Shown: one piece after another, positions 1 to 64,000 of the stretch | How the letters are laid out: each line of letters starts with the position of its first letter | Numbering within the stretch: position 1 is the stretch's first letter | Origin: a virus | Taxonomy: Duplodnaviria > Heunggongvirae > Uroviricota > Caudoviricetes > Schitoviridae | IMG/VR virus record: IMGVR_UViG_2645727700_000001 | Coordinates: 1-64,000 of that record | Reading direction: 5' to 3' (one strand) | Length of the DNA: 64,000 nucleotides | The notes under the pieces: model-generated | Seen by the model: only the letters and a program-made list of their open reading frames with translations | Database searches by the model: none | Told to the model about the DNA's origin: nothing | Made by a program: the position numbers and the translations under genes

Positions 1-154
1 ACCATTTGACCACACAAGCATTGGAAGCTATTGCGATCTCGGCACGTAATGTAACCATTACAGCGCCCGATGGTTCTAAGACAGTACAGACAGGTGGAAT
101 GACTCAGATCTTCTATCCTAACGGACAACTTGGTATCAGATTAGGGATTAGCTA

Positions 155-499
155 ATGCCAGCAATTTTGGAGATTTTTAACCCTGACGGTTCACTGCGCT
201 TTAGCAGTGAACGGTTCAAGGTTCTTAAATATGATGGAAACTATAATGCACTCGAAAGTATGCATATTGTCACTAAAAGCGATTGGACGACTCGTTGGCA
301 AGTAGACCTCGCCATTAAGATTCCCGCAGCCAAAGGAAAAAGAGGCCTAGCCTACATTCCTTGGCTGTTCTTGGTTCAGCCTCAACGAGACCATGACTTC
401 ATTCGCACTATGACGCGAATTATCCGGTTTCCTCATAACATCAATCAAGCACAGCTTTGGGCGCATGTGAGTCAACCTGCTTTTACGGTGAGTATGTAA
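155..499 (+). CDS. hypothetical protein; N-terminus (MPxx..I.NPDGSL) is paralogous to the next ORF
   Basis: ORF track; shared N-terminal motif with ORF 501..1271. Confidence 0.4.
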   Translation: MPAILEIFNPDGSLRFSSERFKVLKYDGNYNALESMHIVTKSDWTTRWQVDLAIKIPAAKGKRGLAYIPWLFLVQPQRDHDFIRTMTRIIRFPHNINQAQLWAHVSQPAFTVSM

Positions 500-500
500 G

Positions 501-1271
501 ATGCCTGTACATTTTGATATTTATGCACCTGACGGCTCCTTGCAGCTCAGTACCGAGACAAAACCTATTGGACGGCATAAAGAGTACATAGAATGGTTTG
601 ACGGTTCTAATGGTGCCCAATACGGCACTTATATTATTGACCCTGAAAATAAGCAGCTTATTGATCAAAGGCATAATAGAGCTTTCGGTTATCCAAGGGT
701 AACTATGAAAGATGGCTACATGTACTTTATGCAACTAGCTGATGGTGCAGTGGTTAGTTTTAGCCCCGATTATGGTACGTGTATGGGTATTAGGCAGCAT
801 TCTGGGCGAGTTCTTATGGCTGATGTAAGGGAGTATAACCCGATACCTCAGCCTAACGAGCACCTGCAGGTATTTAACCAACAAGGGCAAATGGTTTGGG
901 GTTCTGAATCACTTGCCCAATCAATCCAGTTAATTGATTGGCATACTATTTGGTTCGGAGATCACACCTATCATGGAGTACCTCAGCTATTCTTTGATGT
1001 ACCCCATGATTTAGATATGAATAAAGTATTCTTCTATGTAAGCATGAATAATGCCATGTTTGGTCCGCAAGCAACTGATTCCGTTGGTGTTACTCAGTTT
1101 CCGCTACTCTACCTTCGTAGAAGGGGGCATAGGATTTTCCTACTCCCTGATTTCTATACCTACTTTAATACAATGACCCGTTACTTAACTCAGAATTTTA
1201 ATGCCAAGCTTTCATCTGCAGCAGGTGGGGATTCATTTCAAGTTCTGGTTATGTATGTACCTAACCCTTAA
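501..1271 (+). CDS. hypothetical protein, member of a small paralog family; could be tail-associated
   Basis: 256-aa ORF; N-terminus MPVHFDIYAPDGSL resembles ORF 155..499; tightly packed same-strand block. Confidence 0.45.
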   Translation: MPVHFDIYAPDGSLQLSTETKPIGRHKEYIEWFDGSNGAQYGTYIIDPENKQLIDQRHNRAFGYPRVTMKDGYMYFMQLADGAVVSFSPDYGTCMGIRQHSGRVLMADVREYNPIPQPNEHLQVFNQQGQMVWGSESLAQSIQLIDWHTIWFGDHTYHGVPQLFFDVPHDLDMNKVFFYVSMNNAMFGPQATDSVGVTQFPLLYLRRRGHRIFLLPDFYTYFNTMTRYLTQNFNAKLSSAAGGDSFQVLVMYVPNP

Positions 1272-1334
1272 TACCCAATTAACAGTGTAACGATGGAACT
1301 CGTTACACTATCTTTTTCAGTCAAGGAATGACTT

Positions 1335-1892
1335 ATGCAACTCTACTTAATTAAACCTAATGGACAATTTGGTGGTCGTATTGAAGGCACAAAACTGGAA
1401 GTGCTTGAGCAAGTCCCGCCAGATTACACATCAACGCTCTTACCGCCGCCACGAGAAACAGATTACTGGAATGGCTCAAACTGGGTGAACATCGGCCCTG
1501 CGCCTTCTGTGTATATGGTTTATGACTATGACAAGAAAGCTTGGGTTGATACACGTGTACTTGAAGATGTTCAACGTTCACATTGGGATTCGATCAAGTT
1601 TCAGCGCAACATGGCTGAATACGGTGGTTTTACCCATGATGGTATTAAATATGACTCAGACCTTAATTCACAGTGCCGTATTAACTCAGCTTTAATTTTA
1701 GGCGAACCTGTTCAATGGACTACAGCAGATGAAGGGGTAGTGGACTTCACTGTTGAGGAGTTCCGTGACTTGGCTAAATCTATGGCCGATCACATCCAAC
1801 GTGTACATGCTGCAGGTCGTGTAGCTCGCGCTGCAATCTACGATGCAACTACTGTTGCTGAGGTTGAAGCTGTTAAATTCTTTGTGGGGTAA
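1335..1892 (+). CDS. hypothetical protein
   Basis: 185-aa ORF; SD-like AAGGAAT upstream; N-terminal IKPNGQFGG loosely resembles the upstream paralogs. Confidence 0.45.
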   Translation: MQLYLIKPNGQFGGRIEGTKLEVLEQVPPDYTSTLLPPPRETDYWNGSNWVNIGPAPSVYMVYDYDKKAWVDTRVLEDVQRSHWDSIKFQRNMAEYGGFTHDGIKYDSDLNSQCRINSALILGEPVQWTTADEGVVDFTVEEFRDLAKSMADHIQRVHAAGRVARAAIYDATTVAEVEAVKFFVG

Positions 1893-1894
1893 TT

Positions 1895-2728
1895 ATGCGG
1901 CAAGTCATTGGGGTTGGTGTACAACCCAACGATAAGAAAGGAGATCCTGCAAGAACCGGTATTCAGAAAGCCAATATGAACTTTCTGGAACTGTGGTCGT
2001 TTTTGGCAGGGTATTTGGGAGCAGATAAGCTTCCAGATGCAATTCCAGTACTCCGAGGGGGTACAGGAGCAACTACTGCGGAAGGTGCACGTAAAGCCTT
2101 AGGTATTGGAGATGCTGCAACTAAAGCAGTGGGTAATGAGGAAGGTAATTTGTTTGTGGTGGGAACAGTTGGTATTGGTACTGACTTGGCACCGACCACT
2201 CTACAATCTAAGCAGTCTAAACCAAACCAGTTTAAATCAGGTGAATTCACTTGGCTTAACTCAGATCGTATGACGGCTTTGACTCTCGGTACACGTGATG
2301 CAGGTATCAAGGCTCAGTTTGGTATTCGTGACGTTACCACTGTACCTACTTGCTCTTACCGTGGCTCTCGTGCAGGGACAGGTGAATTTAGTCCATGGTT
2401 TGATCTGTATGGTGGTTCTAATGCAATCACTACCGTAAATGGCAACATCAAGGCAGCGAACAACTCACTGCGTTTGTACCATGATGAAGCGGTGACTCAG
2501 TACGGGGAGAAAGTCTTTTCTTCGTTCAGAGATGGTGTGTATACGTTACTCGCTACAAACCTTGACACATCAAATTGGACTTTAGAAGTTCCAATGGATT
2601 ATAAAGGTGTCGTTGAATTTGAAGCGGCAGTAGCACAGGCAGGAAGCTCGGTTACTGTTACCGTCACTAAAGGCGGTAAACCGTTTCAGATTCCTAAAGG
2701 TAAATGGATTGACCTTCATATTAAGTAA
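1895..2728 (+). CDS. hypothetical protein, possibly a virion/tail component
   Basis: 277-aa ORF directly abutting the previous gene; Gly/Thr-rich segments. Confidence 0.4.
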   Translation: MRQVIGVGVQPNDKKGDPARTGIQKANMNFLELWSFLAGYLGADKLPDAIPVLRGGTGATTAEGARKALGIGDAATKAVGNEEGNLFVVGTVGIGTDLAPTTLQSKQSKPNQFKSGEFTWLNSDRMTALTLGTRDAGIKAQFGIRDVTTVPTCSYRGSRAGTGEFSPWFDLYGGSNAITTVNGNIKAANNSLRLYHDEAVTQYGEKVFSSFRDGVYTLLATNLDTSNWTLEVPMDYKGVVEFEAAVAQAGSSVTVTVTKGGKPFQIPKGKWIDLHIK

Positions 2729-2731
2729 ATC

Positions 2732-2749
2732 TACTTACTTAAGTAAGTA
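2732..2749. promoter_or_regulatory. palindrome element TACTTACTTAAGTAAGTA, 9 bp upstream of the endolysin start
   Basis: 18-bp perfect palindrome. Confidence 0.5.
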
Positions 2750-2757
2750 AACAAGGA

Positions 2758-3291
2758 GTGTTTATGAAGATTATTACAATTACTGCCGGGCACAGTAATA
2801 CTGACCCTGGTGCAGTAAATGGAAAGCGTACAGAGGCGGAGATTGCTGCTGATATGCGTAACATGGTTGCTCACTACTTAAAGGCTGCAGGTGTGACTAT
2901 CCGTACTGATGGTACTGGTCAAACCAACTTGCCTTTACGTACTGCAATCACATTGGCCAAAGGTGCACATGCTGCAGTTGAGTTCCACTGTAATGCAGGG
3001 CCAGCCTCGGCTCGCGGTGTTGAAGCACTGTCACAAGCAAAGGACAAGGTACTGTCACAGAAGCTTTGTGGTGCAATCAATTCAGTATTGGGCATCCCGC
3101 TTCGTGGGGACAAAGGTTGGAAACCTGAGAACTCTGGCCAGCATACTCGCTTAGGTTATGTTCAGGCTGGTGGAATTGTTCTGGAACTATTCTTCATCTC
3201 AAACAACGCTGAATTGGCTTTGTGGGATGCTAAAAAATGGTTAGTAGCGAAAGCTGTAGCGGAGGTGTTAATTGCCGAAGCTCGTAGTTAA
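2758..3291 (+). CDS. N-acetylmuramoyl-L-alanine amidase (Amidase_3 family) endolysin
   Basis: N-terminal ITAGHSNTDPGAV matches the Amidase_3 motif xDxGHGGxDxGA; RBS AAGGAG 8 nt upstream; followed by spanin genes. Confidence 0.75.
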   Translation: MFMKIITITAGHSNTDPGAVNGKRTEAEIAADMRNMVAHYLKAAGVTIRTDGTGQTNLPLRTAITLAKGAHAAVEFHCNAGPASARGVEALSQAKDKVLSQKLCGAINSVLGIPLRGDKGWKPENSGQHTRLGYVQAGGIVLELFFISNNAELALWDAKKWLVAKAVAEVLIAEARS

Positions 3292-3745
3292 CGCTATTTG
3301 CTTTGTATTCAAGCACTTTTGGGCCTTCCTGAGTGCTTGGTTCTTTATCCTGTTATTGGTCAATGACTATCGACTGACTCAGGTAAAGCAAGAGTACAAA
3401 GATCATATCGAAACAACCGAATTTGCCATTAAGGATATGAACATCAAGTGGCAAACCAAAATGAACACTGCAGAGAAGGAATTTAATGAAAAAGTCGCTC
3501 AGCTTAATGCTGATAACGCTGTCCTCATTGATCGTGCTAACGGGTTGTCAGAGCAACTCAGTAAAGCTCAATCCAAATGGGTTACAGCTTCCAGCGAGTC
3601 CAAAACTGAGTACACCAATACCCTCAGTAACGTATTCAAACAGTGCGTCGCAGAATATAAAGACCTGGCAGTCAAAGCTGATGGACACGCACTTGATGCG
3701 ATAAGGTTAAAGCAAGCTTGGCCAACAACCGATGAACCTCCTTAA
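3272..3745 (+). CDS. i-spanin (Rz-like): N-terminal TM helix plus coiled-coil
   Basis: N-terminal hydrophobic segment FWAFLSAWFFILLLV followed by a charged coiled-coil region; overlaps the endolysin 3' end; contains an embedded lipoprotein ORF. Confidence 0.55.
   Translation: MPKLVVNAICFVFKHFWAFLSAWFFILLLVNDYRLTQVKQEYKDHIETTEFAIKDMNIKWQTKMNTAEKEFNEKVAQLNADNAVLIDRANGLSEQLSKAQSKWVTASSESKTEYTNTLSNVFKQCVAEYKDLAVKADGHALDAIRLKQAWPTTDEPP
3486..3704 (+). CDS. o-spanin (Rz1-like outer-membrane lipoprotein) embedded in another frame of the i-spanin gene
   Basis: Signal peptide with lipobox LTGC, proline-rich mature region (PASPKLSTPIP); wholly embedded in 3272..3745 in a different frame, the classic Rz/Rz1 arrangement. 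Confidence 0.55.
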   Translation: MKKSLSLMLITLSSLIVLTGCQSNSVKLNPNGLQLPASPKLSTPIPSVTYSNSASQNIKTWQSKLMDTHLMR

Positions 3746-4002
3746 AGGAGGTTCTGTTGTTCTGGGAGGCTATAAAAGGCTTCAAATGATTTAGGTTTGG
3801 TGGATGGTCCACCTTGTATAACAATAAGTAAATTCAGGATTGTATGTACTCTGACATACTCGTCATGTACAGAGATACGTCTTAGCCCATCTACCTTAGG
3901 GGCACTTTCAATTAATGAGTACAGCTTGGTTGTGTACTCATTAACAGTCTTATGAAGCCCTTTGGCTTCAATTTCTTTTGTTAGATCTTCAAATGATCGC
4001 AT
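3742..4002 (-). CDS. hypothetical protein
   Basis: 86-aa ORF convergent with the lysis cassette. Confidence 0.35.
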   Translation of the reverse strand: MRSFEDLTKEIEAKGLHKTVNEYTTKLYSLIESAPKVDGLRRISVHDEYVRVHTILNLLIVIQGGPSTKPKSFEAFYSLPEQQNLL

Positions 4003-4303
4003 GATGCACCAGATAGAATAAAAGCCCCATATAGGAGCTTTTATTGTGGTACATTACGAGTGCCTTAGCAATAAGGCTCAAGGCGACCCGTAATGGTTAG
4101 ACATTACCATAGACCTTGGAGTGTCTACGATGAACCGTGTACTCATCGTTGTCGTTACGTTGGTATTACTACTGATCAGTCAGGCAGTTTACTAACATAA
4201 CGGGGTGGGGTAGTTACAGCTACCTCACCTTCTCCAAGTAAATATAGAACAATATACCGCACAAATCAATATAACTATTTATTCTAATCTGTGTGGGTGG
4301 GGG

Positions 4304-4549
4304 TTACTTTGCAAGCTGGGTATCGTCAGCTAACCATTCTTCTTCTGTCATTTCCCCAAGATAGTTAATACTATCTAAAGTGATCGTAGTTGCATTAGGG
4401 TTTACACGCTTAGCATCTTGTAAAAATACATCAGAAATCATATTAATTGCTGCAGCACTTACATAGGGAAACTTGCGCTCAAGAACTAATGTATGGTGTG
4501 TACCGGCATCAGATGATGCTACACAAAAGTAACGATGTGATTTTGCCAT
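4304..4549 (-). CDS. hypothetical protein
   Basis: 81-aa ORF; start ATG overlaps the upstream gene's stop. Confidence 0.35.
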   Translation of the reverse strand: MAKSHRYFCVASSDAGTHHTLVLERKFPYVSAAAINMISDVFLQDAKRVNPNATTITLDSINYLGEMTEEEWLADDTQLAK

Positions 4550-5196
4550 TAGGCAGCTCCTTTAAGGGGTAGACCGAGCTGTTTATTAAGGTGGTTTTTG
4601 TCTAACAATGCAATAGGCATAGGTTGCGTTTTAACCACTGGTTCCAAATGTTCGATCAATGGCTTAACTTCTGGCCACTGTTCATATAATTTGAAGAAGT
4701 TGCCCGCAGTACGGATGATGTTGGTCATCTCCTCAGTGAACGCTTCATACTCTACGTCCAGGTCTACAAGATCTGATTGGATCTCAAGAATTTCATTGAT
4801 CTCTTTGTGGTCTACATGAAACTCAATCCATTTGTCAGACATGAAGTACGGGAATAGTTCAGCCTTTTCTAAGTAGATAACAAGATCTGACACCATATCA
4901 GTGCGTGTACGCTGTTCTGAGCCATAATAATAAGTGGTACGTTTAGCAACTTTAACCTTCTCGCCTTTGTCATCGACAATGCGTAGGTTGATTGAGCGTG
5001 TCTTTGGGAGCCAGCCGTTAGGGAGTTTCTCCATATCGCGCTTACGGTTTCCAAGAAGGATGTCATATACACGCTGAACTACAGCGTATTTCTTTTTGTT
5101 GAGTTCTGCTTTAAGTCCAGAGAACTTACGTTGTGCAAGTACGTTTACGATGTCGGTGATGTCACCTTGTTTGAATTTACGTTTTAATGGATTCAT
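4549..5196 (-). CDS. hypothetical protein
   Basis: 215-aa ORF with good coding texture. Confidence 0.45.
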   Translation of the reverse strand: MNPLKRKFKQGDITDIVNVLAQRKFSGLKAELNKKKYAVVQRVYDILLGNRKRDMEKLPNGWLPKTRSINLRIVDDKGEKVKVAKRTTYYYGSEQRTRTDMVSDLVIYLEKAELFPYFMSDKWIEFHVDHKEINEILEIQSDLVDLDVEYEAFTEEMTNIIRTAGNFFKLYEQWPEVKPLIEHLEPVVKTQPMPIALLDKNHLNKQLGLPLKGAA

Positions 5197-5208
5197 GTTT
5201 ATATCCTA

Positions 5209-5403
5209 TTACTTTGAATTTCTATAAGTTTTCTTGGCTTCTAAAAACCAATCAAGGGTTACGCAAATAGCTAGAAGCAGCACTAATGCGCTTCCAAAGA
5301 ACTCGGCACTAAAGCCCTGGGTAAAGTAAAAATAGCCTAAGCAAATTAGAGCCATTAACGTTATTAACAGTCCAAAAATGAACGAGATGTAAGGTAAGCG
5401 CAT
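5209..5403 (-). CDS. small membrane protein
   Basis: 64-aa ORF, two hydrophobic helices. Confidence 0.35.
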   Translation of the reverse strand: MRLPYISFIFGLLITLMALICLGYFYFTQGFSAEFFGSALVLLLAICVTLDWFLEAKKTYRNSK

Positions 5404-5413
5404 AGGTAAATTA

Positions 5414-5431
5414 AAAGCCCCGAAGGGCTTT
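5414..5431 (-). terminator. hairpin AAAGCCC-CGAA-GGGCTTT downstream of the SPFH gene
   Basis: 7-bp GC-rich stem, T-rich tail on the minus strand. Confidence 0.5.
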
Positions 5432-5513
5432 GTATAAAAGGTAAATGGGAAGCGTTAGTGCTTGGCCAACGGCCATGAGCACTAACGTTGATATGAAACA
5501 GATTAAGTACACA

Positions 5514-6335
5514 TTACTTAACGTTCAGAAGGGGAGTAGCGGAGCCGTTGCCCATAAGAACTGTATGCGTACCTTTACCTGCAAAGGCTTGTTGTGCATC
5601 AATTTCCATCTTGCGGATCAGCATTGGTGATAGAGATGCAGCAATCACACGGTTTGCATCAGCTTCGGCTTTTGCAGTGGTAAGGCGTACTTCTGCCTGT
5701 GCCAACGCTAAAGCTTTCTGACCTTCTGCACGGTTGATTTCAAATTGAACCTGAGCTGCCTGACGGATCGCTTCTTCTAAGCGTGGGTCAGTAGTTAATG
5801 AACGTACTGTCGCACCTGGAATATGGAATACGCCCGGCATTTCTTTATTCAAAGATTTCTGCAGTTCAGTCACTACATCTGCAGCAATTTCATCACGATG
5901 TTTATGGATCTCACCTGAATCAAACTTCGCTACAGCTTTGAAGATGGCTTCCTGAGCGTGACGCTTAACGTAACGTTCACCTACTACTTGGTCGCCGTCA
6001 GCGTTAAAAGATAAGTCACCTGCAAGTTTTGCAAGGGTCTCAGCCACACGGTTTGGGGCGATTGTGTAGCGCACATCAATGGCTACTTGTTGCATCGTTA
6101 CGTTGTCTTTGGTCTTTGGCTTAAGGTTTGCCAAAGGCACAGTCGTTTCACGTACACTGATTACTTTGATTGACTGGGTAAAAGTCTGATGAATACCAGG
6201 GGAAAGCTCCTCTGTTTTCATTTTGCCCAATGCCCAAGCTACGCCTACATGACCGGTTTCAACCTTTTCGTAGAAACAGCCTGTTAAGCCTAAAGTTGCG
6301 ATGCTGAGTGTGAGGATTCCAAGTAACTTTTTCAC
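5514..6335 (-). CDS. SPFH/band-7 (stomatin/prohibitin/HflKC-like) domain lipoprotein
   Basis: Signal peptide with lipobox LTGC; long Ala/Glu/Gln-rich coiled-coil typical of the SPFH C-terminal region (EINRAEGQKALALAQAEVRLTTAKAEADANRVIA). Confidence 0.65.
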   Translation of the reverse strand: MKKLLGILTLSIATLGLTGCFYEKVETGHVGVAWALGKMKTEELSPGIHQTFTQSIKVISVRETTVPLANLKPKTKDNVTMQQVAIDVRYTIAPNRVAETLAKLAGDLSFNADGDQVVGERYVKRHAQEAIFKAVAKFDSGEIHKHRDEIAADVVTELQKSLNKEMPGVFHIPGATVRSLTTDPRLEEAIRQAAQVQFEINRAEGQKALALAQAEVRLTTAKAEADANRVIAASLSPMLIRKMEIDAQQAFAGKGTHTVLMGNGSATPLLNVK

Positions 6336-6338
6336 TGT

Positions 6339-6521
6339 TTAAGTCCCTATAAGTGAGATTTGAATAATTAAGATGAACGCGATAATAGTTAGGCAGATTT
6401 GCCAACTGTATTTGTTGAGGATTTTCAATACAGTGCCACGTATGGCCTTGTTAGAAATTCCGAAGATAAGTGAAGCTAAAAGTGCGAGCACGAATAACCA
6501 TTTAATTGCCAATCCGAGCAT
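6339..6521 (-). CDS. small two-TM membrane protein immediately upstream of the SPFH gene (NfeD-like partner?)
   Basis: 60-aa ORF with two hydrophobic helices; 3-bp gap to the SPFH gene. Confidence 0.4.
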   Translation of the reverse strand: MLGLAIKWLFVLALLASLIFGISNKAIRGTVLKILNKYSWQICLTIIAFILIIQISLIGT

Positions 6522-6560
6522 TAATAACCCTCGCCCATGAGCAAACTCCTTTTAATTATC

Positions 6561-6578
6561 TACTTACTTAAGTAAGTA
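6561..6578. promoter_or_regulatory. palindrome element TACTTACTTAAGTAAGTA upstream of minus-strand gene 6339..6521
   Basis: 18-bp perfect palindrome. Confidence 0.5.
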
Positions 6579-6626
6579 AATAGGGTTAATAAAAAATGCT
6601 AGTGTGGTGCACTAACATTGGTGAGA

Positions 6627-6929
6627 TTAAGGAAGCAACTCTTTAAGTGCATCCACGTTATCTAAAGCCTTGAGAACTACATTAGCGGGTAGATAGTTCG
6701 CACGGAACTCCGTATCTGTATATGACTTAAAGCCACCATCTCGTTGCACGAGCCAGTCCCCTACATTCAAACGCATATTACCTTCTGGTAATGGCAGGAT
6801 CATGTATTCTAGTTTGCCTTCTCCTAAGACATTACTAGGGTATATGTACGTGCCATCAATAATCCATGATGTGAGGGCGTATGATGAATTAAGTGTTCCG
6901 GTAAATTGATGTGCTTTGATCATTTCCAA
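6627..6929 (-). CDS. hypothetical protein
   Basis: 100-aa ORF. Confidence 0.4.
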   Translation of the reverse strand: MEMIKAHQFTGTLNSSYALTSWIIDGTYIYPSNVLGEGKLEYMILPLPEGNMRLNVGDWLVQRDGGFKSYTDTEFRANYLPANVVLKALDNVDALKELLP

Positions 6930-6975
6930 GACCTAAGATATAAAACAGCCACGGACTGTCTCTGGGTGTTTACAT

Positions 6976-7623
6976 TTACTTTTGTGTATTGAGTTGCTTA
7001 ATAATCATTTGAGACCATGGTTCGTACGCAGAGATCTCATTTAGTAAGTCCTCTGGTGCAGACCATTTTTGATCTTGTGTTTCATCTGTTTCTGCAATTA
7101 GTTTGGTATCAACTACAACGTTAACCCACAAACCAATATGTACAGCAGATACAGGGTCATTTAGTACAGCTAAAGCTAACTGAACGCCTGAAAGATCTGG
7201 TGTAAGGAAGTAGCCAATTTCTTCGCTCAATTCACGTGTAATTGAAGCTTCGAGAGTTGCTACGGCATTAATATTGCCTTCGTCATCCAGCACCACATCC
7301 GCAATGTCAGTATGACCGCCAACGCCAATGCTACGAAGGGCTGCAAGGCCTTTCTCACCGCCGTTTGTACCGCGAGAGTATGAAAGGTACTTACCATCTT
7401 CATTCTGAATGGTTACATACCCCAAGATTTGCGGGAAAGCATGGGCGATGTCATAGTTCAAGAGGCTCTTGTCAGAGGCATCCACAACACTGCGGTTGAG
7501 AAAGTGGTAATTGTTAGCAAAAATCTTCGCTAAGTTAACTGGATAAATACCAGGTGTTTCCGGGTCAATGTGCGAGCACTTAAGTAATGCATCTAATGCT
7601 ACGCATAAAACTGCAGGTTTCAT
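6976..7623 (-). CDS. hypothetical protein
   Basis: 215-aa ORF; palindrome element about 50 bp upstream. Confidence 0.45.
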   Translation of the reverse strand: MKPAVLCVALDALLKCSHIDPETPGIYPVNLAKIFANNYHFLNRSVVDASDKSLLNYDIAHAFPQILGYVTIQNEDGKYLSYSRGTNGGEKGLAALRSIGVGGHTDIADVVLDDEGNINAVATLEASITRELSEEIGYFLTPDLSGVQLALAVLNDPVSAVHIGLWVNVVVDTKLIAETDETQDQKWSAPEDLLNEISAYEPWSQMIIKQLNTQK

Positions 7624-7665
7624 TGGTTTCTCCTATGCGGAAAGAATTGTATGTCTAAAGTATCT

Positions 7666-7688
7666 ATTTACTCAAGTAAGTAAGTAAA
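7666..7688. promoter_or_regulatory. degenerate palindrome element (TTACTCAAGTAAGTAAGTAA) upstream of minus gene 6976..7623
   Basis: imperfect copy of the family. Confidence 0.4.
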
Positions 7689-7695
7689 CAAAGGT

Positions 7696-7953
7696 TCAGA
7701 CGTTGATTTGAATGGTTTGGTTTTCGATCAAACGGATGATTAGAAAAAACGCTAAAGCGAAGGGAATAATCCAAAAAGGGAATAACAGTATCATACCTGC
7801 TTTTGCAAATAGCCTAAGCAAATCTACAACTGTATAAAATGTTTTAACCATTTGATTTAAAACTTCTTTCCCTATATCACTACATACTGTAGGATAGTTT
7901 TTCACGGCACGTTTGACTAAGTTTGATGTTTGAAAGAGTGTTGTAGGTCTCAT
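7696..7953 (-). CDS. small membrane protein
   Basis: 85-aa ORF with a hydrophobic segment ILLFPFWIIPFALAFFLII. Confidence 0.35.
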   Translation of the reverse strand: MRPTTLFQTSNLVKRAVKNYPTVCSDIGKEVLNQMVKTFYTVVDLLRLFAKAGMILLFPFWIIPFALAFFLIIRLIENQTIQINV

Positions 7954-8020
7954 ATATACCTCATACCTGCTTAGGCTATTTCAATTTAAGAAATGTTTTG
8001 TTACATTTACGATTTGTAGT

Positions 8021-8050
8021 CTTACTTGCTTACTTAATTACTTACTTGAT
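8021..8050. repeat. direct array of CTTACTT half-sites (cttacttgcttacttaattacttacttga) upstream of parA
   Basis: three direct half-site copies. Confidence 0.4.
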
Positions 8051-8062
8051 TAAATAGGTCTC

Positions 8063-8080
8063 ACAGAGAGACCGTAAAAA
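8063..8080. promoter_or_regulatory. dyad element GGTCTCAcagAGAGACC upstream of parA (putative operator), related to the downstream tandem array
   Basis: Imperfect inverted repeat 8 bp upstream of the parA start; same half-site as the 9596-9805 repeats. Confidence 0.5.
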
Positions 8081-8087
8081 TATAAAT

Positions 8088-8702
8088 ATGAAAACAGTGG
8101 TAATTGCATCCCGAAAGGGTGGGTCTGGAAAGACCACAAATGCGCGTAACTTTGCTGTTGCTTTGATAAAGCGTGGCAAGCGTGTTCTACTAATTGATAC
8201 TGACCTTCAAGGTACTCTATCAAAATGGTGGAATCGCCGTACTGTTGAAGACTTAGACTTATTAGTAGTGCCCTACAGCCAAATTAAAGAGGCTCAAGCT
8301 AGTGCACTACGTGCGGGGTATGACTATCTAATTATTGATACACCGCCGGACTCTAATGAGGCAATCGAAGGTACTGTCAGTATTGCTGACTTTATCTTGG
8401 TTCCTTGCAAAGCCAGTCCGGATGACATCGAAGCTGTTGTGGAAACGCATAAGCTGATTCAGAACGCTGGCAAAGACTTTACGTTTATTGTGAATGAGGC
8501 TAAGCCAAATACAAGCTTACTGACATTGGCATTAGAAACACTGTCACAGCTTGGGCCAATAGCACCAACACAATACAACTACATCTCACATCCTACATCT
8601 GCAGTGTCAGGCTCAACTGTAATTGATACAGAGCCAAGCTCTAAAGCTGCAGAAGATGTAGTCAAACTCACTAATTATGTACTCAGTCGCGTCGGAGAGT
8701 AA
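8088..8702 (+). CDS. parA: ParA/Soj-family partition ATPase (small, type Ib-like)
   Basis: Deviant Walker A KGGSGKTT and the LLIDTDLQGT motif (ParA D-x-D-P-Q-G signature); 204 aa without an N-terminal HTH. Confidence 0.8.
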   Translation: MKTVVIASRKGGSGKTTNARNFAVALIKRGKRVLLIDTDLQGTLSKWWNRRTVEDLDLLVVPYSQIKEAQASALRAGYDYLIIDTPPDSNEAIEGTVSIADFILVPCKASPDDIEAVVETHKLIQNAGKDFTFIVNEAKPNTSLLTLALETLSQLGPIAPTQYNYISHPTSAVSGSTVIDTEPSSKAAEDVVKLTNYVLSRVGE

Positions 8703-8704
8703 CA

Positions 8705-8950
8705 ATGGGCAAAGCACCTTTATCATTAGACAGTCTTAAACAGGTTGCTGAGCAATCTGCGCCTGCTCAAACTTCTGGCCAACCGGATGTGGTAAAATCA
8801 GATGCACCACAGGTTACAAAGCAGTTATCTGTTAAAGTAACCTTACCTGTGTATGAGCGTTTGCGTAAAGCTGCTTATACGCTTGAAATGTCGCATCAGG
8901 ACATTGGTTCGGATGCTGTTGCGGAATGGCTAACGAAAAATGGATTCTAA
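8705..8950 (+). CDS. small protein downstream of parA (candidate ParG/ParB-like centromere-binding partner)
   Basis: 81-aa ORF, 3 bp after parA, overlaps the next gene; position typical for a type Ib partner. Confidence 0.45.
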   Translation: MGKAPLSLDSLKQVAEQSAPAQTSGQPDVVKSDAPQVTKQLSVKVTLPVYERLRKAAYTLEMSHQDIGSDAVAEWLTKNGF

Positions 8951-9596
8951 TTTAGACGAACTTAAAGCACAGACTCAGTTCTTTCACCTATTTAAAGCCA
9001 TGTACGATTCAGGTGACGTGGCTCAAATGGGTTCACACGCGTTTAACGTGTATTGCTATATAAAGTCATGTGTTAATTACGAACGTCCAGATGCATTTCC
9101 GTCAATCGAGACGATCTGTAAAGCAACTGGCGTTTCTAGGGCTAATGTATTCAGATGTATTCCTGTCTTAGTAGAGATGGGCTACCTCACAAAGAATACA
9201 TCGGGTAGACATACAATCTACAGAGTGTGTGAGAGGATACCCATGTTAGATGAAAACGGCGATGTACAGGCTACAGCATCTTGGGAATACATCCCTAAAT
9301 ACGCTGTAAAAGCTGTATCAGAACTTAAAGAATTGATTCAATCATCAGGTGATGTTAATGCAGCTCGCTACATTCACATCGAACACTTACAAGTTATCGT
9401 ATCCAATATTGAATCTGGCGGCGTACAAAACATTGTAGCCGGGGACAATATTGATAATAGTACTACCAATGCTATTCATGTCACGCGTGAAAGCCAGACA
9501 CTTGAAGATCATTTAAATGACCTGGCACAGCAGGGCGATGGTTCTACTGCAGCTAAAATAAAGCGCGGTATTAAGAAGAAAACTTCAACTGGATAG
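8940..9596 (+). CDS. winged-helix/HTH DNA-binding protein (candidate Rep initiator or centromere-binding protein)
   Basis: HTH-like segment ICKATGVSRANVFRCIPVLVEMGYL; stop codon abuts the first of seven dyad repeats. Confidence 0.5.
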   Translation: MDSNLDELKAQTQFFHLFKAMYDSGDVAQMGSHAFNVYCYIKSCVNYERPDAFPSIETICKATGVSRANVFRCIPVLVEMGYLTKNTSGRHTIYRVCERIPMLDENGDVQATASWEYIPKYAVKAVSELKELIQSSGDVNAARYIHIEHLQVIVSNIESGGVQNIVAGDNIDNSTTNAIHVTRESQTLEDHLNDLAQQGDGSTAAKIKRGIKKKTSTG

Positions 9597-9805
9597 GTCT
9601 CATGGTGAGACCTTTTCTTTTTCTATTAGTCTCACAGTGAGACTGATGCATTTTTGATTGGTCTCACTGTGATACCTATTGATTTATAAAAATAGGTCTC
9701 AGTATGATACCTATAAGTAGAGTCTAGTCTCAGTGTGAGACTGAGTACCCTTAAAAGGGTCTCTATGTGAGACTAATTAAGCCTTAATAGGTCTCACTGT
9801 GATAC
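9596..9805. repeat. array of seven about 17-bp dyad repeats RGTCTCA-N3-TGAKACY spaced about 30-33 bp apart (putative iterons or partition centromere)
   Basis: Copies near 9596, 9628, 9659, 9696, 9726, 9762, 9789; 6-7 bp stems with 3-nt spacers; the first copy is followed by TTTTCTTTTTC. Confidence 0.7.
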
Positions 9806-9918
9806 CCTAAAAAGAACTCTTTAGATTCTAAATTTAAAAAGATCTTTTTATGGTCTAGAACGGTTAAAATCTGTGGATAAAAATACCTACTTATCCACAA
9901 AATGCAGGAAATCTTAAA

Positions 9919-10104
9919 ATGGCTAAATTCCACGAACCAATTGCTTACTTGAACGAAGAAGAATTAGAACGAGCAATTCAATGGGGTACAATCCAACGTG
10001 AAGAAGCTCAGAAATCAGAAGATCAAATTTGGGATGAGTACGATGATCGTATTCTCCATACTTTGAATTCAAAACTTAAACAAATGCGAGGCTCTGTAGC
10101 TTGA
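9919..10104 (+). CDS. small hypothetical protein flanked by DnaA boxes
   Basis: 61-aa ORF with SD-like AGGAAAT upstream; may be non-coding origin DNA. Confidence 0.3.
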   Translation: MAKFHEPIAYLNEEELERAIQWGTIQREEAQKSEDQIWDEYDDRILHTLNSKLKQMRGSVA

Positions 10105-10150
10105 CTTAATCTTTGATTACAGTAGACTTGTTTTAAAGGTTAAATCCTTT

Positions 10151-10192
10151 AATTGGTCTGAAAAACCCTAGGAGCGAAGGCTTTTAGGGTTT
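10151..10192 (+). terminator. hairpin AAACCCTA...TAGGGTTT followed by TTTTCTTT
   Basis: stem-loop plus T-run after ORF 9919..10104. Confidence 0.5.
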
Positions 10193-10488
10193 TTCTTTAT
10201 GTATCGCAGTTAACATAATGTGCGTTATGCGAAATGTAATTACACAATTATCCACAATACTTTTTGAAAACAACAAGTTATGAATTCAAAAACTTTTTTA
10301 TGAAAACTATACTTATCCACAGTTGGAACATTTTGCCAATCAACGTGAATACCAAGCTTTAATTTGGCACTCACTATGCGTTGTAAACAGATTTTTATAG
10401 TACGAAGCTGAATGGCCACTGGTACACTTACGAGCACGTTCAGCAGCCGAAGGACTTAATACAATTGGTTTACCGCAGAGTTTACAGC

Positions 10489-10665
10489 TCATTGCCTTAC
10501 CCCACATTTGATACAGTCAAACTCACGGATGTCGTAAGATTCTGACCAGTTAATACGGCGATTGAAGATATGGACTATCCTTCCAAAATCACCACAGGCT
10601 TTACATGGTTTCTGTGTCATCACTTCAACCGATCTGACGAAGCGTTTTCTTGCTTTGGTGAACAT
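10489..10665 (-). CDS. small zinc-ribbon protein (CxxC...CxxC), missed by the 60-aa ORF cutoff
   Basis: Manual translation from the ATG at 10665: MFTKARKRFVRSVEVMTQKPCKACGDFGRIVHIFNRRINWSESYDIREFDCIKCGVRQ; strong SD AAGGAG 8 nt upstream; stop overlaps another small Cys-rich ORF (about 10340-10492). Confidence 0.4.
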   Translation of the reverse strand: MFTKARKRFVRSVEVMTQKPCKACGDFGRIVHIFNRRINWSESYDIREFDCIKCGVRQ

Positions 10666-10677
10666 GGAAGGTCTCCT

Positions 10678-11055
10678 TTAAACCGTTTGATCGGGCAACG
10701 CCCGATTCTTAATTACATTATGCTTCACTAGAACGCCGTACAGCTCCTCTTGGAGAGCTTCTGGCGTGTTCCATACATTCATACCCCTTAAAGCATTAAA
10801 CGTTACTGAGGCCCGTTTAGCGCGATCTTTGGCTAAGTTGTAGAGGGTTGCTGTGGCATAGGCATAATGCGCATCTGGGTGTCCGTACTTACGTGGTTTC
10901 ATTCGAGCTGTTTCAATACTGATTGGACGTTCTAAACCATGTAAGTAAATCCACTTATGTCCTGCAGACTTGACGACATAATAAGTACCTTCGATACATA
11001 CAGAATCGCCACGCTTGAGCTTCTTAAGCTCCTCGCTGTGCATGTGGTAAGTCAT
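10678..11055 (-). CDS. hypothetical protein
   Basis: 125-aa ORF. Confidence 0.45.
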   Translation of the reverse strand: MTYHMHSEELKKLKRGDSVCIEGTYYVVKSAGHKWIYLHGLERPISIETARMKPRKYGHPDAHYAYATATLYNLAKDRAKRASVTFNALRGMNVWNTPEALQEELYGVLVKHNVIKNRALPDQTV

Positions 11056-11336
11056 TAACCTGGTATCTCCTCTGCACGGATCTCCCAGATAAAGTCACGG
11101 ATACCACGATCAAAGGCACGGCCTTCCTGCGTATCACCATCAAAACCTACAGAACGACGTTCCAGAAAATCTAAGGTGCATGTGGTTGGATTTCCTACAT
11201 AAACGGTCTTAGCAAACTCATAACCACGCTTACGAGCCTTCTCAAGTTTGGATTCAGGCACAGGCTGAGCCATGAGCCAGCCAAGGAATATCAATGCCCC
11301 TAGAATTACCAGAGGCGTAAAGTGAGCTATGTTCAT
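11055..11336 (-). CDS. hypothetical secreted or membrane-anchored protein
   Basis: 93-aa ORF, N-terminal hydrophobic helix; stop-start overlaps both neighbours. Confidence 0.4.
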   Translation of the reverse strand: MNIAHFTPLVILGALIFLGWLMAQPVPESKLEKARKRGYEFAKTVYVGNPTTCTLDFLERRSVGFDGDTQEGRAFDRGIRDFIWEIRAEEIPG

Positions 11337-11605
11337 CAGTCGACAACCACTGTAGGACGTTTACGTGGACTGCATTTTTGGTAATGTTTAACCAGTTCTA
11401 TAAGCATCTGAAATCTAAACATGATGTTGTGATTAAGAATGAACTCATTACGAATCCAAAAAGCAGTTTCATTGATGCTACGGCCATCTTGAGGGTTAAC
11501 AAGGTGTACCATTTCCTTGATTTTTATCTTATGGTGCCGGTTAGCAATGCTCAGGAATTGCTTTACAGAAGTTGCATCATCTAAACGTTCACGGTACTTC
11601 ATCAA
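11336..11605 (-). CDS. hypothetical protein (paralog of 11732..11995)
   Basis: N-terminal MKYRERL shared with the next upstream ORF. Confidence 0.4.
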   Translation of the reverse strand: MMKYRERLDDATSVKQFLSIANRHHKIKIKEMVHLVNPQDGRSINETAFWIRNEFILNHNIMFRFQMLIELVKHYQKCSPRKRPTVVVD

Positions 11606-11731
11606 TCGTTCTCCATGTTTATGAATGCACCTTCGATAACGCTATCAATGTCGCTAATTAAGTTCTCTTTAAAGATCTCCTGTTCGCCTGGCGATAGCTC
11701 AAACCATTGGTCGTTGTGATACTTACTTAGG

Positions 11732-11995
11732 TCAATTGTCAGGATGTTCCCGACTTGAGTGATAATGCTCATATAGTTCCTTAATTAGTTGTTCCCGAAG
11801 GAATATTCCTTCACATTCAATGAACATCTCGCGGATGTAACGATAAGTTCTCACACCCCAAGCATGGTCTTTACCTAGTTGGGACATGAGCTGTTTTGCG
11901 AGTGCTTTATGTTTGGTATTGGCTGTCCGAAAGAACACAGCTTTTGAATCGATTTGCCCTAGCTTTTCTCGGTACTTCATAGCACCTGTGACCAA
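11732..11995 (-). CDS. hypothetical protein (paralog of 11336..11605)
   Basis: 87-aa ORF; MKYREKL N-terminus. Confidence 0.4.
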   Translation of the reverse strand: MVTGAMKYREKLGQIDSKAVFFRTANTKHKALAKQLMSQLGKDHAWGVRTYRYIREMFIECEGIFLREQLIKELYEHYHSSREHPDN

Positions 11996-12396
11996 TCCAG
12001 TTTCTCGCCAGATGCGACACGTCTGCGGTCAGGGGGTAGATACATGTGCTTCAAAGCATTTTCTGAGTGGTACATGTAATTACCGATGTCAGTAAGAATT
12101 TTGAATAGCGGGGGCAAGTCCTTGTCTGCGTAAGGCAGTACCTCTACGATGGTTGCGTTTGTCCATTCTCGGGGATGTGCGGTATGTAGTACGGTCCCAC
12201 GTTCATAGGTATTACACTTGTACATCACTGCAGCGTCAAAGCATTGATCGAGATGAAGCCATACAGGTACACCATGTAACTTTGTTGGGTGACGTTTCTC
12301 CTCGTCAGATACCCAATCCACTACAGGCTCAGGGTCAATTGTTCCATCTGGATTAGTACTGCCAGTTGGTGTGCCTAAATCATTGGTTTGTTTCAT
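11977..12396 (-). CDS. hypothetical protein
   Basis: 139-aa ORF. Confidence 0.45.
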   Translation of the reverse strand: MKQTNDLGTPTGSTNPDGTIDPEPVVDWVSDEEKRHPTKLHGVPVWLHLDQCFDAAVMYKCNTYERGTVLHTAHPREWTNATIVEVLPYADKDLPPLFKILTDIGNYMYHSENALKHMYLPPDRRRVASGEKLDWSQVL

Positions 12397-12743
12397 TACA
12401 CACCTCGGATAACGATGTTGCTTATGCTGCCTGTGTAGCTGTAATGAATATCCACTTGTAAGCCTGCGACCTCAGGGTGGATGTCTAACTGCTTCCGGAA
12501 CTCTTTCTCGCAACGTTCACGTGATTCACGTGTCATGTTGTCAATCAGTACTTTCCGTACATCGTCGTTGTAGGCTGAAAGGAAGTTTAAGAAGCCCCCT
12601 TGGTAGTCATTACCACTGGCCACAAAGTCTGCGATTGCCTGACCTACGAGGTCTGTAGGCGTAAGAAACTTACTTCGATCTGCCAGGTTGCAAGTCACGT
12701 AATCGTGCTCAGGGCTTTGATGTGTGCGTACGATTGCTCCCAT
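12396..12743 (-). CDS. hypothetical protein
   Basis: 115-aa ORF; TAATG coupling with the upstream small ORF. Confidence 0.45.
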   Translation of the reverse strand: MGAIVRTHQSPEHDYVTCNLADRSKFLTPTDLVGQAIADFVASGNDYQGGFLNFLSAYNDDVRKVLIDNMTRESRERCEKEFRKQLDIHPEVAGLQVDIHYSYTGSISNIVIRGV

Positions 12744-12903
12744 TAACCAAGCTCCGTTACAGTAATTGCAGCAATGATCGAGTTCCCATTGTTTACTGCG
12801 ATGCTGCAGCCTAGAACGACATGCGTGTCATTAATAGATTCGGTGTATTCGTTAATACGTGCCTGTAGTACTACAGGGTCAGGTGCTCGGATGATTTTGA
12901 TCA

Positions 12904-13239
12904 TTAGATGATTCCTTCTAATTGCTTAAGTGCGATTTGATGTACTTGATCGAGACGGGTATAGCCGTAATGCCATTTTCCACTGTGATAAATATCAAAG
13001 GTGTACGTCTGGTCGTCATCGTTGTAGTTGATGTCTACGATCACATTTGGGTGATATTCAATGCGTTCGCCGTTGAATTTGGTGAGAACTTCTCCGGAGC
13101 CGAGACCGCAAAGTTCTCGGAAAGATTGGGCGAAGGGTCTTTCGTTTGTTTCCATGGGGAAATTCACGTCCTGTTTTATATCGGTAATTGCGTATGACTC
13201 GGTACACGGTGGCAATGCCAACATCGTGTTTCCGTGCAA
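12904..13239 (-). CDS. hypothetical protein; possibly the C-terminal part of a frameshifted gene with 13058..13330
   Basis: 111-aa ORF overlapping an HTH-like ORF in another frame. Confidence 0.4.
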   Translation of the reverse strand: MHGNTMLALPPCTESYAITDIKQDVNFPMETNERPFAQSFRELCGLGSGEVLTKFNGERIEYHPNVIVDINYNDDDQTYTFDIYHSGKWHYGYTRLDQVHQIALKQLEGII

Positions 13240-13330
13240 TCACTGCTTTATGTGTGGTTATGTCAGATAGGAATGTATTTAGAATTGCTTCGGCAATTTC
13301 CGGAGCTAATGGTTTAAAAGCTGGTTGCAT
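13058..13330 (-). CDS. HTH-like N-terminal segment; C-terminal half looks out-of-frame
   Basis: Residues 30-50 (IARKHDVGIATVYRVIRNY) look like an HTH; after about residue 55 the sequence becomes low-complexity basic junk while the overlapping frame becomes protein-like. Confidence 0.3.
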   Translation of the reverse strand: MQPAFKPLAPEIAEAILNTFLSDITTHKAVIARKHDVGIATVYRVIRNYRYKTGREFPHGNKRKTLRPIFPRTLRSRLRRSSHQIQRRTH

Positions 13331-13332
13331 AA

Positions 13333-13356
13333 AAAATGGGGCTAAATAGCCCCACT
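13333..13356 (-). terminator. hairpin GGGGCT-AAAT-AGCCCC with TTTTTT tail on the minus strand
   Basis: downstream of minus gene 13369..13704. Confidence 0.55.
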
Positions 13357-13368
13357 CCCTTGTGTTAA

Positions 13369-13704
13369 TTAATACCTCCCATTCAATGAATCGAACCTAG
13401 CCCGTAAGGCATCTTCAAGGTAATGGAACATGCGGCTACCAATGTGGGCTGCAGTCACTACGAAGATTGGTTCAGTGATCCATGCATAGAGAGAACCTTT
13501 GATTACCGGGTACAAGTCATAAGCCAAGTACCCAACAAGCAAGGCAGAAGCGTACTCAGTAACTATCCATAGTTTTGAGACTCGCTCTTGCTTTAGGATC
13601 TGCCTTCCAATGGAAATCAGACCTGAAACGGAACTGATAATTAAGGCCCCCAAGAGGGCCACATAGTCAGTCTGGTGTTGTAGCGGCATCCTTGCTGCTC
13701 CCAT
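13369..13704 (-). CDS. membrane protein with three predicted TM helices
   Basis: 111-aa ORF with three hydrophobic segments. Confidence 0.45.
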   Translation of the reverse strand: MGAARMPLQHQTDYVALLGALIISSVSGLISIGRQILKQERVSKLWIVTEYASALLVGYLAYDLYPVIKGSLYAWITEPIFVVTAAHIGSRMFHYLEDALRARFDSLNGRY

Positions 13705-13755
13705 TTGACAATAGTGAGCAGCATTCTAATTGCATTAAAGAATCGATACTAAATT

Positions 13756-13980
13756 TCATCCACGGTAGTTGCGCTGGGCATACTGGCGTAGGACGTTGTG
13801 TTTAATAATCTGGTTTAGTTTGGTGGCGTATTTGATAGCGTCTTGCTTATCATAAATTACACCCCCACCTAGTTTGGCCCATCCCTTACGGCCTTTGATT
13901 TCAACAACATGCAGTTCGGCATTACCTACAATGATGTTGTCGGTTGTGTACTTGTATTTACTCGGATCTCGGAAGTACAT
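13756..13980 (-). CDS. hypothetical protein
   Basis: 74-aa ORF; palindrome element about 50 bp upstream. Confidence 0.4.
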   Translation of the reverse strand: MYFRDPSKYKYTTDNIIVGNAELHVVEIKGRKGWAKLGGGVIYDKQDAIKYATKLNQIIKHNVLRQYAQRNYRG

Positions 13981-14013
13981 AATTAATTTCCCTATTAATT
14001 AAGAACGAGACCA

Positions 14014-14044
14014 TCATAGTTTTACTTATTTACTTACTCAAGTA
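14014..14044. promoter_or_regulatory. palindrome-family element (TTACTTATTTACTTACTCAAGTAAGTAAGTAA) upstream of minus gene 13756..13980
   Basis: extended imperfect palindrome. Confidence 0.45.
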
Positions 14045-14077
14045 AGTAAGTAAATAAAGTTTTTAAATGTTCAAAGA

Positions 14078-14392
14078 TTAAGCATAGTTAATCTGTTGGA
14101 GAGCCTCGATTTGCTCTTTGAAGATCATTACGCCGTGATCGTCCATTAAGTAGATCTTAATGAAGCGAGGTAATGTACGAATCATACGGCTCTTGGGTTT
14201 GATCTGCAGATAGATTGAGCCATCTTCTTCGATATTGATAGGTTGATCATAAATAAAAAATGTTGAGTTGAGGTAGTTGAATACCAACTCATTGCCTGAG
14301 TTCGATACGTGCAAGCGTACGTTATGTGTCTGTTTAATTAAGTGAATTAAACCATTCCAATTAGGTAGGTTCATTAAATGTGAGAGTTGCAT
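14078..14392 (-). CDS. hypothetical protein
   Basis: 104-aa ORF. Confidence 0.4.
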   Translation of the reverse strand: MQLSHLMNLPNWNGLIHLIKQTHNVRLHVSNSGNELVFNYLNSTFFIYDQPINIEEDGSIYLQIKPKSRMIRTLPRFIKIYLMDDHGVMIFKEQIEALQQINYA

Positions 14393-14423
14393 AGGTATCC
14401 TATTATTGGTTTTTGATAAGAAA

Positions 14424-14456
14424 AAAGCCCCTAGTTTCCTAGAGGCCCTTCCCTTT
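14424..14456 (-). terminator. hairpin GCCCCTAG-TTTC-CTAGAGGC with TTTTTTC tail (minus strand) downstream of the DNAP gene
   Basis: 8-bp stem with one mismatch. Confidence 0.5.
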
Positions 14457-14543
14457 ATTCCGAGTGATATTGCTACGTTAGGGATGTTGCGTCACGACAA
14501 CCTAACGAAGCCGATATTAAGCTAAATTAAACAGTTATGCAAT

Positions 14544-14567
14544 ACTTACTTGCTTAAGTAAGTATTT
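14544..14567. promoter_or_regulatory. palindrome-family element with 10-bp arms ATACTTACTT/AAGTAAGTAT and 4-nt spacer; overlaps the DNAP stop codon
   Basis: perfect 10-bp inverted repeat. Confidence 0.45.
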
Positions 14568-17202
14568 AACTGTAATAAGCTCTGTGCCCTTCAATGCATG
14601 TCTTCTTAATGGTTTGAGCGTCAGCATTGTTTGGCAATGTGATCTCATTGGCCCATGAAGGATGGAAGATGTCGAGAGCAGCTCCAAGTTTTACCTTGTC
14701 ATGCTGGATCTCTGGCAATTCTTGCCATGACATACACTCGATAAGGTTCTTGTTTGCCCAAGTTACAATCTCTAAATCATCACGGATGATGAGATAGATT
14801 GCATCATGGATAAGTGCTACAGGGAAAATGTCCTGACGATATGGAGAGTTCCATACGCGGTTCATAAACTCTACAGCAGCTCGGTTGTTCAGCATTCCGT
14901 ATGACTGACCTAATGCATTACCTGCAGTACGTCCCTCTGCCTCAGCCTCTTTCAAAGTCTTAGAGTTACCCAAGATTGATTGCTTAAGCAGTGGTGTACG
15001 TACACGTAATCCGAAGGCTACCTCAACATAACCAGTCTTACAGGCTTTCTTAAGCTTTTCAGCTACCCAAGCATCTGAAACTTTGTACATGTCGTGGTAT
15101 GACTTCTCAATCTGTTTAGCCACTCCCGGAGCGAAACCACAGTTCTTAACAAGAGTTGTCCACGTTCCCTGGTACGTCAATGCGAAGGTTGGTGCCTTAG
15201 ATTTTTGACGCAATTCAGGGTACTTCTTCTTAATCGAGTTAACGATAAATACTCGCTCTTTTGTGTCAGTCGTACTTGCGTACGCTTCCACAATGTCAGG
15301 CATCTGTTCAGGGAAGTAATAGAATGCACGTAGACAGTGACCGTCATATCCCTCAAGGTAAACCTTAAGTTTGTTCGGGTCTTTTGTGGTTAATGCAGAG
15401 ATGTAGTCTTCAAGCGAGTTGAAGTCGGCACCCCCGAATAGGAAGCCCTTAGGTGGTCTGAAACATGTCTTAACTGGTTTACCAAACTTAGAACCAGAAG
15501 GTAAATTCTGAAGGTTTGGACCAGATGAAGACAATCGACCGGAGACTGTTCCGCCTAAGTTGAAGTTCCCATGTAGCCAAGCAGTTCCATCAGCTTTAAG
15601 TACTGCCCCTTCAAAGGCCGGTACGAACGAACTGATGATCTTGTCTACCTTAGCCAAGTCATGCAAAGCATTGAGGAGTTCAATTTTAGTTGGATCATCT
15701 GTATGGTTTAGCAGCTTCTCTAATACGTCTGCACCCGTAGCAGGTTCTTTGGTTTTGGTACGGTCTAGTACAGGTAATGTCATTACATTGTAAAGCAGTA
15801 TGCCCAACTGTTTTGGACTGCCCGGGTTGAACTTCATGTCACAGAAATCCTCAACGGTCTTCTGTTTAATGTGCTCACCGTTGTACTTAACCACAGCATC
15901 CAATTGCATACGTTTAAGAGTCAAATCTACCCATTGAGACTTCTCAATTACAGCAAGGCATTCCTCCTGTTCTGCAACAAGGGTTCGCTTAAGATTCTGT
16001 ACCTCATCAGCGTCCATAGGCATCCCAATAAGCTCCATCTGGATGATGACCTTAAGGGTTGGTAGGAACTGCTCTTTATACAGCTTCTCTTGCTGATCTC
16101 GAACCATGATTGGGTAATACTTTTCGTATACATACCAAGTGGATAAGCAGTCGACTAGGTTGTAACGAAGCAGGTCGTCATAAGGAATTTTACGAATGTC
16201 AGCAATATCAGACTGTGCCCAATTCCCTGCAAATTCATGTGCATTATCCTTTAAAGATAGGAAATTGCCTGCTGCAGAGTTGGTGGCCAGATAAATGATG
16301 AGCTTCGTATCGTCCATGTTGCGCGTGAGGACATCTAAACCATGAAGTAGACCTTCACGATCTAGCGGATCTCGCATCCATAAACTGTAAATGAGTACCT
16401 TGATGTCATAGGCTGCATTATGGAAAACCAACTTACCTTTGTACGATTCAAGGAAGCGTCTCAGTAGCTTTTTAACTTCTGGATTGAGCTTTCTTGAGCA
16501 GTGGTCTGGGTTCATTGGATTTGCGTTCTTGGTGATTTCCACGGGGAATGCCATCCCTTCGTGTTTACTCCAAGCGAATGCACATGTACCTAATCCAGCT
16601 TCATAGAACTTCAAGCTAAAGGTCTCTGTATCACAGGTCAGGACAGGGTATTGGTGTAATCGATTCAAAGCCCATTCAATTTTTTGAAGATTGTCTGGGT
16701 AGTCCTCGTACTCAATAATCCCTTGTCCAAGTGCTGCGTATGTGCCATTTACAATGTCAGCCAGTGTTTGTACAGATAGATCTAACTTCTCGACTAGATT
16801 AGGGTTGTAGGTTAATGCAGACCAGTTAGTACCTAACGTCACTTGGAGGTATTCAAAGTCCTTAATCCCCACATTTAGGCGATAACCATAATGCGGTTCG
16901 GCCTTTGTCTGTTTAGCCAACACTTTGAAATAAGGCGCGTCAGCACAGTACAGGTACTTAATGCCCTGTTCAGCCAATACAGGTAACAGCTTCTCAAGGT
17001 ATTGCTTACACTGAGTTGCTGTGACTTTGTTGTTTGGGCCATATTCCAATGTGAAGGCAATGACACGTTCCCTAGAAATCCCTTGAACTTCTAACGGTTT
17101 AACGTAGTTGTTTAAGATTTCCTGCTCATTGAATGAGGATGGTTTGATTAGGATAGCTACATCGTAACTATCTTGCGGTTCTGCAAATAATAAATGGCGC
17201 AT
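14566..17202 (-). CDS. DNA polymerase, family A (PolI-like) with 3'-5' exonuclease domain
   Basis: Exo I motif LTCDTETFSL; Pol motif A GGADFNSLEDY; motif B RQKSKAPTFALTYQG (R-x3-K-x7-YG); motif C ALIHDAIYL; 878 aa, close to the roughly 876-aa N4 DNAP (gp39) as recalled. Confidence 0.9.
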   Translation of the reverse strand: MRHLLFAEPQDSYDVAILIKPSSFNEQEILNNYVKPLEVQGISRERVIAFTLEYGPNNKVTATQCKQYLEKLLPVLAEQGIKYLYCADAPYFKVLAKQTKAEPHYGYRLNVGIKDFEYLQVTLGTNWSALTYNPNLVEKLDLSVQTLADIVNGTYAALGQGIIEYEDYPDNLQKIEWALNRLHQYPVLTCDTETFSLKFYEAGLGTCAFAWSKHEGMAFPVEITKNANPMNPDHCSRKLNPEVKKLLRRFLESYKGKLVFHNAAYDIKVLIYSLWMRDPLDREGLLHGLDVLTRNMDDTKLIIYLATNSAAGNFLSLKDNAHEFAGNWAQSDIADIRKIPYDDLLRYNLVDCLSTWYVYEKYYPIMVRDQQEKLYKEQFLPTLKVIIQMELIGMPMDADEVQNLKRTLVAEQEECLAVIEKSQWVDLTLKRMQLDAVVKYNGEHIKQKTVEDFCDMKFNPGSPKQLGILLYNVMTLPVLDRTKTKEPATGADVLEKLLNHTDDPTKIELLNALHDLAKVDKIISSFVPAFEGAVLKADGTAWLHGNFNLGGTVSGRLSSSGPNLQNLPSGSKFGKPVKTCFRPPKGFLFGGADFNSLEDYISALTTKDPNKLKVYLEGYDGHCLRAFYYFPEQMPDIVEAYASTTDTKERVFIVNSIKKKYPELRQKSKAPTFALTYQGTWTTLVKNCGFAPGVAKQIEKSYHDMYKVSDAWVAEKLKKACKTGYVEVAFGLRVRTPLLKQSILGNSKTLKEAEAEGRTAGNALGQSYGMLNNRAAVEFMNRVWNSPYRQDIFPVALIHDAIYLIIRDDLEIVTWANKNLIECMSWQELPEIQHDKVKLGAALDIFHPSWANEITLPNNADAQTIKKTCIEGHRAYYS

Positions 17203-17209
17203 GGTATCC

Positions 17210-17713
17210 CTACAGTACTAAATTACCCATTAAACGGGTACGGAGCATCTCGTATCCTTGTGCATTGAACTCAAGCACTTCTTGATGCATTTCAGGTGGT
17301 AAATCGCTTGGTGCCGGACAGCCTTGCCCTATGAACTTGATAATGGGTGGGTGAATACCCTCAGGTAGTAACCCTAAAACTTCCTCAACTTTGTTGGTCA
17401 TTGAGAAAACTTTAGACATCAGAGACATGACATAATCAGACTCAGAAATGATGTTGGTTCGGTGGGCTAATATCTTGTCCATCTCCGGGCGTAAACTTTC
17501 ATCCAATGGCTTAGGAATGATGTAACGTCCCTTCGATACAACGCGCTGTGCAAACGTCTCGCTGCGATATACGAAAGCTAGTGTGATACTGCCTGTAATC
17601 TCCTGATTACGTGTGGCAAGCTCTAGGATGCGTTTCTCGATATGGTTAAAGACTTTCCGGTAAAGGAACTCACGAATCTCACCTTGTAGGCGATACTTAT
17701 GTAGAGGGGACAT
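17210..17713 (-). CDS. hypothetical protein
   Basis: 167-aa ORF between helicase and polymerase. Confidence 0.45.
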   Translation of the reverse strand: MSPLHKYRLQGEIREFLYRKVFNHIEKRILELATRNQEITGSITLAFVYRSETFAQRVVSKGRYIIPKPLDESLRPEMDKILAHRTNIISESDYVMSLMSKVFSMTNKVEEVLGLLPEGIHPPIIKFIGQGCPAPSDLPPEMHQEVLEFNAQGYEMLRTRLMGNLVL

Positions 17714-18951
17714 TACATATCCCCTGTGAGAATTACCGTAGATTTAGCCCGAGAGATTGCAACATAGAGCATTCGAGCCAGTTGATTCATGTCTCGACAT
17801 CTGCAGATGTCATCCAGATCAATGAAGACTTTTTGGAAGGTAGATCCTTGTGACTTGTTGACCGTACAGCAATAAGCCGCACGTAAGTCACACCACGTCT
17901 CCTTGATCTCTTTAACCTTTGATGCATTCTTTTCTTCAACGGCTTCACTCAAGGCTTTGTCGTAGTCAGCCCAGTTATCCAACTGGAATAGACCTCTACA
18001 TTTGTCAGTATCAATGTTCTTGCCTGAGTAACCGTAACGGACTGCAGGTTCGATAGCTGTGATCAATACAGTGGCATCTGTCTTGATAGCTTCCTTGTTT
18101 ACCTGAACGTGATGATTGTTAACGGCATAATCGCCCTTAGCCAATTCAGGACGGCCAGTGGCTTTCTTACGCAACGCTTTGTTGTACTTGTTGACTCGGG
18201 CATTCGTCCAAGCAAGCATCTTAGAGTCCTTCATCTTCCAATCAGGATTTGTGAACTCAGCCATTACCAGGGAATCAAAGGTTTCCCGGTCTACACGTTG
18301 AATGTGTTTACCGTCTACCTTAAAGCGAGGGAAGGTCTCTACTTCACCTAAAATGAATTGGCGTAGTCGATGACTGATCTCTTTGATTGGATTGCCATCA
18401 TCTTGACGAACGACCTTTGTGAGTACAGCTTCTGGGAAGCCACGTTCAAATACCGGCGTATGATCAAGTCCTACCGGTGTTAACTGTGTTGGATCGCCCA
18501 TGAAAACAATCTTGCTGCTCTTAGTGGCAAACAGGATCATTTTGAGGAGCTTCTCATCAATGTAAGACGCTTCATCAATAAAGATGATCTGGTCTTCAAT
18601 GTCTGCAGCTCCATATTTACGCTTAAGGGTGTTCTCCCCTGTTGAGTAATCTGTGTGTACACGGATCTCTAAATGCGAGTGAATGGTATTAACGTCTTGA
18701 TCTGCAGCAACACTCAAAGCCTCTGCAGCTTTATGCGTAGTTGCAGTAAGGAATACCTCACGTGGACGATGTTTAGGGTTAATGATCTTGGCCAACTCAT
18801 CCGCTTTAGGGATGTGCTCCAATACCTGTTTAACCAGTGTGGTTTTACCTGTACCAGCAAAGCCCTTCAACACAAATACATGGGAGTCACGCGCTGAAAG
18901 AAATTTGATAATTGCGTCTTTAGCCGCTTGTTGGTCTGCTGTAAGTTCCAT
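17713..18951 (-). CDS. SF1 DNA helicase (Dda/RecD-like)
   Basis: Walker A GFAGTGKTT; Walker B IFIDEASYID; motif V-like TVNKSQGSTF. Confidence 0.8.
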   Translation of the reverse strand: MELTADQQAAKDAIIKFLSARDSHVFVLKGFAGTGKTTLVKQVLEHIPKADELAKIINPKHRPREVFLTATTHKAAEALSVAADQDVNTIHSHLEIRVHTDYSTGENTLKRKYGAADIEDQIIFIDEASYIDEKLLKMILFATKSSKIVFMGDPTQLTPVGLDHTPVFERGFPEAVLTKVVRQDDGNPIKEISHRLRQFILGEVETFPRFKVDGKHIQRVDRETFDSLVMAEFTNPDWKMKDSKMLAWTNARVNKYNKALRKKATGRPELAKGDYAVNNHHVQVNKEAIKTDATVLITAIEPAVRYGYSGKNIDTDKCRGLFQLDNWADYDKALSEAVEEKNASKVKEIKETWCDLRAAYCCTVNKSQGSTFQKVFIDLDDICRCRDMNQLARMLYVAISRAKSTVILTGDM

Positions 18952-18964
18952 ACATGTGTAGTCC

Positions 18965-20107
18965 TTATTTAAGTGTGAAATGAATCACTTTTCCAAAAGG
19001 GGCACGGAATTTAGGGTTGTCGTAGATGCACCAGAACACAGGTCTGTTGTCCACCTTCTTCAAGTACTGCATATCCCTGTGCCAAATGTGACCATCAGTA
19101 AGGATGATCAAAGCTTTAGATTTAGATTCTTTAAAGGTTTGGAATACTGGACGGATTAACGTTCCTCCTCCCCCCACAAAAGACAATTTAGTAAGGTCTC
19201 GGAATCCCTTAACGACTGAGACTTTCTGCACTTCATGGTCGAACTGAATGACCTCAATTAGCTCAGGTGAGTATTGTTTGAGAACCGAATACATCTCAGA
19301 GCAAAACTGTGTGCATACTTTGTCTGTGACTGAACCTGAAACGTCCACTGCAAAAGAGACTTGTGACAAGTTCCCTTCACTGACTAACGTAGGAAAATAA
19401 AGGCCATGCTGTAGGTACTTACGATTGAACTTTTTAGTGCTGTAATCACTTTTACTCATGGATTTCAGCAGGCGTGCCAATACCTTTCTCCAATCCACTT
19501 TCGGATTGAGCATGTCTTCCAGGTAACGTTTAATTTCACCCGGAATGTGTTTGTCACCCTTCTCCCCTTTCATCTCAGCGTAGAGCTGTGCACGGACTAC
19601 AATGTCAGTGATCTCTTTTGCTTTCTGTTTGTCTGCGGGAGATGCATCGCCGTCAATTGGCTCCATGTCGCATTCAAAGTCGTCATTTGGTGGATCATCT
19701 GGGAGACGGTCGTACACTTGCTCAGATGACAGACCATCGAACTTTTTGTTGTACAGCACCCAATTTGGGACTTTAAAACCGGCCTCGGCTAAGAATCCGT
19801 TAATGACGTAATCACATGCTTTATTCCACTTTTTGAAGTTACGATCACCAACACGAATCATGTGCATATAGGCAACGTGTAGTGCTTCATGTGCCAGTAC
19901 AAATACACGTTCATCAATGGGTAAAGCTGCAAAGAACTTAGGGTTAATGATCAACTGTTTACCATTTGTGGCTGCAGTCTTTGTGTGCGCCTCTGATACG
20001 ATCAGCTCTAATGAGAAACAGATCGTACTGATAAACGTGGTTTCAGGTTTCTGGATTAATCCAATCTTTGCTCGGCTAATTGCCTTAGCTAATTCATCTT
20101 CGGTCAT
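18965..20107 (-). CDS. HExxH metallopeptidase-like / von Willebrand factor A (vWA) domain protein
   Basis: N-terminal LAHEALHVAYMH (HExxH); C-terminal MIDAS motif AVDVSGSVTD (DxSxS). Confidence 0.7.
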   Translation of the reverse strand: MTEDELAKAISRAKIGLIQKPETTFISTICFSLELIVSEAHTKTAATNGKQLIINPKFFAALPIDERVFVLAHEALHVAYMHMIRVGDRNFKKWNKACDYVINGFLAEAGFKVPNWVLYNKKFDGLSSEQVYDRLPDDPPNDDFECDMEPIDGDASPADKQKAKEITDIVVRAQLYAEMKGEKGDKHIPGEIKRYLEDMLNPKVDWRKVLARLLKSMSKSDYSTKKFNRKYLQHGLYFPTLVSEGNLSQVSFAVDVSGSVTDKVCTQFCSEMYSVLKQYSPELIEVIQFDHEVQKVSVVKGFRDLTKLSFVGGGGTLIRPVFQTFKESKSKALIILTDGHIWHRDMQYLKKVDNRPVFWCIYDNPKFRAPFGKVIHFTLK

Positions 20108-20120
20108 TTTGTTGGTTTCC

Positions 20121-20163
20121 TACTTACTCACTTAAGTAAGTAAATTAATACTTAAGTAATTAA
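20121..20163. promoter_or_regulatory. palindrome-family elements upstream of the vWA gene
   Basis: TACTTACTCACTTAAGTAAGTAA followed by TTAATACTTAAGTAATTAA. Confidence 0.45.
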
Positions 20164-20564
20164 TCATCTAAAAATACGTTACGATAGTTATCGTATGCGT
20201 GAGCTACCAGATCCGATGAGAACTGGTGGAACTTAAGCCCTTCCAGTAATTCAAAGTAACTGGCGTTCTCTGCTGTGGCTGAGTTCAGGTTGTCTAAGAC
20301 AGTCGCTTTGTTGCGTGCAACTTCGCTGGCATTAATGTACTTCCAGTCCCCTTCTTCACCCCAAAGCCAGATAAAAGGCACCGCATTACGGCGTAGGTCA
20401 AGTAACCAGATAGGTTCTTGCTCTACTTTATCCAAAGTAAGGATTGCACGTGTACCGTTGGTTGTTACCCCTACACGCTCATGGCCATAACGAGTGGTCT
20501 TGAGCAATACAGGATTTACATAAGCTTTGAGGATTAGGAGTTTTGCTCCTGATTTCTTAATCAT
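20160..20564 (-). CDS. hypothetical protein
   Basis: 134-aa ORF. Confidence 0.4.
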   Translation of the reverse strand: MIKKSGAKLLILKAYVNPVLLKTTRYGHERVGVTTNGTRAILTLDKVEQEPIWLLDLRRNAVPFIWLWGEEGDWKYINASEVARNKATVLDNLNSATAENASYFELLEGLKFHQFSSDLVAHAYDNYRNVFLDD

Positions 20565-21190
20565 TTAAACATGTCCAAAAGATCTCGGGGATTGCCCCAA
20601 ATTGATTTGTTTATTACATCTGTTGCAAGGCTTGGACGAACAACACGGGCCATACTTTCACGTCTATACGCTGCCAATTGGTCAGCATCTAACGGTGGAT
20701 CAATGTAGTCACGGAGTTTGTCGTCAATCAGGTTTAGAACTTGGATTGCATGATCTGGTGTTGCCACTGAGTAGCGAACCATTTCTTTAACCTGTTCTGG
20801 CTGAAATTGAGCACTGTCGTAATCTAAGCTTTTATGGCGATAAGAATGGCCATTAACGAAACGTGCTATGTGAAAGTGCTCACGAGTCCGTTGGCTGGAA
20901 TTAACCATCGTGAAAGGTATAACTTTATGGTGGAGGTCTTTAATTATTGGATAAGTATCCACTCGACCTACCGTTGTAGGGTGGCTGCGTCTTGCTACGA
21001 TTGAGCGTACTTGTGGCTTACCCGCTTGCATACATTGCCATTTAAACTCGCTATGCATTTGTGCAATATTCATAATTTCAGCGGCATGTTCTACAAGGCA
21101 GTAGATTACAAGAGGGGTGTCACGTGTTAAGGAACGGAATACTGCCCGTAAATCCTCAGAGTACTCAAAAGTTTGATCAGGGCCGAACAT
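20561..21190 (-). CDS. hypothetical protein
   Basis: 209-aa ORF. Confidence 0.45.
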   Translation of the reverse strand: MFGPDQTFEYSEDLRAVFRSLTRDTPLVIYCLVEHAAEIMNIAQMHSEFKWQCMQAGKPQVRSIVARRSHPTTVGRVDTYPIIKDLHHKVIPFTMVNSSQRTREHFHIARFVNGHSYRHKSLDYDSAQFQPEQVKEMVRYSVATPDHAIQVLNLIDDKLRDYIDPPLDADQLAAYRRESMARVVRPSLATDVINKSIWGNPRDLLDMFK

Positions 21191-21624
21191 TACAGTTTTC
21201 CTAATACTGGATTAATGGTTTCGCGCATGATTGCAGTTTTGGTCATTTGAATATCCTCCTCAGTAAACCGGTAAGGGTCGTCTATGTAAGGATCTAAAAC
21301 ATTTGTTTGACCATTTGGTAAAAAACGAAAGGGCTGCATTGTCCAATGTCCGTCGTTTACATGAAATGGTGATTCTGTAACAGTTGTACTATCGTAATAC
21401 CGTTGACGTAATGTAAAAGGAACCTTGAGTTGTAAAAGTGCATTGATAGGCGCACGCCCTTCACTGTTGTAATAAGGTCTAAGCGCCATGCAAACAACAT
21501 CGGGATGTGGGGCATGCATACCCACATGCACATGCACTAAGAACTTTTCAATTAAAGGTAAGCCATCTAAAAGGGTCTTATGGAAGTACAGAACGTACTT
21601 AATACCACGGGGAATCTCCTTCAT
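21190..21624 (-). CDS. hypothetical protein with His-rich segment (HVHVGMHAPHPD), possible metal-binding
   Basis: 144-aa ORF. Confidence 0.4.
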   Translation of the reverse strand: MKEIPRGIKYVLYFHKTLLDGLPLIEKFLVHVHVGMHAPHPDVVCMALRPYYNSEGRAPINALLQLKVPFTLRQRYYDSTTVTESPFHVNDGHWTMQPFRFLPNGQTNVLDPYIDDPYRFTEEDIQMTKTAIMRETINPVLGKL

Positions 21625-22091
21625 TTAGGTTTCACCATCTGCGCCATCAAATAGCGTTTAGCATTGAGACCGGTCATGTCATATCCTGGTGTAGTGGTAT
21701 AACGGATATGCTCCGCTAATTTCTCCTCTACATAATCCAAGTTGCCCGTGTTAAGCCATACTTTTAGAGTGTCAGGGTCGATGAACTCACCTTTATCTGT
21801 GTACTCAGCTTTGTATAGCTCGCCCTTTTCAGTAAAACGGTAATGTGTATAACCTTCCCCATATTCACCGCCCTCACCGTTCCATATGGAGTGCTCAATG
21901 CCGGCTTCAAGAAGGGTCTGTGACTCAGCATCTAAATCACCGTAATTCACCTCACAAACCTCAAAGGTCATTGTCCCTTCATTATTTGCATTGAAGCAGT
22001 ACGTGCCCCACCCATAGTTTTGAAAGATTTTCACCGCTCTGACTTGATCGGAAGCCTTAACGGTAATGTGACAAGTGCAACGATCACCCAT
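21621..22091 (-). CDS. hypothetical protein
   Basis: 156-aa ORF. Confidence 0.4.
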   Translation of the reverse strand: MGDRCTCHITVKASDQVRAVKIFQNYGWGTYCFNANNEGTMTFEVCEVNYGDLDAESQTLLEAGIEHSIWNGEGGEYGEGYTHYRFTEKGELYKAEYTDKGEFIDPDTLKVWLNTGNLDYVEEKLAEHIRYTTTPGYDMTGLNAKRYLMAQMVKPK

Positions 22092-22599
22092 GAGCTGCCC
22101 CCGGTCTTACCATGAACTTGAGTGCTATGACTTTAGCCTTTTCAACATCAATTTGGGTAAAACTCCATGGACGGCAACGCTCTGCCAGCTCCTCTAACTT
22201 CTCGCTGAGGATACCTTCGGTTTGCCAATACATAAGGGTTGATATACCAGTAAATTGGTTGTCGTACTCAACTCCCTTATGGGCATAATTACCATCCGAG
22301 GTGTAACCTGCATAAAGATAGGCTTCATCACGATCATCACGACCCTCAATTTCAAATTTGAAAGGGAATTGGTTTTTAAGCAATTCCTTCTGTAAATCGA
22401 GATCACTAATATCAATGTCGATTTCAGCTCTAAATAATGAAATACCATTCAGAGGTACAACAGTTGAGTAATTAACTCGGTAATGGCTAAGCAATTGTTT
22501 TAAGGCTTCGGCCAATGGTAAAGGAACGTCAATTGTGATTGAGTGTGGGTCATGCACTGCAACTAAACTAAAATCATAAGGGTTTATGTTTAACATCAA
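22084..22599 (-). CDS. hypothetical protein
   Basis: 171-aa ORF. Confidence 0.4.
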   Translation of the reverse strand: MMLNINPYDFSLVAVHDPHSITIDVPLPLAEALKQLLSHYRVNYSTVVPLNGISLFRAEIDIDISDLDLQKELLKNQFPFKFEIEGRDDRDEAYLYAGYTSDGNYAHKGVEYDNQFTGISTLMYWQTEGILSEKLEELAERCRPWSFTQIDVEKAKVIALKFMVRPGAAHG

Positions 22600-22739
22600 T
22601 AACTCACATGGCTTGGTACACGGCCAAATTTGCGAACAAACTTAACCTGTGCACCGTATAGCGTATCTGATTCAATGGTTTCATAACGGGTACGGAAATA
22701 GCCCCCTACCCGTTCTGTGTAATGGAAATCGAAGCGCAC

Positions 22740-23759
22740 TTAGAACACTCGCGCTGCTGCAGTGTTAAGCCAGTTCTGAGATTCCTCTAAGTCATACAAG
22801 TGAGGTTGACGGGCAAACATGTCACGCATGGCCACTACTACCAACTCATCCGGGAAGCGATCTAAATAGTCGATCACATCCTGTAGGTTGTCCTCAGTGG
22901 TTTGCTGACATAAGCTACCCATCAATGCCCATTGAATATCTAGGCGTTTTGGCACAGGGTAATTCTTAGGGTCTTGGCGGATCTGTTTGAGCGTAGGTAG
23001 TTCTTTGTAGATGTCTGCGTATTGGATAAATACACTTGCCACACCTTCACCAATAAGTGATGCAAGAAGTGCGGTATCGCCCTCCCCTACAGGTTGGCCT
23101 ACGATACAATCACTTGATTTGTGCCACGTACGAGCACATGCATACGGTTCTTCTGGTGTATCTGGATTGAGTGTATGAATCAGATCTGGTTTGAAACGAA
23201 GGAATGATGTGATGCGGTGATCAATACCGGCATTGTTAGCCCATTCACACCAGTCAGGTGCACTTTCAACAACTTCAAAGTTCGCCGTACGAGATGTAAT
23301 AGCGGATGATTGAGGTTCTACGATTGCACCATCAGTAGACAAGTTACCTGCAGCAACCATCAGAACATTTGGGTGCAACTTGCGTTGCCCTACCATGCGA
23401 TCAAGTACAAGTTTATATGCAGCTACCTGAACTGCCTTAGGCGCAGATGAGAACTCATCAAGGCCAATTAACCAACCACGTTTACCTTTTGGAAGTGGCC
23501 AAGATTCAGTCGGGAACAAGTTTAATGGGACATACTCCGCATAGCCCTTCTCATCGTTAATACGTGGGAAGCCTGCGAACTCAGTTGGGTCCATATCCGC
23601 TAAGCGAACATCAATGTATTGTAGTTCCAGCTTTTCAGCGAGAGCCATGAATAGGGCTGATTTGCCGATACCCGGTTTTCCGTGTAAGAACGGTACAATC
23701 CCTGCCTTTAACTGGCGTAAGAGAATAGGTTCCAATTGCTTCAACGTTACTTTAATCAT
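22740..23759 (-). CDS. MoxR-like AAA+ ATPase
   Basis: Walker A GKPGIGKS; Walker B LIGLDEFSSAP; partner of the vWA protein, as in N4-like phages. Confidence 0.75.
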   Translation of the reverse strand: MIKVTLKQLEPILLRQLKAGIVPFLHGKPGIGKSALFMALAEKLELQYIDVRLADMDPTEFAGFPRINDEKGYAEYVPLNLFPTESWPLPKGKRGWLIGLDEFSSAPKAVQVAAYKLVLDRMVGQRKLHPNVLMVAAGNLSTDGAIVEPQSSAITSRTANFEVVESAPDWCEWANNAGIDHRITSFLRFKPDLIHTLNPDTPEEPYACARTWHKSSDCIVGQPVGEGDTALLASLIGEGVASVFIQYADIYKELPTLKQIRQDPKNYPVPKRLDIQWALMGSLCQQTTEDNLQDVIDYLDRFPDELVVVAMRDMFARQPHLYDLEESQNWLNTAAARVF

Positions 23760-23788
23760 TTTAAGTTTACCTTTAATTACTTAATTGC

Positions 23789-23808
23789 TTACTTACTTAA
23801 GTAAGTAA
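23789..23808. promoter_or_regulatory. 20-bp perfect palindrome TTACTTACTTAAGTAAGTAA upstream of the AAA+ ATPase gene
   Basis: perfect palindrome 30 bp upstream of the start. Confidence 0.5.
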
Positions 23809-23954
23809 ATTAGATAGATAGTTCACGAACAAGAGTGTTGTGATAGATCATCAGATGTGCGAAGAACTCATTTGCTGCGCCTTTAGGTGCATGAGACTTC
23901 ATGTTGTGCCAAGCCTCATCAAGAGAGTTAGCAGTGTTGTACAGAGTGTTGGTT

Positions 23955-24377
23955 TTAGCTTGAATGCCTTGCGCCGTTAACATTTGGTGAATCCTGAGAA
24001 TTTGTTGTTGTAAAGTCAGTTAGTTCCGGTGGTGGTGACTTCATTCCAGTAAAAGACTGTGTGAAGCACGCCACACGTTGTTCTATGGTGAGCTGGTTAA
24101 ACAGTTCTTGATAAGACTGTGTGCTCATTAGTTGCTTTCGCAACTGTTGGACATTTGTGATGCCCAAGGTCTTGAGTTGCTCTAACATGGCATCCTGATC
24201 TGGGGTCTTTCGACTGCTGATCTTAACGAGTCCTACATCTGCTAGAACGTTTTTAACCGTAGTTACTGAGACGTTGTAGTAGCTGGCAAGATCGTTAGGG
24301 TGCGTATTTCCATGTTTGAATGCCGCAATAATCTCCTGCCTTTGGGCAAAAGATAGCTTACGAAAGGTCATAATCAA
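23955..24377 (-). CDS. HTH DNA-binding protein (putative transcriptional regulator)
   Basis: HTH-like LASYYNVSVTTVKNVLADVGL. Confidence 0.5.
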   Translation of the reverse strand: MIMTFRKLSFAQRQEIIAAFKHGNTHPNDLASYYNVSVTTVKNVLADVGLVKISSRKTPDQDAMLEQLKTLGITNVQQLRKQLMSTQSYQELFNQLTIEQRVACFTQSFTGMKSPPPELTDFTTTNSQDSPNVNGARHSS

Positions 24378-24576
24378 GTCCTTATGGATGAAGTTAGGCT
24401 ATAGGGCTGCTTCGTCAAAAAGGACTCTTTTAGTACTTTTAGTATATCGGTTTAGTAGTTTCGTCAGACTGTGTGCGAGACCATTAAAGTACGCAAGAGT
24501 CCTGTGACTTTGCATCTCATTTTAGTGAGCGAAGCTCACCTAGTAAATGCATAGTGGGCGAAACTTACACACTTAA

Positions 24577-24588
24577 TTACTTAAGTAA
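24577..24588. promoter_or_regulatory. short palindrome TTACTTAAGTAA between the RNAPII catalytic gene and the HTH gene
   Basis: 12-bp palindrome with flanking GTAAGTAG. Confidence 0.35.
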
Positions 24589-24616
24589 GTAGTAACGCCC
24601 ACAGGTTGTACTTTAA

Positions 24617-25873
24617 TTAGCAGATTGCATAGTTTGACTTGCGAATCTTACTAGACAGATTGGTTGAATGTTTATGGAACTTGTAATCCTTATTATGGGT
24701 TACTTGCTTGATGATGTACTCAAGAACATCAGAGTCAGCGAGTTCCGCTAAGATCTCACGATACCAGTGGCGTAAGACGTTGCAGTTGTTTGGCAATGCA
24801 CAGAATGCATCATGCACAGTTGTCACCATGAATGGTTCGTAGCTGAGCATTACTTCAAGCAGTGCCAACAGGTCTGCAAGGTAGCCACGATGCAGTTGAT
24901 CTACGTTTTCAGAGGTAATGTGCGGGATAACTACCACAGACACAATGCCATGTTGATTGGCAAGGTTGAAGTAGTATTTAAGCTCCTCATCAGTCAATGG
25001 TTGTGGCTTCTCATTGCTGAGTAAGTAATCCTTGATGATGTGGTACACCTTACGAGTCATGTTCTTGTTGTAGTTACAACGGCGAATCAATTCACGTAAT
25101 AGGAACGCATCAATAGAGTGGATAACGTTGGCCACGTTCGATACACCACGATCTGAACCTTGGTTTACCTTAGATTCAATGGTCATGTTGTAGTTGAACA
25201 TCTCTGCAATATGCACACGTGTTTCCACTTTCTGCATTACTTTGACTTGTGCTACAAAGCCGTCAGGTAGTTGCCAAGTGTGTGCCAAAGCGCCTCGTTG
25301 CCATGTATTACGCAAGATCTGAAGTAATTCAAACGTACCTTTTGCCTCTTTGTGACAGGCCATATAGAACGCTTCAAGCACTTGACCTTCACCAAAGTAT
25401 TCCTTTGGTTTAGCCTGTGAGCCGTATGTACACGGCATAATGGCATCTTTTGCGTCTTTACGAGCAACGTTAATATCCTGAATGCCTTTCTGTTTAAGGA
25501 TGACATTCAAAGTGTCCGTAATGAACTTGTATGCATCCATACGTTGATCTGGGTCAATTAGACCGGTGATGTATGCACCTTTCTGACAGCCTGTAATAGC
25601 TGACATGATCTGGATGCCTGAACATACCGCATCTAACGAAGGCATGTGACCTACTTCCTCACCATTCAATGCACGGCGAAATGCCATTACTGCTTTGGCG
25701 TACAGGATAGGGTCTTCATCAACTTGGTCTTGTAAATCTTCCAATTGATGTAGGTTGTCTTTCACCCACTGGATGCGATACTCGAAGGGCTTCTTATCTA
25801 AACCGAAATGGTTTGCGATGTCGATTGCCATGTACTCGATGCCAGTGAAAGTTTTCATGTTATTGAATTGCAT
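24617..25873 (-). CDS. phage RNA polymerase II catalytic subunit (T7-like single-subunit RNAP fold; N4 gp16-like)
   Basis: Motif A PSLDAVCSGIQIMSA (T7 DGSCSGIQHFSA); motif B ARKDAKDAIMPCTYGSQ (R-x3-K-x7-YGS); motif C TVHDAFCAL (HDS/A). Confidence 0.85.
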   Translation of the reverse strand: MQFNNMKTFTGIEYMAIDIANHFGLDKKPFEYRIQWVKDNLHQLEDLQDQVDEDPILYAKAVMAFRRALNGEEVGHMPSLDAVCSGIQIMSAITGCQKGAYITGLIDPDQRMDAYKFITDTLNVILKQKGIQDINVARKDAKDAIMPCTYGSQAKPKEYFGEGQVLEAFYMACHKEAKGTFELLQILRNTWQRGALAHTWQLPDGFVAQVKVMQKVETRVHIAEMFNYNMTIESKVNQGSDRGVSNVANVIHSIDAFLLRELIRRCNYNKNMTRKVYHIIKDYLLSNEKPQPLTDEELKYYFNLANQHGIVSVVVIPHITSENVDQLHRGYLADLLALLEVMLSYEPFMVTTVHDAFCALPNNCNVLRHWYREILAELADSDVLEYIIKQVTHNKDYKFHKHSTNLSSKIRKSNYAIC

Positions 25874-25892
25874 AATGTTTCCTTTAATTGGT

Positions 25893-25919
25893 TTAAGTGT
25901 CTACTTACTCAATTACTTA
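25893..25919. promoter_or_regulatory. palindrome-family element upstream of the RNAPII catalytic subunit gene
   Basis: TACTTACTCAATTACTTAAGTAAGTAT; core 12-bp palindrome 25904-25915. Confidence 0.45.
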
Positions 25920-26037
25920 AGTAAGTATTAAGGTACAATGTAGTTATAGCAGATGGTGCATTGATCACAGAGCACCTCTACGAGCGTGTCACACTCAAAG
26001 CAATACTCGTATTGAACTGGTTGAATTGAACGGATAA

Positions 26038-26235
26038 TCATAATCTTCCCCATGTTTGGTGATCGGCTTCGGTCATGTGTGATTCACGGCGCATTTCCTC
26101 AAGTTCTTTTTCAATGGCTTGAGGTAGGCATTCATCACACGAATAGAACGTATAATACTTAGAGCGTTTCACTGCTCGGTTCTTGGTACATAGGCTGCAC
26201 CAGTGGCCACGTTGATTGGATCTCAAAGCGTACAT
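26038..26235 (-). CDS. small C4 zinc-ribbon protein
   Basis: CSLCTKN ... CDEC cysteine pairs in 65 aa. Confidence 0.4.
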   Translation of the reverse strand: MYALRSNQRGHWCSLCTKNRAVKRSKYYTFYSCDECLPQAIEKELEEMRRESHMTEADHQTWGRL

Positions 26236-26510
26236 TAACTTGCTACCATTACTTTAAGTGCCATGACTTTGAGTTCAGCTAAAGTACTGATCTTAGTGGA
26301 TTTCATTTCTAATGTATGAAAGCCGCCACGTTCAGAGACGTGGATGTTGTACTTACCTAAGATACGGTACACCAATAGATAGAGCGTGTTATTAACCCCA
26401 TACTCTATCCAGTTCAAACCCTTGTCAGTAATACCTACAAGAATGGCTTGCCATTCAGGGTACTCATCAAGGGGTACATCGTTAGGGTCAATTAAGAACA
26501 CTTCACTCAC
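26235..26510 (-). CDS. hypothetical protein
   Basis: 91-aa ORF. Confidence 0.4.
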   Translation of the reverse strand: MSEVFLIDPNDVPLDEYPEWQAILVGITDKGLNWIEYGVNNTLYLLVYRILGKYNIHVSERGGFHTLEMKSTKISTLAELKVMALKVMVAS

Positions 26511-26513
26511 TGT

Positions 26514-27497
26514 TTAAGCTCCTAAGAATGCTTCAATGCCTGTAGGCACTTCCTTCTTCTTGGAATTGAGCATTCCTTTCTTGAAAGAGTTACCTTGAGG
26601 TGATAAGTGATAACCGCATGCATAGATACGGCCACGCTTATCAACTTTGTGCGTGAAGAATACAGAATTACCTTTACTATTCAAGTACATGTACAGGAAG
26701 TAACATTGTTTCTTGTACTTCTCAAAGTTCTCGATAGCGAATGCTTCCATTGCCCGTTGATCTTTGCTCATGTACGTTACGCCGTCTTGTTTAGTTGGCT
26801 TAGGTTCAGGTTCTTCAACAGTACTGAGGAACTCAATATCTAGCTCGAACTCATTAGAGTTCATAATGTTCAAGACATCGAGGCAAATGTCCCAATCGTG
26901 ATGGTTCTGAAAACCTCCAAGAATTAAGCTATCACCTTGCTGTGTTAAGTATCCACTGCTGCGGTTATGACGTAACTTCTTAGGTCTGTGGATCATCGGT
27001 GGCAAGTAAGTTGCCTGATACATGAATGCTTCTGTCTCTGGATCAAGAGTGATCTTAGACATGATCATGTACGATGCATCCTTACTGTTTGAGATCTTTC
27101 CAGCATCAAATAGGTCTATATCAGCCAATACAGAGATAACCTCTGCCATAGTCTGAATAGCCTTGACGTTATCAGCCATTTTAAGCAATGCAGCACACTT
27201 AGCACTGATTGACACCAATGGGATTGGCTTCTGTGCAGACAGTGCAATCTCTGTGATGATCTTATAGACCAGCTCCTTAATATCTAAGGCACAGAGCTGT
27301 GCTACACGTTCAGCTTTCATATCAAAGTGATCGTCTAATATCCAATCTGTAAGGATGTCTGCACCTTCATCCATGATGGCCACAAGTTCAGGTGATGCCA
27401 TGATTTCAGCGTACGCTTTCTTAAAGATCAAACGTTTATCGAAGGCAACTTCAATACGTTGTTGTAGGTCATAGCGAGCGCGAGTGATCTTAGTCAT
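26514..27497 (-). CDS. putative RNA polymerase II small subunit (N4 gp15-like)
   Basis: Immediately upstream of, and co-oriented with, the catalytic subunit; the catalytic ORF lacks an N-terminal domain; assignment is by position and analogy with N4, not a motif. Confidence 0.5.
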   Translation of the reverse strand: MTKITRARYDLQQRIEVAFDKRLIFKKAYAEIMASPELVAIMDEGADILTDWILDDHFDMKAERVAQLCALDIKELVYKIITEIALSAQKPIPLVSISAKCAALLKMADNVKAIQTMAEVISVLADIDLFDAGKISNSKDASYMIMSKITLDPETEAFMYQATYLPPMIHRPKKLRHNRSSGYLTQQGDSLILGGFQNHHDWDICLDVLNIMNSNEFELDIEFLSTVEEPEPKPTKQDGVTYMSKDQRAMEAFAIENFEKYKKQCYFLYMYLNSKGNSVFFTHKVDKRGRIYACGYHLSPQGNSFKKGMLNSKKKEVPTGIEAFLGA

Positions 27498-27521
27498 ATC
27501 AGTATCCTTTAATTGGTTTAG

Positions 27522-27556
27522 TTAAATAAAAAAGCCTAACCACATGGGCTAGGCTT
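27522..27556 (-). terminator. hairpin AGCCTAACC-ACAT-GGGCTAGGCT with TTTTTATTT tail on the minus strand
   Basis: between minus genes 27564..27881 and 26514..27497. Confidence 0.6.
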
Positions 27557-27563
27557 AATTTGA

Positions 27564-27881
27564 TTAGATGTTCAGTTCACCTACAGCGTTCTCATCACGC
27601 TCTGCAACGATGCGATAAGAGATGTCGCCACTTGTAATAGCCTTTGTGAGTACTTGTGCAATGATGCTGTCACGTTCTTCGGCTGTAAGGTTTTCATCCG
27701 ATAGGTGACGCATAATCGAACGTTGAACATAATCAGATTCCATTAAAGGGATACCGATGTTTGTGCTTGCGCCGTCTTTTAAACGGAGTGTTAAGTTAAC
27801 CCAAGCTTTGGCTTTCTCACGAGAGTTACCAGAAGCAGTGTTAGAGTTGTTCATTGAAACAGTGTTGTCATACTTAGCCAT
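27564..27881 (-). CDS. hypothetical protein
   Basis: 105-aa ORF. Confidence 0.4.
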   Translation of the reverse strand: MAKYDNTVSMNNSNTASGNSREKAKAWVNLTLRLKDGASTNIGIPLMESDYVQRSIMRHLSDENLTAEERDSIIAQVLTKAITSGDISYRIVAERDENAVGELNI

Positions 27882-28050
27882 GAGGACTTTCCTTTAGTTG
27901 GTTTAGGCACTATTGCCATAATTAAGGCTATGCCTTAACGCACGGTACAAACCTTTTCACAGGTGAACGCTACAGATGACGTAGTGCTTGTACCTATCGC
28001 TTTAGTGGGCAACGCCCACACCAACTAAAGAGTCCTTACTATCTAAGGGT

Positions 28051-28536
28051 TTAAGCGGCCTTCATTACAAAGCCTTGCTCTAACTTACCTGCAAGTTTGT
28101 GACAGAGTGCTATGTTACCTACGAAGTATGTCCCTATGAAGGCAAGATCTTCACCTAATATAAATAGGGTACCCACACAGGCAATGCCAATGACGAAAGC
28201 AACAGATCTGACAATACTGTTATCTTGTAGACCTGCCCGTTTGAATAAGTAATGTGGAGATCTACTGAACTGTCTTAGGCATATCCACACACCGTATACG
28301 CCAACAGTCATAGAGATTAACAAACCTGAGATGCCAAAAAAGCCTACGAACTCATACCCTGCAATGGTCCATAGAAAGTAATTGATAATAGGTAAGATTG
28401 GTAATAGAACAATGAAGAAAAATATAAACTTATAAGGAATGCGAGTCATAGTTAGGGCAGTAGTATTCATGTGTATCTCGGAGTATGTAAGTGTACTAAA
28501 AAAGAACTGTACCCACAGTCCAAGATGTGAACACAT
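28051..28536 (-). CDS. multi-pass membrane protein
   Basis: 161-aa ORF with 3-4 hydrophobic helices. Confidence 0.45.
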   Translation of the reverse strand: MCSHLGLWVQFFFSTLTYSEIHMNTTALTMTRIPYKFIFFFIVLLPILPIINYFLWTIAGYEFVGFFGISGLLISMTVGVYGVWICLRQFSRSPHYLFKRAGLQDNSIVRSVAFVIGIACVGTLFILGEDLAFIGTYFVGNIALCHKLAGKLEQGFVMKAA

Positions 28537-29001
28537 AGACTATCGGTAATGTATCGGACAAGGGAAAAGGAATATTGAGATATAGGTAGCCCAGACTATA
28601 TGGTAACAACTAAGTGTTCTGTGTCAGAACTCCCTAGCTCTCTCCCTAACCCTTCCAGTGTGAACAAAGTTTGCACAGTACTAAGAGTGCTATCCCAAAG
28701 GAATGAGAGTGCTGAGCTTGAGTGAGGATGCATACCGTTTATTCTAAACGGGACTGTCCCTCTCTACGCTCTACTGTGTATGGCCTGACCGATGTGTATA
28801 TGTGTACGTTGTGTATTGTCTAAAAAAGAGATCCCCATACCCGAAGGTATGAGGACATTGGTTAAGCTGCTTGAGCTTTGAGTCGAGCTTGTTTGAATAG
28901 CTCTGAGTTACGTGCTCGGTTCATGAGAGTTCTATCCATATCTGGAAGTCTTCCCATTACTGCGAGTTTACGAATGAGTACTGATAGGCATAGTGCTTGC
29001 T

Positions 29002-29202
29002 TTAGTTGGTTTGACATGTCTTTGCTCCGAATGCGTTGTCTAATGCGAAAATGAATAAGAGTGCTGTTACTGACCAGCTCGTCAGCTTGATTGTATTCAT
29101 TACAAGTGCAGCATCTGCAGTTCTATATCCGTATAGAGCAGCTAACAGCATGACCATGATGAATATCGCTAAGGTCATGTATACGTTATGGATTGGTCGC
29201 AT
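29002..29202 (-). CDS. small membrane protein
   Basis: 66-aa ORF with two hydrophobic helices; palindrome element 45 bp upstream. Confidence 0.35.
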   Translation of the reverse strand: MRPIHNVYMTLAIFIMVMLLAALYGYRTADAALVMNTIKLTSWSVTALLFIFALDNAFGAKTCQTN

Positions 29203-29232
29203 TGTATTTCCTTTAATTGGTCTAAGTAAATA

Positions 29233-29261
29233 CTTACCTACTCAATTGAGCAAGTAAGTAA
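29233..29261. promoter_or_regulatory. extended imperfect palindrome centred on CAATTG with TACTTAC / GTAAGTA arms
   Basis: tacttacctactcaattgagcaagtaagta. Confidence 0.4.
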
Positions 29262-29267
29262 GTAGAA

Positions 29268-29630
29268 TTACACTAATGCTTCGGTTGCTGCTTTCGCTGC
29301 TGCTGATTGTTCACGTTCTGCTTTGGCTTGAACTGATTCAATCTGCTTAACCTCTAAGCCTGCAGCCTTACGCTTAGCATTGATCTCTGCAAGACGTTCG
29401 TTGTACTTCTCCTCATCATTGAGCATGACAAGGTTGGTATAGTTAGTTGCCTTGGCTTCACCTGCTTTAGCAAGTTGATCAAGTGAGTTAGCTCCACGCT
29501 CTGCTGCTGAACAGAGTTTGATTACTACATTGAAGATGCCAGCGATTGCAGTACCGATAGTTGTTAAGATGTTCATAGGATGTTCCTTTAATTGATCTAC
29601 GGCGTTATTGCCATGACAAGTGCTATGCAC
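29268..29630 (-). CDS. hypothetical protein, Ala/Glu-rich coiled coil
   Basis: 120-aa ORF. Confidence 0.4.
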   Translation of the reverse strand: MHSTCHGNNAVDQLKEHPMNILTTIGTAIAGIFNVVIKLCSAAERGANSLDQLAKAGEAKATNYTNLVMLNDEEKYNERLAEINAKRKAAGLEVKQIESVQAKAEREQSAAAKAATEALV

Positions 29631-29764
29631 TTACAAAAGTAAGAATCCTTTTTCTGAGCTGGACTCCCCGGGGGGGTACTTCCATTTGCTTGAGCTGAAT
29701 CGTATGAACCCTACATCCGTACTAAATTATGAAATTTGCCATAACCCGACTGACTGGAATTTGT

Positions 29765-29788
29765 ACTTACGCAATTAAGTAAGTAAGG
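29765..29788. promoter_or_regulatory. palindrome-family element TACTTACgcaattaaGTAAGTA upstream of the first rightward morphogenesis gene
   Basis: 7-bp arms. Confidence 0.4.
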
Positions 29789-29818
29789 TATCCTTATGTG
29801 CCTACAGGAGAGTTAGCA

Positions 29819-30040
29819 ATGAAGAACTTTAAACAGCAATGGTTATTAGAACTGAGTGTGGATGAACTGGACTCATGGATGCAGCGTATCGAGGATGATT
29901 GTCTTGAGACAGTTCGATTAAATACGCCTAAGGTAATCGACTACTCTGAACCTTACCCATACTTAGAACGAGAGGTGATGGAATATACATACGAGGACTT
30001 CCTTGAAGCTCGTAACATACTGGTTTCCCAAGCTGCATAA
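29819..30040 (+). CDS. hypothetical protein; first gene of the rightward morphogenesis block
   Basis: Likely true start MKNFKQQ with SD CAGGAGAG upstream; the track ORF starts at 29798. Confidence 0.4.
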   Translation: MKNFKQQWLLELSVDELDSWMQRIEDDCLETVRLNTPKVIDYSEPYPYLEREVMEYTYEDFLEARNILVSQAA

Positions 30041-30047
30041 AATCAAA

Positions 30048-30075
30048 TTACTTACTTACCTACTTACTTAAGTAC
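30048..30075. promoter_or_regulatory. palindrome-family element (TTACTTACTTACCTACTTACTTAAGTA) upstream of 30105 gene
   Basis: direct plus inverted half-sites. Confidence 0.4.
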
Positions 30076-30104
30076 AATTGCTCCCAATCAAAAGGAGTTT
30101 GATT

Positions 30105-30800
30105 ATGAGTAACATGGTAGTAACTGCAGACCAGATTAAGGAAAGTCTCCCTGATAAGTTCCGAAAGTCGGTCAATCAAGATCTAGTAGATCAAATCAAC
30201 ACAATGCTTAGTGATCCCGATATGTATGAATCGTATCGGGACAACTTAGTCTCATACACTTCCGTTTTACAGAATGGAAAGTTCCGCTTAAGCGATTACG
30301 TCAATGCTGTGAAGTATGTGAGTTGTCGTCTGATGAACATGACTCAGATTGATGCTTACAAGAAGACGTTCCCTCAGAAGTACCAAAACTTTGTTGCCCG
30401 TGGTGTCCAGCCTAAGGACATTGCTTCCTATGTCACGGCGTACAACAAGTCTAAGTTGGTCAACGAGATCATGGCTCAAACGTTGGTGCCGTTCCATGTC
30501 CTAAACCAAGACTTAAGACAGAAGGCATTGAACACGGCCGTTGAGTTAATGATGACTGCCAGCTCTGAGAAGGTACGAGCTGACGCAACGAACATTGTAC
30601 TTACCCACACTAAACCGCCTGAGACCCAGAAGGTTGAACTTGATCTTGGTATCAAAGATTCAGGTGTCATTGAGGAGATCCGTAAAGCGACCTTTGATAT
30701 GGCTGTTCAACAACAGCAAATGATCAAGGCTGGTTTACTGACTGCTGAGGATAGTGCTCAGGTTCGTACAGTAGGGAAGGTTTATACGCATGAAGGATAA
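30105..30800 (+). CDS. hypothetical protein upstream of the large terminase (possible small terminase subunit)
   Basis: Likely start MSNMVV with SD AAAGGAG 6 nt upstream; position before TerL. Confidence 0.4.
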   Translation: MSNMVVTADQIKESLPDKFRKSVNQDLVDQINTMLSDPDMYESYRDNLVSYTSVLQNGKFRLSDYVNAVKYVSCRLMNMTQIDAYKKTFPQKYQNFVARGVQPKDIASYVTAYNKSKLVNEIMAQTLVPFHVLNQDLRQKALNTAVELMMTASSEKVRADATNIVLTHTKPPETQKVELDLGIKDSGVIEEIRKATFDMAVQQQQMIKAGLLTAEDSAQVRTVGKVYTHEG

Positions 30801-32457
30801 TGCATTCTTAGAGAGTGCATTATCGTTTGGCGTTCGCCAGAGCATTGAAAAAGATGCAGGCTTAGATACAGAAGGGAAGAAGCAACACCCTACTGTAGAA
30901 GACTGGCTTAACGCGGTTTCGTACTCTCCTGACCCTAATTATGTACCCAGCGTCTTTGCAATCCATTTTGTAGAGTTCATTAAGCTGGCATCTGCAGGTC
31001 AAGCAGATCAGAACAAGTCACCTGTACTTCACTACAAGATGCTTGATCAAGTGGCAGGCCCGACAGAGCGTATTGCCAACATGGTACATCGTGGTGCCGC
31101 CAAGACAACCGTACTTGGTGAGTACCTGTTCCTGTACCTGGCAATGTACGGGGAGATTCCTGGATTCGGTAAAGTACCTTTCGCTATCTACGTTTCTGAC
31201 TCGATTGATAATGGCGTGAAGAACATGCGGAAGAACTTAGAGTTCCGCCGTGAAGAATCACCATTCCTTATGGAGCACATTCCAGAAGCCAAGTTCACTG
31301 ACATCCACTGGGAGTTCAAGAACAAGGACGGCAATGTATTCATTGTCAAAGGGTACGGTGCTAAGACGGGCGTGCGTGGGGCGAAAGCCCGAGGCAAACG
31401 TCCAGTCTTAGCCGTACTGGATGACTTGGTATCGGATGAGGATGCACGTTCCCAAACGGTGATTGAGTCTATTGAAGCCACTGTCTATAAGGCAGTCGAT
31501 TATGCGTTAGACCCGCAACGTTCAAAGATCATTTGGTCAGGTACACCCTTTAATGCAGGCGACCCTTTGTACAAGGCTGTAGAGTCTGGTCAGTGGCGAG
31601 TCAATGTCTACCCAGTCTGTGAGAGATTCCCTTGCACTGCAGAGGAGTTCCGAGGTTCTTGGCCTGACCGATTCGGCTACAAGTATGTCCTTCGTAAATA
31701 TACGGAAGCATTAGGTGCAGGGAAGATCGACACGTTCAACCAAGAGTTGATGCTCCGTATTATGTCTGAGGAAGACCGACTCATTGCAGACTCAGAGTTG
31801 CAGTGGTATCGCATCCGGAACGTGGCCCAAAACAGAAGTAACTTTAACTTTTACATCACCACTGACTTTGCAACCAGTGAGAAGCAGAGTGCCGATTACA
31901 GCTTCATTTCAGTGTGGGCTTACAACAATGCGGGGCATTGGTTCTGGGTAGATGGTATCTGTGCTCGGCAGACGATGGACAAGAACATCAATGACTTGTT
32001 CCGATTGGCTCAGAAGTACCGCCCTGAATCGGTGGGTATCGAGGTGACAGGACAACAAGGGGGATTCATTCCATGGATTAGAGAGGAACAGTTCAGACGT
32101 AATATCTACTTCCAGTTTGCATCTGACAACAATGGTAAAGAGCCTGGCATTCGTCCAAGCACTGACAAGCTACGCCGTTTCAACGTAGTAGTCCCATGGT
32201 TTAAGTTAGGCATGATGCACTTCCCATTAGAGCTTCGTAATCACCCAGCATTAAAGGAATTAATCTTGGAGATTCGACAAGCGGCAGTGGGCGGGTTCAA
32301 GTCTAAACATGACGATGGTTTGGATACCGTATCTATGCTTGCCCTAATGAGTCCGTGGAAACCTTCGGAAGAAGTATACGAAAGTGATGAGGTCGACATC
32401 TGGGATGACCATTCCCAACCAGATCAAGGCACATCTTATGACAACTACATTGTGTAA
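30790..32457 (+). CDS. terminase large subunit
   Basis: ATPase Walker A-like HRGAAKTT and Walker B VLAVLDDLVSDED; C-terminal nuclease-like region; 555 aa, close to the roughly 535-aa N4 TerL (gp68) as recalled. Confidence 0.8.
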   Translation: MKDNAFLESALSFGVRQSIEKDAGLDTEGKKQHPTVEDWLNAVSYSPDPNYVPSVFAIHFVEFIKLASAGQADQNKSPVLHYKMLDQVAGPTERIANMVHRGAAKTTVLGEYLFLYLAMYGEIPGFGKVPFAIYVSDSIDNGVKNMRKNLEFRREESPFLMEHIPEAKFTDIHWEFKNKDGNVFIVKGYGAKTGVRGAKARGKRPVLAVLDDLVSDEDARSQTVIESIEATVYKAVDYALDPQRSKIIWSGTPFNAGDPLYKAVESGQWRVNVYPVCERFPCTAEEFRGSWPDRFGYKYVLRKYTEALGAGKIDTFNQELMLRIMSEEDRLIADSELQWYRIRNVAQNRSNFNFYITTDFATSEKQSADYSFISVWAYNNAGHWFWVDGICARQTMDKNINDLFRLAQKYRPESVGIEVTGQQGGFIPWIREEQFRRNIYFQFASDNNGKEPGIRPSTDKLRRFNVVVPWFKLGMMHFPLELRNHPALKELILEIRQAAVGGFKSKHDDGLDTVSMLALMSPWKPSEEVYESDEVDIWDDHSQPDQGTSYDNYIV

Positions 32458-32466
32458 GGACACACT

Positions 32467-33183
32467 ATGAAACTATCAGACATCTTCGATCAGCTTGCCT
32501 ACGGTGAGCTATCAGCCTTAGCCATTGCAGCCGGTGATGAGATTGACACGCGCCAAGCGAACAAGATTATCGCTCATGTGAACCTTGGCCTCACAGAGCT
32601 TCATAAACGCTTCCTATTGAAGCGAAAGACTTTAGTGCTACAAACACTAGCAGATCAATCTCGATACGTGCTGACGCGCAAATACGGCGCATCTGCGGGG
32701 GGAGAGAACCCCTATATCATGGACGAGGAAGATCCATTCCAAGATGACATCATTGAAGTACTCCGGGTAACTACACCTGAGGGTATTGAGGTGAACCTGG
32801 GGCGTAACCGTAACCCGGTAAGTGGCACTCAGATTATTCAACCTGCTTATAACATCCTTCGCTTTGATACGCCTGTACCTGCAGGTTCACGCTTCATTGT
32901 GGAGTACCAAGCAAACCATGTGAAGATTCCAAAGGTGGTTGATTTTGAATCATTCGATGCGAGTAAGGTAGACATAGATTTGCCTATGACCCACCTAGAG
33001 GCATTACTATACTTCATCGCATCACGGGTGATTACTCCTATCGCGAACAATCTGGGCAACCCTCAAGAGGGTGTAAGTTACTCAGCATTGTTTGAGAAGG
33101 AATGCCAAGAGCTTGCAGTTCAAGGATTGGACGTTGATCTTGCAGTGAGTAATGACCGTTTCTATCAACATGGATTTGTATGA
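32467..33183 (+). CDS. hypothetical virion-assembly protein
   Basis: 238-aa ORF between terminase and portal. Confidence 0.45.
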   Translation: MKLSDIFDQLAYGELSALAIAAGDEIDTRQANKIIAHVNLGLTELHKRFLLKRKTLVLQTLADQSRYVLTRKYGASAGGENPYIMDEEDPFQDDIIEVLRVTTPEGIEVNLGRNRNPVSGTQIIQPAYNILRFDTPVPAGSRFIVEYQANHVKIPKVVDFESFDASKVDIDLPMTHLEALLYFIASRVITPIANNLGNPQEGVSYSALFEKECQELAVQGLDVDLAVSNDRFYQHGFV

Positions 33184-33184
33184 A

Positions 33185-33211
33185 TACTTACTTAAGTGAG
33201 TAAGTAAATAC
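33185..33211. promoter_or_regulatory. palindrome-family element TACTTACTTAAGTGAGTAAGTA upstream of the portal gene
   Basis: imperfect palindrome 20 bp upstream of the start. Confidence 0.45.
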
Positions 33212-33225
33212 TTAATGGACTAAGT

Positions 33226-35439
33226 ATGGAACATCAAGAACCAAAACCAACCACTGAGGTTGACAGAGGACTGACGGATTGGGCGAAGGAGCCACGGCTA
33301 CAAGATTTAAAATTAGATCTTCAAGAAGCTCAGGCAAACCATACCAATCACATCGGTCGTGTTGACACATGGTTAGATAACCTGTTTGTGCGTGGCGCGG
33401 CTAAGGTTTCGGGTGGCAAGGGGAGATCGCAGATCGTACCGAAGCTAATCCGAAAGCAAGCCGAGTGGCGTTATCCTGCATTGTCTGAACCTTTCTTATC
33501 AACATCAGATCTATTCAAAGTAGATCCCGTGTCGCACGAAGATAAGAAGGCAGCTTTGCAAAATGAACTTGTACTGAATAACCAATTCCAAACCAAGCTC
33601 AATAAGACAGCTTTCATTGACTGGTACGTCCGCAAGGCGGTCAATGAAGGTACTGTCATTGTACGTGTAGGTTGGGACTTTGAGGAAAAGGAAGTTATAG
33701 AACCTGTACCTCAGTTCGGTTATGTGATTGACCCTACCGTAATGGAGGAATACGAACAGCTTGCCCAGATGCAACAGCAAGAACCTGATTCGTATGCCAA
33801 CGCTGACCCTGCGCTTAAAGCCGGTTTTGAAATGACCCAGCAAACAGGTCAGCCTATCCGTGCCCAAGTAATCGGGTATACACCTCAGAAGCAGATGAAG
33901 ACCGTACGCAATCATCCTACGGTTGAAGTTTGTGACATCCGCAATGTCTATATCGACCCTACATGTGAAGGGGTATTAGATAAAGCACAATTCATCATCC
34001 ATAGTTTTGAGTCGTCTATGTCAGAACTTAAACGAGATGGACGATACAAGAACTTGGAGAAAATCAATGTCTCAAATGCATCAACCTTTTCAGACCCAGA
34101 CCACAATTACGGAGACGGTACATCGACTTTTGGTTTTAATGACGACCCCCGTAAAAAGATTACCGTTTATGAGTATTGGGGATATTGGGATATTGATGGC
34201 TCTGGGATTGTTAGCCCTATTGTTGCAACATGGGTAGGTAATGTCTTAATCCGTTTAGAGAAGAACCCTTTCCCTGACGGTAAACCGCCGTTCGTGGTTG
34301 TACCTTACTTGCCTATCACCGGTTCAGTGTACGGCGAACCAGATGGTGAATTGCTTGAGGACAATCAAAAGATTCTTGGTGCCGTTACCCGTGGGATGGT
34401 GGACTTGCTTGGTAAGTCCGCAAACTCTCAGACAGGTATGGCCAAGAACATGCTTGATGCAACGAACAAGATTCGTTATGAGCGCGGTCAAGACTATGAG
34501 TTCAATCCTCACGCTGATCCACGTACCGGTATTCACATGCACACCTATCCGGAGTTCCCGAACTCTGCGATGGCTATGTTGCAGTTACAGAATGGTGAAG
34601 CTGAATCGTTAACGGGCGTGCGTGCCTTCGCAGGTCAGAATGGTATTACTGGTGCTGGTTTGGGTGACACGGCTGCTGCTGTTCGTGGTGCGCTCGATGC
34701 TGCATCTAAACGGGAGATGGCAATCCTACGCCGTCTGTCCACTGGTATTCTGCAGATCGGTCGTAAGATCATCTCAATGAATGCGGAGTTTCTATCTGAG
34801 GAGGAGATCGTCCGTATTACCAATACAGAGTTTGTCGCTATTCGCCGTGATGACCTGGCAGGGGAGTTTGACCTACGCCTATCAATCAGTACTGCAGAGT
34901 CCGATCAGGCGAAAGCTCAGGAACTTGCATTTATGCTGCAGACAATGGGGAACACGATGGACCCTGAAATGTCTCGCATGTTACTGGCTGACATTGCACG
35001 TCTTCATAAACTTCCAGATGTGGCGTTTAAGATTGAGACATATCAACCTCAACCAGATCCGTTCCAACAACAGATGCAAGCACTTGAGATGCAGAAGGCG
35101 CAAGCTGAAATTGCATTGCTTGAAGCACAGGCTATGGAAGCTCACGCTAAGGCCGGTCTTGCAGGGGCTAAAGTACCTGTGGAAGCTGCACGTGCGAATA
35201 ACATTCAAAGCGATGCTGACAAGAAAGACTTGGAGTATGTGAATAACCAAACCGGTGTCACTCATTCACGTGAGATCGACAAGGAAGTGGTTAAGCAACA
35301 AGGTCAGATTCGAGACAAGATGCTCCAACATGAGCATGAAGATCGTATGGCTAAATTGCGTCATAAATCAGATCTTTTGAAGCAACATGCACAAAACTCA
35401 CTCGCATCGAGCAAAAAAGCAACGGTTAAACTTACTTAA
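33226..35439 (+). CDS. portal protein
   Basis: 737 aa; downstream of terminase and upstream of scaffold/MCP; C-terminal Gln/Ala-rich coiled coil; size close to the roughly 764-aa N4 portal (gp59) as recalled. Confidence 0.65.
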   Translation: MEHQEPKPTTEVDRGLTDWAKEPRLQDLKLDLQEAQANHTNHIGRVDTWLDNLFVRGAAKVSGGKGRSQIVPKLIRKQAEWRYPALSEPFLSTSDLFKVDPVSHEDKKAALQNELVLNNQFQTKLNKTAFIDWYVRKAVNEGTVIVRVGWDFEEKEVIEPVPQFGYVIDPTVMEEYEQLAQMQQQEPDSYANADPALKAGFEMTQQTGQPIRAQVIGYTPQKQMKTVRNHPTVEVCDIRNVYIDPTCEGVLDKAQFIIHSFESSMSELKRDGRYKNLEKINVSNASTFSDPDHNYGDGTSTFGFNDDPRKKITVYEYWGYWDIDGSGIVSPIVATWVGNVLIRLEKNPFPDGKPPFVVVPYLPITGSVYGEPDGELLEDNQKILGAVTRGMVDLLGKSANSQTGMAKNMLDATNKIRYERGQDYEFNPHADPRTGIHMHTYPEFPNSAMAMLQLQNGEAESLTGVRAFAGQNGITGAGLGDTAAAVRGALDAASKREMAILRRLSTGILQIGRKIISMNAEFLSEEEIVRITNTEFVAIRRDDLAGEFDLRLSISTAESDQAKAQELAFMLQTMGNTMDPEMSRMLLADIARLHKLPDVAFKIETYQPQPDPFQQQMQALEMQKAQAEIALLEAQAMEAHAKAGLAGAKVPVEAARANNIQSDADKKDLEYVNNQTGVTHSREIDKEVVKQQGQIRDKMLQHEHEDRMAKLRHKSDLLKQHAQNSLASSKKATVKLT

Positions 35440-35453
35440 GTACTTAAGTAAGT
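35430..35453. promoter_or_regulatory. 24-bp perfect palindrome ACTTACTTAAGTACTTAAGTAAGT overlapping the portal stop codon
   Basis: perfect palindrome centred on GTAC. Confidence 0.5.
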
Positions 35454-35539
35454 AAATTAAATTTGGTATGGCAGTTCAAAACGTATTATTGTTCTGCCAG
35501 TCCCCTAAGGATGGGGGACGATTTACACGGATGTAGATC

Positions 35540-35860
35540 ATGAGCAAGCACAGTGAATTAACGGATTTAATTCGCAAGGGTGAATCCCAAGTAGCACTAG
35601 GGGAAGCCCTTGAGCGTTTACAACGTAATCAAGACTTCAAATTAGTTATGAGTCATTTGACTCAAACTCGTTTAGTCGAGTTGCATTCCAACCTAGCTAA
35701 ACTACAAGTGGATTCAGGTGAGTACCGTTCAACGGTGCGTAACTTAGATGCGTTAAGCATCTTCCAATGTGAGTTAAGTTCTATCCATGAAGCTGCTGCC
35801 AATGCACGTGCCTCCGTCCGTGAAGCTCGTCTTATGCAAGACGAATTACACGAGGACTAA
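35540..35860 (+). CDS. hypothetical protein
   Basis: 106-aa ORF. Confidence 0.4.
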   Translation: MSKHSELTDLIRKGESQVALGEALERLQRNQDFKLVMSHLTQTRLVELHSNLAKLQVDSGEYRSTVRNLDALSIFQCELSSIHEAAANARASVREARLMQDELHED

Positions 35861-35863
35861 CCC

Positions 35864-37063
35864 ATGTCATTTGAGCAAGCGCAACTAGAGTACGATCAGC
35901 CTGATGCTGACGTTACTGCATTAAGCCAAGACTACAGTGATGAAGAACTTCTTGCCCTTGAAGCGGCAGGTACGCACTTAGAACCACAACCAGAAGCACA
36001 GCCAATCGAGCAATTACAGGAAGGCCAAGCACCTGAGCCGGAAGCTGAGATCGACCCAGAGCAACTCCCAGAGAGCAATGCAGACGTTGAAGATCCAGAA
36101 CCGGATGTAGGGCAGCCTACTCCTGCAGTTGAACCCGAAGCTGCGCCAGTCGTGGAAGGTGCGACACCTACTGCACCAGAGGCAACTCCAACAGACGAGA
36201 TTGACTACAAAGCTTTCTATGAGCAAGTTACTCGTCCATTCAAAGCTAATGGCCGTGAGTTACAGGTACGTGACCACAAAGACATTATCACTTTGATGCA
36301 ACAAGGCGCGAACTACGATAAGAAGATGGCCGGGTTAAAACCTGCCATGCAAGTACATCGTACTTTGGAGAAGGCAGGCTTACTTGATGCTGAAACCATT
36401 GGCTACATGATCGACCTCCACGCGGGTAAACCGGAAGCCATTGCTCGTTTAGCTAAAGAACGCAACATCGACTTATTCAACCTTGCGCCTGAAACTGCTG
36501 AGAACTATGTCCCTCAATCACCATTGGTATCTGAACAAGAGTTAGAGATCACATCGGTATTGCAGGAACTTAACTCACAGCCTTCATTCCAAGAGACCTT
36601 TGACACCTTAGGTACTTGGGATGCTAAAAGCCAAGAGCAGATCTTACAAGCACCACGCATGATGCATTACTTCCAAGAACATAAAGAGCTTGGGATTTTT
36701 GACAACATCGTGAATGCAGTAGCTCAGGAACGTATGTTCGGTCGCCTACATGGAGTTAGCGATATTGATGCATACCGAATGATGGGTGATCGTTTATACG
36801 CTGAACCTCAGACTGCTCCGGCTCCTACACCTCAGGTTGTTGCCCCTGCAGTAGTTCCTACGCCTCAACCCGTAGCTGCTCCTGTACCTCAACCTGCTCC
36901 GGTTGCTGTAGCCCCTCAAACGGTTGCAACTAACCAGAAACGCGCTGCTGCGGCTGCTCCACGTAAGGCTACTGGAACACCTACTGCACCTGCGTATAAC
37001 CCATTGACAGTAAGCGATGATGAACTTATGGAAATCGCTGCTCGTCACCACAACATCATGTAA
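35864..37063 (+). CDS. putative scaffolding protein (acidic, Pro/Ala/Glu-rich)
   Basis: Immediately upstream of the major capsid gene; highly acidic N-terminal low-complexity region and Pro/Ala-rich C-terminus. Confidence 0.45.
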   Translation: MSFEQAQLEYDQPDADVTALSQDYSDEELLALEAAGTHLEPQPEAQPIEQLQEGQAPEPEAEIDPEQLPESNADVEDPEPDVGQPTPAVEPEAAPVVEGATPTAPEATPTDEIDYKAFYEQVTRPFKANGRELQVRDHKDIITLMQQGANYDKKMAGLKPAMQVHRTLEKAGLLDAETIGYMIDLHAGKPEAIARLAKERNIDLFNLAPETAENYVPQSPLVSEQELEITSVLQELNSQPSFQETFDTLGTWDAKSQEQILQAPRMMHYFQEHKELGIFDNIVNAVAQERMFGRLHGVSDIDAYRMMGDRLYAEPQTAPAPTPQVVAPAVVPTPQPVAAPVPQPAPVAVAPQTVATNQKRAAAAAPRKATGTPTAPAYNPLTVSDDELMEIAARHHNIM

Positions 37064-37078
37064 CAAGGAAGTTAAGAC

Positions 37079-38266
37079 ATGACTGAACAAGTTAAAGGCC
37101 ATTTGTACGCGGACGGGAAATCTATTGGTGCTGATCAGCTCAATCCCCACTTGTATGAACGCAAAGCATTAATCGAAGCGCGTAAAGAGCAGTACTTCGG
37201 TCAGTTGGCATCTGTTAAAGCAATGCCTAAAAACCATGGTAAAGAGATTCGCTTGTACCACTACATCCCATTACTTGATGACGAAAACATCAATGACCAG
37301 GGTATTGATGCATCAGGTGCGAAGATCAAAAATGGTAACTTGTACGGTAGCTCTAAAGACATTGGTTCTATCCCAAGCAAAATGCCAGTACTCGGCGAAA
37401 CTGGTGGCCGTGTAAACCGTGTCGGTGTATCGCGTAAAGAATTAAAAGGTACGTTTGAGAAATTCGGTTTCTTCGCTGAATACTCTGCAGACCTCTTAAA
37501 CTTCGACTCTGACGCTGAATTGCTTATGCACATCAACCGTGAGTTGTTGAATGGTGCGATGGAAATCACCGAAGATGCATTGCAAATTGACTTGATCAAC
37601 AACGCAGGTACATTGCGTTACTGTGGTCCAGCTCTTGAAGATGGCGACATGGGTGCATCTCCGCACGCTGCAGCTAAGTACGAATTGACGTACAAAGACT
37701 TGATGGGCTTATCTATTGATTTAGATAACAACCGTACCCCTAAGAAGACGACTATCATCAAAGGTACTCGTTTGATTGATACGGTAACGTTGCCATCTGC
37801 TCGTGTTGCTTACTGTGGTTCTGAAATGATTCCTACTTTGGAAATGATGAAAGACCTTCACGGCAATCCAGCTTGGGTGCCAACCCACAAGTACGCTGCA
37901 GGTACAACTTTACTTAACGGTGAACGTGGCCAGATCGGTGAGTTCCGTTTCGTAATCGTTCCTGAAATGATGAAGTTTGCTGGTGCTGGTGCTGCCGCTA
38001 CTGATGCTGACTACCATGAAACTGACGGTAAATATGACGTATTCCCAGTCTTAGTCGTTGGCGATGAATCATTCACAACTATCGGTTTCCAAACTGACGG
38101 TAAGACAGTGAAGTTCCAGATCACTCACAAGAAGCCTGGTAAAGAGACGGCCGACAAAACCGATCCATACGGTGAAATGGGCTTCATCTCAATCAAGTGG
38201 TGGTATGGCTTCATGGTTCTCCGTGGTGAGCGTTTAGCATTACTTAAATCATTAGCTCGTATGTAA
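37079..38266 (+). CDS. major capsid protein
   Basis: 395 aa; strong SD AAGGAAG upstream; position after scaffold; size close to the roughly 401-aa N4 MCP (gp56) as recalled. Confidence 0.7.
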   Translation: MTEQVKGHLYADGKSIGADQLNPHLYERKALIEARKEQYFGQLASVKAMPKNHGKEIRLYHYIPLLDDENINDQGIDASGAKIKNGNLYGSSKDIGSIPSKMPVLGETGGRVNRVGVSRKELKGTFEKFGFFAEYSADLLNFDSDAELLMHINRELLNGAMEITEDALQIDLINNAGTLRYCGPALEDGDMGASPHAAAKYELTYKDLMGLSIDLDNNRTPKKTTIIKGTRLIDTVTLPSARVAYCGSEMIPTLEMMKDLHGNPAWVPTHKYAAGTTLLNGERGQIGEFRFVIVPEMMKFAGAGAAATDADYHETDGKYDVFPVLVVGDESFTTIGFQTDGKTVKFQITHKKPGKETADKTDPYGEMGFISIKWWYGFMVLRGERLALLKSLARM

Positions 38267-38298
38267 TTACTTACTTAAGTAAGTATGTAAGCAAGTAA
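38267..38298. promoter_or_regulatory. palindrome TACTTACTTAAGTAAGTA plus downstream GTAAG repeats, immediately after the MCP stop
   Basis: 18-bp perfect palindrome. Confidence 0.5.
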
Positions 38299-38356
38299 GT
38301 ACAAGGTGACTTACTTGCCTCTACAACCTCCCTCATTATTCAAAAGGAATTGAATC

Positions 38357-38938
38357 ATGTCTCAAGGACAAACACCTGAAAACGGTGAAGAAATCGTATA
38401 CACCCAAGACGAACGCGCAACCCTCATTCAACAAGCAACGATGTTAGGTATTCAGTTTCACCCAAACATCGGTACGGATACTTTGCGTGAACGTGTACAA
38501 GCCAAGTTGAAAGAACACACTGCTGACTTAGCTGATGGTCACTTTGAAACTTCACAACCTGTAAAGACTTCCGATGAGCACGCTGCTCGTATGGCTTTAC
38601 GTGATGAAGCAAACAAACTGATCCGTGTACGTGTCACTTGTATGGACCCAATGAAAAAGGAATTTCAGGGCGAGTACTACACCGTAGCGAACAGTGAAGT
38701 AGGTACTATCCGTAAGTATGTATTGTTCAATGAAGAATATCACTTACCAAACTTCATCGTTAAACAGTTACAGGCAAAGACATGTCAGATCTTCGTTACG
38801 AAGAAAAATGATCGTGGCGTTCCTGTTCGTACTGGTAAATCGATCAAAGCGTACAGCGTAGAGATCTTGCCTCAATTGACGAAGGATGAGCTTGCTGAAT
38901 TGGCTGCTGATCAACGTGCACGTAAGGCGATTGACTAA
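38357..38938 (+). CDS. hypothetical structural protein
   Basis: 193-aa ORF after the MCP. Confidence 0.45.
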   Translation: MSQGQTPENGEEIVYTQDERATLIQQATMLGIQFHPNIGTDTLRERVQAKLKEHTADLADGHFETSQPVKTSDEHAARMALRDEANKLIRVRVTCMDPMKKEFQGEYYTVANSEVGTIRKYVLFNEEYHLPNFIVKQLQAKTCQIFVTKKNDRGVPVRTGKSIKAYSVEILPQLTKDELAELAADQRARKAID

Positions 38939-39381
38939 TGAATAAAGTTACTCCGGAACAAATCGAATCGGTCATTGCCAAAGAGGAATACTTCACGTTG
39001 CCGGACTCAACGGTAACTTTGTGCTCACTTACTCTGGTGAATGGCATTGTGATGGTGGGCAAGTCGGCTTGCGTTGACCCTGCAAACTATGATGCAGCTC
39101 TCGGTGAGAAGTATGCACGTGAAGATGCTATCCGTCAGATCTGGCCATTAGAAGGTTACTTACTTGCTGAGAAGTTATCTAAGCAACCTCGCACACCTAA
39201 GGGCCGCGTGGAGCTGGAACTTGAAGAAGTACGCGAACGCTTTGCAGGTTTACACACCTTCATCAGTAATGGCCAACCTACAGGTATGTCAGACATCCAG
39301 TGGGACTTATTACATGAACAACGCCAACACATGCGTGCTTATGTTCAGGTTCTCGAAACTCGCTTAGAGAATTGGGAGTAA
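38938..39381 (+). CDS. hypothetical structural protein
   Basis: 147-aa ORF, ATGA overlap with the previous gene. Confidence 0.45.
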   Translation: MNKVTPEQIESVIAKEEYFTLPDSTVTLCSLTLVNGIVMVGKSACVDPANYDAALGEKYAREDAIRQIWPLEGYLLAEKLSKQPRTPKGRVELELEEVRERFAGLHTFISNGQPTGMSDIQWDLLHEQRQHMRAYVQVLETRLENWE

Positions 39382-39385
39382 GGCC

Positions 39386-40963
39386 GTGGAAGATGTGACC
39401 AAATCTCAGGAGTTGATGAAGCTCGACATTAAGGAACTGACAGAAGGTAAGGTAGGCGGTTCAGGTGTATTTGATGAGTTACTCACGGCGGTTCGGGAAC
39501 ATCTTACCGATGAGTTCAACAAGAACCGCATTCGTGGTGCTGACTACGCCAATGTATATCTTGGTGGCTTAAATGCAACACTTGCTCAAGCAACACTTTA
39601 TGCGACAGCTCGTTACCGACTTCCATGGGAATTACGTCTCCTGGAAGCGCAGGTAAAACAGGTTGAAGCTGAAATCCGTAACTCTGCTTTACAGGGTGGT
39701 TTGATTAAGGCCCAGACAGATCAGATCTTGTTAGAGATGACAAAAACACCTCACGAGATTGAGATCCTGAAAGGTCAGATTAAGCAGCAAGAAGCTCAGA
39801 CACTATTAGTCTCTAAGCAAACAGCCATTGCTGAATTTGAGTTAAGTCAGAAGCTCCCTAAAGAGTTGCTTATGCTGGATGCTCAAATGGAGCAGGTTAA
39901 AGCACAGACTGACAAAGTAGCATCTGAGAAAGATAACCTTACTGCTCAAACCAACCAAGTTGAAGCCAAGACTAAACAGGTCGCAGTTGAATCTAAACAG
40001 ATTGAAGCTCAGACCAAATTAGTTGGTGCTCAGACTGATCAGCTTACAGCTAAGTTACCGCATGAACTTGTAATTCTACAGGGGCAAGGTAAACAGGCAG
40101 AGGCTCAAACTAAGTTGACGCTTAAGCAAGTGGAGCAAGCTACTGAGGAACTTAAAAAGATTCCAGTAGAGGTGACATTACTTGAAAACCAAGTTACGCA
40201 TACAAAGTCACAAACGTCTTTGGTTGATGCTCAAAAAGAACAAGTCGAGTTAGCAAACAAGCAGGCACCTAAGCAGCTTGAATTACTATCTCAACAACTT
40301 CTACAGGCAGAAGCTCAGACACAAGTTACTGTGGCTGAAAAAGATCGTGTAGTGGCTGAGACTCGTAAATCTGGCCAAGAGGTTAAGAACCTTGAGAAAC
40401 AGGGTAATCGCATTGAATCGGAAACTAAACAGACTGACGCTCAAACCAAGTTAATTGATTTGAATGCCACGAAGGTTCCACATGAGATTCAAGGGATCAT
40501 TGCCCAAAACTCATTGATCGATGCTCAGGTAATCAAGCTTGGTAAAGACATTGCATTGCAAACACTTCAATTAGAAGTGAAACAGCAAGAGCTTGAGTTA
40601 TCTCGTAAAGAATTATTACTCAAAGGTCAGCAGCTTGAATTGCTCAAGGCTCAGGTGGCAGGTCAACAGCATCAAACTGAGTTATATGCTCAGAAGGTAA
40701 TTACTGAACAAGCCCAAACGCAAGGGAATGTGATTGGTAAAGGTTCAGTGTTGTTCTTCCAAAACGAGTTACTCAGTGCCCAGACTCAAGGTTTCTACCG
40801 AGATGCTGAGCAGAAAGTAGCGAAAATCTTAGTCGATACATGGTCGGTTCGCCGTAGTAACGATGATGGTGTCAAAGCAGATTCTACGAATCAGCTCTAT
40901 GACCCAACAATTGGTGCAGTAATCAAGTCGTTACTCGCAGGTATCAAGATCACACCAGTTTAA
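39386..40963 (+). CDS. coiled-coil virion protein with internal Q/E/K-rich repeats
   Basis: 525 aa dominated by repeated (K/E)QxEAQT(K/D) heptad-like units. Confidence 0.5.
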   Translation: MEDVTKSQELMKLDIKELTEGKVGGSGVFDELLTAVREHLTDEFNKNRIRGADYANVYLGGLNATLAQATLYATARYRLPWELRLLEAQVKQVEAEIRNSALQGGLIKAQTDQILLEMTKTPHEIEILKGQIKQQEAQTLLVSKQTAIAEFELSQKLPKELLMLDAQMEQVKAQTDKVASEKDNLTAQTNQVEAKTKQVAVESKQIEAQTKLVGAQTDQLTAKLPHELVILQGQGKQAEAQTKLTLKQVEQATEELKKIPVEVTLLENQVTHTKSQTSLVDAQKEQVELANKQAPKQLELLSQQLLQAEAQTQVTVAEKDRVVAETRKSGQEVKNLEKQGNRIESETKQTDAQTKLIDLNATKVPHEIQGIIAQNSLIDAQVIKLGKDIALQTLQLEVKQQELELSRKELLLKGQQLELLKAQVAGQQHQTELYAQKVITEQAQTQGNVIGKGSVLFFQNELLSAQTQGFYRDAEQKVAKILVDTWSVRRSNDDGVKADSTNQLYDPTIGAVIKSLLAGIKITPV

Positions 40964-40976
40964 ACACTGGTTCACA

Positions 40977-41001
40977 CAGAGGGCCGAAAGGCTCTCTTTT
41001 T
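40977..41001 (+). terminator. hairpin AGAGGGCC-GAAA-GGCTCTCT followed by TTTTT
   Basis: after the coiled-coil virion protein gene. Confidence 0.65.
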
Positions 41002-41018
41002 ATAAGTAGGTATGAGAG

Positions 41019-41213
41019 ATGGAACTCCAACTGCAATTATTTAAATTAGCTCAAGGCGAGCTTTACCGTTTACGTGAACAAATCAAAGCCGGCCGTCCAG
41101 AGGGTATGAGTGATGACCTTTGGGTAACATTGAAGATGGAACGTCTACAACTCACTGTATATGTACGCACATTGAAACGCCGTTTAGATCTTATCGAGCT
41201 TGAAGCGGAGTAA
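41019..41213 (+). CDS. small hypothetical protein
   Basis: 64-aa ORF after a terminator. Confidence 0.35.
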   Translation: MELQLQLFKLAQGELYRLREQIKAGRPEGMSDDLWVTLKMERLQLTVYVRTLKRRLDLIELEAE

Positions 41214-41216
41214 GCC

Positions 41217-43544
41217 ATGGGACTTTTTGGCTCAAGCAAGAAAACACATGTTTATACATCGGTTGCCCGGATGGTTGAGGACAAAGATATTCGTGTCTCA
41301 TCACAGACTGCAGTAGTTGAACATGTTCTTAATTCAACGCTACAGATTGAATCTGATGTGGTGCAGATGTCCTTGACTGACCATATCCGTGCTGCAGCTA
41401 TGAACTCTTTGCCTGCCAAAATGGACAAGTTCTACCGTTGGGCCAAGAGTGGTCAGTATCACTATGGCTTACCAAAATCCTCAGTTGTTCATGCTAATTC
41501 AAAGTTACTGACTACTGAGGTTCAGGCAATTTTGGAAGGGGAGTTAGGTACTACTGTAGTAATGGATTACGTGCAGTTAGGGGAACCCAACTACTACCAT
41601 TTCGCCTGGAAGATTTTAATTGATAAGTTCCAGTACAGCCCGGAAACCAATGAGTTGAGATCTATCTCGCCGTGGCACAAATCATCTTGTTTCTTGAAGG
41701 ATCTGCAGATCTTCTATACCGAAGATACGATCTCTCGCGTGACGGATACCCGCTACTTTGAACAATGGGGTATTGCTGCTACTGCCGGAGCGACTCCAAG
41801 CCGTTTGGCTAATCCTGAGGCCGAGCATACAACGTATGCGGTGGATGCGAAAGCCGATAAGGATTACGCCAAAGTAACGTATGAGTACAAGGATTCAAAA
41901 GGGAACATCACTACTGACACTCAAATCATCACCTTTGAACAGTACATCAATTCAGGTGATGAAAATGCTATGGAGGGCATGGAGAGTGAAACTACAGCTT
42001 ATGCACCTGATCCAGTTATTAACGAATCAGATTATGTTATGGGATGCGGGGTATACACCAAAGCAGGCAAAGAGACTCGCTATTACTTTACTTATGTTTT
42101 TGGTAGCGGTGGTTATCTTAGTTTGGACCGCATCCTTGAATCTCACGAAGACACTGGCCAGTTCTACCCAAGGCTTTATGCTCGGTTAAATAATCAAAAC
42201 TTGGCTGATTCTCGGCTTAAGGAAACTGATGCATTTAAATCAAGTAAGTCTGCTGGCCGTAAGATGGACTTGGAATGGCAGGGGTGGGTTGATCAAATCC
42301 ATGAAGCAGTAGAGAACACGAAGAATATTCGGCAGTGTTTCTTAATGCTGGGATTACCTGCTAATACCAAAGATCAGTTAACACTTAAGTATTTGTTTAA
42401 GTACTTTCACCGTCTCTATTCAGGTTCGGAACAACCTCGTATCTCGCGGGGTAGTGACTCTTTTAAACAGGAGTTTGCCACTTATGCCGTGAAAGGTGGT
42501 TCATCTATCGTTATCGAAGATGAGGCGTTTAGACAGGTACTTAGTTACAGCTCAATTGGTCTCAGAGACATTCGAGGCTCTATTGGTGCAGTTGGTACAT
42601 ACAAACTCGAAAGAGGGCGTGTGCGCGATAACAGGGGCATCATGCGCCTATTGTCAGTGGATTACCATGCCTATCAGTTCCAGATTACTGAGACTACATA
42701 CCGAGAAGTTAGGGTATATGGCTTGTCATTTACAGAGCAGGTATCCGGTGGCCACTCGACAGTTTCTAAAGGTGATAGTGAGAATCTCCTAATTCCCTTA
42801 GACCGGTCTATGCGTAATGAGTTTAGTACCCGAGAACGTGAATCCATTTATGCCAAGAGTCTGCATATCGTATTTAACACACTGCAAGTTGTTAAGAAGA
42901 AATGGTATGCGACCGGATTATTTAAGGTAGTGATGTTCATTGTCGCCGTGGTCTTGTCAGTGTTTACAGGGGGGCAATCAATCACTCTCTACACTGTAGC
43001 TATGGCTGCAGTGCAAGCAGTTGTTATCGGAATTGCCTTATCCGCCTTGGCCAAACTTGCCGTGAAGATTGGTATTAACGTGAAGATTGTCGCTGTAGTG
43101 GCGGTCATTGCAATGGCATACGGCGGATACTTGAATTTAAGCAATACCACGGGGATGTTCAATGTCACAGCGAGTACGATGCTTCAAGCCAGTAATGCCG
43201 CATTTAACTTCTCCGCTAAGGTAGGGCAATACGAGATTAAAGAGATTGCCAAAGATCAGCTTGAGTTTGAGAACTCAGTTAAAGACAAGGAAGAAGCACT
43301 CAAACAGGCACAGGAACTTTTAGGTAAAGGGCCGATGGTTGATGGCACTTTCTTTCTGGATCAGGCACCTCCGAGCAGTATGCCTTATCTAAATTTATAT
43401 CAGACACCCAATGAGTACTATACTCGCACCGTCCACTCTGGAAATGCGGCTGTAATCTCTTTGGATATGATCGCTTCCTATGTGGAGCAAGCTCTCACTC
43501 CTCCGAGTGCGAGTAAGACATTGGAATTTTTACAAGGAATGTAG
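41217..43544 (+). CDS. large virion protein with C-terminal transmembrane helices (candidate ejection/channel protein)
   Basis: 775 aa; hydrophobic helices VVMFIVAVVLSVFTGG and IGIALSALAKLAVKIGINVKIVAVVAVIAMAYGG. Confidence 0.5.
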   Translation: MGLFGSSKKTHVYTSVARMVEDKDIRVSSQTAVVEHVLNSTLQIESDVVQMSLTDHIRAAAMNSLPAKMDKFYRWAKSGQYHYGLPKSSVVHANSKLLTTEVQAILEGELGTTVVMDYVQLGEPNYYHFAWKILIDKFQYSPETNELRSISPWHKSSCFLKDLQIFYTEDTISRVTDTRYFEQWGIAATAGATPSRLANPEAEHTTYAVDAKADKDYAKVTYEYKDSKGNITTDTQIITFEQYINSGDENAMEGMESETTAYAPDPVINESDYVMGCGVYTKAGKETRYYFTYVFGSGGYLSLDRILESHEDTGQFYPRLYARLNNQNLADSRLKETDAFKSSKSAGRKMDLEWQGWVDQIHEAVENTKNIRQCFLMLGLPANTKDQLTLKYLFKYFHRLYSGSEQPRISRGSDSFKQEFATYAVKGGSSIVIEDEAFRQVLSYSSIGLRDIRGSIGAVGTYKLERGRVRDNRGIMRLLSVDYHAYQFQITETTYREVRVYGLSFTEQVSGGHSTVSKGDSENLLIPLDRSMRNEFSTRERESIYAKSLHIVFNTLQVVKKKWYATGLFKVVMFIVAVVLSVFTGGQSITLYTVAMAAVQAVVIGIALSALAKLAVKIGINVKIVAVVAVIAMAYGGYLNLSNTTGMFNVTASTMLQASNAAFNFSAKVGQYEIKEIAKDQLEFENSVKDKEEALKQAQELLGKGPMVDGTFFLDQAPPSSMPYLNLYQTPNEYYTRTVHSGNAAVISLDMIASYVEQALTPPSASKTLEFLQGM

Positions 43545-43546
43545 AA

Positions 43547-44068
43547 ATGAATTTACGAGACAAATGGAACGAGTTTAACGGCACAAACGATATGTGGCGT
43601 TCTCAAAATGGTTTCATGAATCAGAACCAATGGATGCCTCAATTAACCCCTCAGTACACGGAAGGTTACTCACCTTTCGGTACAAGTGTTATGGGCAATC
43701 AATTGTTTGGTGATGGAACTGCAATGCCTGCAGCTAATCAGGTCTATGGTTCACAGTTTATGCCAGGTGCAGGCGAACCTACAGGCTTAGCAAGTGCTTG
43801 GAGTAAATTCCAAGACTCAAGCCTTAAAGATCAAGCCAGTGCAATTGGTGCAACGGTTGGTGCTTTGGCCAATGGCTATCAGGCTTACAACTCTGTGAAG
43901 ACTGCAAAAGGTCAATTGGCGTTTGCTAAAGATTCTTGGAACAAGAACTTTGAAGCACAGCGCAAGACAACTAATGCATCTCTTGCAGACCGTCAGGCGG
44001 CACGTGTCGCAAGTAACCCAAATGGTTATCAGTCAGTAGATAGCTACATGAAGAAGTATGGAATTTAA
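43547..44068 (+). CDS. hypothetical virion protein
   Basis: 173-aa ORF. Confidence 0.4.
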   Translation: MNLRDKWNEFNGTNDMWRSQNGFMNQNQWMPQLTPQYTEGYSPFGTSVMGNQLFGDGTAMPAANQVYGSQFMPGAGEPTGLASAWSKFQDSSLKDQASAIGATVGALANGYQAYNSVKTAKGQLAFAKDSWNKNFEAQRKTTNASLADRQAARVASNPNGYQSVDSYMKKYGI

Positions 44069-44070
44069 TT

Positions 44071-45618
44071 ATGTCAGTTCGTTGGAATCAGCTTCAAGGC
44101 CCAGATTTCCGGTCTGGTAATGCCTTACTTCAACAGGGTCAACATCTCATGAATCAAGCGATTCAGGGGGCAACTCAGGGCGCAGTGAACTTCGCTGCAG
44201 CCCAAGAGAAGCAAAATACGGGGAAGCTCTTGGATTACATCCATTCAGCCCGTGACCCACAACAATTCCAGTCTGCAGAGTTTCAGGGTGGTTTAGCCAA
44301 TCTACGTGAACAATTTGGGAGAAACTACGATGCAGATACTATTCGCAGTTCTATGGATGGTCGTCTCGGGAAATTACAAGCCGATGCGTTAGGGGCACAG
44401 AAATACTCGGACACGATGAGTTCTGTAGCGGATCGGCCTTTACTTGCCCAATACATCACAGCAATGCAGAACGGGGACGTTGCCGGAGCACAGGCATTAC
44501 AAAGCCAGTTCCAGAACTTCACACCTGAGGCCATGCAGCAAGGTATGCAGATGCGTAAGATGCAGCATGGTATGGACTTACAGAATGCGGAGCTTAGTCT
44601 TAACCAAGATCGTAACAATTTAGGTTGGGCTAAGTTTGATTATCAAAAGGAACAGGATGCAGTTGATAATCGTCTTAAAGCTTATAAGGTCTATGGTGAA
44701 GGTTCTGGGGATCGCTATGAACTTGGTGCTGATGGTTCAGTGTTACAAACACATAACCAGTTAGGCAAGTTTGCCCCATTGATCGCTGAGGCTGCAGATA
44801 AGCACGGCGTTCCAACAAACCTTTTGGCAGGTCTGGTAATGCAGGAGTCTGCAGGCAATCCTAATGCACGTTCTAAAGCCGGCGCACAAGGGCTAACTCA
44901 GCTCATGCCTGGTACTGCAGGTGATTTAGGTGTGACTAACCCATGGGACCCGCAGCAGAACATTAACGGCGGTGCACGTTACTTAGGGCAAATGATCAAG
45001 AAGTACGGCAACCTTGAGCAAGCATTAATGGCTTACAACTGGGGGCCTGGCAACATGGACTCATACCTTAAAACCGGTAAGGGTGCTAAAGGTCAGGCAA
45101 TGCCTAAGGAAACTCGTGAATATGCTTCATCATTACTCAAGAAGGCTGCGGGATTTAATCAGGGCAATCCGGGTGCTTTAAAAACCAAAGCTGACCGTGA
45201 CTATATGGTGGCAACTAACACCGATAAGTGGAAAAGTGATCTTAAAAGCTGGGAAGCTGATGTGAAAGCTTTGCCTCATAATCGTGGCTCGAAGCTCCAC
45301 AGCCTGAACGAGTTCAAAGCAACGCACAAAAAGGGGAATGATCTCCTTAAAGGTTTGTCAGATGTACCTGAGTTTAAGAACCTTACACATGCTCAACAAG
45401 TGAGCCTAGCTGACAATGTTGGTAAATACTACGATAGTGTCCAAAAGGGTAATAAGTGGTATGAGCGTAAGGATAATCCAATCACCTTTGCACGCGACTA
45501 TGCTCAAAATGTGATGAAGACTCAAAAGACCTATGATCTGGCAATTCCACACACCCAAAACAAGATTCTTGAACTAAAGCGTAATAATGCTTTGGTAACT
45601 GAAAAGAATCGTAAATAG
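44071..45618 (+). CDS. virion-associated soluble lytic transglycosylase (SLT domain) protein
   Basis: SLT catalytic motif LVMQESAGNPNARSKAGAQGLTQLMPGTA. Confidence 0.7.
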   Translation: MSVRWNQLQGPDFRSGNALLQQGQHLMNQAIQGATQGAVNFAAAQEKQNTGKLLDYIHSARDPQQFQSAEFQGGLANLREQFGRNYDADTIRSSMDGRLGKLQADALGAQKYSDTMSSVADRPLLAQYITAMQNGDVAGAQALQSQFQNFTPEAMQQGMQMRKMQHGMDLQNAELSLNQDRNNLGWAKFDYQKEQDAVDNRLKAYKVYGEGSGDRYELGADGSVLQTHNQLGKFAPLIAEAADKHGVPTNLLAGLVMQESAGNPNARSKAGAQGLTQLMPGTAGDLGVTNPWDPQQNINGGARYLGQMIKKYGNLEQALMAYNWGPGNMDSYLKTGKGAKGQAMPKETREYASSLLKKAAGFNQGNPGALKTKADRDYMVATNTDKWKSDLKSWEADVKALPHNRGSKLHSLNEFKATHKKGNDLLKGLSDVPEFKNLTHAQQVSLADNVGKYYDSVQKGNKWYERKDNPITFARDYAQNVMKTQKTYDLAIPHTQNKILELKRNNALVTEKNRK

Positions 45619-45626
45619 ATTTACTT

Positions 45627-45644
45627 ACTTACTTAAGTAAGTAT
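45627..45644. promoter_or_regulatory. palindrome TACTTACTTAAGTAAGTA between the SLT gene and the vRNAP gene
   Basis: 18-bp perfect palindrome. Confidence 0.5.
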
Positions 45645-45712
45645 AATTAAACCCAAGAAAGGCAATGCGTAGCAGTACCATTGCCTTTTTCCATTTTAGA
45701 GGAGACATAGAC

Positions 45713-48700
45713 ATGGAACGTCTAGTAGCTAACCCTTTCATGGAGAAAGAGGAAAAAGTAGCGGCAGCTACAGCATCAAAAGTGGTACGTCAGGGTAACT
45801 TCGGTATCACTGGCAACCCACTACATAACCGTATTGATTCAGCCCGACAATCACTACAACGCTTCGATTCATTCCTTGAAGCAGACCGCAAGAAGCGCGA
45901 ACAAGAAGCCAATTACACCACTCCAAGCGATAACCTACGCAGATCCAGCCTTACTGAGCGTGCCCCTTCGATTGCACGTGTGTACGGCTCTCAGGCATGG
46001 GCAACAGTTAAGAAGGGTGTAGCGCAAGCTGCTGGTGGTCTAAGTGCAGGGTGGGCCGATCAGGAACGCATGAACATCCCGCGTGATGTGCAGGATGCCT
46101 ACAATCGTTATAAGCAAACTGGTTTAGCAACTAACCCAGAGGATGTGAAGTTACTTCATAGTCCGGCTTATCGTCAGTTCCAGATGGGTAATATTCAAGG
46201 TGAGAAGAAACCAATTGAAGGTAAGACTTTCCTTGAACAGCTTGAAGGTGCTGCAGCTTATGACAAAGAGGCTCAACGCCGTGTAGGTGATATGCGTAAT
46301 GGCATTCCTGACATGTTTGATTCTCATAAGCGCGTCAATCCGTTACTACAGGATGAGCGTGCTCAGGCTATGCAGCGTAACCGTGACAAGTACAACATCG
46401 GTGAACAACGTGCAAAGGCAGACGCATTAGAAGCTCAAGGCGAAACAGGCAAAGCTAAGGTTGTACGTGCGCTGGCAAACTTCCAGCAATTAGCACAGGA
46501 TACTATTGTTGCGGCACAACATCCGACAGCTTTAGGTCAAGACTTGGCAGCTATCGCACCATACGCAGTAACGGGTATGGCTGGTGCTACTGCAGGTGCA
46601 GGGTTACAAACTCAGGAAGATCATATCAACTCGAAGAAGCAGTACACGGAACGTACTGGTATTGCTATTCCTTCTGAGCTAGATGCAGCCAAAATGAAGG
46701 GTATGGCCGGTCTCAATTTTGCAGCAAACTTTGCTGAAAACATGGTAGTAGGTAATGCCCTCAAAGGTGGCGTTACTAACATGGGTAAAGCCTATGCTGC
46801 CAATGCTGCTGCAGGGTACACGCAGTCTAAGATTCAGACCGGTGCAGGTGCTTTACACTTTACCAATGAGACCGATCAAGAAGCGATTGAAGCTGCAGCA
46901 CTTGGCGGTGCTTTGGCGGGTGGTATTGCTGCACCTCATGCGACTTTACAGGCTGCAGGTAAAGCGGCTGATGTTGTAAAGGAAAAAGCATTTAAGGATG
47001 TTCGTGAGCAGTCAGCTCAACAACGTGCAACTTTTGAGGAGAATATTGACCCTACATCTACAAACTTCAACCCAAGTGAAGCCATTAACAAACAGACCCA
47101 GATTTTTGGCAATAAGGACGCATCTAAAGATGATTTAGATTTGGCACGTACAAATGCTAAGGATGCATTGCAAGCGGCTCATGACCGCTATGATGCGTTA
47201 GAGCGTAATCAACAATCTATCTCTGAGCGTTTAGAGGATGTTAACCAGTATCGACAAGAACTGGCTGACACCGAAGCAGCTTTACAAGCTGACCCAAATA
47301 ACGCTGCACTGTCAGAGTTCTACGATGGCTTGCAGGACTATATCAAAGAAGCAGAAGCCCAGCTCACTCCTGAATACCTTCAAAGTGCGTCAGACGCGCT
47401 GAAAGCAGCGTCTAAGCATAAGGACGATGCAATTGCAGCGTATGAGGCATTCAATGGCTTAAACGAAGTTAAGACCGACACTAAACAGTCTGCAGATGTG
47501 ACAACTAAGCATACTGAAACCTTGACCAACGAGAAGGCATCTGACGCTGAAAAAGCCAAAGCTGCTGAGCATGTCACCAACTATCCAATGATGTATAAGC
47601 CTGAGGATCTCCTACAGATTGCCGATGACTTATCTAATCATTTAACAGATGCTCAACGTACAACATTGCGTGAACTTTCAGATCTTCGTGTACAAGAGCA
47701 CATGACTAAAGGGCTTGATGGTGTATCTGCAGACATCAAGAAAGGAAGTCAAAACTATAAGAGTCTTGAGAGTTACTTTGTTGATCGTGATCGTGCAATC
47801 CGTTTAAAGGATGATTCACGCTTACGCCAGTTAAGTGATCAGTTCGACCGCTTACAGGCAAGCTTTGAGGTTAAGGATCGCCTTGCAAGCAAATTGTTCG
47901 ACCGTTCAAAGGAGACGGGGGGCAAGTACCAGGTAATCCGTACCGAAGCCGGGACATGGAAAATCAATACTGGTAAGTTGATGTCTGAGGCAGCAATCAC
48001 TAAAAACGGTGGTTTCACAATCCATAAAGGTTCTGAGAAACTGGTTAACAGCATTAAGACTGATGCGGCGAATGTAAGTAAGGCACATGGCTTATTCCAG
48101 AAGCTAGACTCTGCAGACTTCCGTTCAGTTGTCAAATCTGAGATTAAAGCTGAGACCGGTTCAACTTTACCTAAACAACCTGAACCGGTCTCAGTTCCTA
48201 CGCCGTTGGCAGTGCCAAAAGGGGAAGCTGTGGTCCCGAACTTGAAGGATGTAACTCCGGAAGTTCGTAAGGCGGAACGTGGTAAAGCATTTGAATCTCG
48301 TGATCTGGTTAAAGCTCACCTTAAGCAAAAAGTATCTCAAGATGGAACGAATCCTTTAATTGATATTCCTGACTTCCGTAGTGCCTATGACAAGGCTGAG
48401 GACAAACGTGCGTTCATTGATAGTCAAGTTAAGAAGCCTTTGAGTGATAAACAACACACTCAGGTACAACACTTTAATGAGTTCACCAAAGGTTACGATT
48501 CAGCCCTAACCAAGTTGTTCACGCCTAAGACCGGTGATAAGGCAAAGTACAACTATCAGGATATGGCTCAGTTCTTGGCAGCAGACGGTAAGTTACCTGA
48601 AAACACACGCACTGCTTTGGCTGTAGGCGCGTATCAGTGGCTTATTGAGAATGGCGCAACCACTCGTACCACTGATGCTGATATTGCCCGTTTACTGCAT

Positions 48701-51700
48701 GTAGACGCTGAGGATGCTATCCCTACTCAAGTGCGTAAGATGCTCGATGGTGTAGGTACGCCATACCGTACGGTTATTCAATCTCTTGGCCAACGTGCAG
48801 CACAGGCTTTACAGCTTAAAAGCGATAAAGATTCTGACCCTAATTATTTAGGCAAGATGGAAGCCTCGTTAGGTGCATTGGCCTTACATACACTGGTTGA
48901 TATGGGTTTAGTAAAAGAGACAGCTATCAAGTCTACTGACTTTGAACGTGCTAAATCTCAGGTGACTGGTAAAGCTCCGGAAGCCGTTGAAAATGCTCTT
49001 GAGACACACACTTTCATTGCCCCAAACCATGAGTCAAAAGGCGGGGAGATTGTACGCAATGCCCACATCGAGCAGATCTTGGAGCACAACAAAGGCACTC
49101 AGGGCATCCTAAGTGACATCTTTAGTACTGATAATGGTTTAGTGGCTCCGGCACTTGAGAAGCCGACAGCATTCACACAAACCACTATTAAGAATAGTAA
49201 GACTGAAATCCCTGAGTACACACGTCAGGCGTTGGAGAAAGCTCAACAACACCCGTATCGAGTACGTCCAGAGATGGTTCGTTTGTATCAAGGGCTTTAC
49301 AACCATGCACCGGAATCCCTTAAAAAGATTCTGGGTATTGATGACTCTAAGGCCAATATCGACAAGTTCCATATTACCCAACGTGAGAACATGAAAGCCA
49401 AGTTCGCTAATGAGTGGACAAGCTTGGAGCGTGGTCTTGATTTCATTAATGGTTTAGAGGTTAAAGATGGCGAGTTCCAACCGATCTACTTTGAACCGGT
49501 AGTATGGGCAAACCAACGTGTAGGCTTCAAATCAAACTTATTCAACATCCAGACTTCTCAGATTCATCGTTCATTGGCTGGTATGGCTGCTCACGAAACC
49601 AAGTTCACAAAAGGTATGTCTGCACTTGAAGATGGGAAGGCTACAGTTTATGGCCAGTTCCTTCGTGCGGTCGCTGCAGGTGCGGAAGATGTGAAAGGTA
49701 CACTTGTATTCCCTGAGGGCTACAAAGGTGGCAAGACCGTAGATAAAGCCCCAAGTGAAGTATTCCTTCCAGTATTCCAAGCATATTTAAATACTGCTCC
49801 GGTACGTGAAAGCATTGCAGCAATGCAACGTGTTCAGGCTGATGTAGATGTGCTTAAGATTCCAAACCCTAAGGATGTTGACTTGGTTGCAAAGCAAGTA
49901 GCTGAGATGGGAATGGGTCCGCATTCTGCATTGGCATTAAGTGAGTTGGCTCGCTTCATGGGTACAAAAGATGGTGCCGAGTTCTCTACTCATCTGGGTA
50001 TGGAAAGTGATGGTGTAACCAATGGCCCGGCAATCTCTAACTTGTTGTCAGGTACTTTGACTGCTGAATTGGCTATGCAGTTCGGTATGATTCCGAAGTC
50101 TGAAAACCAAGACATTAAGAACTACTTTGATGTTAAGACATCAGGCAAGGCTGACTATTACGAAGGCATTGGCCAGCTTCAAAAAGAGTTCATTGATCAG
50201 CTTAACCAGAATGAGTTCAGCAAGCATCGTGACGTTACTGCAGCAATGGATACCCTTGCAGGTCAGTTTGGTACACGTAATTCAGCCAAGAAGATTGCAA
50301 CGCCGTTCAACTACTCTGCAGGTTTCCCGTCTCTCAAAGCAGCAATTGCACGTGAGATGATTAAGGACATGTACAGTAACTTTGCCAAGACCGCAGAGGA
50401 AGCAAACTCTACTGACTCTGTTAAGGCTGCAAGTGCACAGCTCCGTGCCAACACTATGATTGATGCGATCAATACAGCGATTCGCTATAACAATACAATG
50501 AAGGGCACCAAAAAGGTCAGTGAGATTCGTACAAAGGTTGGTAATGCAGACGGTATCGTAGATGCTAAGCGCATGGCTGAATATGTACTGACTGCAGACC
50601 AAGTACGTGCACTGACAAAGGTGAGTGAAGTAACACACGGCGAAGCTTCCGAGCGTGCAATTAAGAAAGCTGCAGATGCATACATCAAGACCCGTGACTT
50701 GAACATTAAGATGCATAATGCAGCTTATGGTCTGTACAAGATCACACATGATGCATTGGTTCGTCAGGCTGAGAGTGCAGGTGCTAAAGACGGTACTTTG
50801 GCTTCAACTAAGTCTAAAACTCAGGATGGTAATGCCTATACCTTGTTGGAAGGTGTATCGCAGAATACCTTGGATAAAATCCAAAAATCACTTAAGCCGT
50901 ATGCACCGGTGATCGTTTCTGCCATGGGCAACAAGTCTTCTAACAAGATTGAGTCTGGCCTATTCCTTTCTGATATGAACACTCAGTTCTCACGGGACAG
51001 TAAGAATCAGGTTAAGTCACTTGTGTCCCCTCAAAATGGTAAGACTAAAACCAAGACCTATAACACAGGCGTATTGGAACGTGTTGAGACAAATCCGGGT
51101 GTACGTGGCAGTGCTATGTATGTGCAAGGCTCTGATAGTTACAACTCGGTAGGTACGGTTTCTAAGATCCCTACAACCAACTTGCATGATGCAAACATCG
51201 GTGCTGCAGATAAGATGCATGAGGTTGGTAAGATTCAAAACCAAGAGTTCTTTGATCTGGCAGTAGGTTATCGCTCCCAAGTTGAAAACTTCATGGCTTT
51301 GGTTCGCCCACTACAAGGCATGGTAGCTCTTAAAGATAAGACTCAATTCACGAAGGCTGAGTGGAATGATGTGAAGGCCACTTTTAATGGATTACGTCAG
51401 GCACTCGTTGATTCCGACATCATCAGTGAAGGTGATGTAAATCGTATGGATGCAGGCCAAGTACTCGCAGCAATGGCCAACGCCGTGTTTGCAAGTGAAG
51501 TTCGTAAAATTGAATCATTGCAGGGCATGTACAGTATTCACCAGTACGGTGCCGAAGGCGGTGAAGTAGTTCTCACAGACAAACACCATGCACAGTTAAA
51601 GGCTGAGCTTAAATCACTTGAACATGATCGGGCTGCTATGGCTGCAGACATGCATAAGCTTGCTGCAAAGTTACGTGAGGCAATGACAACTGAGTCTCGT

Positions 51701-54700
51701 AAAGACGTAGCTGAATCGATTAAAGATAAGTCTGCAGATGGCTCGGCCAATTTTGAGGATTTGGTTTCTATCAAGGATAACCGTACAGATCTTCAAAAGG
51801 GATTGGATGAGTACCAGGGCAAAGAAGTTCCATTGGATAAAGTGCTTGATCTGGTACGTGCAGAGGTTAAAGGCAACCATGTTCAAGAGCTATTATTCAA
51901 GACACTTGAAAAGGTTATCCCTAAAGACCTGAAAGTTGAGTATTCAACTGATTCATGGAAAGGGGAGAAAGGTGCAGCAGGCTGGTACAACCCAAAAGCT
52001 CACAAAATCACTGTACGCGCATTGGGTGATAAATATGCCAATGTTACTCCGGAGCTTTTCCTCCATGAGTTCATTCATGCCGCAACCGTTGGTGTCACGA
52101 CTAATGCTGCAAAACACGGCGAAGTTGCTGATGCAATCAACCGTATCGAGTCTCTCAGAAGTGAAGTGGCCAAACAGTTACCAGATCAATTCAGCGAAGC
52201 TCTTAAGAGTAAAGAGGAGTTCCTTGCTTGGGGCTTAACAAACCCTAAATTCCAAGATGCTTTAAAGACAATCATTGTACCTAAGGGTGATCGTTCACGT
52301 ACTGGTTTAGCGTCAGCGTTTAAAGTGTTCGTAACCAATGTTATGAAAGCACTATTCTCAGGTGAGAAACGTAAGCCAAATGCGCGTGAAATCTCAGCAA
52401 TGGAAGCTCTGATCATTGATGCTGCAGACGTAATGCAGTACACCGAGCAATCGAGCAATGTGAAGAATGAAAACTTAGAACTTCCATTCAACATGATCCC
52501 GAACACCAATGCCACACTTGAGAAAATGCGTACTGCAAAGGCAAGTGATGTAATGGGTGCGTTTGATGGCTCTCAGTTATCTAACGAGTTCAATACCCAC
52601 TTACAGGGTGTGATGGAAAAGTCTATCGACCGTTTATTCGATTCAATTGGTCGTGACCACTTACAAGACACTTTAGCGAAGCCAGTGGACTACAACCCAA
52701 GCGATATTGCTTCATTGTATGGTTTAACTGACCGCGAGGGTTATGTCGCAGAAGTGGTCGCTACAGTGGTTGATAGCATTCAGAACTCAGGACAACATAC
52801 ACCTGTGCTTAAACAGATGCATCAAGCATATCAGGATGCGCGTCAGAAGCTCTCTGCGGAAGATTTCCATGCAGGTGAATGGAACACAGCGACAAAGGCT
52901 GAGAAAGCCTTAGCACAGCGTAAATACGACCGTGTATTTAATCCTAAAGCAGCAGGGGATAAGAGTTCGTATCTGGCGACCTTCTTGGCATTGGCTGTAG
53001 GTAGCGAGAAGTTCAGTGCAAAATTAGACTTCACTACAGAACGTCAGGTGAAGGGTGAGCGTAGTTTGTTTGAACGTGCGGTAGACCTATTCAACTTTGC
53101 AATTGATTGGGTAATGAATCGTCTCGCAGGTGTACACCACACAGATAAGGTAAATGCAAAGACCACAGCTCTTTTAAATAGATTGGTTTCGTTGGACATC
53201 AGTAAGCGTCAACAAGCAGTTTCACGTTTTGACCGTGCATGGGAGACTTCTTTTGATGCTTTGGCAAAGGGTGGAAAACTTGGGGCTAAAGCGGTTGCAA
53301 GCGTTGCCAAAGCAACAGGTATGGAAAAGAGCCGTTACGCACCTATCCGTGTATTAGGCAAACTTGCCAATACTGCAGCACGTGATTCGGTCGATCAGTT
53401 ACCTCAGGTAGCAAAGGACTTCCGAGATCACAACTTCCCTAATCAACGTTTTGGGGAAATGTCTGAGCTTATGAATGAAATGACCAGCCCAAGTCAGTTC
53501 AAGCAGGTTATGGAAGGTATGCTCCGGGAAACAGTATCGATTCAAACAGAGCGTAAAAACTGGATTGATAACACCAAGAAGATGGTACTTAACGGCTTTA
53601 CAGACAACGGGGCAAACTTAACCAAGGAGCAGCATACAGCCGTAACTTATAGCTTACTCCGTACTGATGTTCGGTCGCTTCTTGATGGGCGTAAGTACTC
53701 GGATGTAACTAAGTTGATCACTGACGATAAAGCTCGGAGCTATGAAGCTCGTAAGCTAATCCGTGAGATTGAAAGTCTTGAGCCGAACATGGCCAATGAT
53801 ATGATCAACCGCACAAAAGATCTTGCTTGGTATATGGTCTCAGGTAAGTCTAGTGATGGCCTTGCTAAGAATGCCCAAGCTATTGCATCTGGTTTTGGTG
53901 GTCAGATTACGAAAGCAAGTGTTGAAGCCATTGACTCTAAGATTGTTAAGGCAGTTGACCAGCTCGCTACATTGTTTGCACTGGATTACACCAGTAAAGA
54001 GAATTTGGCTATTACTAAGGAGTTACTACAGTCTGAGTCTGCAGGTATTGAAGGATTGATTAAGATGCATGGTTTTGCTGCAAAAGACTCACAAGGGTTA
54101 TTTGCAGACAACTCTACATCAATGGTCAAAGGGTATTTACCTGAGATTACACATACTTACCGTGAGGCTCGTCAAGCGCATGTCTCAATGACTAAGGAAT
54201 TAGAGAAAGAAGGATGGGTAAGAGTTGGTGAGTTAGAGCGTGACCCATTAGATACTTATGGTACAGATCAAGCACTCTTTGTTTTGAAGGATGGGGGAGA
54301 GCAACGTATCGTGTCAGGGGCAATGACTTTCGATAATACACATCGTAAAGGTTCAGTTGTTTCAGATGGTCGCTCAGGCACTATTACAGCAGAGTATAAG
54401 AATGCCTTGAAAGACCGCGTGAATGCACGTGCTAATACGCCACATCGTTTGTATGACCCGCGTACTGCAAAAGGTGGTCGTATGACTCCGGTTTACGACA
54501 CTAAAGGCCAGATCACAAATTTCACTTATGAAATGAACAATGCAAACCGTGACGAACTACTTGTCCGTAACAACAACTTTGCAGATCTGCTTGGTGCATA
54601 CGTTGGTAACAATGTAAGTACGGCCCCAACTACGAAGCAGAACAAGGACATTGCTAATGCGATGTTTGATGACTATGAAGCTAACTTTGCCAAAAACCCT

Positions 54701-55876
54701 AAATCTTATGTAGCTATCGGGCCTAACGTTCGTGACCCTCATTTGGCTGAGGTATGGCGGATGATGCCTTACGAAATTAAACAAGAGGTTGAGCGTTTGT
54801 GGGGTAAAGATAATCCAATGATGGTTCGCAATGACATTGTGAACATGGCTTTCGGATTCAAGAAGTACAGTATTGGGGAGATCTTCGATAAAGCTTCTGG
54901 GGAACGAAACTTCATGGAGAAGTTCTTTGCAACCACTATGAATGCTGTTTTCAATGATAAAGCTCAATTACGTGCTTATCAGGGGGAACGTGCTGTACAA
55001 GAAACTATCCGGTTAATTAAAGATGCCGTTGTAATTCGTACAATGTCGGTGATGTGGGGCAACATCAAGGCTAATGCTTTGTTGCACTTGGCCTATGGCG
55101 TAAACCCCTTAAATATTGCAAAAGACACGTCAACCGCTTTACGTGCAGGACTGTCCTACCGTAAACAACGTGCTTTACTAATCCAAGCCGAAGTCATGTT
55201 GAGATCTGAAACTAAAGATCGTGCAAAATGGGAAAATCAACTCGTTACTGCACAAGATGCCTTAGCTCGTAACCCACTACGTGAGTTCATTGAAGCAGGC
55301 ATGATGCCAAGTATTGTAGAAGATATTGCCATGAACGAAGCCAATTACAGTTATCAAACTGAGATCGGTGAGAAGTTAGATGGGCACATCAATAAAGTAC
55401 CTAAGTCTGTCCGTACTGCAGGTAAATGGTTGGCCGTATCACCAGATACACCACTCTATAAATTCCTGGCAGGTACTACACAGTACTCAGACTTTACGGC
55501 TAAGTACGTTCTGTATAAGCACAACATCTCTCGTAAGAAAGATCCTATGTCTCATGCAGATGCACTACAGGCAGCATCGGATGCATTCATTAACTACGAC
55601 ATCCCGACTTCTCGTTCGTTGCAGTATATGAATGATGTTGGTTTGCTGATGTTCACAAAGTTCCTGTTACGCTTCCAACGAGTATTGTTCTCGTTGATGC
55701 AGAAACAACCTGCAATGGTGCTTGCACAACACTATGCAACTGAATGGTTGACCAATACGCCTGGCGTACTTGAACCTTCAGTGATGAATCGGATTGGCGG
55801 CAATCCGCTACGTCCGAGTGTGCTGCAAGCTCCGGATGCGGTAACTGACATTGTGACACTTAAAACACTGTTTTAA
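45713..55876 (+). CDS. giant virion RNA polymerase (N4 vRNAP-like), about 3390 aa
   Basis: Central T7-like RNAP motifs: motif A MESDGVTNGPAISNLL (about 50000-50050), motif B TRNSAKKIATPFNYSAGF (about 50275-50330), motif C TNLHDANIGAAD (about 51175-51215). Likely start MERLV with SD AGGAG 8 nt upstream; the track ORF starts at 45665. Confidence 0.85.
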   Translation: MERLVANPFMEKEEKVAAATASKVVRQGNFGITGNPLHNRIDSARQSLQRFDSFLEADRKKREQEANYTTPSDNLRRSSLTERAPSIARVYGSQAWATVKKGVAQAAGGLSAGWADQERMNIPRDVQDAYNRYKQTGLATNPEDVKLLHSPAYRQFQMGNIQGEKKPIEGKTFLEQLEGAAAYDKEAQRRVGDMRNGIPDMFDSHKRVNPLLQDERAQAMQRNRDKYNIGEQRAKADALEAQGETGKAKVVRALANFQQLAQDTIVAAQHPTALGQDLAAIAPYAVTGMAGATAGAGLQTQEDHINSKKQYTERTGIAIPSELDAAKMKGMAGLNFAANFAENMVVGNALKGGVTNMGKAYAANAAAGYTQSKIQTGAGALHFTNETDQEAIEAAALGGALAGGIAAPHATLQAAGKAADVVKEKAFKDVREQSAQQRATFEENIDPTSTNFNPSEAINKQTQIFGNKDASKDDLDLARTNAKDALQAAHDRYDALERNQQSISERLEDVNQYRQELADTEAALQADPNNAALSEFYDGLQDYIKEAEAQLTPEYLQSASDALKAASKHKDDAIAAYEAFNGLNEVKTDTKQSADVTTKHTETLTNEKASDAEKAKAAEHVTNYPMMYKPEDLLQIADDLSNHLTDAQRTTLRELSDLRVQEHMTKGLDGVSADIKKGSQNYKSLESYFVDRDRAIRLKDDSRLRQLSDQFDRLQASFEVKDRLASKLFDRSKETGGKYQVIRTEAGTWKINTGKLMSEAAITKNGGFTIHKGSEKLVNSIKTDAANVSKAHGLFQKLDSADFRSVVKSEIKAETGSTLPKQPEPVSVPTPLAVPKGEAVVPNLKDVTPEVRKAERGKAFESRDLVKAHLKQKVSQDGTNPLIDIPDFRSAYDKAEDKRAFIDSQVKKPLSDKQHTQVQHFNEFTKGYDSALTKLFTPKTGDKAKYNYQDMAQFLAADGKLPENTRTALAVGAYQWLIENGATTRTTDADIARLLHVDAEDAIPTQVRKMLDGVGTPYRTVIQSLGQRAAQALQLKSDKDSDPNYLGKMEASLGALALHTLVDMGLVKETAIKSTDFERAKSQVTGKAPEAVENALETHTFIAPNHESKGGEIVRNAHIEQILEHNKGTQGILSDIFSTDNGLVAPALEKPTAFTQTTIKNSKTEIPEYTRQALEKAQQHPYRVRPEMVRLYQGLYNHAPESLKKILGIDDSKANIDKFHITQRENMKAKFANEWTSLERGLDFINGLEVKDGEFQPIYFEPVVWANQRVGFKSNLFNIQTSQIHRSLAGMAAHETKFTKGMSALEDGKATVYGQFLRAVAAGAEDVKGTLVFPEGYKGGKTVDKAPSEVFLPVFQAYLNTAPVRESIAAMQRVQADVDVLKIPNPKDVDLVAKQVAEMGMGPHSALALSELARFMGTKDGAEFSTHLGMESDGVTNGPAISNLLSGTLTAELAMQFGMIPKSENQDIKNYFDVKTSGKADYYEGIGQLQKEFIDQLNQNEFSKHRDVTAAMDTLAGQFGTRNSAKKIATPFNYSAGFPSLKAAIAREMIKDMYSNFAKTAEEANSTDSVKAASAQLRANTMIDAINTAIRYNNTMKGTKKVSEIRTKVGNADGIVDAKRMAEYVLTADQVRALTKVSEVTHGEASERAIKKAADAYIKTRDLNIKMHNAAYGLYKITHDALVRQAESAGAKDGTLASTKSKTQDGNAYTLLEGVSQNTLDKIQKSLKPYAPVIVSAMGNKSSNKIESGLFLSDMNTQFSRDSKNQVKSLVSPQNGKTKTKTYNTGVLERVETNPGVRGSAMYVQGSDSYNSVGTVSKIPTTNLHDANIGAADKMHEVGKIQNQEFFDLAVGYRSQVENFMALVRPLQGMVALKDKTQFTKAEWNDVKATFNGLRQALVDSDIISEGDVNRMDAGQVLAAMANAVFASEVRKIESLQGMYSIHQYGAEGGEVVLTDKHHAQLKAELKSLEHDRAAMAADMHKLAAKLREAMTTESRKDVAESIKDKSADGSANFEDLVSIKDNRTDLQKGLDEYQGKEVPLDKVLDLVRAEVKGNHVQELLFKTLEKVIPKDLKVEYSTDSWKGEKGAAGWYNPKAHKITVRALGDKYANVTPELFLHEFIHAATVGVTTNAAKHGEVADAINRIESLRSEVAKQLPDQFSEALKSKEEFLAWGLTNPKFQDALKTIIVPKGDRSRTGLASAFKVFVTNVMKALFSGEKRKPNAREISAMEALIIDAADVMQYTEQSSNVKNENLELPFNMIPNTNATLEKMRTAKASDVMGAFDGSQLSNEFNTHLQGVMEKSIDRLFDSIGRDHLQDTLAKPVDYNPSDIASLYGLTDREGYVAEVVATVVDSIQNSGQHTPVLKQMHQAYQDARQKLSAEDFHAGEWNTATKAEKALAQRKYDRVFNPKAAGDKSSYLATFLALAVGSEKFSAKLDFTTERQVKGERSLFERAVDLFNFAIDWVMNRLAGVHHTDKVNAKTTALLNRLVSLDISKRQQAVSRFDRAWETSFDALAKGGKLGAKAVASVAKATGMEKSRYAPIRVLGKLANTAARDSVDQLPQVAKDFRDHNFPNQRFGEMSELMNEMTSPSQFKQVMEGMLRETVSIQTERKNWIDNTKKMVLNGFTDNGANLTKEQHTAVTYSLLRTDVRSLLDGRKYSDVTKLITDDKARSYEARKLIREIESLEPNMANDMINRTKDLAWYMVSGKSSDGLAKNAQAIASGFGGQITKASVEAIDSKIVKAVDQLATLFALDYTSKENLAITKELLQSESAGIEGLIKMHGFAAKDSQGLFADNSTSMVKGYLPEITHTYREARQAHVSMTKELEKEGWVRVGELERDPLDTYGTDQALFVLKDGGEQRIVSGAMTFDNTHRKGSVVSDGRSGTITAEYKNALKDRVNARANTPHRLYDPRTAKGGRMTPVYDTKGQITNFTYEMNNANRDELLVRNNNFADLLGAYVGNNVSTAPTTKQNKDIANAMFDDYEANFAKNPKSYVAIGPNVRDPHLAEVWRMMPYEIKQEVERLWGKDNPMMVRNDIVNMAFGFKKYSIGEIFDKASGERNFMEKFFATTMNAVFNDKAQLRAYQGERAVQETIRLIKDAVVIRTMSVMWGNIKANALLHLAYGVNPLNIAKDTSTALRAGLSYRKQRALLIQAEVMLRSETKDRAKWENQLVTAQDALARNPLREFIEAGMMPSIVEDIAMNEANYSYQTEIGEKLDGHINKVPKSVRTAGKWLAVSPDTPLYKFLAGTTQYSDFTAKYVLYKHNISRKKDPMSHADALQAASDAFINYDIPTSRSLQYMNDVGLLMFTKFLLRFQRVLFSLMQKQPAMVLAQHYATEWLTNTPGVLEPSVMNRIGGNPLRPSVLQAPDAVTDIVTLKTLF

Positions 55877-55881
55877 TAAGC

Positions 55882-55910
55882 AAGGGAGCATTAGCTCCCT
55901 TCTTTTTTCT
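55882..55910. terminator. hairpin AAGGGAGC-ATTA-GCTCCCTT followed by CTTTTTTC; between the convergent vRNAP gene and the acidic-protein block
   Basis: perfect 8-bp stem plus T-run. Confidence 0.7.
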
Positions 55911-56055
55911 TACTTGTAGCCACTATGCATTGCCATAGTAGCCATCCAACAAATAAGAGTATTATTAATACAGCAATAGTCCTAAGTGCAGTCAGTGTGA
56001 CATAGAGTATGCCGAGGACACAGAGGATGAAGAAAATCCAAAGTGTCGTGTGCAT
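55891..56055 (-). CDS. small membrane protein (about 54 aa), TAATG-coupled to the upstream gene
   Basis: Manual translation MHTTLWIFFILCVLGILYVTLTALRTIAVLIILLFVGWLLWQCIVATSKKKEGS; below the ORF-track cutoff. Confidence 0.3.
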   Translation of the reverse strand: MHTTLWIFFILCVLGILYVTLTALRTIAVLIILLFVGWLLWQCIVATSKKKEGS

Positions 56056-56753
56056 TAGTCGTCAAAGATACCTTTAGTCGTTACTTTAGTTTCAGCTTCA
56101 CTTGTTAGTGTAGCAGATGCTTTTTGTGCAGGTACTTCATCAGCAAATAAGGCAGTAGTGTCTATAGCCGGTTTAGGCTTAACTTCTGATTCGGCATCAT
56201 CATCATCTGCAAATACAGATGAAGGGTTCGGTTTCACTTCAACTGGTTTGGCTTTCACAACAGGTTCATCGTCAAAGATTCCTTTTACCGATGTTGGGCC
56301 GTCATCTGGGCTTGGTTCATCTTCCTGTGGGCCTTCATCATCATCTAACTCGTCAGAGTGATGCAGTGCTTCTTCTACCACTTTGTTTGCCGCTTCCTCT
56401 GCACGCTGTTTAGCTGCAGCTTCTTCGGCCATTTTCTTGCGATACGCGGCTACCACTTCATCAGGTACTTGAGTCGATTCCTCGGTAGGAGGTGTTTCAG
56501 CCGACTTTACTTCTTGCTCCTTTGGGGGAGGTGTATCCTTCTTGGCTCGGGATGGGCGAGTCCGTGGGGTACTGGCTTGTACGGCTGGGGCTGTATTGGT
56601 GTCTACCAGAATTTCCAACTCGTCTGGCAGTCCTTTTGTATCGACCAGATCTGCTTCGGTAATAGGGAAGCCATTCTTGGTGACGTACTCAGTAATAGCA
56701 GCCGTGATGTCGGCAAAAGTTAGAGTGATCTTGGCACGTGTTTGAATTTGCAT
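56055..56753 (-). CDS. acidic, Pro/Glu-rich disordered protein with repeated hydrophobic-F-D-D motifs and a C-terminal GIFDD
   Basis: 232 aa, low complexity; motifs GIFDD, VFADDDD, LFADE, GIFDD at the C-terminus. Confidence 0.5.
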   Translation of the reverse strand: MQIQTRAKITLTFADITAAITEYVTKNGFPITEADLVDTKGLPDELEILVDTNTAPAVQASTPRTRPSRAKKDTPPPKEQEVKSAETPPTEESTQVPDEVVAAYRKKMAEEAAAKQRAEEAANKVVEEALHHSDELDDDEGPQEDEPSPDDGPTSVKGIFDDEPVVKAKPVEVKPNPSSVFADDDDAESEVKPKPAIDTTALFADEVPAQKASATLTSEAETKVTTKGIFDD

Positions 56754-56841
56754 TGTTTAATCCTTTAAGAATTTGGTTTGATTTCAGAATTAAGTAAACG
56801 CTTTGCAAAGCCCGGGAAGATTTACTTAAGTTTGAAAACAA

Positions 56842-56859
56842 ATAGCCCCGAAGGGCTAT
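56842..56859 (-). terminator. hairpin ATAGCCC-CGAA-GGGCTAT with T-rich tail on the minus strand
   Basis: downstream of the RuvC-like gene. Confidence 0.55.
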
Positions 56860-56862
56860 CAG

Positions 56863-57426
56863 TTAAAGTACAAGGCGTGACTTGGCTGCATGAAGTGCAA
56901 TGACAGCATCAGCAATATGCTCTGCATCACTCATATTCACTAGCATTTCGCCGTGTCGCTTGTATCGAGGTAGGGGTACATCTGGGTGGTGTTCTTGCAC
57001 CCATTGAATCACTTCTTTTTTCGTGATGTTTAAAGCTGCATTCGACTTGGCATCCTTCTTACCGGTGATCACCGCTTTACCCTCAAGAGGTGTGGTAATA
57101 ACTGTACGAAGACCTGCTACTTGCAGGCAGGCAATTAAGCCAATGACAATGCCGTATGCTTTCATTGCTGCAGCGTTCTGACTACCCACAGGGCACTCAA
57201 TGGCTACAACATCAGCTTTCTTGGCAAAAGGATAAACTGCTTCAAAAAGTGTTTTGGCATCGTGAATGTCTAAGAGGTTTTGCCGTTGCTTAGATTCAGT
57301 ATTCTCGGTTGTGGCTAACAGAGATTCTCCGAGATGAAGCTCACCGGTCTCAGTGTCATAACCGCCACGAACCATGCCCCAATTTCTTAGGGCAGGGTCC
57401 ATGCCAACTACTTTGAGTATGGCCAT
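56863..57426 (-). CDS. RuvC-like Holliday junction resolvase
   Basis: VVGMDPALRNWG (RuvC GIDPGSRVTGYG), VVAIECPVGSQNAAAMKAYGIVIGLIA, and C-terminal HIADAVIALHAA (RuvC ADAADALAIAITHCH). Confidence 0.65.
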   Translation of the reverse strand: MAILKVVGMDPALRNWGMVRGGYDTETGELHLGESLLATTENTESKQRQNLLDIHDAKTLFEAVYPFAKKADVVAIECPVGSQNAAAMKAYGIVIGLIACLQVAGLRTVITTPLEGKAVITGKKDAKSNAALNITKKEVIQWVQEHHPDVPLPRYKRHGEMLVNMSDAEHIADAVIALHAAKSRLVL

Positions 57427-57797
57427 TACTCAGGAGCAGTTTCGTTAGTTGCTTCGTCTGGCACCAGTGTTGGTGCACGTACTACAGGTGGTTCTTGACC
57501 TGGAACGATTGGATTGCCTTCGGCATCAACTGGGAAGAAATCGAACGGGAGCTTATCAAAGAGTGTAGCGGCAACTTTTAAGCCTTCCATAAATGCTGCA
57601 CGTTCTGCACCAACAAGGATTTGTTCCACACCTGTTTTGTTGTCAGTCACCATTAACTGCTCATGTTCTGGGAAGTTAATCAGTTGCTCTAACTGTTGAT
57701 GTTTAGTAAAGAACCAATCACCTGTGATAGCTGCGAAGTGTTCTAAAGAAGTGATCTGTACTACACGTTGTTTAGGTGCTTGAGTTTGTTGTTCCAT
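57426..57797 (-). CDS. hypothetical protein
   Basis: 123-aa ORF, ATGA overlap with the resolvase. Confidence 0.4.
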   Translation of the reverse strand: MEQQTQAPKQRVVQITSLEHFAAITGDWFFTKHQQLEQLINFPEHEQLMVTDNKTGVEQILVGAERAAFMEGLKVAATLFDKLPFDFFPVDAEGNPIVPGQEPPVVRAPTLVPDEATNETAPE

Positions 57798-57827
57798 GGT
57801 TTCTGTCCAAAAATTGAGTAATAGAAA

Positions 57828-57847
57828 AGGGCACTCGTAGGTGCCCT
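57828..57847 (-). terminator. hairpin AGGGCAC-TCGTAG-GTGCCCT with TTTTCTATT tail on the minus strand
   Basis: downstream of the SSB-like gene. Confidence 0.6.
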
Positions 57848-57862
57848 AAATGGTGAAGGGGA

Positions 57863-58591
57863 TTAGTCGTCAAATAAGCCTGAGGTTGCAGCTTTAGGTT
57901 TAGCAGGTGCACCAGCTTTACCAGCAGCAGCGCCTTTAGGTTTTTTACCTTTGGTACGGTCTTTGACTTCGCCGTCCCAACGACCTTTCCACACATCAAT
58001 GAATGCTGCTTCTTCGGCTTTAGCACGAATTTCGGCAGTAGTTTTGTTGTCAGAAGCACGGAACACTTTGTCTACGTTGTTTTCTTCACGAGTTTCCTCT
58101 GTGTCAACGTATTTGCCATCAACCTTCTCTTGTTTGAAGACTTTTTGTTGGATAATTGCCAACTTCACTTCTTTATCAAGCAGGTCTACCAGTACATCTA
58201 CCTTAGTAGGGACTTCTTGTTTGGCATCTTTGTTGTACACTTTCACCATCTTAGATTCAGTGTCCATTTCAGAGAGTGCACGTTTAGCGGCTAAGCAGCA
58301 GATTGCATCCATGTGTAAGAAGCCTGCAAGGTACTTCTTCTCGCCTGAGTTTTTGTCGACGTAGTACGCCTTACCTTCTTTATTTGATACATAGAAAGTT
58401 TCTTTGTATTCGTCTTCGCCAATACCAAAAGTACAGTTGATGCCTACAGCACCAGAGTCAGCGATTTGGATGTACGCCATTTTGATAACTGCGTTATATA
58501 CGCCAGATGCAAAGAGTTTGAATTTACCGCCAACACTGTCGGTTTCGTTTTTAATGTTAGAGTCGTAAGATAAGCCAGCTAAAACACTCAT
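57863..58591 (-). CDS. putative single-stranded DNA-binding protein (N4 gp45-like) with acidic C-terminal tail ...SGLFDD
   Basis: 242 aa; position next to the ATPase and primase-like genes as in N4; Lys/Ala-rich flexible C-terminus ending LFDD. Confidence 0.5.
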   Translation of the reverse strand: MSVLAGLSYDSNIKNETDSVGGKFKLFASGVYNAVIKMAYIQIADSGAVGINCTFGIGEDEYKETFYVSNKEGKAYYVDKNSGEKKYLAGFLHMDAICCLAAKRALSEMDTESKMVKVYNKDAKQEVPTKVDVLVDLLDKEVKLAIIQQKVFKQEKVDGKYVDTEETREENNVDKVFRASDNKTTAEIRAKAEEAAFIDVWKGRWDGEVKDRTKGKKPKGAAAGKAGAPAKPKAATSGLFDD

Positions 58592-58595
58592 GAGG

Positions 58596-58636
58596 ATTTC
58601 CTTGTCTTGAGTTAAGTAAGTAAGTAGATAAGTAAA
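58596..58636. repeat. direct array of AAGTAAGTA half-sites upstream of the SSB-like gene
   Basis: gttaagtaagtaagtagataagtaaataagtaat. Confidence 0.4.
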
Positions 58637-58712
58637 TAAGTAATTGCGTAGCGAGAGACTACAGAGGAACTAATAGAATGTCTATTAGTTCCATGGGTTG
58701 ATTGCGTAGTAT

Positions 58713-59459
58713 TTACGCGGCTGCTTCATCAGTGCCGTAGTACTCATGGCAGCGTTTGATAAGTAAGTTCACATCGTTGTCAATGAATGTCTCATTGTCA
58801 TCGAACATACCCATAGGGCCGCGCATACGTTCTTGCACTGTGTCTGCGGTAATAAGCGTCTGGAATACGTGTTTGTAGCCCACAGCCTGATCACGTGGAG
58901 AGATCTCAAGAAGGTCATTCTTGAAGTTCTCAAGTGTTTTGAGCTTCTCTTTCTTCGTAGAAACAATGAAGGAGAAGAATGATTCGATACCTGTGTTGGC
59001 CAACGCACCTTTAATTGGTACTTTGGTTTCCATAGATAGAGTCTGTTCGTTGTATGTAGTGCGTGTATGCGCCGTAAAGATAACGTTCTTATCTGAGTTG
59101 GCTACATGTAACTGCATGAGGTTACGCACGAACTCAGCGTATTGTTGCCAGCCTGCACGTGAATCTTCTGCACCTACAATGTACTGTGACTCAAACATGT
59201 CCATAAGGTAGTTGAAGCCATCAATAACAATGTTATCAACGTCCTCGCGTCCTTGTGCCCATTCAAAGCCTTGATAGACTTGGTACGGATCAGTGATCAC
59301 AATGGACTTACGGAACTTGTCACGGAAAGGTAGTTTCTTACCTGATTCACAGTTAAGGTATAAGGTCTTACTTGAGAGATTACGCAAACAAGCAGATTTA
59401 CCCGTAGCAGATTCGCCACAAACAAGAATTAAGTTGTCATTTACATTAACGTCAGTCAT
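58713..59459 (-). CDS. P-loop ATPase (RecA-like/Sak4-like; N4 gp44-like)
   Basis: Walker A LILVCGESATGKSACL. Confidence 0.6.
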   Translation of the reverse strand: MTDVNVNDNLILVCGESATGKSACLRNLSSKTLYLNCESGKKLPFRDKFRKSIVITDPYQVYQGFEWAQGREDVDNIVIDGFNYLMDMFESQYIVGAEDSRAGWQQYAEFVRNLMQLHVANSDKNVIFTAHTRTTYNEQTLSMETKVPIKGALANTGIESFFSFIVSTKKEKLKTLENFKNDLLEISPRDQAVGYKHVFQTLITADTVQERMRGPMGMFDDNETFIDNDVNLLIKRCHEYYGTDEAAA

Positions 59460-59471
59460 TTCATATTCCTT

Positions 59472-59493
59472 TTTACTTACTTAAGTAAGTAAA
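59472..59493. promoter_or_regulatory. 22-bp perfect palindrome TTTACTTACTTAAGTAAGTAAA upstream of the ATPase gene
   Basis: perfect palindrome 13 bp upstream of the start. Confidence 0.5.
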
Positions 59494-59533
59494 TCTATTT
59501 ATTTCATCCGTTCCAGTACGCAGCGCGTACCCC

Positions 59534-61690
59534 TTATACATCTTTCTTAAGTAGCTCATTTGCTACAGTTTTAAAGATAGTTGCTGACAGCTCGGCTTCA
59601 CTCAATTTGCCCGGTAACTTGTCATTCAAGGCAGATACGCGGGTAGTAATTGTGTTGAAGTCATGGCCAGCATCACAGAGCACACGTGCAAACTTATGGA
59701 GTTGGACATTACGATTCCCGTCACCTGTGTTGTTAATTACCCAACGTTCAAGGTTGTCGAGAGAAGTTTGATCTTGGAACTTGCGCTCACGCTCCTCATT
59801 CTTGGAGGTCTTTGGAATGAAAGGCAGTACATCAAACAACTGGCCATCAGTTACGATTGCATCAGTTGGATTAGACAGCCATTTCTTACAGCGATGTGCT
59901 GCAGACGCATCCCCCTCAAATGGGAGTGATTCAAGTACGTTCATGTAGAACTCTTTGTAATCAGCAGCATCAAGTTTCAAAACATAATTAGTAGGCAATA
60001 TGATTCGGAAGCGGTTGGTTTCAGGCGTACTACGCTTGGTTGTGTAGTAGATTGCCTTGTAGTCCTTCAACAGCATCATTGCGGTTTTAAGCTGACATGT
60101 GCCATCAATGTCTAAGACAATTGTATTAAATCCTTCCTCAGCATTTTCCTCCTTGCGATAGCCACCCTTTAAGTGATGGTTTACCCAGTGGAACGCTGGT
60201 CCAGTGTATACACGTGGCAATTTGCTGAATGGAACACGAACGTTCTCATAACCCTCAGTCATGTCTGTACTGAAAGCCAAGATCATTTCATCAAGGTTGG
60301 TTTCATCTAGGGATTCCCCACGAAGGAACTGCACGCCGTCAGTAAAGATCTTCTTAATGATCACGTTGTTCTTGTAGCCCCATGCTGCAGCCATAAGGAG
60401 GATTTCCTCTTTAACTGCACGGGAGCCAGCAAATGCCGGACATTCTGTATCAAGGTCTGCTAATGTCAGTTCATTAGGGGAGTGTGCCAGGTGTTTTGCT
60501 ACCTTCACATAATTACGCTCTGGACGTAATAGCTCCTCACATGCCTTACCTGACGCTTCAACAAGCTTGATAGCATTCTCCAAGTGACCCATTGTGATCT
60601 CCGGAGACATATCCATAAATGCGTACGCACCTGCAAGTTTGAGCACTTTGAAGTAACGGTGATCCATTTCACTTTTGCGAATGGCTTCCGCTTCACTCAA
60701 GGTACGAGAGAGCTTTTCACACTGTAGTTTGTACTCTAAGAGCACTAAACATACTGGTTTAGGTAAACGAATGTTTTTACCAATGTTTACCATATCTGCA
60801 AGCTGCTCAAACTTCATAGAAAGATCTTCTAAGAAGTCCTCATTGCTTGTGTTAAAGAGTTGATCGTATAACTGATCTGGACTTAAACCATCTTGCTTAG
60901 TAGCTTGACGGGTAAATCCAAATAGGCAACGGCGGGCATATCCCATTTCCAACAGTTCCATGAGGAGCTGCTCGGTTTTGCCACCATCAAGTAATTTCTG
61001 AGGTGAGCCAAACAGTAATAGGTTAGCCGGGGTTGCACCATCAATCTTCTCAAAGCGCACATTGTCTGCAGTAGACTTGACCAGTTTGTCTTTTACTAAA
61101 CCTTTGTCGTAAAGCTCAAGGTAAGTGGTCAATGGTTCAAGAGTTGCTTGGAGGTTTACACCAATTTCATCGACCTGAAGGTTGCACGCACCCGCATTGG
61201 CCATCAACAATTTTTGACGCATTTGCTTAATGGCTGGGGATGTAGCTTCACTGAATGACATCATCAACGCGCCAAGAGAATTAAATTCCTTTTGGAGTTT
61301 GACAAGTTCATCATCTGGGTCGGTGCCATTACGTGTAGCAAGTTTAGTTGCCAATGTCACAAGGTTCTGATCGGCCAAGATAGGGAAGGTGTGCTCACGG
61401 AATGTTGTAAAGAAGCGATTCAATACTTCGCCTTCAATTACACCCGATGAGTGTCCTTTACCTGCACCTGACGGGGCCAGATTCATGGCGTACACATTAA
61501 TGGGAATGGAACTTTTACCCATGAATCCTGTGACACCTGCTCGCATTTGAGCAGCAACCATGCCCCAATAATACGCAACCAAGATTCGGAAGAATAAAGG
61601 ATCTGTATTTTGAGTTTTGGTTTGTAGCACTTTTACAAGTTTTTCTGAGGTCGGATGAAACTCCATATCCGACACAGCGCGTAAAGCCAT
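59534..61690 (-). CDS. putative DNA primase (N4 gp43-like)
   Basis: 718 aa; glycine-rich loop LAPSGAGKGHSSG; gene order DNAP ... primase-ATPase-SSB as in N4. Confidence 0.45.
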   Translation of the reverse strand: MALRAVSDMEFHPTSEKLVKVLQTKTQNTDPLFFRILVAYYWGMVAAQMRAGVTGFMGKSSIPINVYAMNLAPSGAGKGHSSGVIEGEVLNRFFTTFREHTFPILADQNLVTLATKLATRNGTDPDDELVKLQKEFNSLGALMMSFSEATSPAIKQMRQKLLMANAGACNLQVDEIGVNLQATLEPLTTYLELYDKGLVKDKLVKSTADNVRFEKIDGATPANLLLFGSPQKLLDGGKTEQLLMELLEMGYARRCLFGFTRQATKQDGLSPDQLYDQLFNTSNEDFLEDLSMKFEQLADMVNIGKNIRLPKPVCLVLLEYKLQCEKLSRTLSEAEAIRKSEMDHRYFKVLKLAGAYAFMDMSPEITMGHLENAIKLVEASGKACEELLRPERNYVKVAKHLAHSPNELTLADLDTECPAFAGSRAVKEEILLMAAAWGYKNNVIIKKIFTDGVQFLRGESLDETNLDEMILAFSTDMTEGYENVRVPFSKLPRVYTGPAFHWVNHHLKGGYRKEENAEEGFNTIVLDIDGTCQLKTAMMLLKDYKAIYYTTKRSTPETNRFRIILPTNYVLKLDAADYKEFYMNVLESLPFEGDASAAHRCKKWLSNPTDAIVTDGQLFDVLPFIPKTSKNEERERKFQDQTSLDNLERWVINNTGDGNRNVQLHKFARVLCDAGHDFNTITTRVSALNDKLPGKLSEAELSATIFKTVANELLKKDV

Positions 61691-61714
61691 TATGATTATC
61701 CTAATTTAAGTAAG

Positions 61715-61740
61715 TAATTAAGTAAGTAAAATTAAAGAAC
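61715..61740. repeat. two direct copies of TTAAGTAAGTAA upstream of the primase-like gene
   Basis: ttaagtaagtaattaagtaagtaa. Confidence 0.4.
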
Positions 61741-62715
61741 TAACTCACCAGATTTGATGAGGGCATCTTTTTGTCCACAAATAGAGAAGCACTTGCAGTA
61801 ACGGCAAGCTTTCACTTGTCCTGGTACTGTTTTGATGATGCCTTTACCGCCGTCCTTTGCTTGACGGGCAGCAGCCTCACCAAGATTGTCAAAGTTCTTC
61901 GTAGATTTGGTCATCTTGCTTGGGTCTTTGTAGTACTTATAAACGGGGTCGGTGCGCCATAAGTCCTCTGAGCTACACAATGGGATCTCGTTGTCCGGTG
62001 CATCTGCTAAACGTTCAACTTCACTGAGCTTGCGCTTGATGTAGTTGTCTGTTTGCTCATAAGAAAGCAACTGGAACTTTTGAGACACTGTACGGCTCTG
62101 CGGATACTTAGGGTTTCGCATCGCATCAATCTTTGACCAGTCCGTGAAGATGTAGTGAATCCACATAACGTCACGGGTAATGATGTCGGGGTTTAACCAA
62201 CGATAAATAGAGCCTTGAAGGATGTACTTATCTGCATTGGTTTGATTGATGAATGTAAAGACTCCGGTTGATTTGAAGTCTTGCACCATGCCTTCGCCCA
62301 CAAAGTCGAATTTCCCAGACACCTTGAATGGCCCAACTTGCTTGTAAGAGCGCAATTCCATATAGATAGGAATTGTGTTAGGTTCTGGTTTTTCTGGATT
62401 AACTCGGATGCGGTCAATTACTCGCTGCGGATAACCAAGAGCTTTAAGAGCTGCGGCAGGGGAGACCGTCCAACTACGCTCAATGGCATCATGGATAGCT
62501 GAACCCATGCGTGAAGCGACTAAACCTGAAATGTCTTCCAGCAACGGTTCAGCTTCCTGTTCCTTTAAACGGCGTTCAAGCACCAGTTGGCGCACAGGCT
62601 TAATCAATGAAGTTGCACTTAATACGCCTTCTTCATGGTCATAATTGTCTGTAGCGAGGAATACAGCTAACGCTAATGGGATTTGTTCGTTGTTTAGGTA
62701 CTTCTTTTCTTGCAT
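61732..62715 (-). CDS. PD-(D/E)xK family nuclease with C-terminal Cys cluster (Cas4/RecB-like exonuclease)
   Basis: FDFVGEGMVQDFKST (D...D-x-K) and C-terminal CRYCKCFSICGQ cysteine cluster. Confidence 0.45.
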   Translation of the reverse strand: MQEKKYLNNEQIPLALAVFLATDNYDHEEGVLSATSLIKPVRQLVLERRLKEQEAEPLLEDISGLVASRMGSAIHDAIERSWTVSPAAALKALGYPQRVIDRIRVNPEKPEPNTIPIYMELRSYKQVGPFKVSGKFDFVGEGMVQDFKSTGVFTFINQTNADKYILQGSIYRWLNPDIITRDVMWIHYIFTDWSKIDAMRNPKYPQSRTVSQKFQLLSYEQTDNYIKRKLSEVERLADAPDNEIPLCSSEDLWRTDPVYKYYKDPSKMTKSTKNFDNLGEAAARQAKDGGKGIIKTVPGQVKACRYCKCFSICGQKDALIKSGELVL

Positions 62716-62726
62716 GGGTTCATTCC

Positions 62727-63203
62727 TTAGATGTTCTGTTGGTTTTGCTTTCGGACAGCATCAATACTGGCTTGCTCACCTGCTAAGGCCGCATACGCTA
62801 CAAGGTCTTCAAAGTTGTCAGCTTTAAACTCACCCTGATCAGCGCGTACCATTTTCAAAAGCATCATAAAAGTCCAACCGTCTTGAACAGACAAGTTAGT
62901 CCCTTTAAGTTCATTGAATGCAGCAACCGTACGTTCCATACTGCGTTCACCTTCCGGTGAGTCGTATGTCACAGCACGATCTTTCATGTGTTGATTAGCA
63001 GCCACCAAAAAGCCTGCTGCTGAGAGCACTTTTTGCTTTTTAGGTTGGGTTAGTGGAATACCGGCAATAAAGCCTGCAATGTCTACTTGCACCGAGCTTG
63101 GTTTTTGACTATTACGGCGACGAGCTAGGCAACCTAAACAGTTGCAGTCGTTTGATTGAGATCCTTTCATTGTGAAATCCTCGTTCCAGTGGGCAAAGCC
63201 CAC
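62727..63203 (-). CDS. hypothetical protein
   Basis: 158-aa ORF with N-terminal CNCLGC. Confidence 0.4.
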   Translation of the reverse strand: MGFAHWNEDFTMKGSQSNDCNCLGCLARRRNSQKPSSVQVDIAGFIAGIPLTQPKKQKVLSAAGFLVAANQHMKDRAVTYDSPEGERSMERTVAAFNELKGTNLSVQDGWTFMMLLKMVRADQGEFKADNFEDLVAYAALAGEQASIDAVRKQNQQNI

Positions 63204-63222
63204 CGGACTTAAAAGTTAATGT

Positions 63223-64000
63223 TTATGCTGCACATGCTAAGCATTCATCGTTCACAATTACCCCTGACTTGGAGTAAATGTAATACTGGCTTAGGATGTC
63301 CGGGTCTAATGTCACTCGGGTCATTAAGCTTGCGATCTTCTGTTCAGATCCTTGATCAGCGAAATAGAAGTTCAATGACTGACCTTGACAAAGGTGCTTC
63401 TGACGTTCTTTTGCGTAGCGATAGATGACTTCCTGATCCATCTCAAATGCGGTACGGAATACAGCTTTCTCATGGTCATCTAACCAATCGACATGCTGTA
63501 CTGAACCTGCATGAGCTACGATGTCGTCTAACGTTTCTTGGTTGTAAACGCCACGTTCCTTCATTAATTCGTAAAGCACTGCATTGATACGCGGTAAACC
63601 GCCTACAGATGAAGATGCCTCATAAACCATTGCCGGAGATGGGAATACCGACTCCTCAACACCGCCCATGAGGTTAGATGTTGATTTGGTAGGAGCTACC
63701 GCCGTACGGTGTGTGTTACGCAATCCTGTGCCTTTACACCATTCAGGTTCCCCTAAGACTTCGGCCAACCACTTAGACGCTTCCAAGGACTCGTCATGTA
63801 GATGTTTGAAGATCTGTTTATTGAGGAAATACGCTTCAAGTGATTCATACGGAATACGTTTCTCTTGTAGGTATGTAGCAAAACCAAGTACACCTAAACC
63901 GATTGCACGGCCTTTTTCCGTAAAGGTACGCACTTTGTCCAGACCACGTTTACCCTTAGAGATCTCAATGAACTCGGAGCATAAGCAGTCAAGGAATACG
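63223..64000 (-). CDS. nrdA: ribonucleotide reductase class I alpha subunit, C-terminal part; gene continues beyond the window end
   Basis: VAPTKSTSNLMGGVEESVFP (NrdA PTASTSQILGNNES motif) and C-terminal Cys pair ...ECLACAA. Confidence 0.6.
   Translation of the reverse strand, partial: VFLDCLCSEFIEISKGKRGLDKVRTFTEKGRAIGLGVLGFATYLQEKRIPYESLEAYFLNKQIFKHLHDESLEASKWLAEVLGEPEWCKGTGLRNTHRTAVAPTKSTSNLMGGVEESVFPSPAMVYEASSSVGGLPRINAVLYELMKERGVYNQETLDDIVAHAGSVQHVDWLDDHEKAVFRTAFEMDQEVIYRYAKERQKHLCQGQSLNFYFADQGSEQKIASLMTRVTLDPDILSQYYIYSKSGVIVNDECLACAA

Follow-up and report, generated by a model that had tools for sequence, protein, structure and literature searches.

The genome of an N4-like phage, present in Acinetobacter sp. 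A47 as a contig of 74 kb, carries one short repeated sequence in many of its intergenic gaps, and we asked what this repeat is and what it might do. In the 64-kb stretch of the contig analyzed here (the window), we identified 19–20 arrays built from TTAC/GTAA tetramers, most of them in the arrangement TTACTTACTTAAGTAAGTAA. This 20-mer gave 21 matches with at most three mismatches, collapsing to ∼17 sites, and none in shuffled sequences; its 12-mer half TTACTTACTTAA had 38 matches with at most one mismatch (0.45 expected), and TACTTAC occurred 56 times (8.95 expected). An independent array finder returned 19 arrays, to which an imperfect 30-bp palindrome at 29231–29264 adds one more, and no second overrepresented intergenic motif was found in the window. 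The original prediction had described an 18- to 24-bp palindrome preceding genes of either strand. The repetition and the placement on both strands were confirmed, and all palindromic positions were recovered within a few bases (2732, 6561, 7666, 14014/14022, 14544, 20121, 23789, 24577, 25893/25902, 29233, 29765, 30048, 33185, 35430, 38267, 45627, and 59472), as were three direct arrays; the fixed dyad did not hold, as the repeating unit is four nucleotides long and variable in number and orientation, with only two perfect copies, at 23789 and 59473.

The leftmost array (CTACTTACTTAAGTAAGTAA, 2731–2750) lies between the stop codon of a tail-fibre-like gene (2728) and the endolysin start. At 6552–6579, the order on the minus (sense) strand is a canonical terminator (6619–6595), the array, and the ribosome-binding site and ATG of gene 6339–6521, and the array at 7664–7687 is upstream of gene 6976–7623 (minus). 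A direct array of eight units (TTACTTGCTTACTTAATTACTTACTTGATTAA, 8022–8053) occupies the divergent gap upstream of the ParA-like gene, where it abuts an iteron-like GGTCTCACAGAGAGACC. An extended palindrome at 14022–14053, with ∼15 paired positions in its RNA fold, precedes gene 13756–13980 (minus), and the array at 14543–14569 is directly adjacent to the DNA polymerase stop codon. Further minus-strand genes preceded by arrays are a DUF2201-type gene (18965–20107; array 20121–20143), an AAA ATPase gene (22740–23759; array 23773–23808, including the perfect 20-mer 23789–23808), the RNAPII large-subunit gene (24617–25873; array 25902–25928), and an early gene (29002–29202), the last with the imperfect 30- to 34-bp palindrome TACTTAC..CTCAATTGAG..GTAAGTA (29231–29264). 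Just after the RNAPII large-subunit gene, an array enclosed in an outer GC stem (24565–24592) is followed, ∼20 nt downstream, by a conserved sigma-70-like promoter in front of a helix-turn-helix (HTH) gene. The divergent gap between the early (minus) and late (plus) blocks contains the array 29763–29786, and a mostly direct TTAC array, immediately followed by TACAAT, lies at 30048–30075 upstream of a 240-aa gene preceding the large terminase. Among the late genes, arrays are found between the stop of gene 32467–33183 and the portal start (33184–33215), across the portal stop codon and 12 nt before a conserved small ORF at 35468–35536 (35432–35455), and directly after the MCP stop, where array and second hairpin GCAAGTAAGT..ACTTACTTGC (38263–38317) have a joint fold of −19 kcal/mol. 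A sigma-70-like TTTACT-16-TATAAT coincides in part with the array upstream of the vRNAP gene (45621–45644), and a terminator-like leader hairpin comes after the array. The remaining three precede minus-strand genes. That of the SSB gene 57863–58591 (58612–58643) is direct and, read on the sense strand, of TTAC type; that of a Sak4-like gene (59473–59492) is a perfect 20-mer 13 nt upstream of the start; and that of the primase gene 59534–61690 (61706–61729) consists of two tandem TTACTTACTTAA copies, again read on the sense strand.

All arrays are intergenic, although ∼95% of the window is coding. The array center is 15–37 nt from the start codon, and the array end 7–40 nt from the start codon or ribosome-binding site; the preceding stop codon is often touched. 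Of the overlaps predicted at the portal, MCP, and DNA polymerase stops, the portal stop lies inside its array, and the other two stops directly adjoin theirs. Both divergent junctions of the window have arrays, and so does the gap between divergent starts in the relative L128, whereas the three convergent junctions have none and use canonical terminators instead. A canonical terminator also precedes the array before the small-terminase-like gene in L191 and L192. Conserved −10-like hexamers adjoin several late sites, and TACAAT or TATAAT follows the array before the small-terminase-like gene in 5/5 phages. The half of the array upstream on the sense strand is better conserved in the window (11 versus 34 mismatches; 11 versus 3 sites), which hints at some directionality and would favor a promoter. 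Across phages, the sense strand is GTRA-rich at 20 sites and TYAC-rich at 14, with conserved late sites of L191 and L192 having direct GTRA-type arrays on that strand. Early, middle, and late gene blocks all carry arrays; in the N4 model, these blocks are transcribed by three different polymerases (PMC4496689). Since arrays occur in the early region as well, they probably do not serve as promoters of any single one of these polymerases.

Relatives with an MCP 68–86% identical to that of the window carry arrays at orthologous junctions: before the first late gene and the small-terminase-like gene, before and after the portal, after the MCP, before the vRNAP, before and after the RNAPII large subunit, and before the ATPase and DUF2201 genes; Ab2712 additionally has them before SSB and ParA. 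Even phages with protein identities of only 35–70% keep their sites at the same dozen or more junctions. The unit itself switches in concert at all sites of one genome, being GTAA/TTAC in the window, L188, L189, L190, and L195, the same in reverse order in L187, GTGA/TCAC in L191, GTAC/GTGC in Ab2712, and mixed in L186 and L192. Such a concerted change is what coevolution with a genome-encoded reader would produce. Between close relatives, the number and orientation of units shift fast while the total length is preserved, and in front of the small-terminase-like gene, an internal 16-bp inversion sets the site of the window apart from that of L189. More distant N4-like phages, including those with a similar genome organization, lack the arrays. 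Acinetobacter phage At2 lacks the arrays, a full-length HTH protein, and the ParA/RHH/Rep module, and its RNAPII is 48% similar to that of the window, equal to the array-bearing Ab2712. In 185,579 species genomes, the 18-mer core was single-copy and sporadic, with no Acinetobacter matches, and we rejected host REP elements on this ground; the element is phage-specific, genome-wide, and regulatory-looking, as first proposed.

An unlikely explanation of these patterns is that the arrays are promoters of the second RNA polymerase of the phage, the T7-like, heterodimeric RNAPII. The promoter would be an extruded hairpin or cruciform, resembling the hairpin promoters of LUZ7 middle genes, or else a T7-type sequence with initiation near the TTAA|G center, the right arm then being the start of the transcript. 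N4-like phages need many such promoters, phage polymerase promoters are typically lineage-specific in sequence, and the window offers no alternative intergenic motif; the positions after terminators and in divergent but not convergent junctions fit, the distance from array center to start codon would make a plausible leader, and the best-conserved part is the sense-upstream half TACTTACTTRA. The sequence CTTACTTAAG may resemble the T3/T7 promoter core. The LUZ7 middle-promoter hairpins have stems of 6 bp or more and loops of 3–4 nt (PMC9163698), and the arrays can form stems of 8–15 pairs with 4-nt loops, but the window hairpin is AT-rich and weak while those of LUZ7 are GC-rich. Moreover, early and late blocks have arrays too, their orientation is inconsistent with gene direction, a palindrome would fire both ways, and the equally similar RNAPII of At2 comes without arrays.

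Action of the arrays in RNA, as intercistronic hairpins for termination or pausing, processing sites, or stabilizers of mRNA ends that set the relative expression of neighbors (e.g., high MCP and low downstream genes), appears rather unlikely. Many arrays do touch the upstream stop codon, G·U wobbles are seen on the sense strand at several sites, and every relative has a strong post-MCP hairpin built from its own unit (−17 to −24 kcal/mol), which suggests RNA structures at some sites at least. Downstream of the RNAPII large-subunit gene, the array of L186 and L187 forms a 12-bp hairpin with a T-run behind it, and that of the window and L188 lies inside an outer stem with compensatory changes. 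The core RNA hairpin is, however, weak (−5.9 kcal/mol) and without a U-tract, direct arrays do not fold (61695–61735, −2.1 kcal/mol, z = −1.25), and the sense and antisense folds are alike, the sense being more stable at 25 sites and the antisense at 16 (P = 0.21, Wilcoxon test). Arrays also lie between divergent starts, where no upstream transcript ends, and structure alone needs no common sequence per genome. We rejected an ordinary terminator given the weak hairpin, the missing U-tract, and the canonical terminators at convergent junctions, and the bidirectional terminator raised in the original prediction was not supported on the same grounds. Very unlikely, finally, is that the arrays are self-propagating or neutral tetranucleotide palindromes, prone to slippage and template switching and without a dedicated regulatory reader, serving as intergenic spacer filler or as recombination hot spots exchanging gene modules. 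The fast turnover of units at preserved length and the 16-bp inversion speak for this, template switching is known to homogenize quasi-palindromes, and the phage has genes for a Sak4-like annealing protein and for an exonuclease. The retention of sites between diverged phages, the concerted unit switch, the strict exclusion from coding sequence and convergent junctions, and the absence from other N4-like phages of similar genome organization speak against it.

The reading we prefer, with a probability of roughly 0.4, is that the arrays form the genome-wide operator network of a clade-restricted regulator. Variable unit number and orientation and purely direct arrays would be tolerated by a strand-blind reader of double-stranded DNA but not by a directional promoter or an RNA hairpin, and together with the arrays in all blocks this favors a double-stranded-DNA-binding protein over an RNA hairpin or the promoter of a single polymerase. 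The candidate is a 138-aa protein, confined to the array-bearing clade, with probable tandem HTH domains (23955–24371, minus; 23955–24377 in the original prediction), whose gene has an array adjoining its own conserved promoter. Its HTH character, also predicted earlier, agrees with the sequence pattern ...DLASYYNVSVTTVKNVL..., an AlphaFold model with an N-terminal three-helix bundle (pLDDT ∼85; overall pLDDT 63 from three sequences), fold matches that are consistently bipartite HTH domains but nonsignificant (E ≥ 0.14), and remote homologs with tandem HTH domains; Pfam gave no significant match. Of the regulatory interpretation as a whole, the phage-specific element and the HTH-like protein stood and the terminator did not. 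The protein family has five representatives at E < 1e-10 among 1.84 billion proteins, and in 50,697 phage records, the protein was found only in Ab2712, with a partial match in At2. Protein and arrays co-occur with a ParA/Rep plasmid-like module, the co-occurrence of protein and arrays covering three lineages only. Lineages that share a unit have the same putative recognition helix, and those with different units differ in it, but these differences track phylogeny and are not independent evidence. HTH operators rarely have a 4-bp period or a variable number of units, and ribbon-helix-helix (RHH) proteins would fit better; the ParG-like RHH and Rep-like proteins of the phage adjoin another repeat family, the GGTCTCAC iterons.

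Literature searches found no description of the motif, in line with the expectation that it was new, and known systems match it in part. In Cluster A mycobacteriophages such as L5, a short phage-specific sequence, the stoperator, likewise recurs two to three dozen times in short intergenic gaps of both gene arms and varies between related phages; stoperators are 13 bp, asymmetric, in one orientation relative to transcription, and recognized by a temperate phage's immunity repressor, whereas the arrays are putative operators, consist of 4-bp units, are mostly palindromic and variable in length and orientation, and belong to an N4-like phage with three polymerases. Operators of plasmid global regulators (KorB OB sites of RK2, omega heptad arrays of inc18 plasmids, and ParG tetramer boxes of TP228) are also multiple palindromic or iterated short-unit sites spread over a replicon with a ParA-type partition module, direct or inverted, variable in number, and placed at promoters including that of the partition operon. 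Their period is 7–8 bp instead of 4 bp, the replicon here is a phage genome, and the candidate reader is the tandem-HTH protein and not the proteins next to the iterons. T7-group promoters, with ∼15–20 copies per genome before genes and a sequence covarying with phage lineage, are asymmetric 23-bp sequences in a single orientation, unlike symmetric or direct repeats of variable length whose orientation is independent of gene direction. REP/BIME elements and phage RNase III sites are repeated intergenic palindromes within operons, but REPs belong to host chromosomes, and RNase III sites need ∼20 bp of duplex, whereas most arrays offer only 8–12 bp. The hairpin promoters of N4-like phages (N4 vRNAP early and LUZ7 RNAPII middle promoters) are short-loop inverted repeats upstream of genes that, like the arrays, could extrude from supercoiled DNA; they are few (3–9 early, 4 middle), GC-rich, directional, of one temporal class, and without a 4-nt repeat (PMC4496689, PMC9163698), unlike the ∼20 AT-rich arrays of all temporal classes, some of them not inverted.

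Under the operator network, ∼20 double-stranded-DNA binding sites at transcription-unit boundaries would be served by one phage-encoded, sequence-specific regulator, acting positively or negatively and binding the 4-bp units (GTAA/TTAC in the window, usually as an inverted repeat) cooperatively. Bound at some of these sites, the regulator would reach into the −35/spacer region of host-type promoters; bound at others, it would occupy the gap from a stop codon to the following ribosome-binding site, where it might occlude initiation or block passing polymerases. The 138-aa tandem-HTH protein, with an array in its own promoter region, would be the most likely factor. The link to the plasmid-like ParA/Rep module may mean silencing during episomal carriage. 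The arrays point to a previously undescribed, phage-encoded gene-control system, with a single factor that could gate genes of all three temporal classes (early, middle, and late), whichever of the three RNA polymerases transcribes them.

The palindromic element originally predicted upstream of about 20 genes is real and not a product of chance, but it is not a fixed dyad. The 20-mer TTACTTACTTAAGTAAGTAA has 21 matches in the window at up to 3 mismatches versus 0 in shuffled sequence, and, with up to 1 mismatch allowed, the half-site TTACTTACTTAA matches 38 times versus 0.45 expected. An independent array finder returned 19 arrays of TTAC, GTAA, TTAA and GTAC units, every one of them intergenic (19/19) in a window that is ~95% coding; with the imperfect palindrome at 29231-29264 the total comes to 20 sites, recovering the predicted positions. 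The true unit of the element is a tetranucleotide, most sites following the pattern (TTAC)n-TTAA-(GTAA)n with n = 1-3, while perfect 20-mers occur at two sites only and three to four sites (8022, 58612, 61706 and most of 30048) are purely direct arrays. The claimed placement was borne out: arrays end 7-40 nt ahead of start codons, and it is common for them to reach back to the stop codon of the gene before, examples being the portal, MCP and DNA polymerase genes. Both divergent junctions of the window hold arrays, and arrays are found in early, middle and late gene blocks.

Protein-family searches identify the window as an N4-like (Schitoviridae) phage. Early genes and those for the ATPase, the helicase, the DNA polymerase and the two subunits of RNAPII, the phage's second RNA polymerase (26514-27497 and 24617-25873), lie on the minus strand (29630 to 10240); terminase, portal, MCP and a virion RNA polymerase (vRNAP) of 3,403 aa follow on the plus strand (29798-55876), and ribonucleotide reductase, exonuclease, primase, a Sak4-like protein and SSB are encoded on the minus strand (63933 to 56055). 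The NCBI proteins of a 74,273-bp contig from Acinetobacter sp. A47 include an RNAPII large subunit and an MCP 100% identical to those of the window. No close relative was found among GenBank phages, the nearest being Acinetobacter phage vB_IME_Ab2712 (Ab2712; MCP identity 68%). The ribonucleotide reductase fragment at 63223-63933 (minus strand) has 88% amino acid identity to Ab2712, compared with 30-73% for the remaining shared proteins, a difference suggesting that this gene was recently exchanged. In three 20-kb segments covering positions 1-60000, sigma-70-like promoter matches numbered 20, 17 and 14, versus 43, 36 and 33 after shuffling; at about half of the shuffled frequency, they indicate that host-type promoters are avoided in the window.

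The main new finding is comparative. Relatives were gathered with the RNAPII large subunit and MCP as starting points, the full Ab2712 genome was added, and the motif search found arrays in all of them, all intergenic, versus ~0 in shuffles. More distant N4-like loci (L001, L003, L008, L020 and L024) and Acinetobacter phage At2 contained no arrays. The same junctions are occupied in every relative: before the first late gene and the small-terminase-like gene; on either side of the portal gene, after the MCP gene and before the vRNAP gene; and before and after the RNAPII large subunit gene, before the ATPase gene and before the DUF2201 gene. Even Ab2712 shares ~13 array positions with the window. 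Its junction statistics were set aside as too noisy, the record being unverified and the ORF calls crude. The unit sequence is lineage-specific and uniform inside each genome, being GTAA/TTAC in the window and the related loci L188, L189, L190 and L195, the same in reverse order (GTAAGTAAGTACTTACTTAC) in L187, GTGA/TCAC in L191 (MCP identity 83%), a mixture in L186/L192 and GTAC/GTGC in Ab2712. In close relatives, the length of an array at one site can stay while its internal units flip, and some of the conserved sites hold nothing but direct units in L191 and L192. Read on the sense strand across relatives, 20 arrays are GTRA-rich and 14 TYAC-rich.

A search of 185,579 species genomes (the A47 chromosome not included) with the 18-mer core gave 23 single scattered matches in unrelated taxa and none in Acinetobacter. 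Passive acquisition of a common host repeat, raised in the original prediction as what would undo it, was rejected, the multi-copy host presence that defines a REP-like repeat being absent from these genomes. Scans of IMG/VR gave zero matches for a 20-mer and five single chance matches for a 16-mer. Nearly all metagenome matches lay in unrelated, microsatellite-like surroundings; a true relative turned up in one contig, L128, which has the motif between two divergent gene starts. Rfam had no match in the window, a full-text literature search for the array sequence returned nothing relevant, and the literature on Acinetobacter N4-like phages does not mention the motif, in agreement with the earlier impression that it had not been described for this group. 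The arrays are a real, conserved and previously undescribed element, and we consider it very unlikely that they are a neutral or recombination repeat.

Neither termination nor folding in the transcript accounts well for the arrays. The bidirectional terminator offered as one option in the original prediction is not supported, given a core RNA hairpin of -5.9 kcal/mol with 2 G-C pairs in its stem, sense-strand flanks without a U-tract (acaagg, ataatt, gtagga, aaagga and similar) and the absence of arrays from all three convergent junctions of the window (0/3). On these grounds an ordinary intrinsic terminator was rejected, and the arrays are unlikely to be ordinary terminators. Canonical terminators, each a GC-hairpin with a T-run, are found at convergent junctions (3734-3754, 10160-10195 and 55882-55901). 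A terminator scan flags one array only, the long palindrome at 29231-29264, and a T-run follows the array at few sites in relatives (after the RNAPII large subunit gene in L186 and L187, after the MCP gene in L192). At 6619-6560 a terminator, an array and a ribosome-binding site follow one another, an order that recurs ahead of the small-terminase-like gene in L191 and L192. An RNA element, that is, a hairpin acting in the transcript, would agree with the strong hairpin after the MCP gene in every relative (-17 to -24 kcal/mol) and with the T-runs at some L186 and L187 sites, and because of these some of the sites may have a structural role. As a general reading it is weakened, and in our judgment quite unlikely, because some arrays are direct and incapable of folding and because the folds of the two strands show no significant difference (sense more stable at 25 sites, antisense at 16; p = 0.21); on the latter ground, selection for a sense-strand RNA hairpin was rejected.

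A promoter recognized by RNAPII is favored by the better conservation of the sense-upstream half in the window (11 sites versus 3), by plausible leader lengths and by the hairpin form of LUZ7 middle promoters. In the N4 model, however, early, middle and late blocks are transcribed by three different polymerases (PMC4496689), and arrays occur in all of these blocks. Across relatives their orientation also does not follow gene direction, and At2 lacks arrays despite an RNAPII as similar to the window's (48%) as that of array-bearing Ab2712. Together these observations weaken any single-polymerase promoter reading, and we regard the RNAPII version as unlikely. Most palindromic copies have the stem of at least 6 bp and the 3-4-nt loop of LUZ7 RNAPII middle promoters, but this structural feature is all they share: the fold is missing from the direct arrays (8022, 58612 and 61706), the stem is 25% GC in the window and GC-rich in LUZ7, and arrays occur in early and late blocks too, whereas the LUZ7 elements belong to middle genes only. 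LUZ7 transcription starts at a G ~15 bp downstream of the hairpin, which at the arrays at 2731 and 59473 would fall within the ribosome-binding site. Early hairpin promoters of the N4 vRNAP have 5-7-bp stems and 3-nt loops and occur in few copies in the early region only; the arrays have stems of 8-15 pairs, 4-nt loops and ~20 copies genome-wide. T7-type promoters are asymmetric and hold one orientation to the downstream gene; on this feature the arrays give mixed signals, the sense-upstream half being the better conserved in the window and orientation being mixed across relatives. The array sequence presumably resembles the T3/T7 promoter core, a likeness that carries no evidential weight. 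Judged by their defining features, neither terminators nor N4 early promoters nor REP elements match the arrays.

Other candidate promoters were considered as well. The sequence TAAACCAA / AAACCAA lies in the region just ahead of ~8 start codons in the window, but as a promoter box it was rejected, being mostly intragenic and on both strands in Ab2712 and At2; the word AAACCAA alone is common within genes of both phages. The longer box TAAACCAA(T/C)TAAAGGA stands immediately before ~8 early/middle start codons (for example 25876-25893, 27501-27518, 27885-27902 and 29206-29222, minus strand), is kept in relatives and is probably an extended translation-initiation region. The GC hairpin GAGCTTCGCTC was rejected as a general middle promoter, with a single copy in the window, and outside the early region there are just two GC hairpins with 3-nt loops. 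Two separate hairpins of this type within the early region, at 27922-27938 and 28005-28019 (minus strand) upstream of a 105-aa early gene (27564-27881), resemble N4/LUZ7 early hairpin promoters and the LUZ7 tandem promoters that drive the cofactor Drc; the 105-aa protein may be a counterpart of the RNAPII cofactor.

We favor, with a probability of about 0.4, the reading of the arrays as a genome-wide operator network for a phage regulator. Their distribution is that of such a network, with many copies of one specific site, intergenic and spread across the replicon. The closest analogues are the stoperators of Cluster A mycobacteriophages and the operators of global regulators on plasmids (KorB sites, omega heptads, ParG tetramer boxes), while the rival readings have their analogues in N4/LUZ7 hairpin promoters and T7-type promoters. 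The mechanism that fits best is a strand-blind, phage-encoded reader of double-stranded DNA that would co-evolve with its sites, accept direct or inverted units and act where transcription units of all temporal classes begin. At middle sites, where the array abuts the ribosome-binding site, such a reader could serve as a roadblock or occluder. At several late sites the array lies in the place expected for a -35 region, beside conserved -10-like hexamers: TACAAT or TATAAT follows it before the small-terminase-like gene in 5/5 phages, and TTTACT-16-TATAAT precedes the vRNAP gene, followed by a terminator-like leader hairpin. As a general rule these hexamers were rejected (15/70 on the sense side, 7/70 on the antisense side), and the signal is convincing only at few late sites.

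In the vRNAP leader (45642-45715, plus strand), TATAAT comes first, then a hairpin (AAGGCAATG..CATTGCCTT) and its T-run, and finally AGAGGAG as ribosome-binding site before the ATG at 45713. The first in-frame ATG (45665) sits inside the hairpin, which makes 45713 the probable true start; conserved in L190 and L192, this hairpin resembles an attenuator. The interval between the portal gene and its downstream neighbor holds a small conserved ORF (MAVQNVLLFCQSPKDGGRFTRM; 35468-35536, plus strand), which is also present in L189, L190, L192 and L187 and cuts the apparent gap after the array from 84 to 12 nt.

The candidate regulator named originally, encoded at 23955-24377 and annotated by NCBI as 138 aa, has a clear helix-turn-helix (HTH) sequence pattern but no significant Pfam match. 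The model contains a three-helix N-terminal bundle (pLDDT ~85; overall 63), its fold matches are weak and best to bipartite HTH domains (Pax paired domain, CENP-B, IstA), and remote homologues have tandem HTH_7/23/28, CENP-B_N and Mor domains. The family is tiny, with Ab2712 the only GenBank phage apart from a partial match in At2. The gene has a conserved sigma-70-like promoter with an array ~20 nt upstream. The putative recognition helix is identical in three phages with the window's unit and different in L187, L186 and Ab2712; unit and helix thus both vary by lineage, in a set that does not include the L191 protein and is confounded by phylogeny. Pattern, model, fold matches, homologues, distribution, helix and promoter together suggest a DNA-binding protein, its associations with the arrays being correlations subject to the same confounding. 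A ParG-like ribbon-helix-helix (RHH) protein, although a plausible type of reader, was rejected: it lies beside a repeat family of its own, and the residues of its ribbon are near-identical in Ab2712 despite the different array unit. Between the genes for the RNAPII large subunit and the HTH protein lies a conserved and structured 239-nt leader (24378-24616, minus strand), in which an outer GC stem encloses the array (compensatory changes in L188), the spacer of a sigma-70-like TTTACT-17-TAAAAT holds a GC hairpin with a 3-nt loop (compensatory changes in L186 and L187) and the box ACTACTAAACCGATATACTAAAAGTA is invariant. A regulatory RNA is one possible role for this leader, a complex promoter region another.

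The window also carries a plasmid-type maintenance module (8054-9809) with a ParA-like gene (8088-8702), the 81-aa ParG-like RHH gene (8705-8950), a winged-helix Rep-like gene (8940-9596) and seven iterons ATAGGTCTCACnGTGAkACC at ~32-nt spacing (9593-9809), plus an additional iteron copy upstream of ParA (8054-8076). Many Acinetobacter isolate data sets contain related contigs of ~75 kb, one of them deposited as a plasmid (NZ_CP110465.1); together with the module, this suggests that the phage is either an N4-like phage-plasmid or in a stable carrier state. The ParA/RHH/Rep module is shared by Ab2712 and absent from At2, as are the arrays, so that the clade with arrays is also the clade with the episome-like toolkit. 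A global silencing network would fit an episome-like clade, a link between arrays and module that we infer. In its full form, this view would have an N4-like lineage persisting in Acinetobacter as an episome by means of ParA, the ParG-like RHH protein, the Rep-like protein and iterons, with a single tandem-HTH regulator and ~20 array operators silencing or timing the whole three-polymerase cascade; we hold this rather improbable.

The choice of middle and late transcription units in N4-like phages is largely unsolved beyond N4 itself. Sequence analysis could not find the middle promoters of LUZ7, according to its authors (PMC9163698), and in the N4 model one factor recognizing double-stranded DNA is still unidentified (PMC4496689). 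This clade offers a conspicuous element of ~20 copies whose unit is switched between close relatives while its positions are fixed, and the list of candidate readers is short, so that specificity-swap tests are easily designed. The N4-like family has long been regarded as strictly lytic; the episome view, if true, would place a stoperator- or KorB-like global switch in it. If the arrays turned out to be a global operator network linked to the ParA/Rep module, they would also explain the stable carriage of N4-like genomes in Acinetobacter isolates, which is relevant to phage therapy of A. baumannii.

Follow-up and report, generated by a model that had tools for sequence, protein, structure and literature searches.

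The element analysed here is probably a phage-plasmid. Within the window, i.e. the whole stretch of 64,000 nt of Schitoviridae DNA that was analysed, one segment appears to be a self-contained plasmid maintenance module, by which the N4-like genome would persist in Acinetobacter as a low-copy extrachromosomal replicon. Plasmid persistence was considered the most likely interpretation because the genome combines a partition and replication (par-rep) module with existence as a separate 74-kb element in a clinical isolate. An earlier note on this DNA had suggested that the phage may live as a phage-plasmid or in a carrier state, or that the segment is a DnaA-dependent origin. That reading was supported by the partition-type ParA, the ParG-like profile of its partner, the initiator families (PHROG) matched by the third protein, the recurring layout of the region and the presence of the element in isolates.

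The Schitoviridae are described as obligately lytic. This label is the reason that they are considered for therapy, and it would need revision if a lineage persists as a plasmid in clinical strains of Acinetobacter, A. baumannii among them. The literature searched yielded no account of N4-like phage-plasmids, and the family proposal for Schitoviridae mentions neither plasmids nor lysogeny.

Organization of the cassette and its partition genes

The cassette spans positions 8021–10321 and lies on the + strand of the window, opposite to the flanking genes, which are on the − strand. It comprises, in order, a ParF-like ATPase, a ParG-like ribbon-helix-helix protein, a winged-helix HTH_36 protein, seven dyads, an A+T-rich stretch and four DnaA boxes (Table 1). 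All five elements listed in the earlier note (ATPase, small partner gene, winged-HTH gene, dyad repeats, and DnaA boxes next to an A+T-rich stretch) were located where that note had placed them, and the opposed orientation that it reported holds. The window also carries intact genes for the virion RNA polymerase (vRNAP, 3403 aa), terminase, portal, capsid, DNA polymerase and RNA polymerase II. A phage-plasmid is expected to carry the whole gene set of a phage and, on the same replicon, plasmid genes for replication or partition, and the element fulfils this criterion.

Table 1. Features of the cassette and its immediate surroundings, in window coordinates
Feature	Position	Strand	Remarks
Inverted (CTTA/TAAG)n copy	7664–7687		Upstream of Nudix-like gene; 24 nt, 92% complementary to 8034–8057
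CTTA/CTTG tandem tetramer array	8021–8052	+	TRF period 4, 6.8 copies; just 5' of parA
Eighth dyad GGTCTCACAGAGAGACC	8054–8076 (core 8058–8072)		16 bp ahead of parA start codon
parA	8088–8702	+	204 aa, short ParF-like (type Ib) partition ATPase
ParG-like gene	8705–8950	+	81 aa, putative centromere-binding protein
rep	8940–9596	+	218 aa, winged-helix HTH_36, probable replication initiator
Array of seven 17-bp dyads GGTCTCAnnnTGAKACC	9593–9809		31–35 bp spacing; probable iterons
A+T-rich stretch	9806–9871		74.2% A+T; probable DNA-unwinding element
Inverted perfect DnaA box pair	9872–9899	9872–9880 −, 9891–9899 +	Exact motif matches
61-aa ORF	9919–10104	+	Conserved; separates the two DnaA box pairs
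Intrinsic terminator closing cassette	10160–10195	+	16-pair stem, then T run
Second perfect DnaA box pair	10248–10321 (10248–10256, 10313–10321)	+	Flanks similar to box at 9891 beyond the motif

The ATPase has a deviant Walker A motif, KGGSGKT, at residues 10–16 and no N-terminal HTH domain. The deviant Walker A had been reported in the earlier note and was borne out; however, the box given there as D-x-D-P-Q-G reads D-T-D-L-Q-G. The protein was identified as a short partition-type ParA, based on a full-length match to NCBIfam NF041546 ParA_partition (E 4e-43; 147 bits, below the 180-bit cut-off) and a match to ParF in the PDB (4dzz, E 1.6e-10). It further matched Pfam CbiA, AAA_31 and VirC1 and PHROG 164, ParA-like partition protein.

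The partner-sized gene is present directly after parA, and its family profile best matched ParG. When this profile was searched against the PDB, ParG (1p94) was the top match with E 5.5e-4, followed by CopG/Arc/MetJ proteins, and hhalign of the family against ParG gave a probability of 91% and E 1e-6. The protein begins with a short conserved segment, which a variable linker joins to a ribbon-helix-helix at the C-terminus. The AF2 model exhibited an extended segment-helix-helix topology at low confidence (pLDDT 57) and was not taken into a fold search; owing to this low confidence, the ribbon-helix-helix fold rests on the sequence profile only. By that profile the protein is ParG-like, a putative centromere-binding protein whose DNA binding is inferred. 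The two features of a type Ib system, a small Walker-type ParA and a ribbon-helix-helix partner encoded immediately 3' of parA, were both found.

The 61-aa ORF matched no family in Pfam, NCBIfam or PHROG. A homologue with 39% identity occupies the matching position in the contig L006, and in the phage Ab2712 (see below) an ORF of nearly the same size (67 aa) stands in its place. Ahead of parA, the segments 7664–7687 and 8034–8057 form an inverted repeat pair that brackets an 85-aa ORF; the copy at 7664–7687 is a member of the palindrome family that is dispersed over the genome (see below). A sigma-70 scan of the region 5' of parA revealed no convincing promoter, the number of matches not being above that in shuffles. 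The Rfam scan returned no RNA family in the window and only a tRNA in relatives. Cassette DNA was not matched by anything in megablast searches against phages or blastn searches against plasmids; with no match at the nucleotide level, the cassette is known at the protein level only.

Occurrence in isolates and on plasmids

RefSeq lists the proteins of the window under the clinical isolate Acinetobacter sp. A47 (PMC4358375), where they are encoded on a 74,273-bp contig. Two papers on this strain do not mention the element. The A. baumannii “plasmid” pRBH2-3 was found to be a sister element, a closed circle of 75,126 bp with the full N4-like gene set and the cassette, and a search of 72,556 plasmid records gave no other N4-like match. 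An 11.1-kb comparison showed it to be 99.2% identical to the phage isolate vB_IME_Ab2712, submitted as a sewage phage; this entry carries the mark UNVERIFIED, and a paper describing it was not found. The 90%-identity clusters of the pRBH2-3 cassette proteins are recorded on about 150 contigs, from Acinetobacter wherever a source was named, with listed maxima mostly of 72–77 kb. Among bacterial assemblies, only cassette-bearing N4-like lineages turned up. Both the occurrence in isolates and the closed plasmid record are observed, and the criterion of an extrachromosomal replicon was met by the A47 contig (physical state in A47 unverified), closed pRBH2-3 and the approximately 150 contigs. If the genome does persist as a plasmid, the recurrent ~74-kb contigs in clinical assemblies and the “plasmid” pRBH2-3 would be explained.

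As a caveat to the plasmid reading, a chronic carrier culture could also give a phage-sized draft contig or a circular ‘plasmid’. N4-type terminal repeats let assemblies close into circles.

Lysogeny control by a repressor or equivalent, a further criterion for a phage-plasmid, was not met. The window yielded neither a repressor nor an integrase or resolvase, and the ORFs scanned included no CI-like or other repressor. When ten ORFs were searched against Pfam for lysogeny genes, only Nmad5, Band_7, DUF6378 and a ProQ-like domain were returned, and the window encodes no homologue of the serine recombinase present in pRBH2-3. With none of these functions found, the avoidance of lysis is unexplained.

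The lack of an identified repressor would be expected if the Rep-origin unit were an extra DnaA-dependent origin for vegetative or carrier-state replication, the par genes serving to spread genomes in chronic infection and no quiescent plasmid-prophage being formed. This explanation is unlikely and still deserves weight. In the contigs L002–L005 the cassette adjoins the DNA polymerase gene among genes of the replication region, and in L031, a GC-rich N4-like contig, rep, dyads and a DnaA box end the replication gene block and par genes are absent, so that the Rep-origin unit may also, or instead, serve vegetative replication. It is harder to reconcile with the transcription of the cassette against the surrounding phage genes and its own terminator, which suggest expression independent of the phage cascade. 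Type Ib par systems, moreover, are known from low-copy replicons, the Polaromonas plasmid pA29BJ2 likewise carries the module and, like pRBH2-3, has no known replicon type listed, and the closed state of the sister element and the number of contigs bearing its cassette likewise point to the phage-plasmid.

The HTH_36 protein and the probable origin region

The winged-HTH gene recognized earlier was confirmed, its product (Rep) matching Pfam HTH_36 with E 4e-10. Those of its PHROG matches that have a known function were all replication initiators, O-like proteins or DnaD-like/helicase loaders, the ‘replication initiation O-like’ families being matched weakly. Pfam Rep_3 and Phage_rep_O were not matched, and the protein did not meet the criterion for the Rep_3 (WH1-WH2) family. 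Many transcription factors were among the matches of a fold search. Rep is a probable replication initiator, with both DNA binding and origin firing inferred.

The seven copies of GTCTCAnnnTGAGAC start at 9597, 9629, 9661, 9696, 9727, 9759 and 9791, giving start-to-start distances of 32, 32, 35, 31, 32 and 32 bp. The pattern has 10 matches compared to 2.7 expected, a count reached in none of 100 shuffles. The seven tandem dyads at a spacing of about three helical turns described in the earlier note were confirmed, and an eighth was added, ahead of parA. With flanks counted, it is 86% identical to the last iteron, and it is probably an operator for autoregulation by the HTH_36 protein; here too binding is inferred.

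The perfect DnaA box, TTATCCACA, occurs exactly four times in the 64 kb, each time within the cassette (0.61 expected; 4 reached in 0 of 100 shuffles). The four perfect boxes claimed earlier are exact, but they form two pairs, split by the 61-aa ORF and the terminator. The A+T content of the stretch that follows the dyads (Table 1) compares with 56.1% for the whole window. Two TAAAAAGA-type 23-nt repeats and a conserved CCCTAAAAAGA junction were located in it, the junction motif being kept across distant loci. This stretch is a probable DNA-unwinding element, a function which is inferred.

A similar layout was seen after rep homologues, where three to seven dyads are followed by a conserved CTAAAAAGA A+T-rich stretch and then usually by a perfect DnaA box. 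In most of the lineages examined this box lies no more than ~190 bp from the stop codon of the homologue; the chance expectation for a perfect 9-mer in such a stretch is ~0.002–0.005. The rep-dyad-A+T layout was found in N4-like phages, in other viral contigs, on pA29BJ2 and in chromosomal islands without par genes. In the chromosomes of Pseudomonas and Stutzerimonas the HTH_36 homologue is located in small islands that contain, in this order, an integrase, an AlpA-like gene, rep, repeats with an A+T stretch, and cargo. In at least six classes, changes in the recognition helix of Rep go together with changes in the dyad half-site. Since the arrays follow the homologues even in the absence of par genes, and since their sequence covaries with the recognition helix, the dyads are most likely iterons, predicted to be bound by HTH_36 dimers. 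Of the iteron/centromere architecture put forward in the earlier note, the iteron role is favoured, and the occurrence of arrays without par genes makes a centromere role of the dyads unlikely. The criterion of tandem repeats beside an A+T-rich region and DnaA boxes was met, with dyads in the place of direct iterons.

Dyads phased at ~32 bp resemble some centromeres, and one copy overlaps the parA promoter, compatible with an autoregulated par operon. They could accordingly be viewed as the centromere of the ParG-like protein, the HTH_36 protein being only a transcriptional regulator, in line with the transcription factors in its fold search, and the segment a partition locus without replication function. 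There is little to sustain this view when HTH_36 homologues of islands and elements lacking both ParA and the ParG-like gene are also followed by arrays, when the half-site changes with the HTH_36 recognition helix, when the arrays are consistently joined to the A+T stretch and usually to DnaA boxes as well, and when the function-bearing PHROG matches are replication initiators. An iteron role remains the preferred assignment.

For the centromere, the (CTTA)n array just 5' of parA is a likelier candidate than the dyads. It is parH-like and could be an operator for the ParG-like protein, whose binding to it is inferred. Short-period repeat arrays of lineage-specific sequence were also found 5' of parA in other cassette-bearing lineages. 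The (CTTA)n half-site is dispersed over the genome as a palindrome family at ~20 intergenic sites. These dispersed tetramer palindromes take the form of TACTTACTTAAGTAAGTA in the window and of (CGTA)n arrays in the sister element, in each case of the same tetramer type as the array 5' of the element's own parA. The assignment as centromere is weakened because the motif is not confined to the parA promoter, and the array as a unique centromere was ruled out by this genome-wide dispersal. The idea of dispersed operators was also extended to the non-N4 contig L029 and rejected there, as its dispersed CCAAGGAA sits just 5' of start codons and is most simply explained as ribosome-binding-site context.

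Inheritance, proposed mechanism and related systems

The cassette is not common to all N4-like phages. The module is absent from the Acinetobacter N4-like phages At2 and Presley, and a homologue of Rep was present in only one of 50,697 phage records, that of Ab2712. Between the window and pRBH2-3, the cassette proteins exhibit 46–50% identity and the core genes 48–73%. Since the divergence of the cassette proteins is similar to that of the core genes, long retention can be argued; as far as can be judged from these identities, the cassette is inherited in one sub-lineage of Acinetobacter N4-like phages and is no recent insertion. That it should be a passenger (a selfish mini-replicon, defence or regulatory module) without a role in persistence, and the phage contigs of isolates contamination, is scarcely credible in view of this retention, of the cassette borne by the sole N4-like plasmid record and of its presence in every N4-like lineage that turned up in bacterial assemblies, although phage from contaminated cultures can enter draft assemblies and the cassette is found beside an integrase, a common position for accessory genes, in some non-N4 viral contigs. 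A defence system was rejected, PADLOC having returned no meaningful match, only P-loop and winged-helix noise.

For persistence as a phage-plasmid, the following mechanism is postulated. Host RNA polymerase would transcribe parA, the ParG-like gene and rep as a single operon, from a promoter overlapped by the (CTTA)n array and one dyad. Rep dimers would bind the seven iterons, placed on one face of the DNA by their spacing of about three helical turns, and would also occupy the promoter dyad, resulting in autoregulation. The Rep complex and host DnaA, the latter bound to the neighbouring boxes, would jointly open the 74% A+T stretch, and the host helicase and replisome would be recruited for theta-type replication. 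The ParG-like protein is predicted to bind a centromere of short-period repeats, for which the (CTTA)n array 5' of parA is the likeliest candidate, and the N-terminal tail of the protein may stimulate the ParF-like ATPase so that copies are segregated, segregation being inferred. The lytic cascade of the phage could stay silent in daughter cells, since early promoters of the N4 type depend on the RNA polymerase brought in by the virion and these cells lack it; this silencing is also an inference.

A further proposal, tentative and more doubtful than not, is repressor-free latency in Acinetobacter N4-like phages, in which the host-transcribed par-rep-ori module is combined with silence by default and with the ParG-like protein acting as a global silencer or dispersed-centromere binder on the ~20 palindromes. 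The default-off cascade and the dispersed operator-like palindrome are hypotheses only. If correct, the proposal would reveal a new way for members of a supposedly strictly lytic family to be temperate, and would define an uncharacterised initiator family (HTH_36, dyad iterons, DnaA boxes) across phages, plasmids and genomic islands. Apart from this proposal, the element offers a concrete system for the question of how a phage whose cascade depends on a virion-delivered polymerase can become latent.

Among known partition systems, the cassette is similar to TP228 parFGH in its short ParA of ~205 aa without an N-terminal DNA-binding domain, with ParF among the closest PDB matches, in its small partner with a flexible N-terminal part and a profile scoring best on ParG, and in short-period repeats 5' of the ATPase gene (parH is upstream of parF). 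It differs in its low sequence identity, also reflected in the ParA_partition score below cut-off, and in sharing one operon between the par genes and rep. Its (CTTA)n repeat has a period of 4 bp, whereas parH has ACTC boxes with 4-bp spacers, and the tetramer motif also occurs at the dispersed intergenic sites.

As in lambda ori/O and the DnaA-using iteron origins (pSC101, P1 oriR, F oriS, RK2 oriV), the initiator repeats adjoin an A+T-rich unwinding region. As in lambda ori, every site is itself a dyad, fit for a dimer; as in the iteron plasmids, DnaA boxes flank the A+T region, and a further site at the promoter hints at autoregulation. In contrast to these origins, Rep is a single HTH_36 winged helix of 218 aa lacking a Rep_3 or Phage_rep_O match, and the sites are ~32 bp apart and 3' of the gene instead of inside it, with origin function inferred. 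Classical iterons are direct repeats whereas the repeats of the cassette are dyads, a difference that counts against the iteron reading. In the SaPI/PICI rep-ori the origin is immediately 3' of rep, and the HTH_36 islands of Pseudomonas and Stutzerimonas similarly have repeats and an A+T stretch right after rep. SaPI/PICI initiators are primase-helicase fusions; unlike these, Rep is a small DNA-binding protein that would depend on host DnaA and DnaB. The combination of HTH_36 protein, dyad array and DnaA boxes is apparently a compact replicon not listed by current typing, and its presence in phages, a Polaromonas plasmid and Pseudomonas/Stutzerimonas islands bears on both plasmid typing and island replication.

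The element resembles the phage-plasmids P1, N15, SSU5 and Acinetobacter AB_1, and the cluster A mycobacteriophages, in being a complete phage genome with plasmid replication and partition genes that is extrachromosomal in isolates. It differs from known phage-plasmids in its Schitoviridae backbone with a virion RNA polymerase and in having no identified repressor. The survey literature defines ten types of phage-plasmid, none of them N4-like, and AB_1 is a siphovirus of 101–122 kb; the present element, if confirmed, would add a type on a podovirus backbone. In the phage collection, homologues of the ParA were found mostly in phage-plasmids and in parABS-bearing cluster A mycobacteriophages.

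Anatomy of the cassette

The window was identified as an N4-like phage genome; besides the virion RNA polymerase and the DNA polymerase, its products include terminase and portal proteins, RNA polymerase II subunits and a capsid protein of the N4-gp56 type. A plus-strand cassette flanked by minus-strand gene blocks was observed, comprising parA, an 81-aa ORF and a 218-aa ORF of the HTH_36 family (Rep), followed by a non-coding stretch, a 61-aa ORF and a terminator. The non-coding stretch contained seven dyads (GGTCTCAnnnTGAKACC) at 31-35 bp spacing, then 66 bp that are 74% A+T, compared with 56% for the window as a whole, and that include two TAAAAAGA-type repeats. The dyad pattern matched ten times against 2.7 expected, a count reached by none of 100 shuffles, and the TTATCCACA sites in the 64 kb were exactly the four perfect DnaA boxes (0.61 expected). 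The eighth dyad, at the parA promoter, is likely an autoregulatory operator. Since all of the listed genes, repeats and boxes were located, the elements of a plasmid-like cassette described in the earlier note were confirmed, except that the DxDPQG box reported to follow the Walker A motif actually reads DTDLQG.

Positions of features in the window and of the related chromosomal islands
Feature	Position	Strand	Remark
TACTTACTTAAGTAAGTA sites	2733-2748, 6562-6577, 7674-7685, 14040-14051, 14544-14563, 20134-20141, 23791-23806, 24583-24590, 25919-25926, 29252-29263, 29777-29784, 30050-30069, 33186-33193, 35430-35453, 38269-38316, 45623-45642, 58614-58625, 59475-59490, 61708-61727
Inverted partner of (CTTA/CTTG) array	7664-7687
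(CTTA/CTTG) array	8021-8052		4-bp period, 6.8 copies; upstream of parA
Eighth dyad	8058-8072		16 bp upstream of parA start
parA	8088-8702	+	204 aa
81-aa ORF	8705-8950	+
218-aa ORF	8940-9596	+	11-nt overlap with 81-aa ORF
Dyad starts	9597, 9629, 9661, 9696, 9727, 9759, 9791
Perfect DnaA boxes	9872, 9891		inverted pair
61-aa ORF	9919-10104		acidic; between both DnaA-box pairs
Terminator	10160-10195		strong
Further perfect DnaA boxes	10248, 10313
DNA polymerase	14566-17202
Virion RNA polymerase	45665-55876		3403 aa
Islands with an HTH_36 rep homologue	about 8065-13900 per locus		loci L009-L017, L035, L036

The 61-aa ORF had no family match in Pfam, NCBIfam or PHROGs; a homologue (39% identity) occupies the same position in L006, another N4-like contig, and phage vB_IME_Ab2712 has a similar-sized ORF there. 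Two minus-strand accessory genes (4549-5196 and 5514-6335) lie in a variable block beside the cassette, one being Nmad5 (nucleotide-modification-associated) and the other SPFH/Band 7 with a lipoprotein-like N-terminus. No homologue of either was found in the sister element pRBH2-3 of A. baumannii or in the first 50 kb of Presley, a cassette-less Acinetobacter N4-like phage; gene 5514-6335 gave a weak match (27%) in At2, another such phage.

The Rep family and its putative dyad sites

The relatives of Rep formed a coherent family of 107, 343 and 1975 clusters (50% identity) at E-value thresholds of 1e-30, 1e-10 and 1e-3, respectively. Homologues were found in other N4-like contigs (L001/L019/L038, L002-L005, L006 and L031) and in further viral contigs (L020-L029 and L037), many of the latter with ParA and a small ORF directly upstream. 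In most lineages, the stop codon is directly followed by 3-7 dyads of lineage-specific sequence and then by a conserved junction, CCCTAAAAAGA(A/G)AGA, entering an A+T-rich stretch. A DnaA box, perfect or with one mismatch, usually lies no more than about 190 bp from the stop codon; about 0.002-0.005 perfect 9-mers are expected by chance in such a stretch.

In L031, a GC-rich N4-like viral contig of 63,954 bp, a Rep homologue, dyads and a DnaA box (9544-10350) lie at the end of the replication gene block, convergent with the virion RNA polymerase gene, and no ParA or ParG-like gene was found within 10 kb. This occurrence of the Rep and origin unit without par genes allows a rival reading, in which the unit would serve only vegetative or carrier-state replication.

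Small islands were also found in Pseudomonas and Stutzerimonas chromosomes, in the order integrase (404 aa), AlpA-like gene (79 aa) and rep (about 200 aa). Behind rep, dyads and an A-rich stretch are followed by large ORFs that resemble methyltransferase and helicase genes of restriction-modification or defence systems. These identities were assigned by eye from translations, without a family scan. The HTH_36 family is suggested to be the replication module of one class of mobile islands.

Alternatively, the dyads may act as a centromere, with the HTH protein being a regulator; however, the dyad and A+T-rich layout is retained in islands that have neither ParA nor a ParG-like gene, and the half-site covaries with the presumed recognition helix of the HTH_36 protein in at least six classes (SRAxVFR with GGTMTC, SxAQVKR with AGCTCA, SKSQVLR with GGTGTC, SKAQVHR with GGTCTC/AGTCTC, S(K/R)RQ(I/V)IN with GTGCA and TDDTVRL with CCCTTA). 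Because of these two observations, the dyads are read as putative binding sites of the winged-helix protein, a reading for which there are no binding data. If so, the HTH_36 gene with its dyads, A+T-rich stretch and DnaA boxes has the appearance of an initiator gene joined to an origin, lambda-like in that dyad sites adjoin an A+T-rich region, yet plasmid-like in its employment of DnaA boxes.

A homologue was also present on pA29BJ2 (NZ_MN657148.1), a 104 kb plasmid of an Antarctic Polaromonas for which PLSDB gives no replicon type. The same three-gene module occurs there (locus L042, 3514-5340), followed by three dyads CCCTTAnnnnTAAGGG with interleaved DnaA boxes, and together these may be the unrecognised replicon of the plasmid. 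A further homologue lies in a Paraburkholderia element, with a ParA about 8 kb off; genes for large membrane proteins are also present there and might represent a transfer system. In L027, a GC-rich viral contig, ParA, a small ORF, Rep and an origin-like module (7175-10546) directly adjoin a tyrosine integrase; N4-type marker proteins were unmatched across the 20 kb examined. Some phages may thus combine integration and plasmid-maintenance functions.

Partition proteins and candidate centromeres

ParA matched CbiA, AAA_31 and VirC1 in Pfam and aligned over its full length with NCBIfam ParA_partition (E 4e-43; 147 bits, not reaching the cut-off of 180 bits) and with PHROG 164, 'ParA-like partition protein'. 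Its PDB matches included ParF of TP228 and McdA. With its short length and deviant Walker A motif, it is a ParA in the style of type Ib. PADLOC gave no meaningful match on the cassette.

When searched alone, the 81-aa protein had no family match. A profile built from the window ORF and the equivalent ORFs of 11 other cassettes matched ParG best in the PDB (1p94, E 5.5e-4), ahead of ribbon-helix-helix proteins of the CopG/Arc/MetJ kind, and hhalign gave a probability of 91% against ParG. In all members, a variable linker joins the C-terminal segment to a short N-terminal one, in which one lysine is nearly invariant; the AlphaFold model of the 81-aa protein, of low confidence, had an extended segment, helix, helix topology.

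The (CTTA/CTTG) array upstream of parA is likely the centromere, although the motif is not unique to that promoter and binding data are lacking. In other lineages that bear the cassette, parA is likewise preceded by short-period arrays, which differ in sequence. This recalls parH of TP228.

The palindrome TACTTACTTAAGTAAGTA, also seen as TACTTACTTAAGTAAGTA(AA), formed 26 clusters in the window, 20 of them intergenic (intergenic DNA, 5.4% of the window), and most lay upstream of a gene start, at a distance of 10-60 bp, in the early, middle and late regions. The TAAGTAAGTAAA form outnumbers its complement on the plus strand, regardless of local gene direction. A different dispersed array, (CGTA)n, was found in about 15 clusters in pRBH2-3, where an (ACGY)n patch precedes parA; no comparable over-represented motif was present in At2 (whole genome) or Presley (first 50 kb). 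With two genomes per side, this pattern fits equally well a set of operators or centromeres recognised by the ParG-like protein and a promoter element specific to the clade. Extension of the dispersed-operator idea to a non-N4 contig was rejected, since the motif there lies directly upstream of start codons and looks like ribosome-binding-site context.

Carriage in isolates and proposed maintenance

RefSeq has the ParA, 81-aa and capsid proteins of the window under Acinetobacter sp. A47, where they are encoded on a contig of 74,273 bp. This strain, a clinical isolate from soft tissue, was sequenced by Illumina and assembled with SPAdes, and the element is unmentioned in both A47 papers. About 10 kb of this contig lie outside the window and, judged from pRBH2-3, correspond to ribonucleotide reductase, thyX and the large tail protein. 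pRBH2-3 is a closed circular 'plasmid' of 75,126 bp from clinical A. baumannii RBH2, with core genes 48-73% and cassette proteins 46-50% identical to those of the window. It was the sole match to the N4-type capsid protein among 72,556 plasmid records, and was 99.2% identical (11.1 kb compared) to vB_IME_Ab2712, a record deposited as a hospital-sewage phage of A. baumannii. Among 50,697 phage records, a Rep homologue was found in Ab2712 alone. Proteins in the same 90%-identity clusters as those of the pRBH2-3 cassette are recorded on about 150 contigs, some possibly one isolate counted from two sources, with listed maximum sizes mostly of 72-77 kb; where a source gives a name it is Acinetobacter, mostly A. 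baumannii. The cassette was present in the sole N4-like plasmid record and in both N4-like lineages that these searches traced to bacterial assemblies. It may be argued that the cassette is a passenger and the isolate contigs contamination, but its long-term retention and the exclusive association of carriage with it speak against this.

What the sequences show directly is the anatomy, the family relationships, the conserved layout and the occurrence in isolates; the steps of maintenance through replication and partition are inferred. Circularisation of the linear virion DNA via its terminal repeats would come first, and the cassette operon would be transcribed by host RNA polymerase. Rep dimers would occupy the phased dyads and, together with DnaA, melt the A+T-rich stretch so that theta replication can begin, while the ParG-like protein would mark a repeat centromere and drive the ParF-like ATPase to segregate the copies. 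N4 early promoters are read solely by the virion-injected polymerase, and because this is absent from daughter cells, latency may not need a classical repressor.

Phage-plasmids are already known, as are partition systems of type Ib and origins of the iteron or lambda type; these traits seem new in Schitoviridae, as does an HTH_36 initiator family with dyad sites. In the literature searched, with subscription journals outside its scope, neither N4-like phage-plasmids nor such an initiator family was described; an earlier description is possible. The Schitoviridae family proposal mentions neither plasmids nor lysogeny, and the ten defined phage-plasmid types include no N4-like type. An N4-like Pseudomonas phage is termed obligatorily lytic in one abstract (PMC11445570).

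In addition to a complete N4-like gene set and the cassette, pRBH2-3 carries a serine recombinase/resolvase of about 210 aa (locus L038, 25189-25821), of which no homologue was found in the window. It lies roughly 5 kb from the cassette and may act in multimer resolution.

Follow-up and report, generated by a model that had tools for sequence, protein, structure and literature searches.

A likely plasmid-type origin of phased dyad iterons in a maintenance cassette of an N4-like Acinetobacter phage

Introduction

What is a row of seven near-identical dyads, set about three helical turns apart, doing in the genome of an N4-like phage? The window analysed here is a stretch of 64,000 nucleotides (64 kb) from an Acinetobacter phage of the Schitoviridae (IMG/VR record IMGVR_UViG_2645727700_000001, positions 1 to 64,000), and it carries vRNAP (virion RNA polymerase), structural and lysis genes together with a parA/parG-like/rep/ori cassette. 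To our knowledge, Schitoviridae are regarded as strictly lytic, and N4-like phages are therapy candidates against A. baumannii. The cassette consists, in order, of parA (ParF-like), a ParG-like ribbon-helix-helix (RHH) gene, an HTH_36 gene, seven iterons, an A/T-rich region and DnaA boxes. We found that the array is quite likely to represent the iterons of a plasmid-type (theta) origin within an accessory maintenance cassette, while on sequence grounds we read it as neither primarily a centromere nor a set of N4 hairpin promoters.

Anatomy of the dyad array

The array (9596-9806, no strand assigned) is built of seven 17-bp units. The first, GGTCTCATGGTGAGACC (9596-9612), overlaps the rep stop codon, and a motif search placed the others at 9628-9644 (AGTCTCACAGTGAGACT), 9660-9676 (GGTCTCACTGTGATACC), 9695-9711 (GGTCTCAGTATGATACC), 9726-9742 (AGTCTCAGTGTGAGACT), 9758-9774 (GGTCTCTATGTGAGACT) and 9790-9806 (GGTCTCACTGTGATACC). 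Their starts are 32, 32, 35, 31, 32 and 32 bp apart, with a mean of 32.3 bp or about 3.1 helical turns; five of the six spacings fall within the 30-33 bp given in the preliminary description, and one, at 35 bp, does not. That description had reported seven tandem dyads at about 32 bp, and counting bears this out: GGTCTCANNNTGAGACC at up to 2 mismatches has 8 matches in 64 kb against 0.21 expected, and the maximum in any of 100 shuffles was 2. A single 500-bp bin at the array holds 14 of the 86 half-site 6-mers of the window. The conserved core is GGTMTC-N5-GAKACC (in the main GGTCTC-N5-GAKACC), often with TA added on both sides. Three copies carry GATACC, the arm mismatch noticed earlier, two have AGTCTC/GAGACT and one has GGTCTCT/GAGACT, while three of the array copies are perfect palindromes. 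The spacers between dyads, considered as possible sites for a second protein, share no common motif.

Such units can be drawn as hairpins, and the dyads could be N4-style vRNAP promoters, or extruded cruciforms or hairpins. On paper they resemble N4 early promoters in having a short stem (7 bp) and a 3-nt loop in a phage that encodes its own vRNAP (3403 aa), and the three perfect palindromes would suit this explanation. N4 promoters need a purine at -11, G at -10, G at -8 and C at +1 within a GC-rich heptamer (PMC4496689), whereas the loops of the seven dyads (TGG, CAG, CTG, GTA, GTG, ATG and CTG) are not conserved, their closing pair is A-T, and the stem bases are not conserved either. Changes in the arms are uncompensated, with position 4 mismatched in 11 of 31 dyads. 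The predicted hairpins span -6.8 kcal/mol (iteron 1) to -1.7 kcal/mol, several are unstable, and two of the seven (iterons 3 and 7) fold no better than shuffled sequence. The sites are also symmetric as double-stranded DNA, flanking TA included, they lie about 20 kb from the expected early region, and plasmids and genomic islands that show no phage or vRNAP context share this architecture. We consider hairpin promoters extremely unlikely, and their rejection in the preliminary description stands. A search of the window for N4-type early promoters, defined as hairpins with a 3-nt G-N-A loop, gave isolated candidates, such as GTGAGC-GAA-GCTCAC at 24525, and no convincing family. An Rfam scan returned only sub-threshold miRNA-precursor noise, because of the palindromes.

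The first copy might have a second role. It is followed by TTTTCTTTTTC and scored terminator-like, which makes the terminator function suggested earlier plausible; iteron 1 and its T-run probably also terminate the parA/parG-like/rep operon.

The region 3' of the array

Next to the last iteron lies a proposed DNA-unwinding region (9807-9871, plus strand). It opens with CTAAAAAGA (9807-9815), which abuts the iteron, and contains the palindrome TAAAAAGATCTTTTTA (9835-9850); TTTAAAAAGATC is found in L006 and L011 too. The first 60 bp are 75% A+T, compared with 56% window-wide, and the region would be the putative site of strand opening. Two perfect DnaA boxes in inverted orientation follow at 9872-9899 (TGTGGATAA at 9872-9880 and TTATCCACA at 9891-9899), and two more perfect boxes lie on the plus strand at 10248-10321 (10248-10256 and 10313-10321). 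Perfect TTATCCACA boxes number four in 64 kb against 0.61 expected, and all of them are inside 450 bp (9872-10321). Downstream of the putative origin, a conserved 61-aa ORF (9919-10104, plus strand) has a small ORF at the same position in L006 and pRBH2-3, and its product has no Pfam or PHROG match. A strong intrinsic-terminator-like hairpin with a 16-bp stem (10160-10195, plus strand) closes the unit. The hallmarks of an origin found here are thus phased repeats beside an initiator-like gene, an adjacent A/T-rich element and DnaA boxes.

Homologous loci

About 40 homologues of the winged-helix gene occur in phages, a Polaromonas plasmid and islands of Pseudomonas, Burkholderia and Methylotenera. 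Nucleotide searches with the cassette against phages and plasmids gave no match, nor did a single-protein scan of IMG/VR; an alignment-based scan found the IMG/VR contigs. We inspected relatives from five phage lineages, the Polaromonas plasmid pA29BJ2, 15 bacterial-genome loci and 21 IMG/VR contigs. In these relatives, lineage-specific dyads stand right after the winged-helix stop codon, mostly 31-34 bp apart, so that the dyads and the gene co-occur. Most then have CTAAA(A/G)AGA (CTAAAAAGA in the window) and an A/T-rich stretch, often with DnaA boxes, which sit at the equivalent place in most relatives. CTAAA(A/G)AGA lies directly 3' of the last dyad at 15 of 19 loci and in most viral contigs; phage Ab2712 and the A. 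baumannii plasmid pRBH2-3 are without CTAAAAAGA, and their nearest perfect DnaA box is 1.2 kb off. At the Pseudomonas and Stutzerimonas loci the module adjoins a tyrosine integrase. The module would be a compact and, as it seems, uncharacterised replicon type with a wide distribution, which in beta- and gammaproteobacteria extends from plasmids and integrative islands to phages.

The genes for partition and for the virion polymerase are often absent from these loci. No ParA is encoded within 3.5 kb in 12 of the 15 bacterial-genome loci, and a ParG-like ORF is found in none of the 15, with dyads still present. About half of the 21 viral contigs have no adjacent ParA or ParG-like gene and keep their dyads, and many homologous loci have no virion RNA polymerase. 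It is this layout, common to most of about 40 loci of which many do without ParA, the ParG-like gene and vRNAP, that leads us to read the array as probable iterons of a theta origin.

The partition pair, the eighth dyad and a possible centromere

The first gene of the operon, parA (8088-8702, plus strand), encodes a small ParF-like Walker partition ATPase of 204 aa with Pfam matches to AAA_31, CbiA and VirC1. It matches NCBIfam ParA_partition at 4e-43, which is under the curated cut-off, and ParF in the PDB (4dzz) at 1.6e-10; an exact look-up of the protein returned only a 2-kb Logan contig. The second gene (8705-8950, plus strand) encodes an 81-aa ParG-like protein with a flexible N-terminal tail and a C-terminal RHH. 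As a single sequence this protein has no Pfam or PDB match (phmmer against the PDB gave noise only), and NCBIfam holds nothing informative for it or for the winged-helix protein. A profile of seven homologues has ParG (1P94, E 0.0027) as its best PDB match, spanning the whole RHH, with other RHH proteins next. The pair thus shows the features of type Ib, namely a small Walker ATPase without an N-terminal HTH and a tailed RHH partner, and the two genes resemble a ParF/ParG partition pair.

Upstream of parA, Tandem Repeats Finder detected TTAC repeats with a 4/8-bp period (8021-8052, plus strand). They are one copy of a genome-wide intergenic motif with about 13 similar copies, 17-41 nt before start codons, and repeats with an 8-9-bp period also precede parA in L002, L006, L007 and the Polaromonas plasmid. 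The TTAC repeats are probably the operon promoter, and they are candidates for a ParG-type operator or centromere. Between them and the gene lies the eighth dyad, GGTCTCACAGAGAGACC. The preliminary description was right about its presence and placed it at 8063-8080, 8 bp before parA; it occupies 8057-8073 (no strand assigned), about 6 bp away, and ends 14 nt before the parA ATG at 8088. The role of parA operator proposed for it gains from L007, where a covarying dyad, AGTCTAcactaTAGACC, lies 17 nt before its own parA and the array dyads are likewise of GGTCTA type. We regard the eighth dyad as a probable autoregulatory operator of the parA/parG-like/rep operon.

These neighbours raise the question of whether the array is instead a parS/parH-like centromere. 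The 81-aa RHH protein would then bind the dyads, form a segrosome and repress parA through the eighth dyad. RHH tetramers such as Arc, Mnt and CopG read dyads with half-sites one helical turn apart. The array lies immediately beside the type Ib-like parA/parG pair, and type Ib systems typically combine phased repeats with an identical site at the promoter of parA. In that type, however, the site is normally upstream of parA, while here the array is downstream of the third gene and only the eighth dyad is at the promoter. Upstream of parA, 8-bp periodic repeats are found in all phage lineages, and pA29BJ2, which has the full cassette, carries a different repeat there, GTAAAGAC. L006 and L007 share the predicted outward-facing beta-strand residues of the RHH and yet differ in their half-sites. 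The persistence of dyads after the winged-helix gene in loci without ParA and the ParG-like gene also counts against a centromere, as does the A/T-rich element with DnaA boxes that abuts the last dyad in most loci, neither of which has a centromere role. A centromere is quite unlikely on this evidence, and we prefer iterons because DnaA boxes and an A/T-rich element, neither of them mentioned in the preliminary description, adjoin the array. Of the earlier formulation, iterons or a type I partition centromere, the first half is supported by the winged-helix gene, the A/T-rich stretch and the DnaA boxes, and the second does not hold as the main function.

The winged-helix protein

The third gene (8940-9596, plus strand) encodes a 218-aa winged-helix protein (Pfam HTH_36, 4e-10), which we propose as the origin-binding initiator (rep). 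It matches phrog_28562 at 5e-46 and, more weakly, PHROG families of replication-initiator, O-like and DnaD-like proteins; an exact look-up of the window's protein matched no contig. HTH_36 initiators are known from plasmids (PMC3832669, PMC4224046), and hhalign of the winged-helix family against pKL1 Rep gave a probability of 93% and an E of 2.7e-7, over the 56-column HTH_36 domain only. The protein has a single HTH_36 domain rather than two winged helices, and no Rep_3 match. No alignment was obtained between its family and lambda O (hhalign probability 0.1). The AF2 model is poor (pLDDT 58) and confident in the wHTH core only, and Foldseek with this model against the PDB gave only generic MarR/ArsR/RIO2 winged helices, thus no structural link to Rep or O proteins.

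Half-site class and recognition-helix motif go together, with AGCTCA paired with AQVKR, GTGACA with DRQVMR, GGTGCA with (K/R)RQ(I/V)IN, and GGTCTC with KAQVHR or RA(N/T)VFR, a covariation confounded by phylogeny. Because of this phylogeny and the few independent lineages, residue covariation cannot tell which of the two, RHH or winged helix, reads the dyads. The small size of the protein (about 200 aa), with one generic winged-helix domain, weakens the initiator reading.

Its MarR/ArsR-type fold matches, the operator-like dyad at the parA promoter and the small conserved ORF downstream could also indicate a protein that is a repressor only, the dyads being a multi-operator for the 61-aa gene and the parA operon with no replication role. 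Two to seven phased sites with a conserved A/T-rich element and DnaA boxes behind them make up the layout of an origin, not of an operator. The small ORF is missing in L002-L005 and the islands while the array stays, and the module is the sole replicon candidate on pA29BJ2, where no other rep gene is annotated in 100 of 104 kb of the PLSDB gene table, which is incomplete. We judge a pure repressor very unlikely.

Plasmid maintenance or lytic replication

An origin of this kind might serve the lytic cycle instead of plasmid maintenance, in the manner of lambda O and its ori, with phage polymerase and helicase. The module adjoins phage replication genes, and in L002-L005 the DNA polymerase gene comes directly after the DnaA boxes. 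The operon shares its promoter-like motif with other phage genes, and the layout, dyad iterons and then an A-rich stretch, is like that of ori-lambda. Yet among 162 phage records that encode a vRNAP homologue a single one has the winged-helix gene, so N4-like lytic replication does not need it. The coupled partition genes are useful only in dividing cells. Both the DnaA boxes and the occurrence of this module in plasmids and integrative islands indicate theta replication that depends on the host. A related genome is recorded as a closed circular plasmid, and many contigs of about 74 kb come from isolate assemblies. A lytic-cycle origin is unlikely in view of these observations.

Proposed mechanism

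For the plasmid-type origin, we infer from sequence which protein binds the dyads, where the DNA unwinds, the dependence on DnaA and the role in maintaining a plasmid state. Dimers of the 218-aa winged-helix protein would bind each 17-bp dyad, whose 6-bp half-sites are 11 bp apart from centre to centre. As the dyads are about 32 bp (three turns) apart, the dimers would all lie on one face of the helix, where they could assemble into a wrapped nucleoprotein complex. With host DnaA bound at the two inverted boxes 65 bp further on, this complex would open CTAAAAAGA and the A+T-rich stretch, leading to helicase loading. The same protein would autoregulate the operon by binding the single dyad that lies after the promoter-like repeats and before the parA start codon, with termination probably at the first iteron and T-run. 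Segregation of the replicated copies would fall to the ParF/ParG-like pair, for which the 8-bp periodic repeats upstream of parA are the most likely site. In phages, the ParG-like protein may contribute to dyad reading, since RHH tetramers can read dyads of this geometry.

Comparison with known systems

Classical iteron plasmids (pSC101, R6K, RK2, F oriS, P1 oriR) use Rep_3-type initiators and combine rep, phased iterons, an A/T-rich element, DnaA boxes, an inverted-repeat operator and a linked partition operon. The cassette of the window follows the same module logic. Classical iterons, however, repeat directly, with units of about 17-22 bp spaced at about 22 bp, and each is read by a monomer that has two winged helices, while here each iteron is a dyad, the spacing is three turns and the protein has about 200 aa and one HTH_36 domain. 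With one HTH_36 domain, no Rep_3 match and dyad iterons, the module resembles an iteron origin outside the Rep_3 family.

Ori-lambda is similar in that several dyad iterons, to which initiator dimers bind in lambda, directly precede an A-rich unwinding region with strand asymmetry. Lambda O is likewise an initiator with an N-terminal winged helix, and the family in the window has weak matches to the PHROG 'replication initiation O-like', but homology to O itself is not detectable. The iterons here come after the gene and not inside it, at about 32 bp compared with 20-24 bp in lambda, DnaA boxes are present, and no P-like helicase loader is encoded alongside.

The TP228 parFGH system also has a small ParF-like ATPase, a ParG-like tailed RHH protein and short periodic repeats upstream of parA. 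In TP228, parH and the operator lie upstream of the gene in the parA position. The dyad array of the window, in contrast, is downstream, is tied to the third gene and remains where ParA and the ParG-like gene are missing, and it is thus not an equivalent of parH.

The HTH_36 domain family is shared with pKL1 Rep of E. coli and with Paracoccus pAES1, pAES7, pMARC3 and pMOS2. In HTH_36 plasmids, repeats and inverted repeats are found in oriV beside rep (PMC3832669). The similarity to these initiators is limited to the wHTH domain, and they have two direct repeats where the present module has two to seven phased dyads and then CTAAAAAGA. The oriV of pKL1 differs further in being upstream of rep and having an IHF box.

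Phage-plasmids such as P1, N15, SSU5 and the Acinetobacter AB_1 group likewise combine a phage genome with a Rep/iteron origin and ParA-type partition, and they too are recovered as plasmid records in bacterial isolates. The groups known so far consist of myoviruses or siphoviruses, the Acinetobacter AB_1 type being a siphovirus of 101-122 kb (PMC12977533), and thus differ from the N4-like podovirus of about 74 kb with a virion RNA polymerase considered here.

Evidence for a phage-plasmid and its significance

Several records bear on how these genomes persist. The A. baumannii 'plasmid' pRBH2-3, a closed circle of 75,126 bp, encodes a vRNAP homologue and also carries the cassette. Over 12.5 kb it shares 98.9% identity with Ab2712, a related phage isolated from virions; this near-identity fits an N4-like phage-plasmid. 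About 150 contigs from assemblies of A. baumannii isolates encode the Ab2712-type protein, the longest of them 72-77 kb in length, and a 74,273-bp contig of Acinetobacter sp. A47 is the source of the window's own protein. The plasmid record and the isolate contigs may reflect a carrier state or contamination. Tentatively, and at somewhat less than an even call, we suggest that a clade of N4-like (Schitoviridae) Acinetobacter phages are phage-plasmids, kept extrachromosomally at low copy by a DnaA-assisted origin of dyad iterons and an HTH_36 protein with ParF/ParG-like partition. We found no paper that links Schitoviridae or N4-like phages with phage-plasmids, and nothing relevant in the literature on pRBH2-3 and pA29BJ2.

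Iteron origins are textbook knowledge, so the array alone adds no new principle. What is new is the compact replicon, in which an HTH_36 protein of about 200 aa is followed by two to seven dyad iterons set three turns apart and then by CTAAAAAGA and an A/T-rich stretch, in many cases with DnaA boxes. Also new are the presence of such a replicon with a type Ib partition pair inside N4-like phages, which inject a virion RNA polymerase, and the database evidence that many clinical Acinetobacter isolates harbour genomes of this kind as replicons of their own, about 74 kb in size. If true, this would be the first temperate-like lifestyle in Schitoviridae. Confirmation would mean that the family has to be re-judged for phage therapy, because a phage able to live on in plasmid form does not count as a safe, 'strictly lytic' agent. 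In that case the phage-plasmids would also gain a new morphotype, and vectors for Acinetobacter and Pseudomonas could draw on a small new replicon. If the phage-plasmid reading holds, the genome-wide (TTAC)n-CTTAAG motifs could be operators that silence the lytic programme.

Dyad array and proposed origin elements

We searched the whole 64-kb window for GGTCTCANNNTGAGACC, allowing up to 2 mismatches, and observed 8 sites against 0.21 expected, which confirms that the tandem dyads of the preliminary description are real and have the sequence reported there. Seven of them start at 9596, 9628, 9660, 9695, 9726, 9758, and 9790 (spacings of 32, 32, 35, 31, 32, and 32 bp), and the array opens on the final base of a three-gene operon's stop codon. 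The eighth, described earlier as a likely operator near parA, is present but lies slightly away from the position first assigned, at 8057-8073, ending 14 nt upstream of the parA start codon (8088). The conserved core is GGTMTC-N5-GAKACC, frequently with TA flanks; on the left, the arm is GGTCTC or AGTCTC without exception; on the right, it is GAGACC, GAGACT, or GATACC. A T-run follows the first dyad, which is terminator-like by score, in line with the earlier suggestion that this copy also acts as a terminator.

Directly 3' of the seventh dyad we found CTAAAAAGA (9807-9815), followed by a stretch of 75% A+T, within which lies the palindrome TAAAAAGATCTTTTTA, and by an inverted pair of perfect DnaA boxes (9872-9880 and 9891-9899). 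Together with two further perfect boxes at 10248 and 10313, these are the only 4 perfect TTATCCACA sites in the whole window, against 0.61 expected. The succession of CTAAAAAGA, A+T stretch, and DnaA boxes after the dyads is recognizable from sequence as a classical origin signature, which the preliminary description had missed. In architecture the region most resembles ori-lambda, where four dyad iterons precede an A-rich stretch, although lambda O has no detectable homology with the winged-helix family; the closest studied initiators, at the domain level, are HTH_36 Reps such as pKL1 Rep (PMC3832669). Elements of this kind are already known; the novelty lies in the present variant, in where it occurs and, most of all, in the genome that hosts it.

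Immediately 3' of the inverted DnaA boxes is a small ORF of 61 aa (9919-10104), for which a family search gave no match; small ORFs occupy the same position in a related N4-like contig (L006, 5837-6037) and in pRBH2-3 (L009, 6786-6989). A terminator with a 16-bp stem lies downstream of it (10160-10195).

The cassette and its close relatives

The window represents an N4-like phage. Its 3403-aa ORF has a polymerase region that shares only ~33% identity with any virion RNA polymerase (vRNAP) known so far. The operon encodes a ParF-like ParA of 204 aa (8088-8702), an 81-aa protein (8705-8950) whose best PDB match by family profile is ParG (1P94), with the whole ribbon-helix-helix aligned, and a 218-aa winged-helix protein with a Pfam HTH_36 domain (8940-9596). 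In the PHROG search, the last strongly matched an uncharacterised phage family and more weakly replication-initiator, O-like, and DnaD-like families.

Close homologues of the winged-helix gene are few, and all reside in a cassette of the same three genes, found in N4-like contigs, Acinetobacter phage vB_IME_Ab2712, and the A. baumannii "plasmid" pRBH2-3. In each, dyads of the same type follow its stop codon at a spacing of 31-33 bp, the half-site being GGTCTC, GGTATC, a mixture of both, or GGTCTA, depending on the lineage. The GGTCTA lineage (contig L007) also carries a GGTCTA-type dyad 17 nt upstream of its own parA; operator and array therefore changed together, which strengthens the operator assignment made earlier. 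The same cassette is found on pA29BJ2, a 104-kb Polaromonas plasmid, where three CCCTTA-N4-TAAGGG dyads come after it, with DnaA boxes interspersed among them; upstream of its parA is another repeat, GTAAAGAC, unlike the array dyads. Over 100 of the plasmid's 104 kb, the annotation shows no further rep gene.

From the DUF4376 protein and amidase up to the parA cassette, gene order at 501-7623 is syntenic with pRBH2-3/Ab2712 although the vRNAPs are only ~30% identical, so that this Schitoviridae clade probably inherited the cassette from a common ancestor. This interval also encodes an Nmad5 nucleotide-modification domain protein (4549-5196) and an SPFH/Band-7 protein (5514-6335).

The dyads accompany the winged-helix gene

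An alignment-based scan of bacterial genomes and IMG/VR contigs extended the family to 15 bacterial-genome loci (Paraburkholderia, Burkholderia, Pseudomonas, Stutzerimonas, and Methylotenera) and 21 viral contigs. Most have 2-6 lineage-specific dyads 3' of the stop codon, mostly 32-33 bp apart (for example, AGCTCA-N3-TGAGCT, GGTGACA-N4-TGTCA, GGTGCA-N5-TGCACC, and GGTCTC-N5-GAGACC); CTAAA(A/G)AGA and an A/T-rich stretch adjoin the last dyad, and in many cases a DnaA box follows after another 40-65 bp. The half-site class is tracked by the recognition-helix motif, a correspondence confounded by relatedness. In Pseudomonas and Stutzerimonas, the module adjoins a tyrosine integrase. In Methylotenera and related loci (L014, L017, and L019, ~3100-4450), winged-helix gene, dyads, and DnaA-box origin lie between virB3 and virB4, an unusual site for a replicon module; the surrounding type IV secretion cluster also contains IncC/KorB-type partition genes.

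ParA was absent within 3.5 kb in 12 of the 15 genome loci, a ParG-like ORF was found in none of them, and both genes are also missing in about half of the viral contigs, which assigns the dyads to the winged-helix gene rather than to the partition genes. A partition centromere, also considered in the preliminary description, would fit the adjoining ParF/ParG-like genes, but it is not supported, since this co-occurrence fails elsewhere and A/T-rich and DnaA elements are conserved beside the dyads. ParG-type sites are more likely the 8-bp periodic repeats present upstream of parA in every cassette. A pure repressor with an operator array and no origin would leave the conserved origin elements unexplained. 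The iteron reading of that description is instead supported by the DnaA boxes, the A/T-rich stretch, and the retention of dyads with the winged-helix gene across relatives.

Hairpin promoters for vRNAP, doubted from the outset, are likewise not supported. N4 promoters require conserved loop and stem bases (PMC4496689), whereas the loop bases of the window dyads are not conserved, arm differences are non-compensated in 11 of 31 dyads, 2 of the 7 copies fold no better than shuffles, and the same architecture occurs in elements without phage or vRNAP context.

For a plasmid-type origin, we propose that winged-helix dimers would occupy the dyads along one helix face and, acting with DnaA at the inverted boxes, unwind the CTAAAAAGA/A+T stretch. 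The same protein would repress the operon at 8057-8073, iteron 1 with its T-run would terminate it, and the ParF/ParG-like proteins would segregate the copies. An origin serving only lytic replication is possible but less likely, as, of 162 phage records in which a vRNAP homologue occurs, only 1 has the winged-helix gene, which travels with partition genes.

Possible plasmid-like persistence

pRBH2-3 (NZ_CP110465.1) is a closed circular record of 75,126 bp from a clinical A. baumannii isolate, and the only PLSDB record matched by the vRNAP query. The "plasmid" is in fact the genome of an N4-like phage; it has a vRNAP homologue and shows 98.9% identity over 12.5 kb to Ab2712, which was isolated as virions. 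Among isolate assemblies of A. baumannii, ~150 contigs carry the Ab2712-type protein cluster, and the longest of these contigs measure 72-77 kb. For the window's own winged-helix protein, NCBI gives as source Acinetobacter sp. A47, on a contig of 74,273 bp; the RefSeq annotation there covers no more than a 117-aa fragment of the protein. The window therefore probably derives from a bacterial isolate assembly rather than a virion preparation. The known Acinetobacter phage-plasmid group AB_1 consists of siphoviruses of 101-122 kb (PMC12977533), a different element. Taken together, these observations make plasmid-like persistence of an N4-like phage reasonable but unproven; carrier-state infection or culture contamination may account for them instead. 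Our searches found no literature linking Schitoviridae to phage-plasmids, and no lysogeny switch.

pRBH2-3 encodes, in addition, a serine recombinase (L009, 11189-11821) with a possible role in multimer resolution. Beyond the origin region, pRBH2-3/Ab2712 have an extra dyad (L009, 7726-7742) and a DnaA box (7914-7922), preceded by ~340 bp without ORF and richer in G+C (7300-7640), possibly a non-coding RNA.

Dispersed motifs in the window

A search for the phage's genuine vRNAP early promoters did not find them. A motif with 4-bp periodicity, (TTAC)n-CTTAAG-(GTAA)n, recurs between genes of the window in about 13 copies, which are often palindromic, including 7676-7687(-), 8021-8052, 14022-14053, 23767-23796, 30048-30067, 38279-38298(-), 45621-45632, 58616-58643(-), and 61710-61729(-). 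They lie 17-41 nt 5' of start codons, oriented with the gene, among others before the vRNAP gene and parA, and probably represent a phage RNA polymerase promoter or a dispersed operator; they are built as tetramer boxes with 4-bp spacers, a format that ParG-type proteins also bind. On the minus strand, CCCATACCTTCGGGTATGGGGATCTCTTTTTT (28820-28850) reads as a TTCG-loop hairpin followed by a T-run, likely a terminator that closes the presumed early region.
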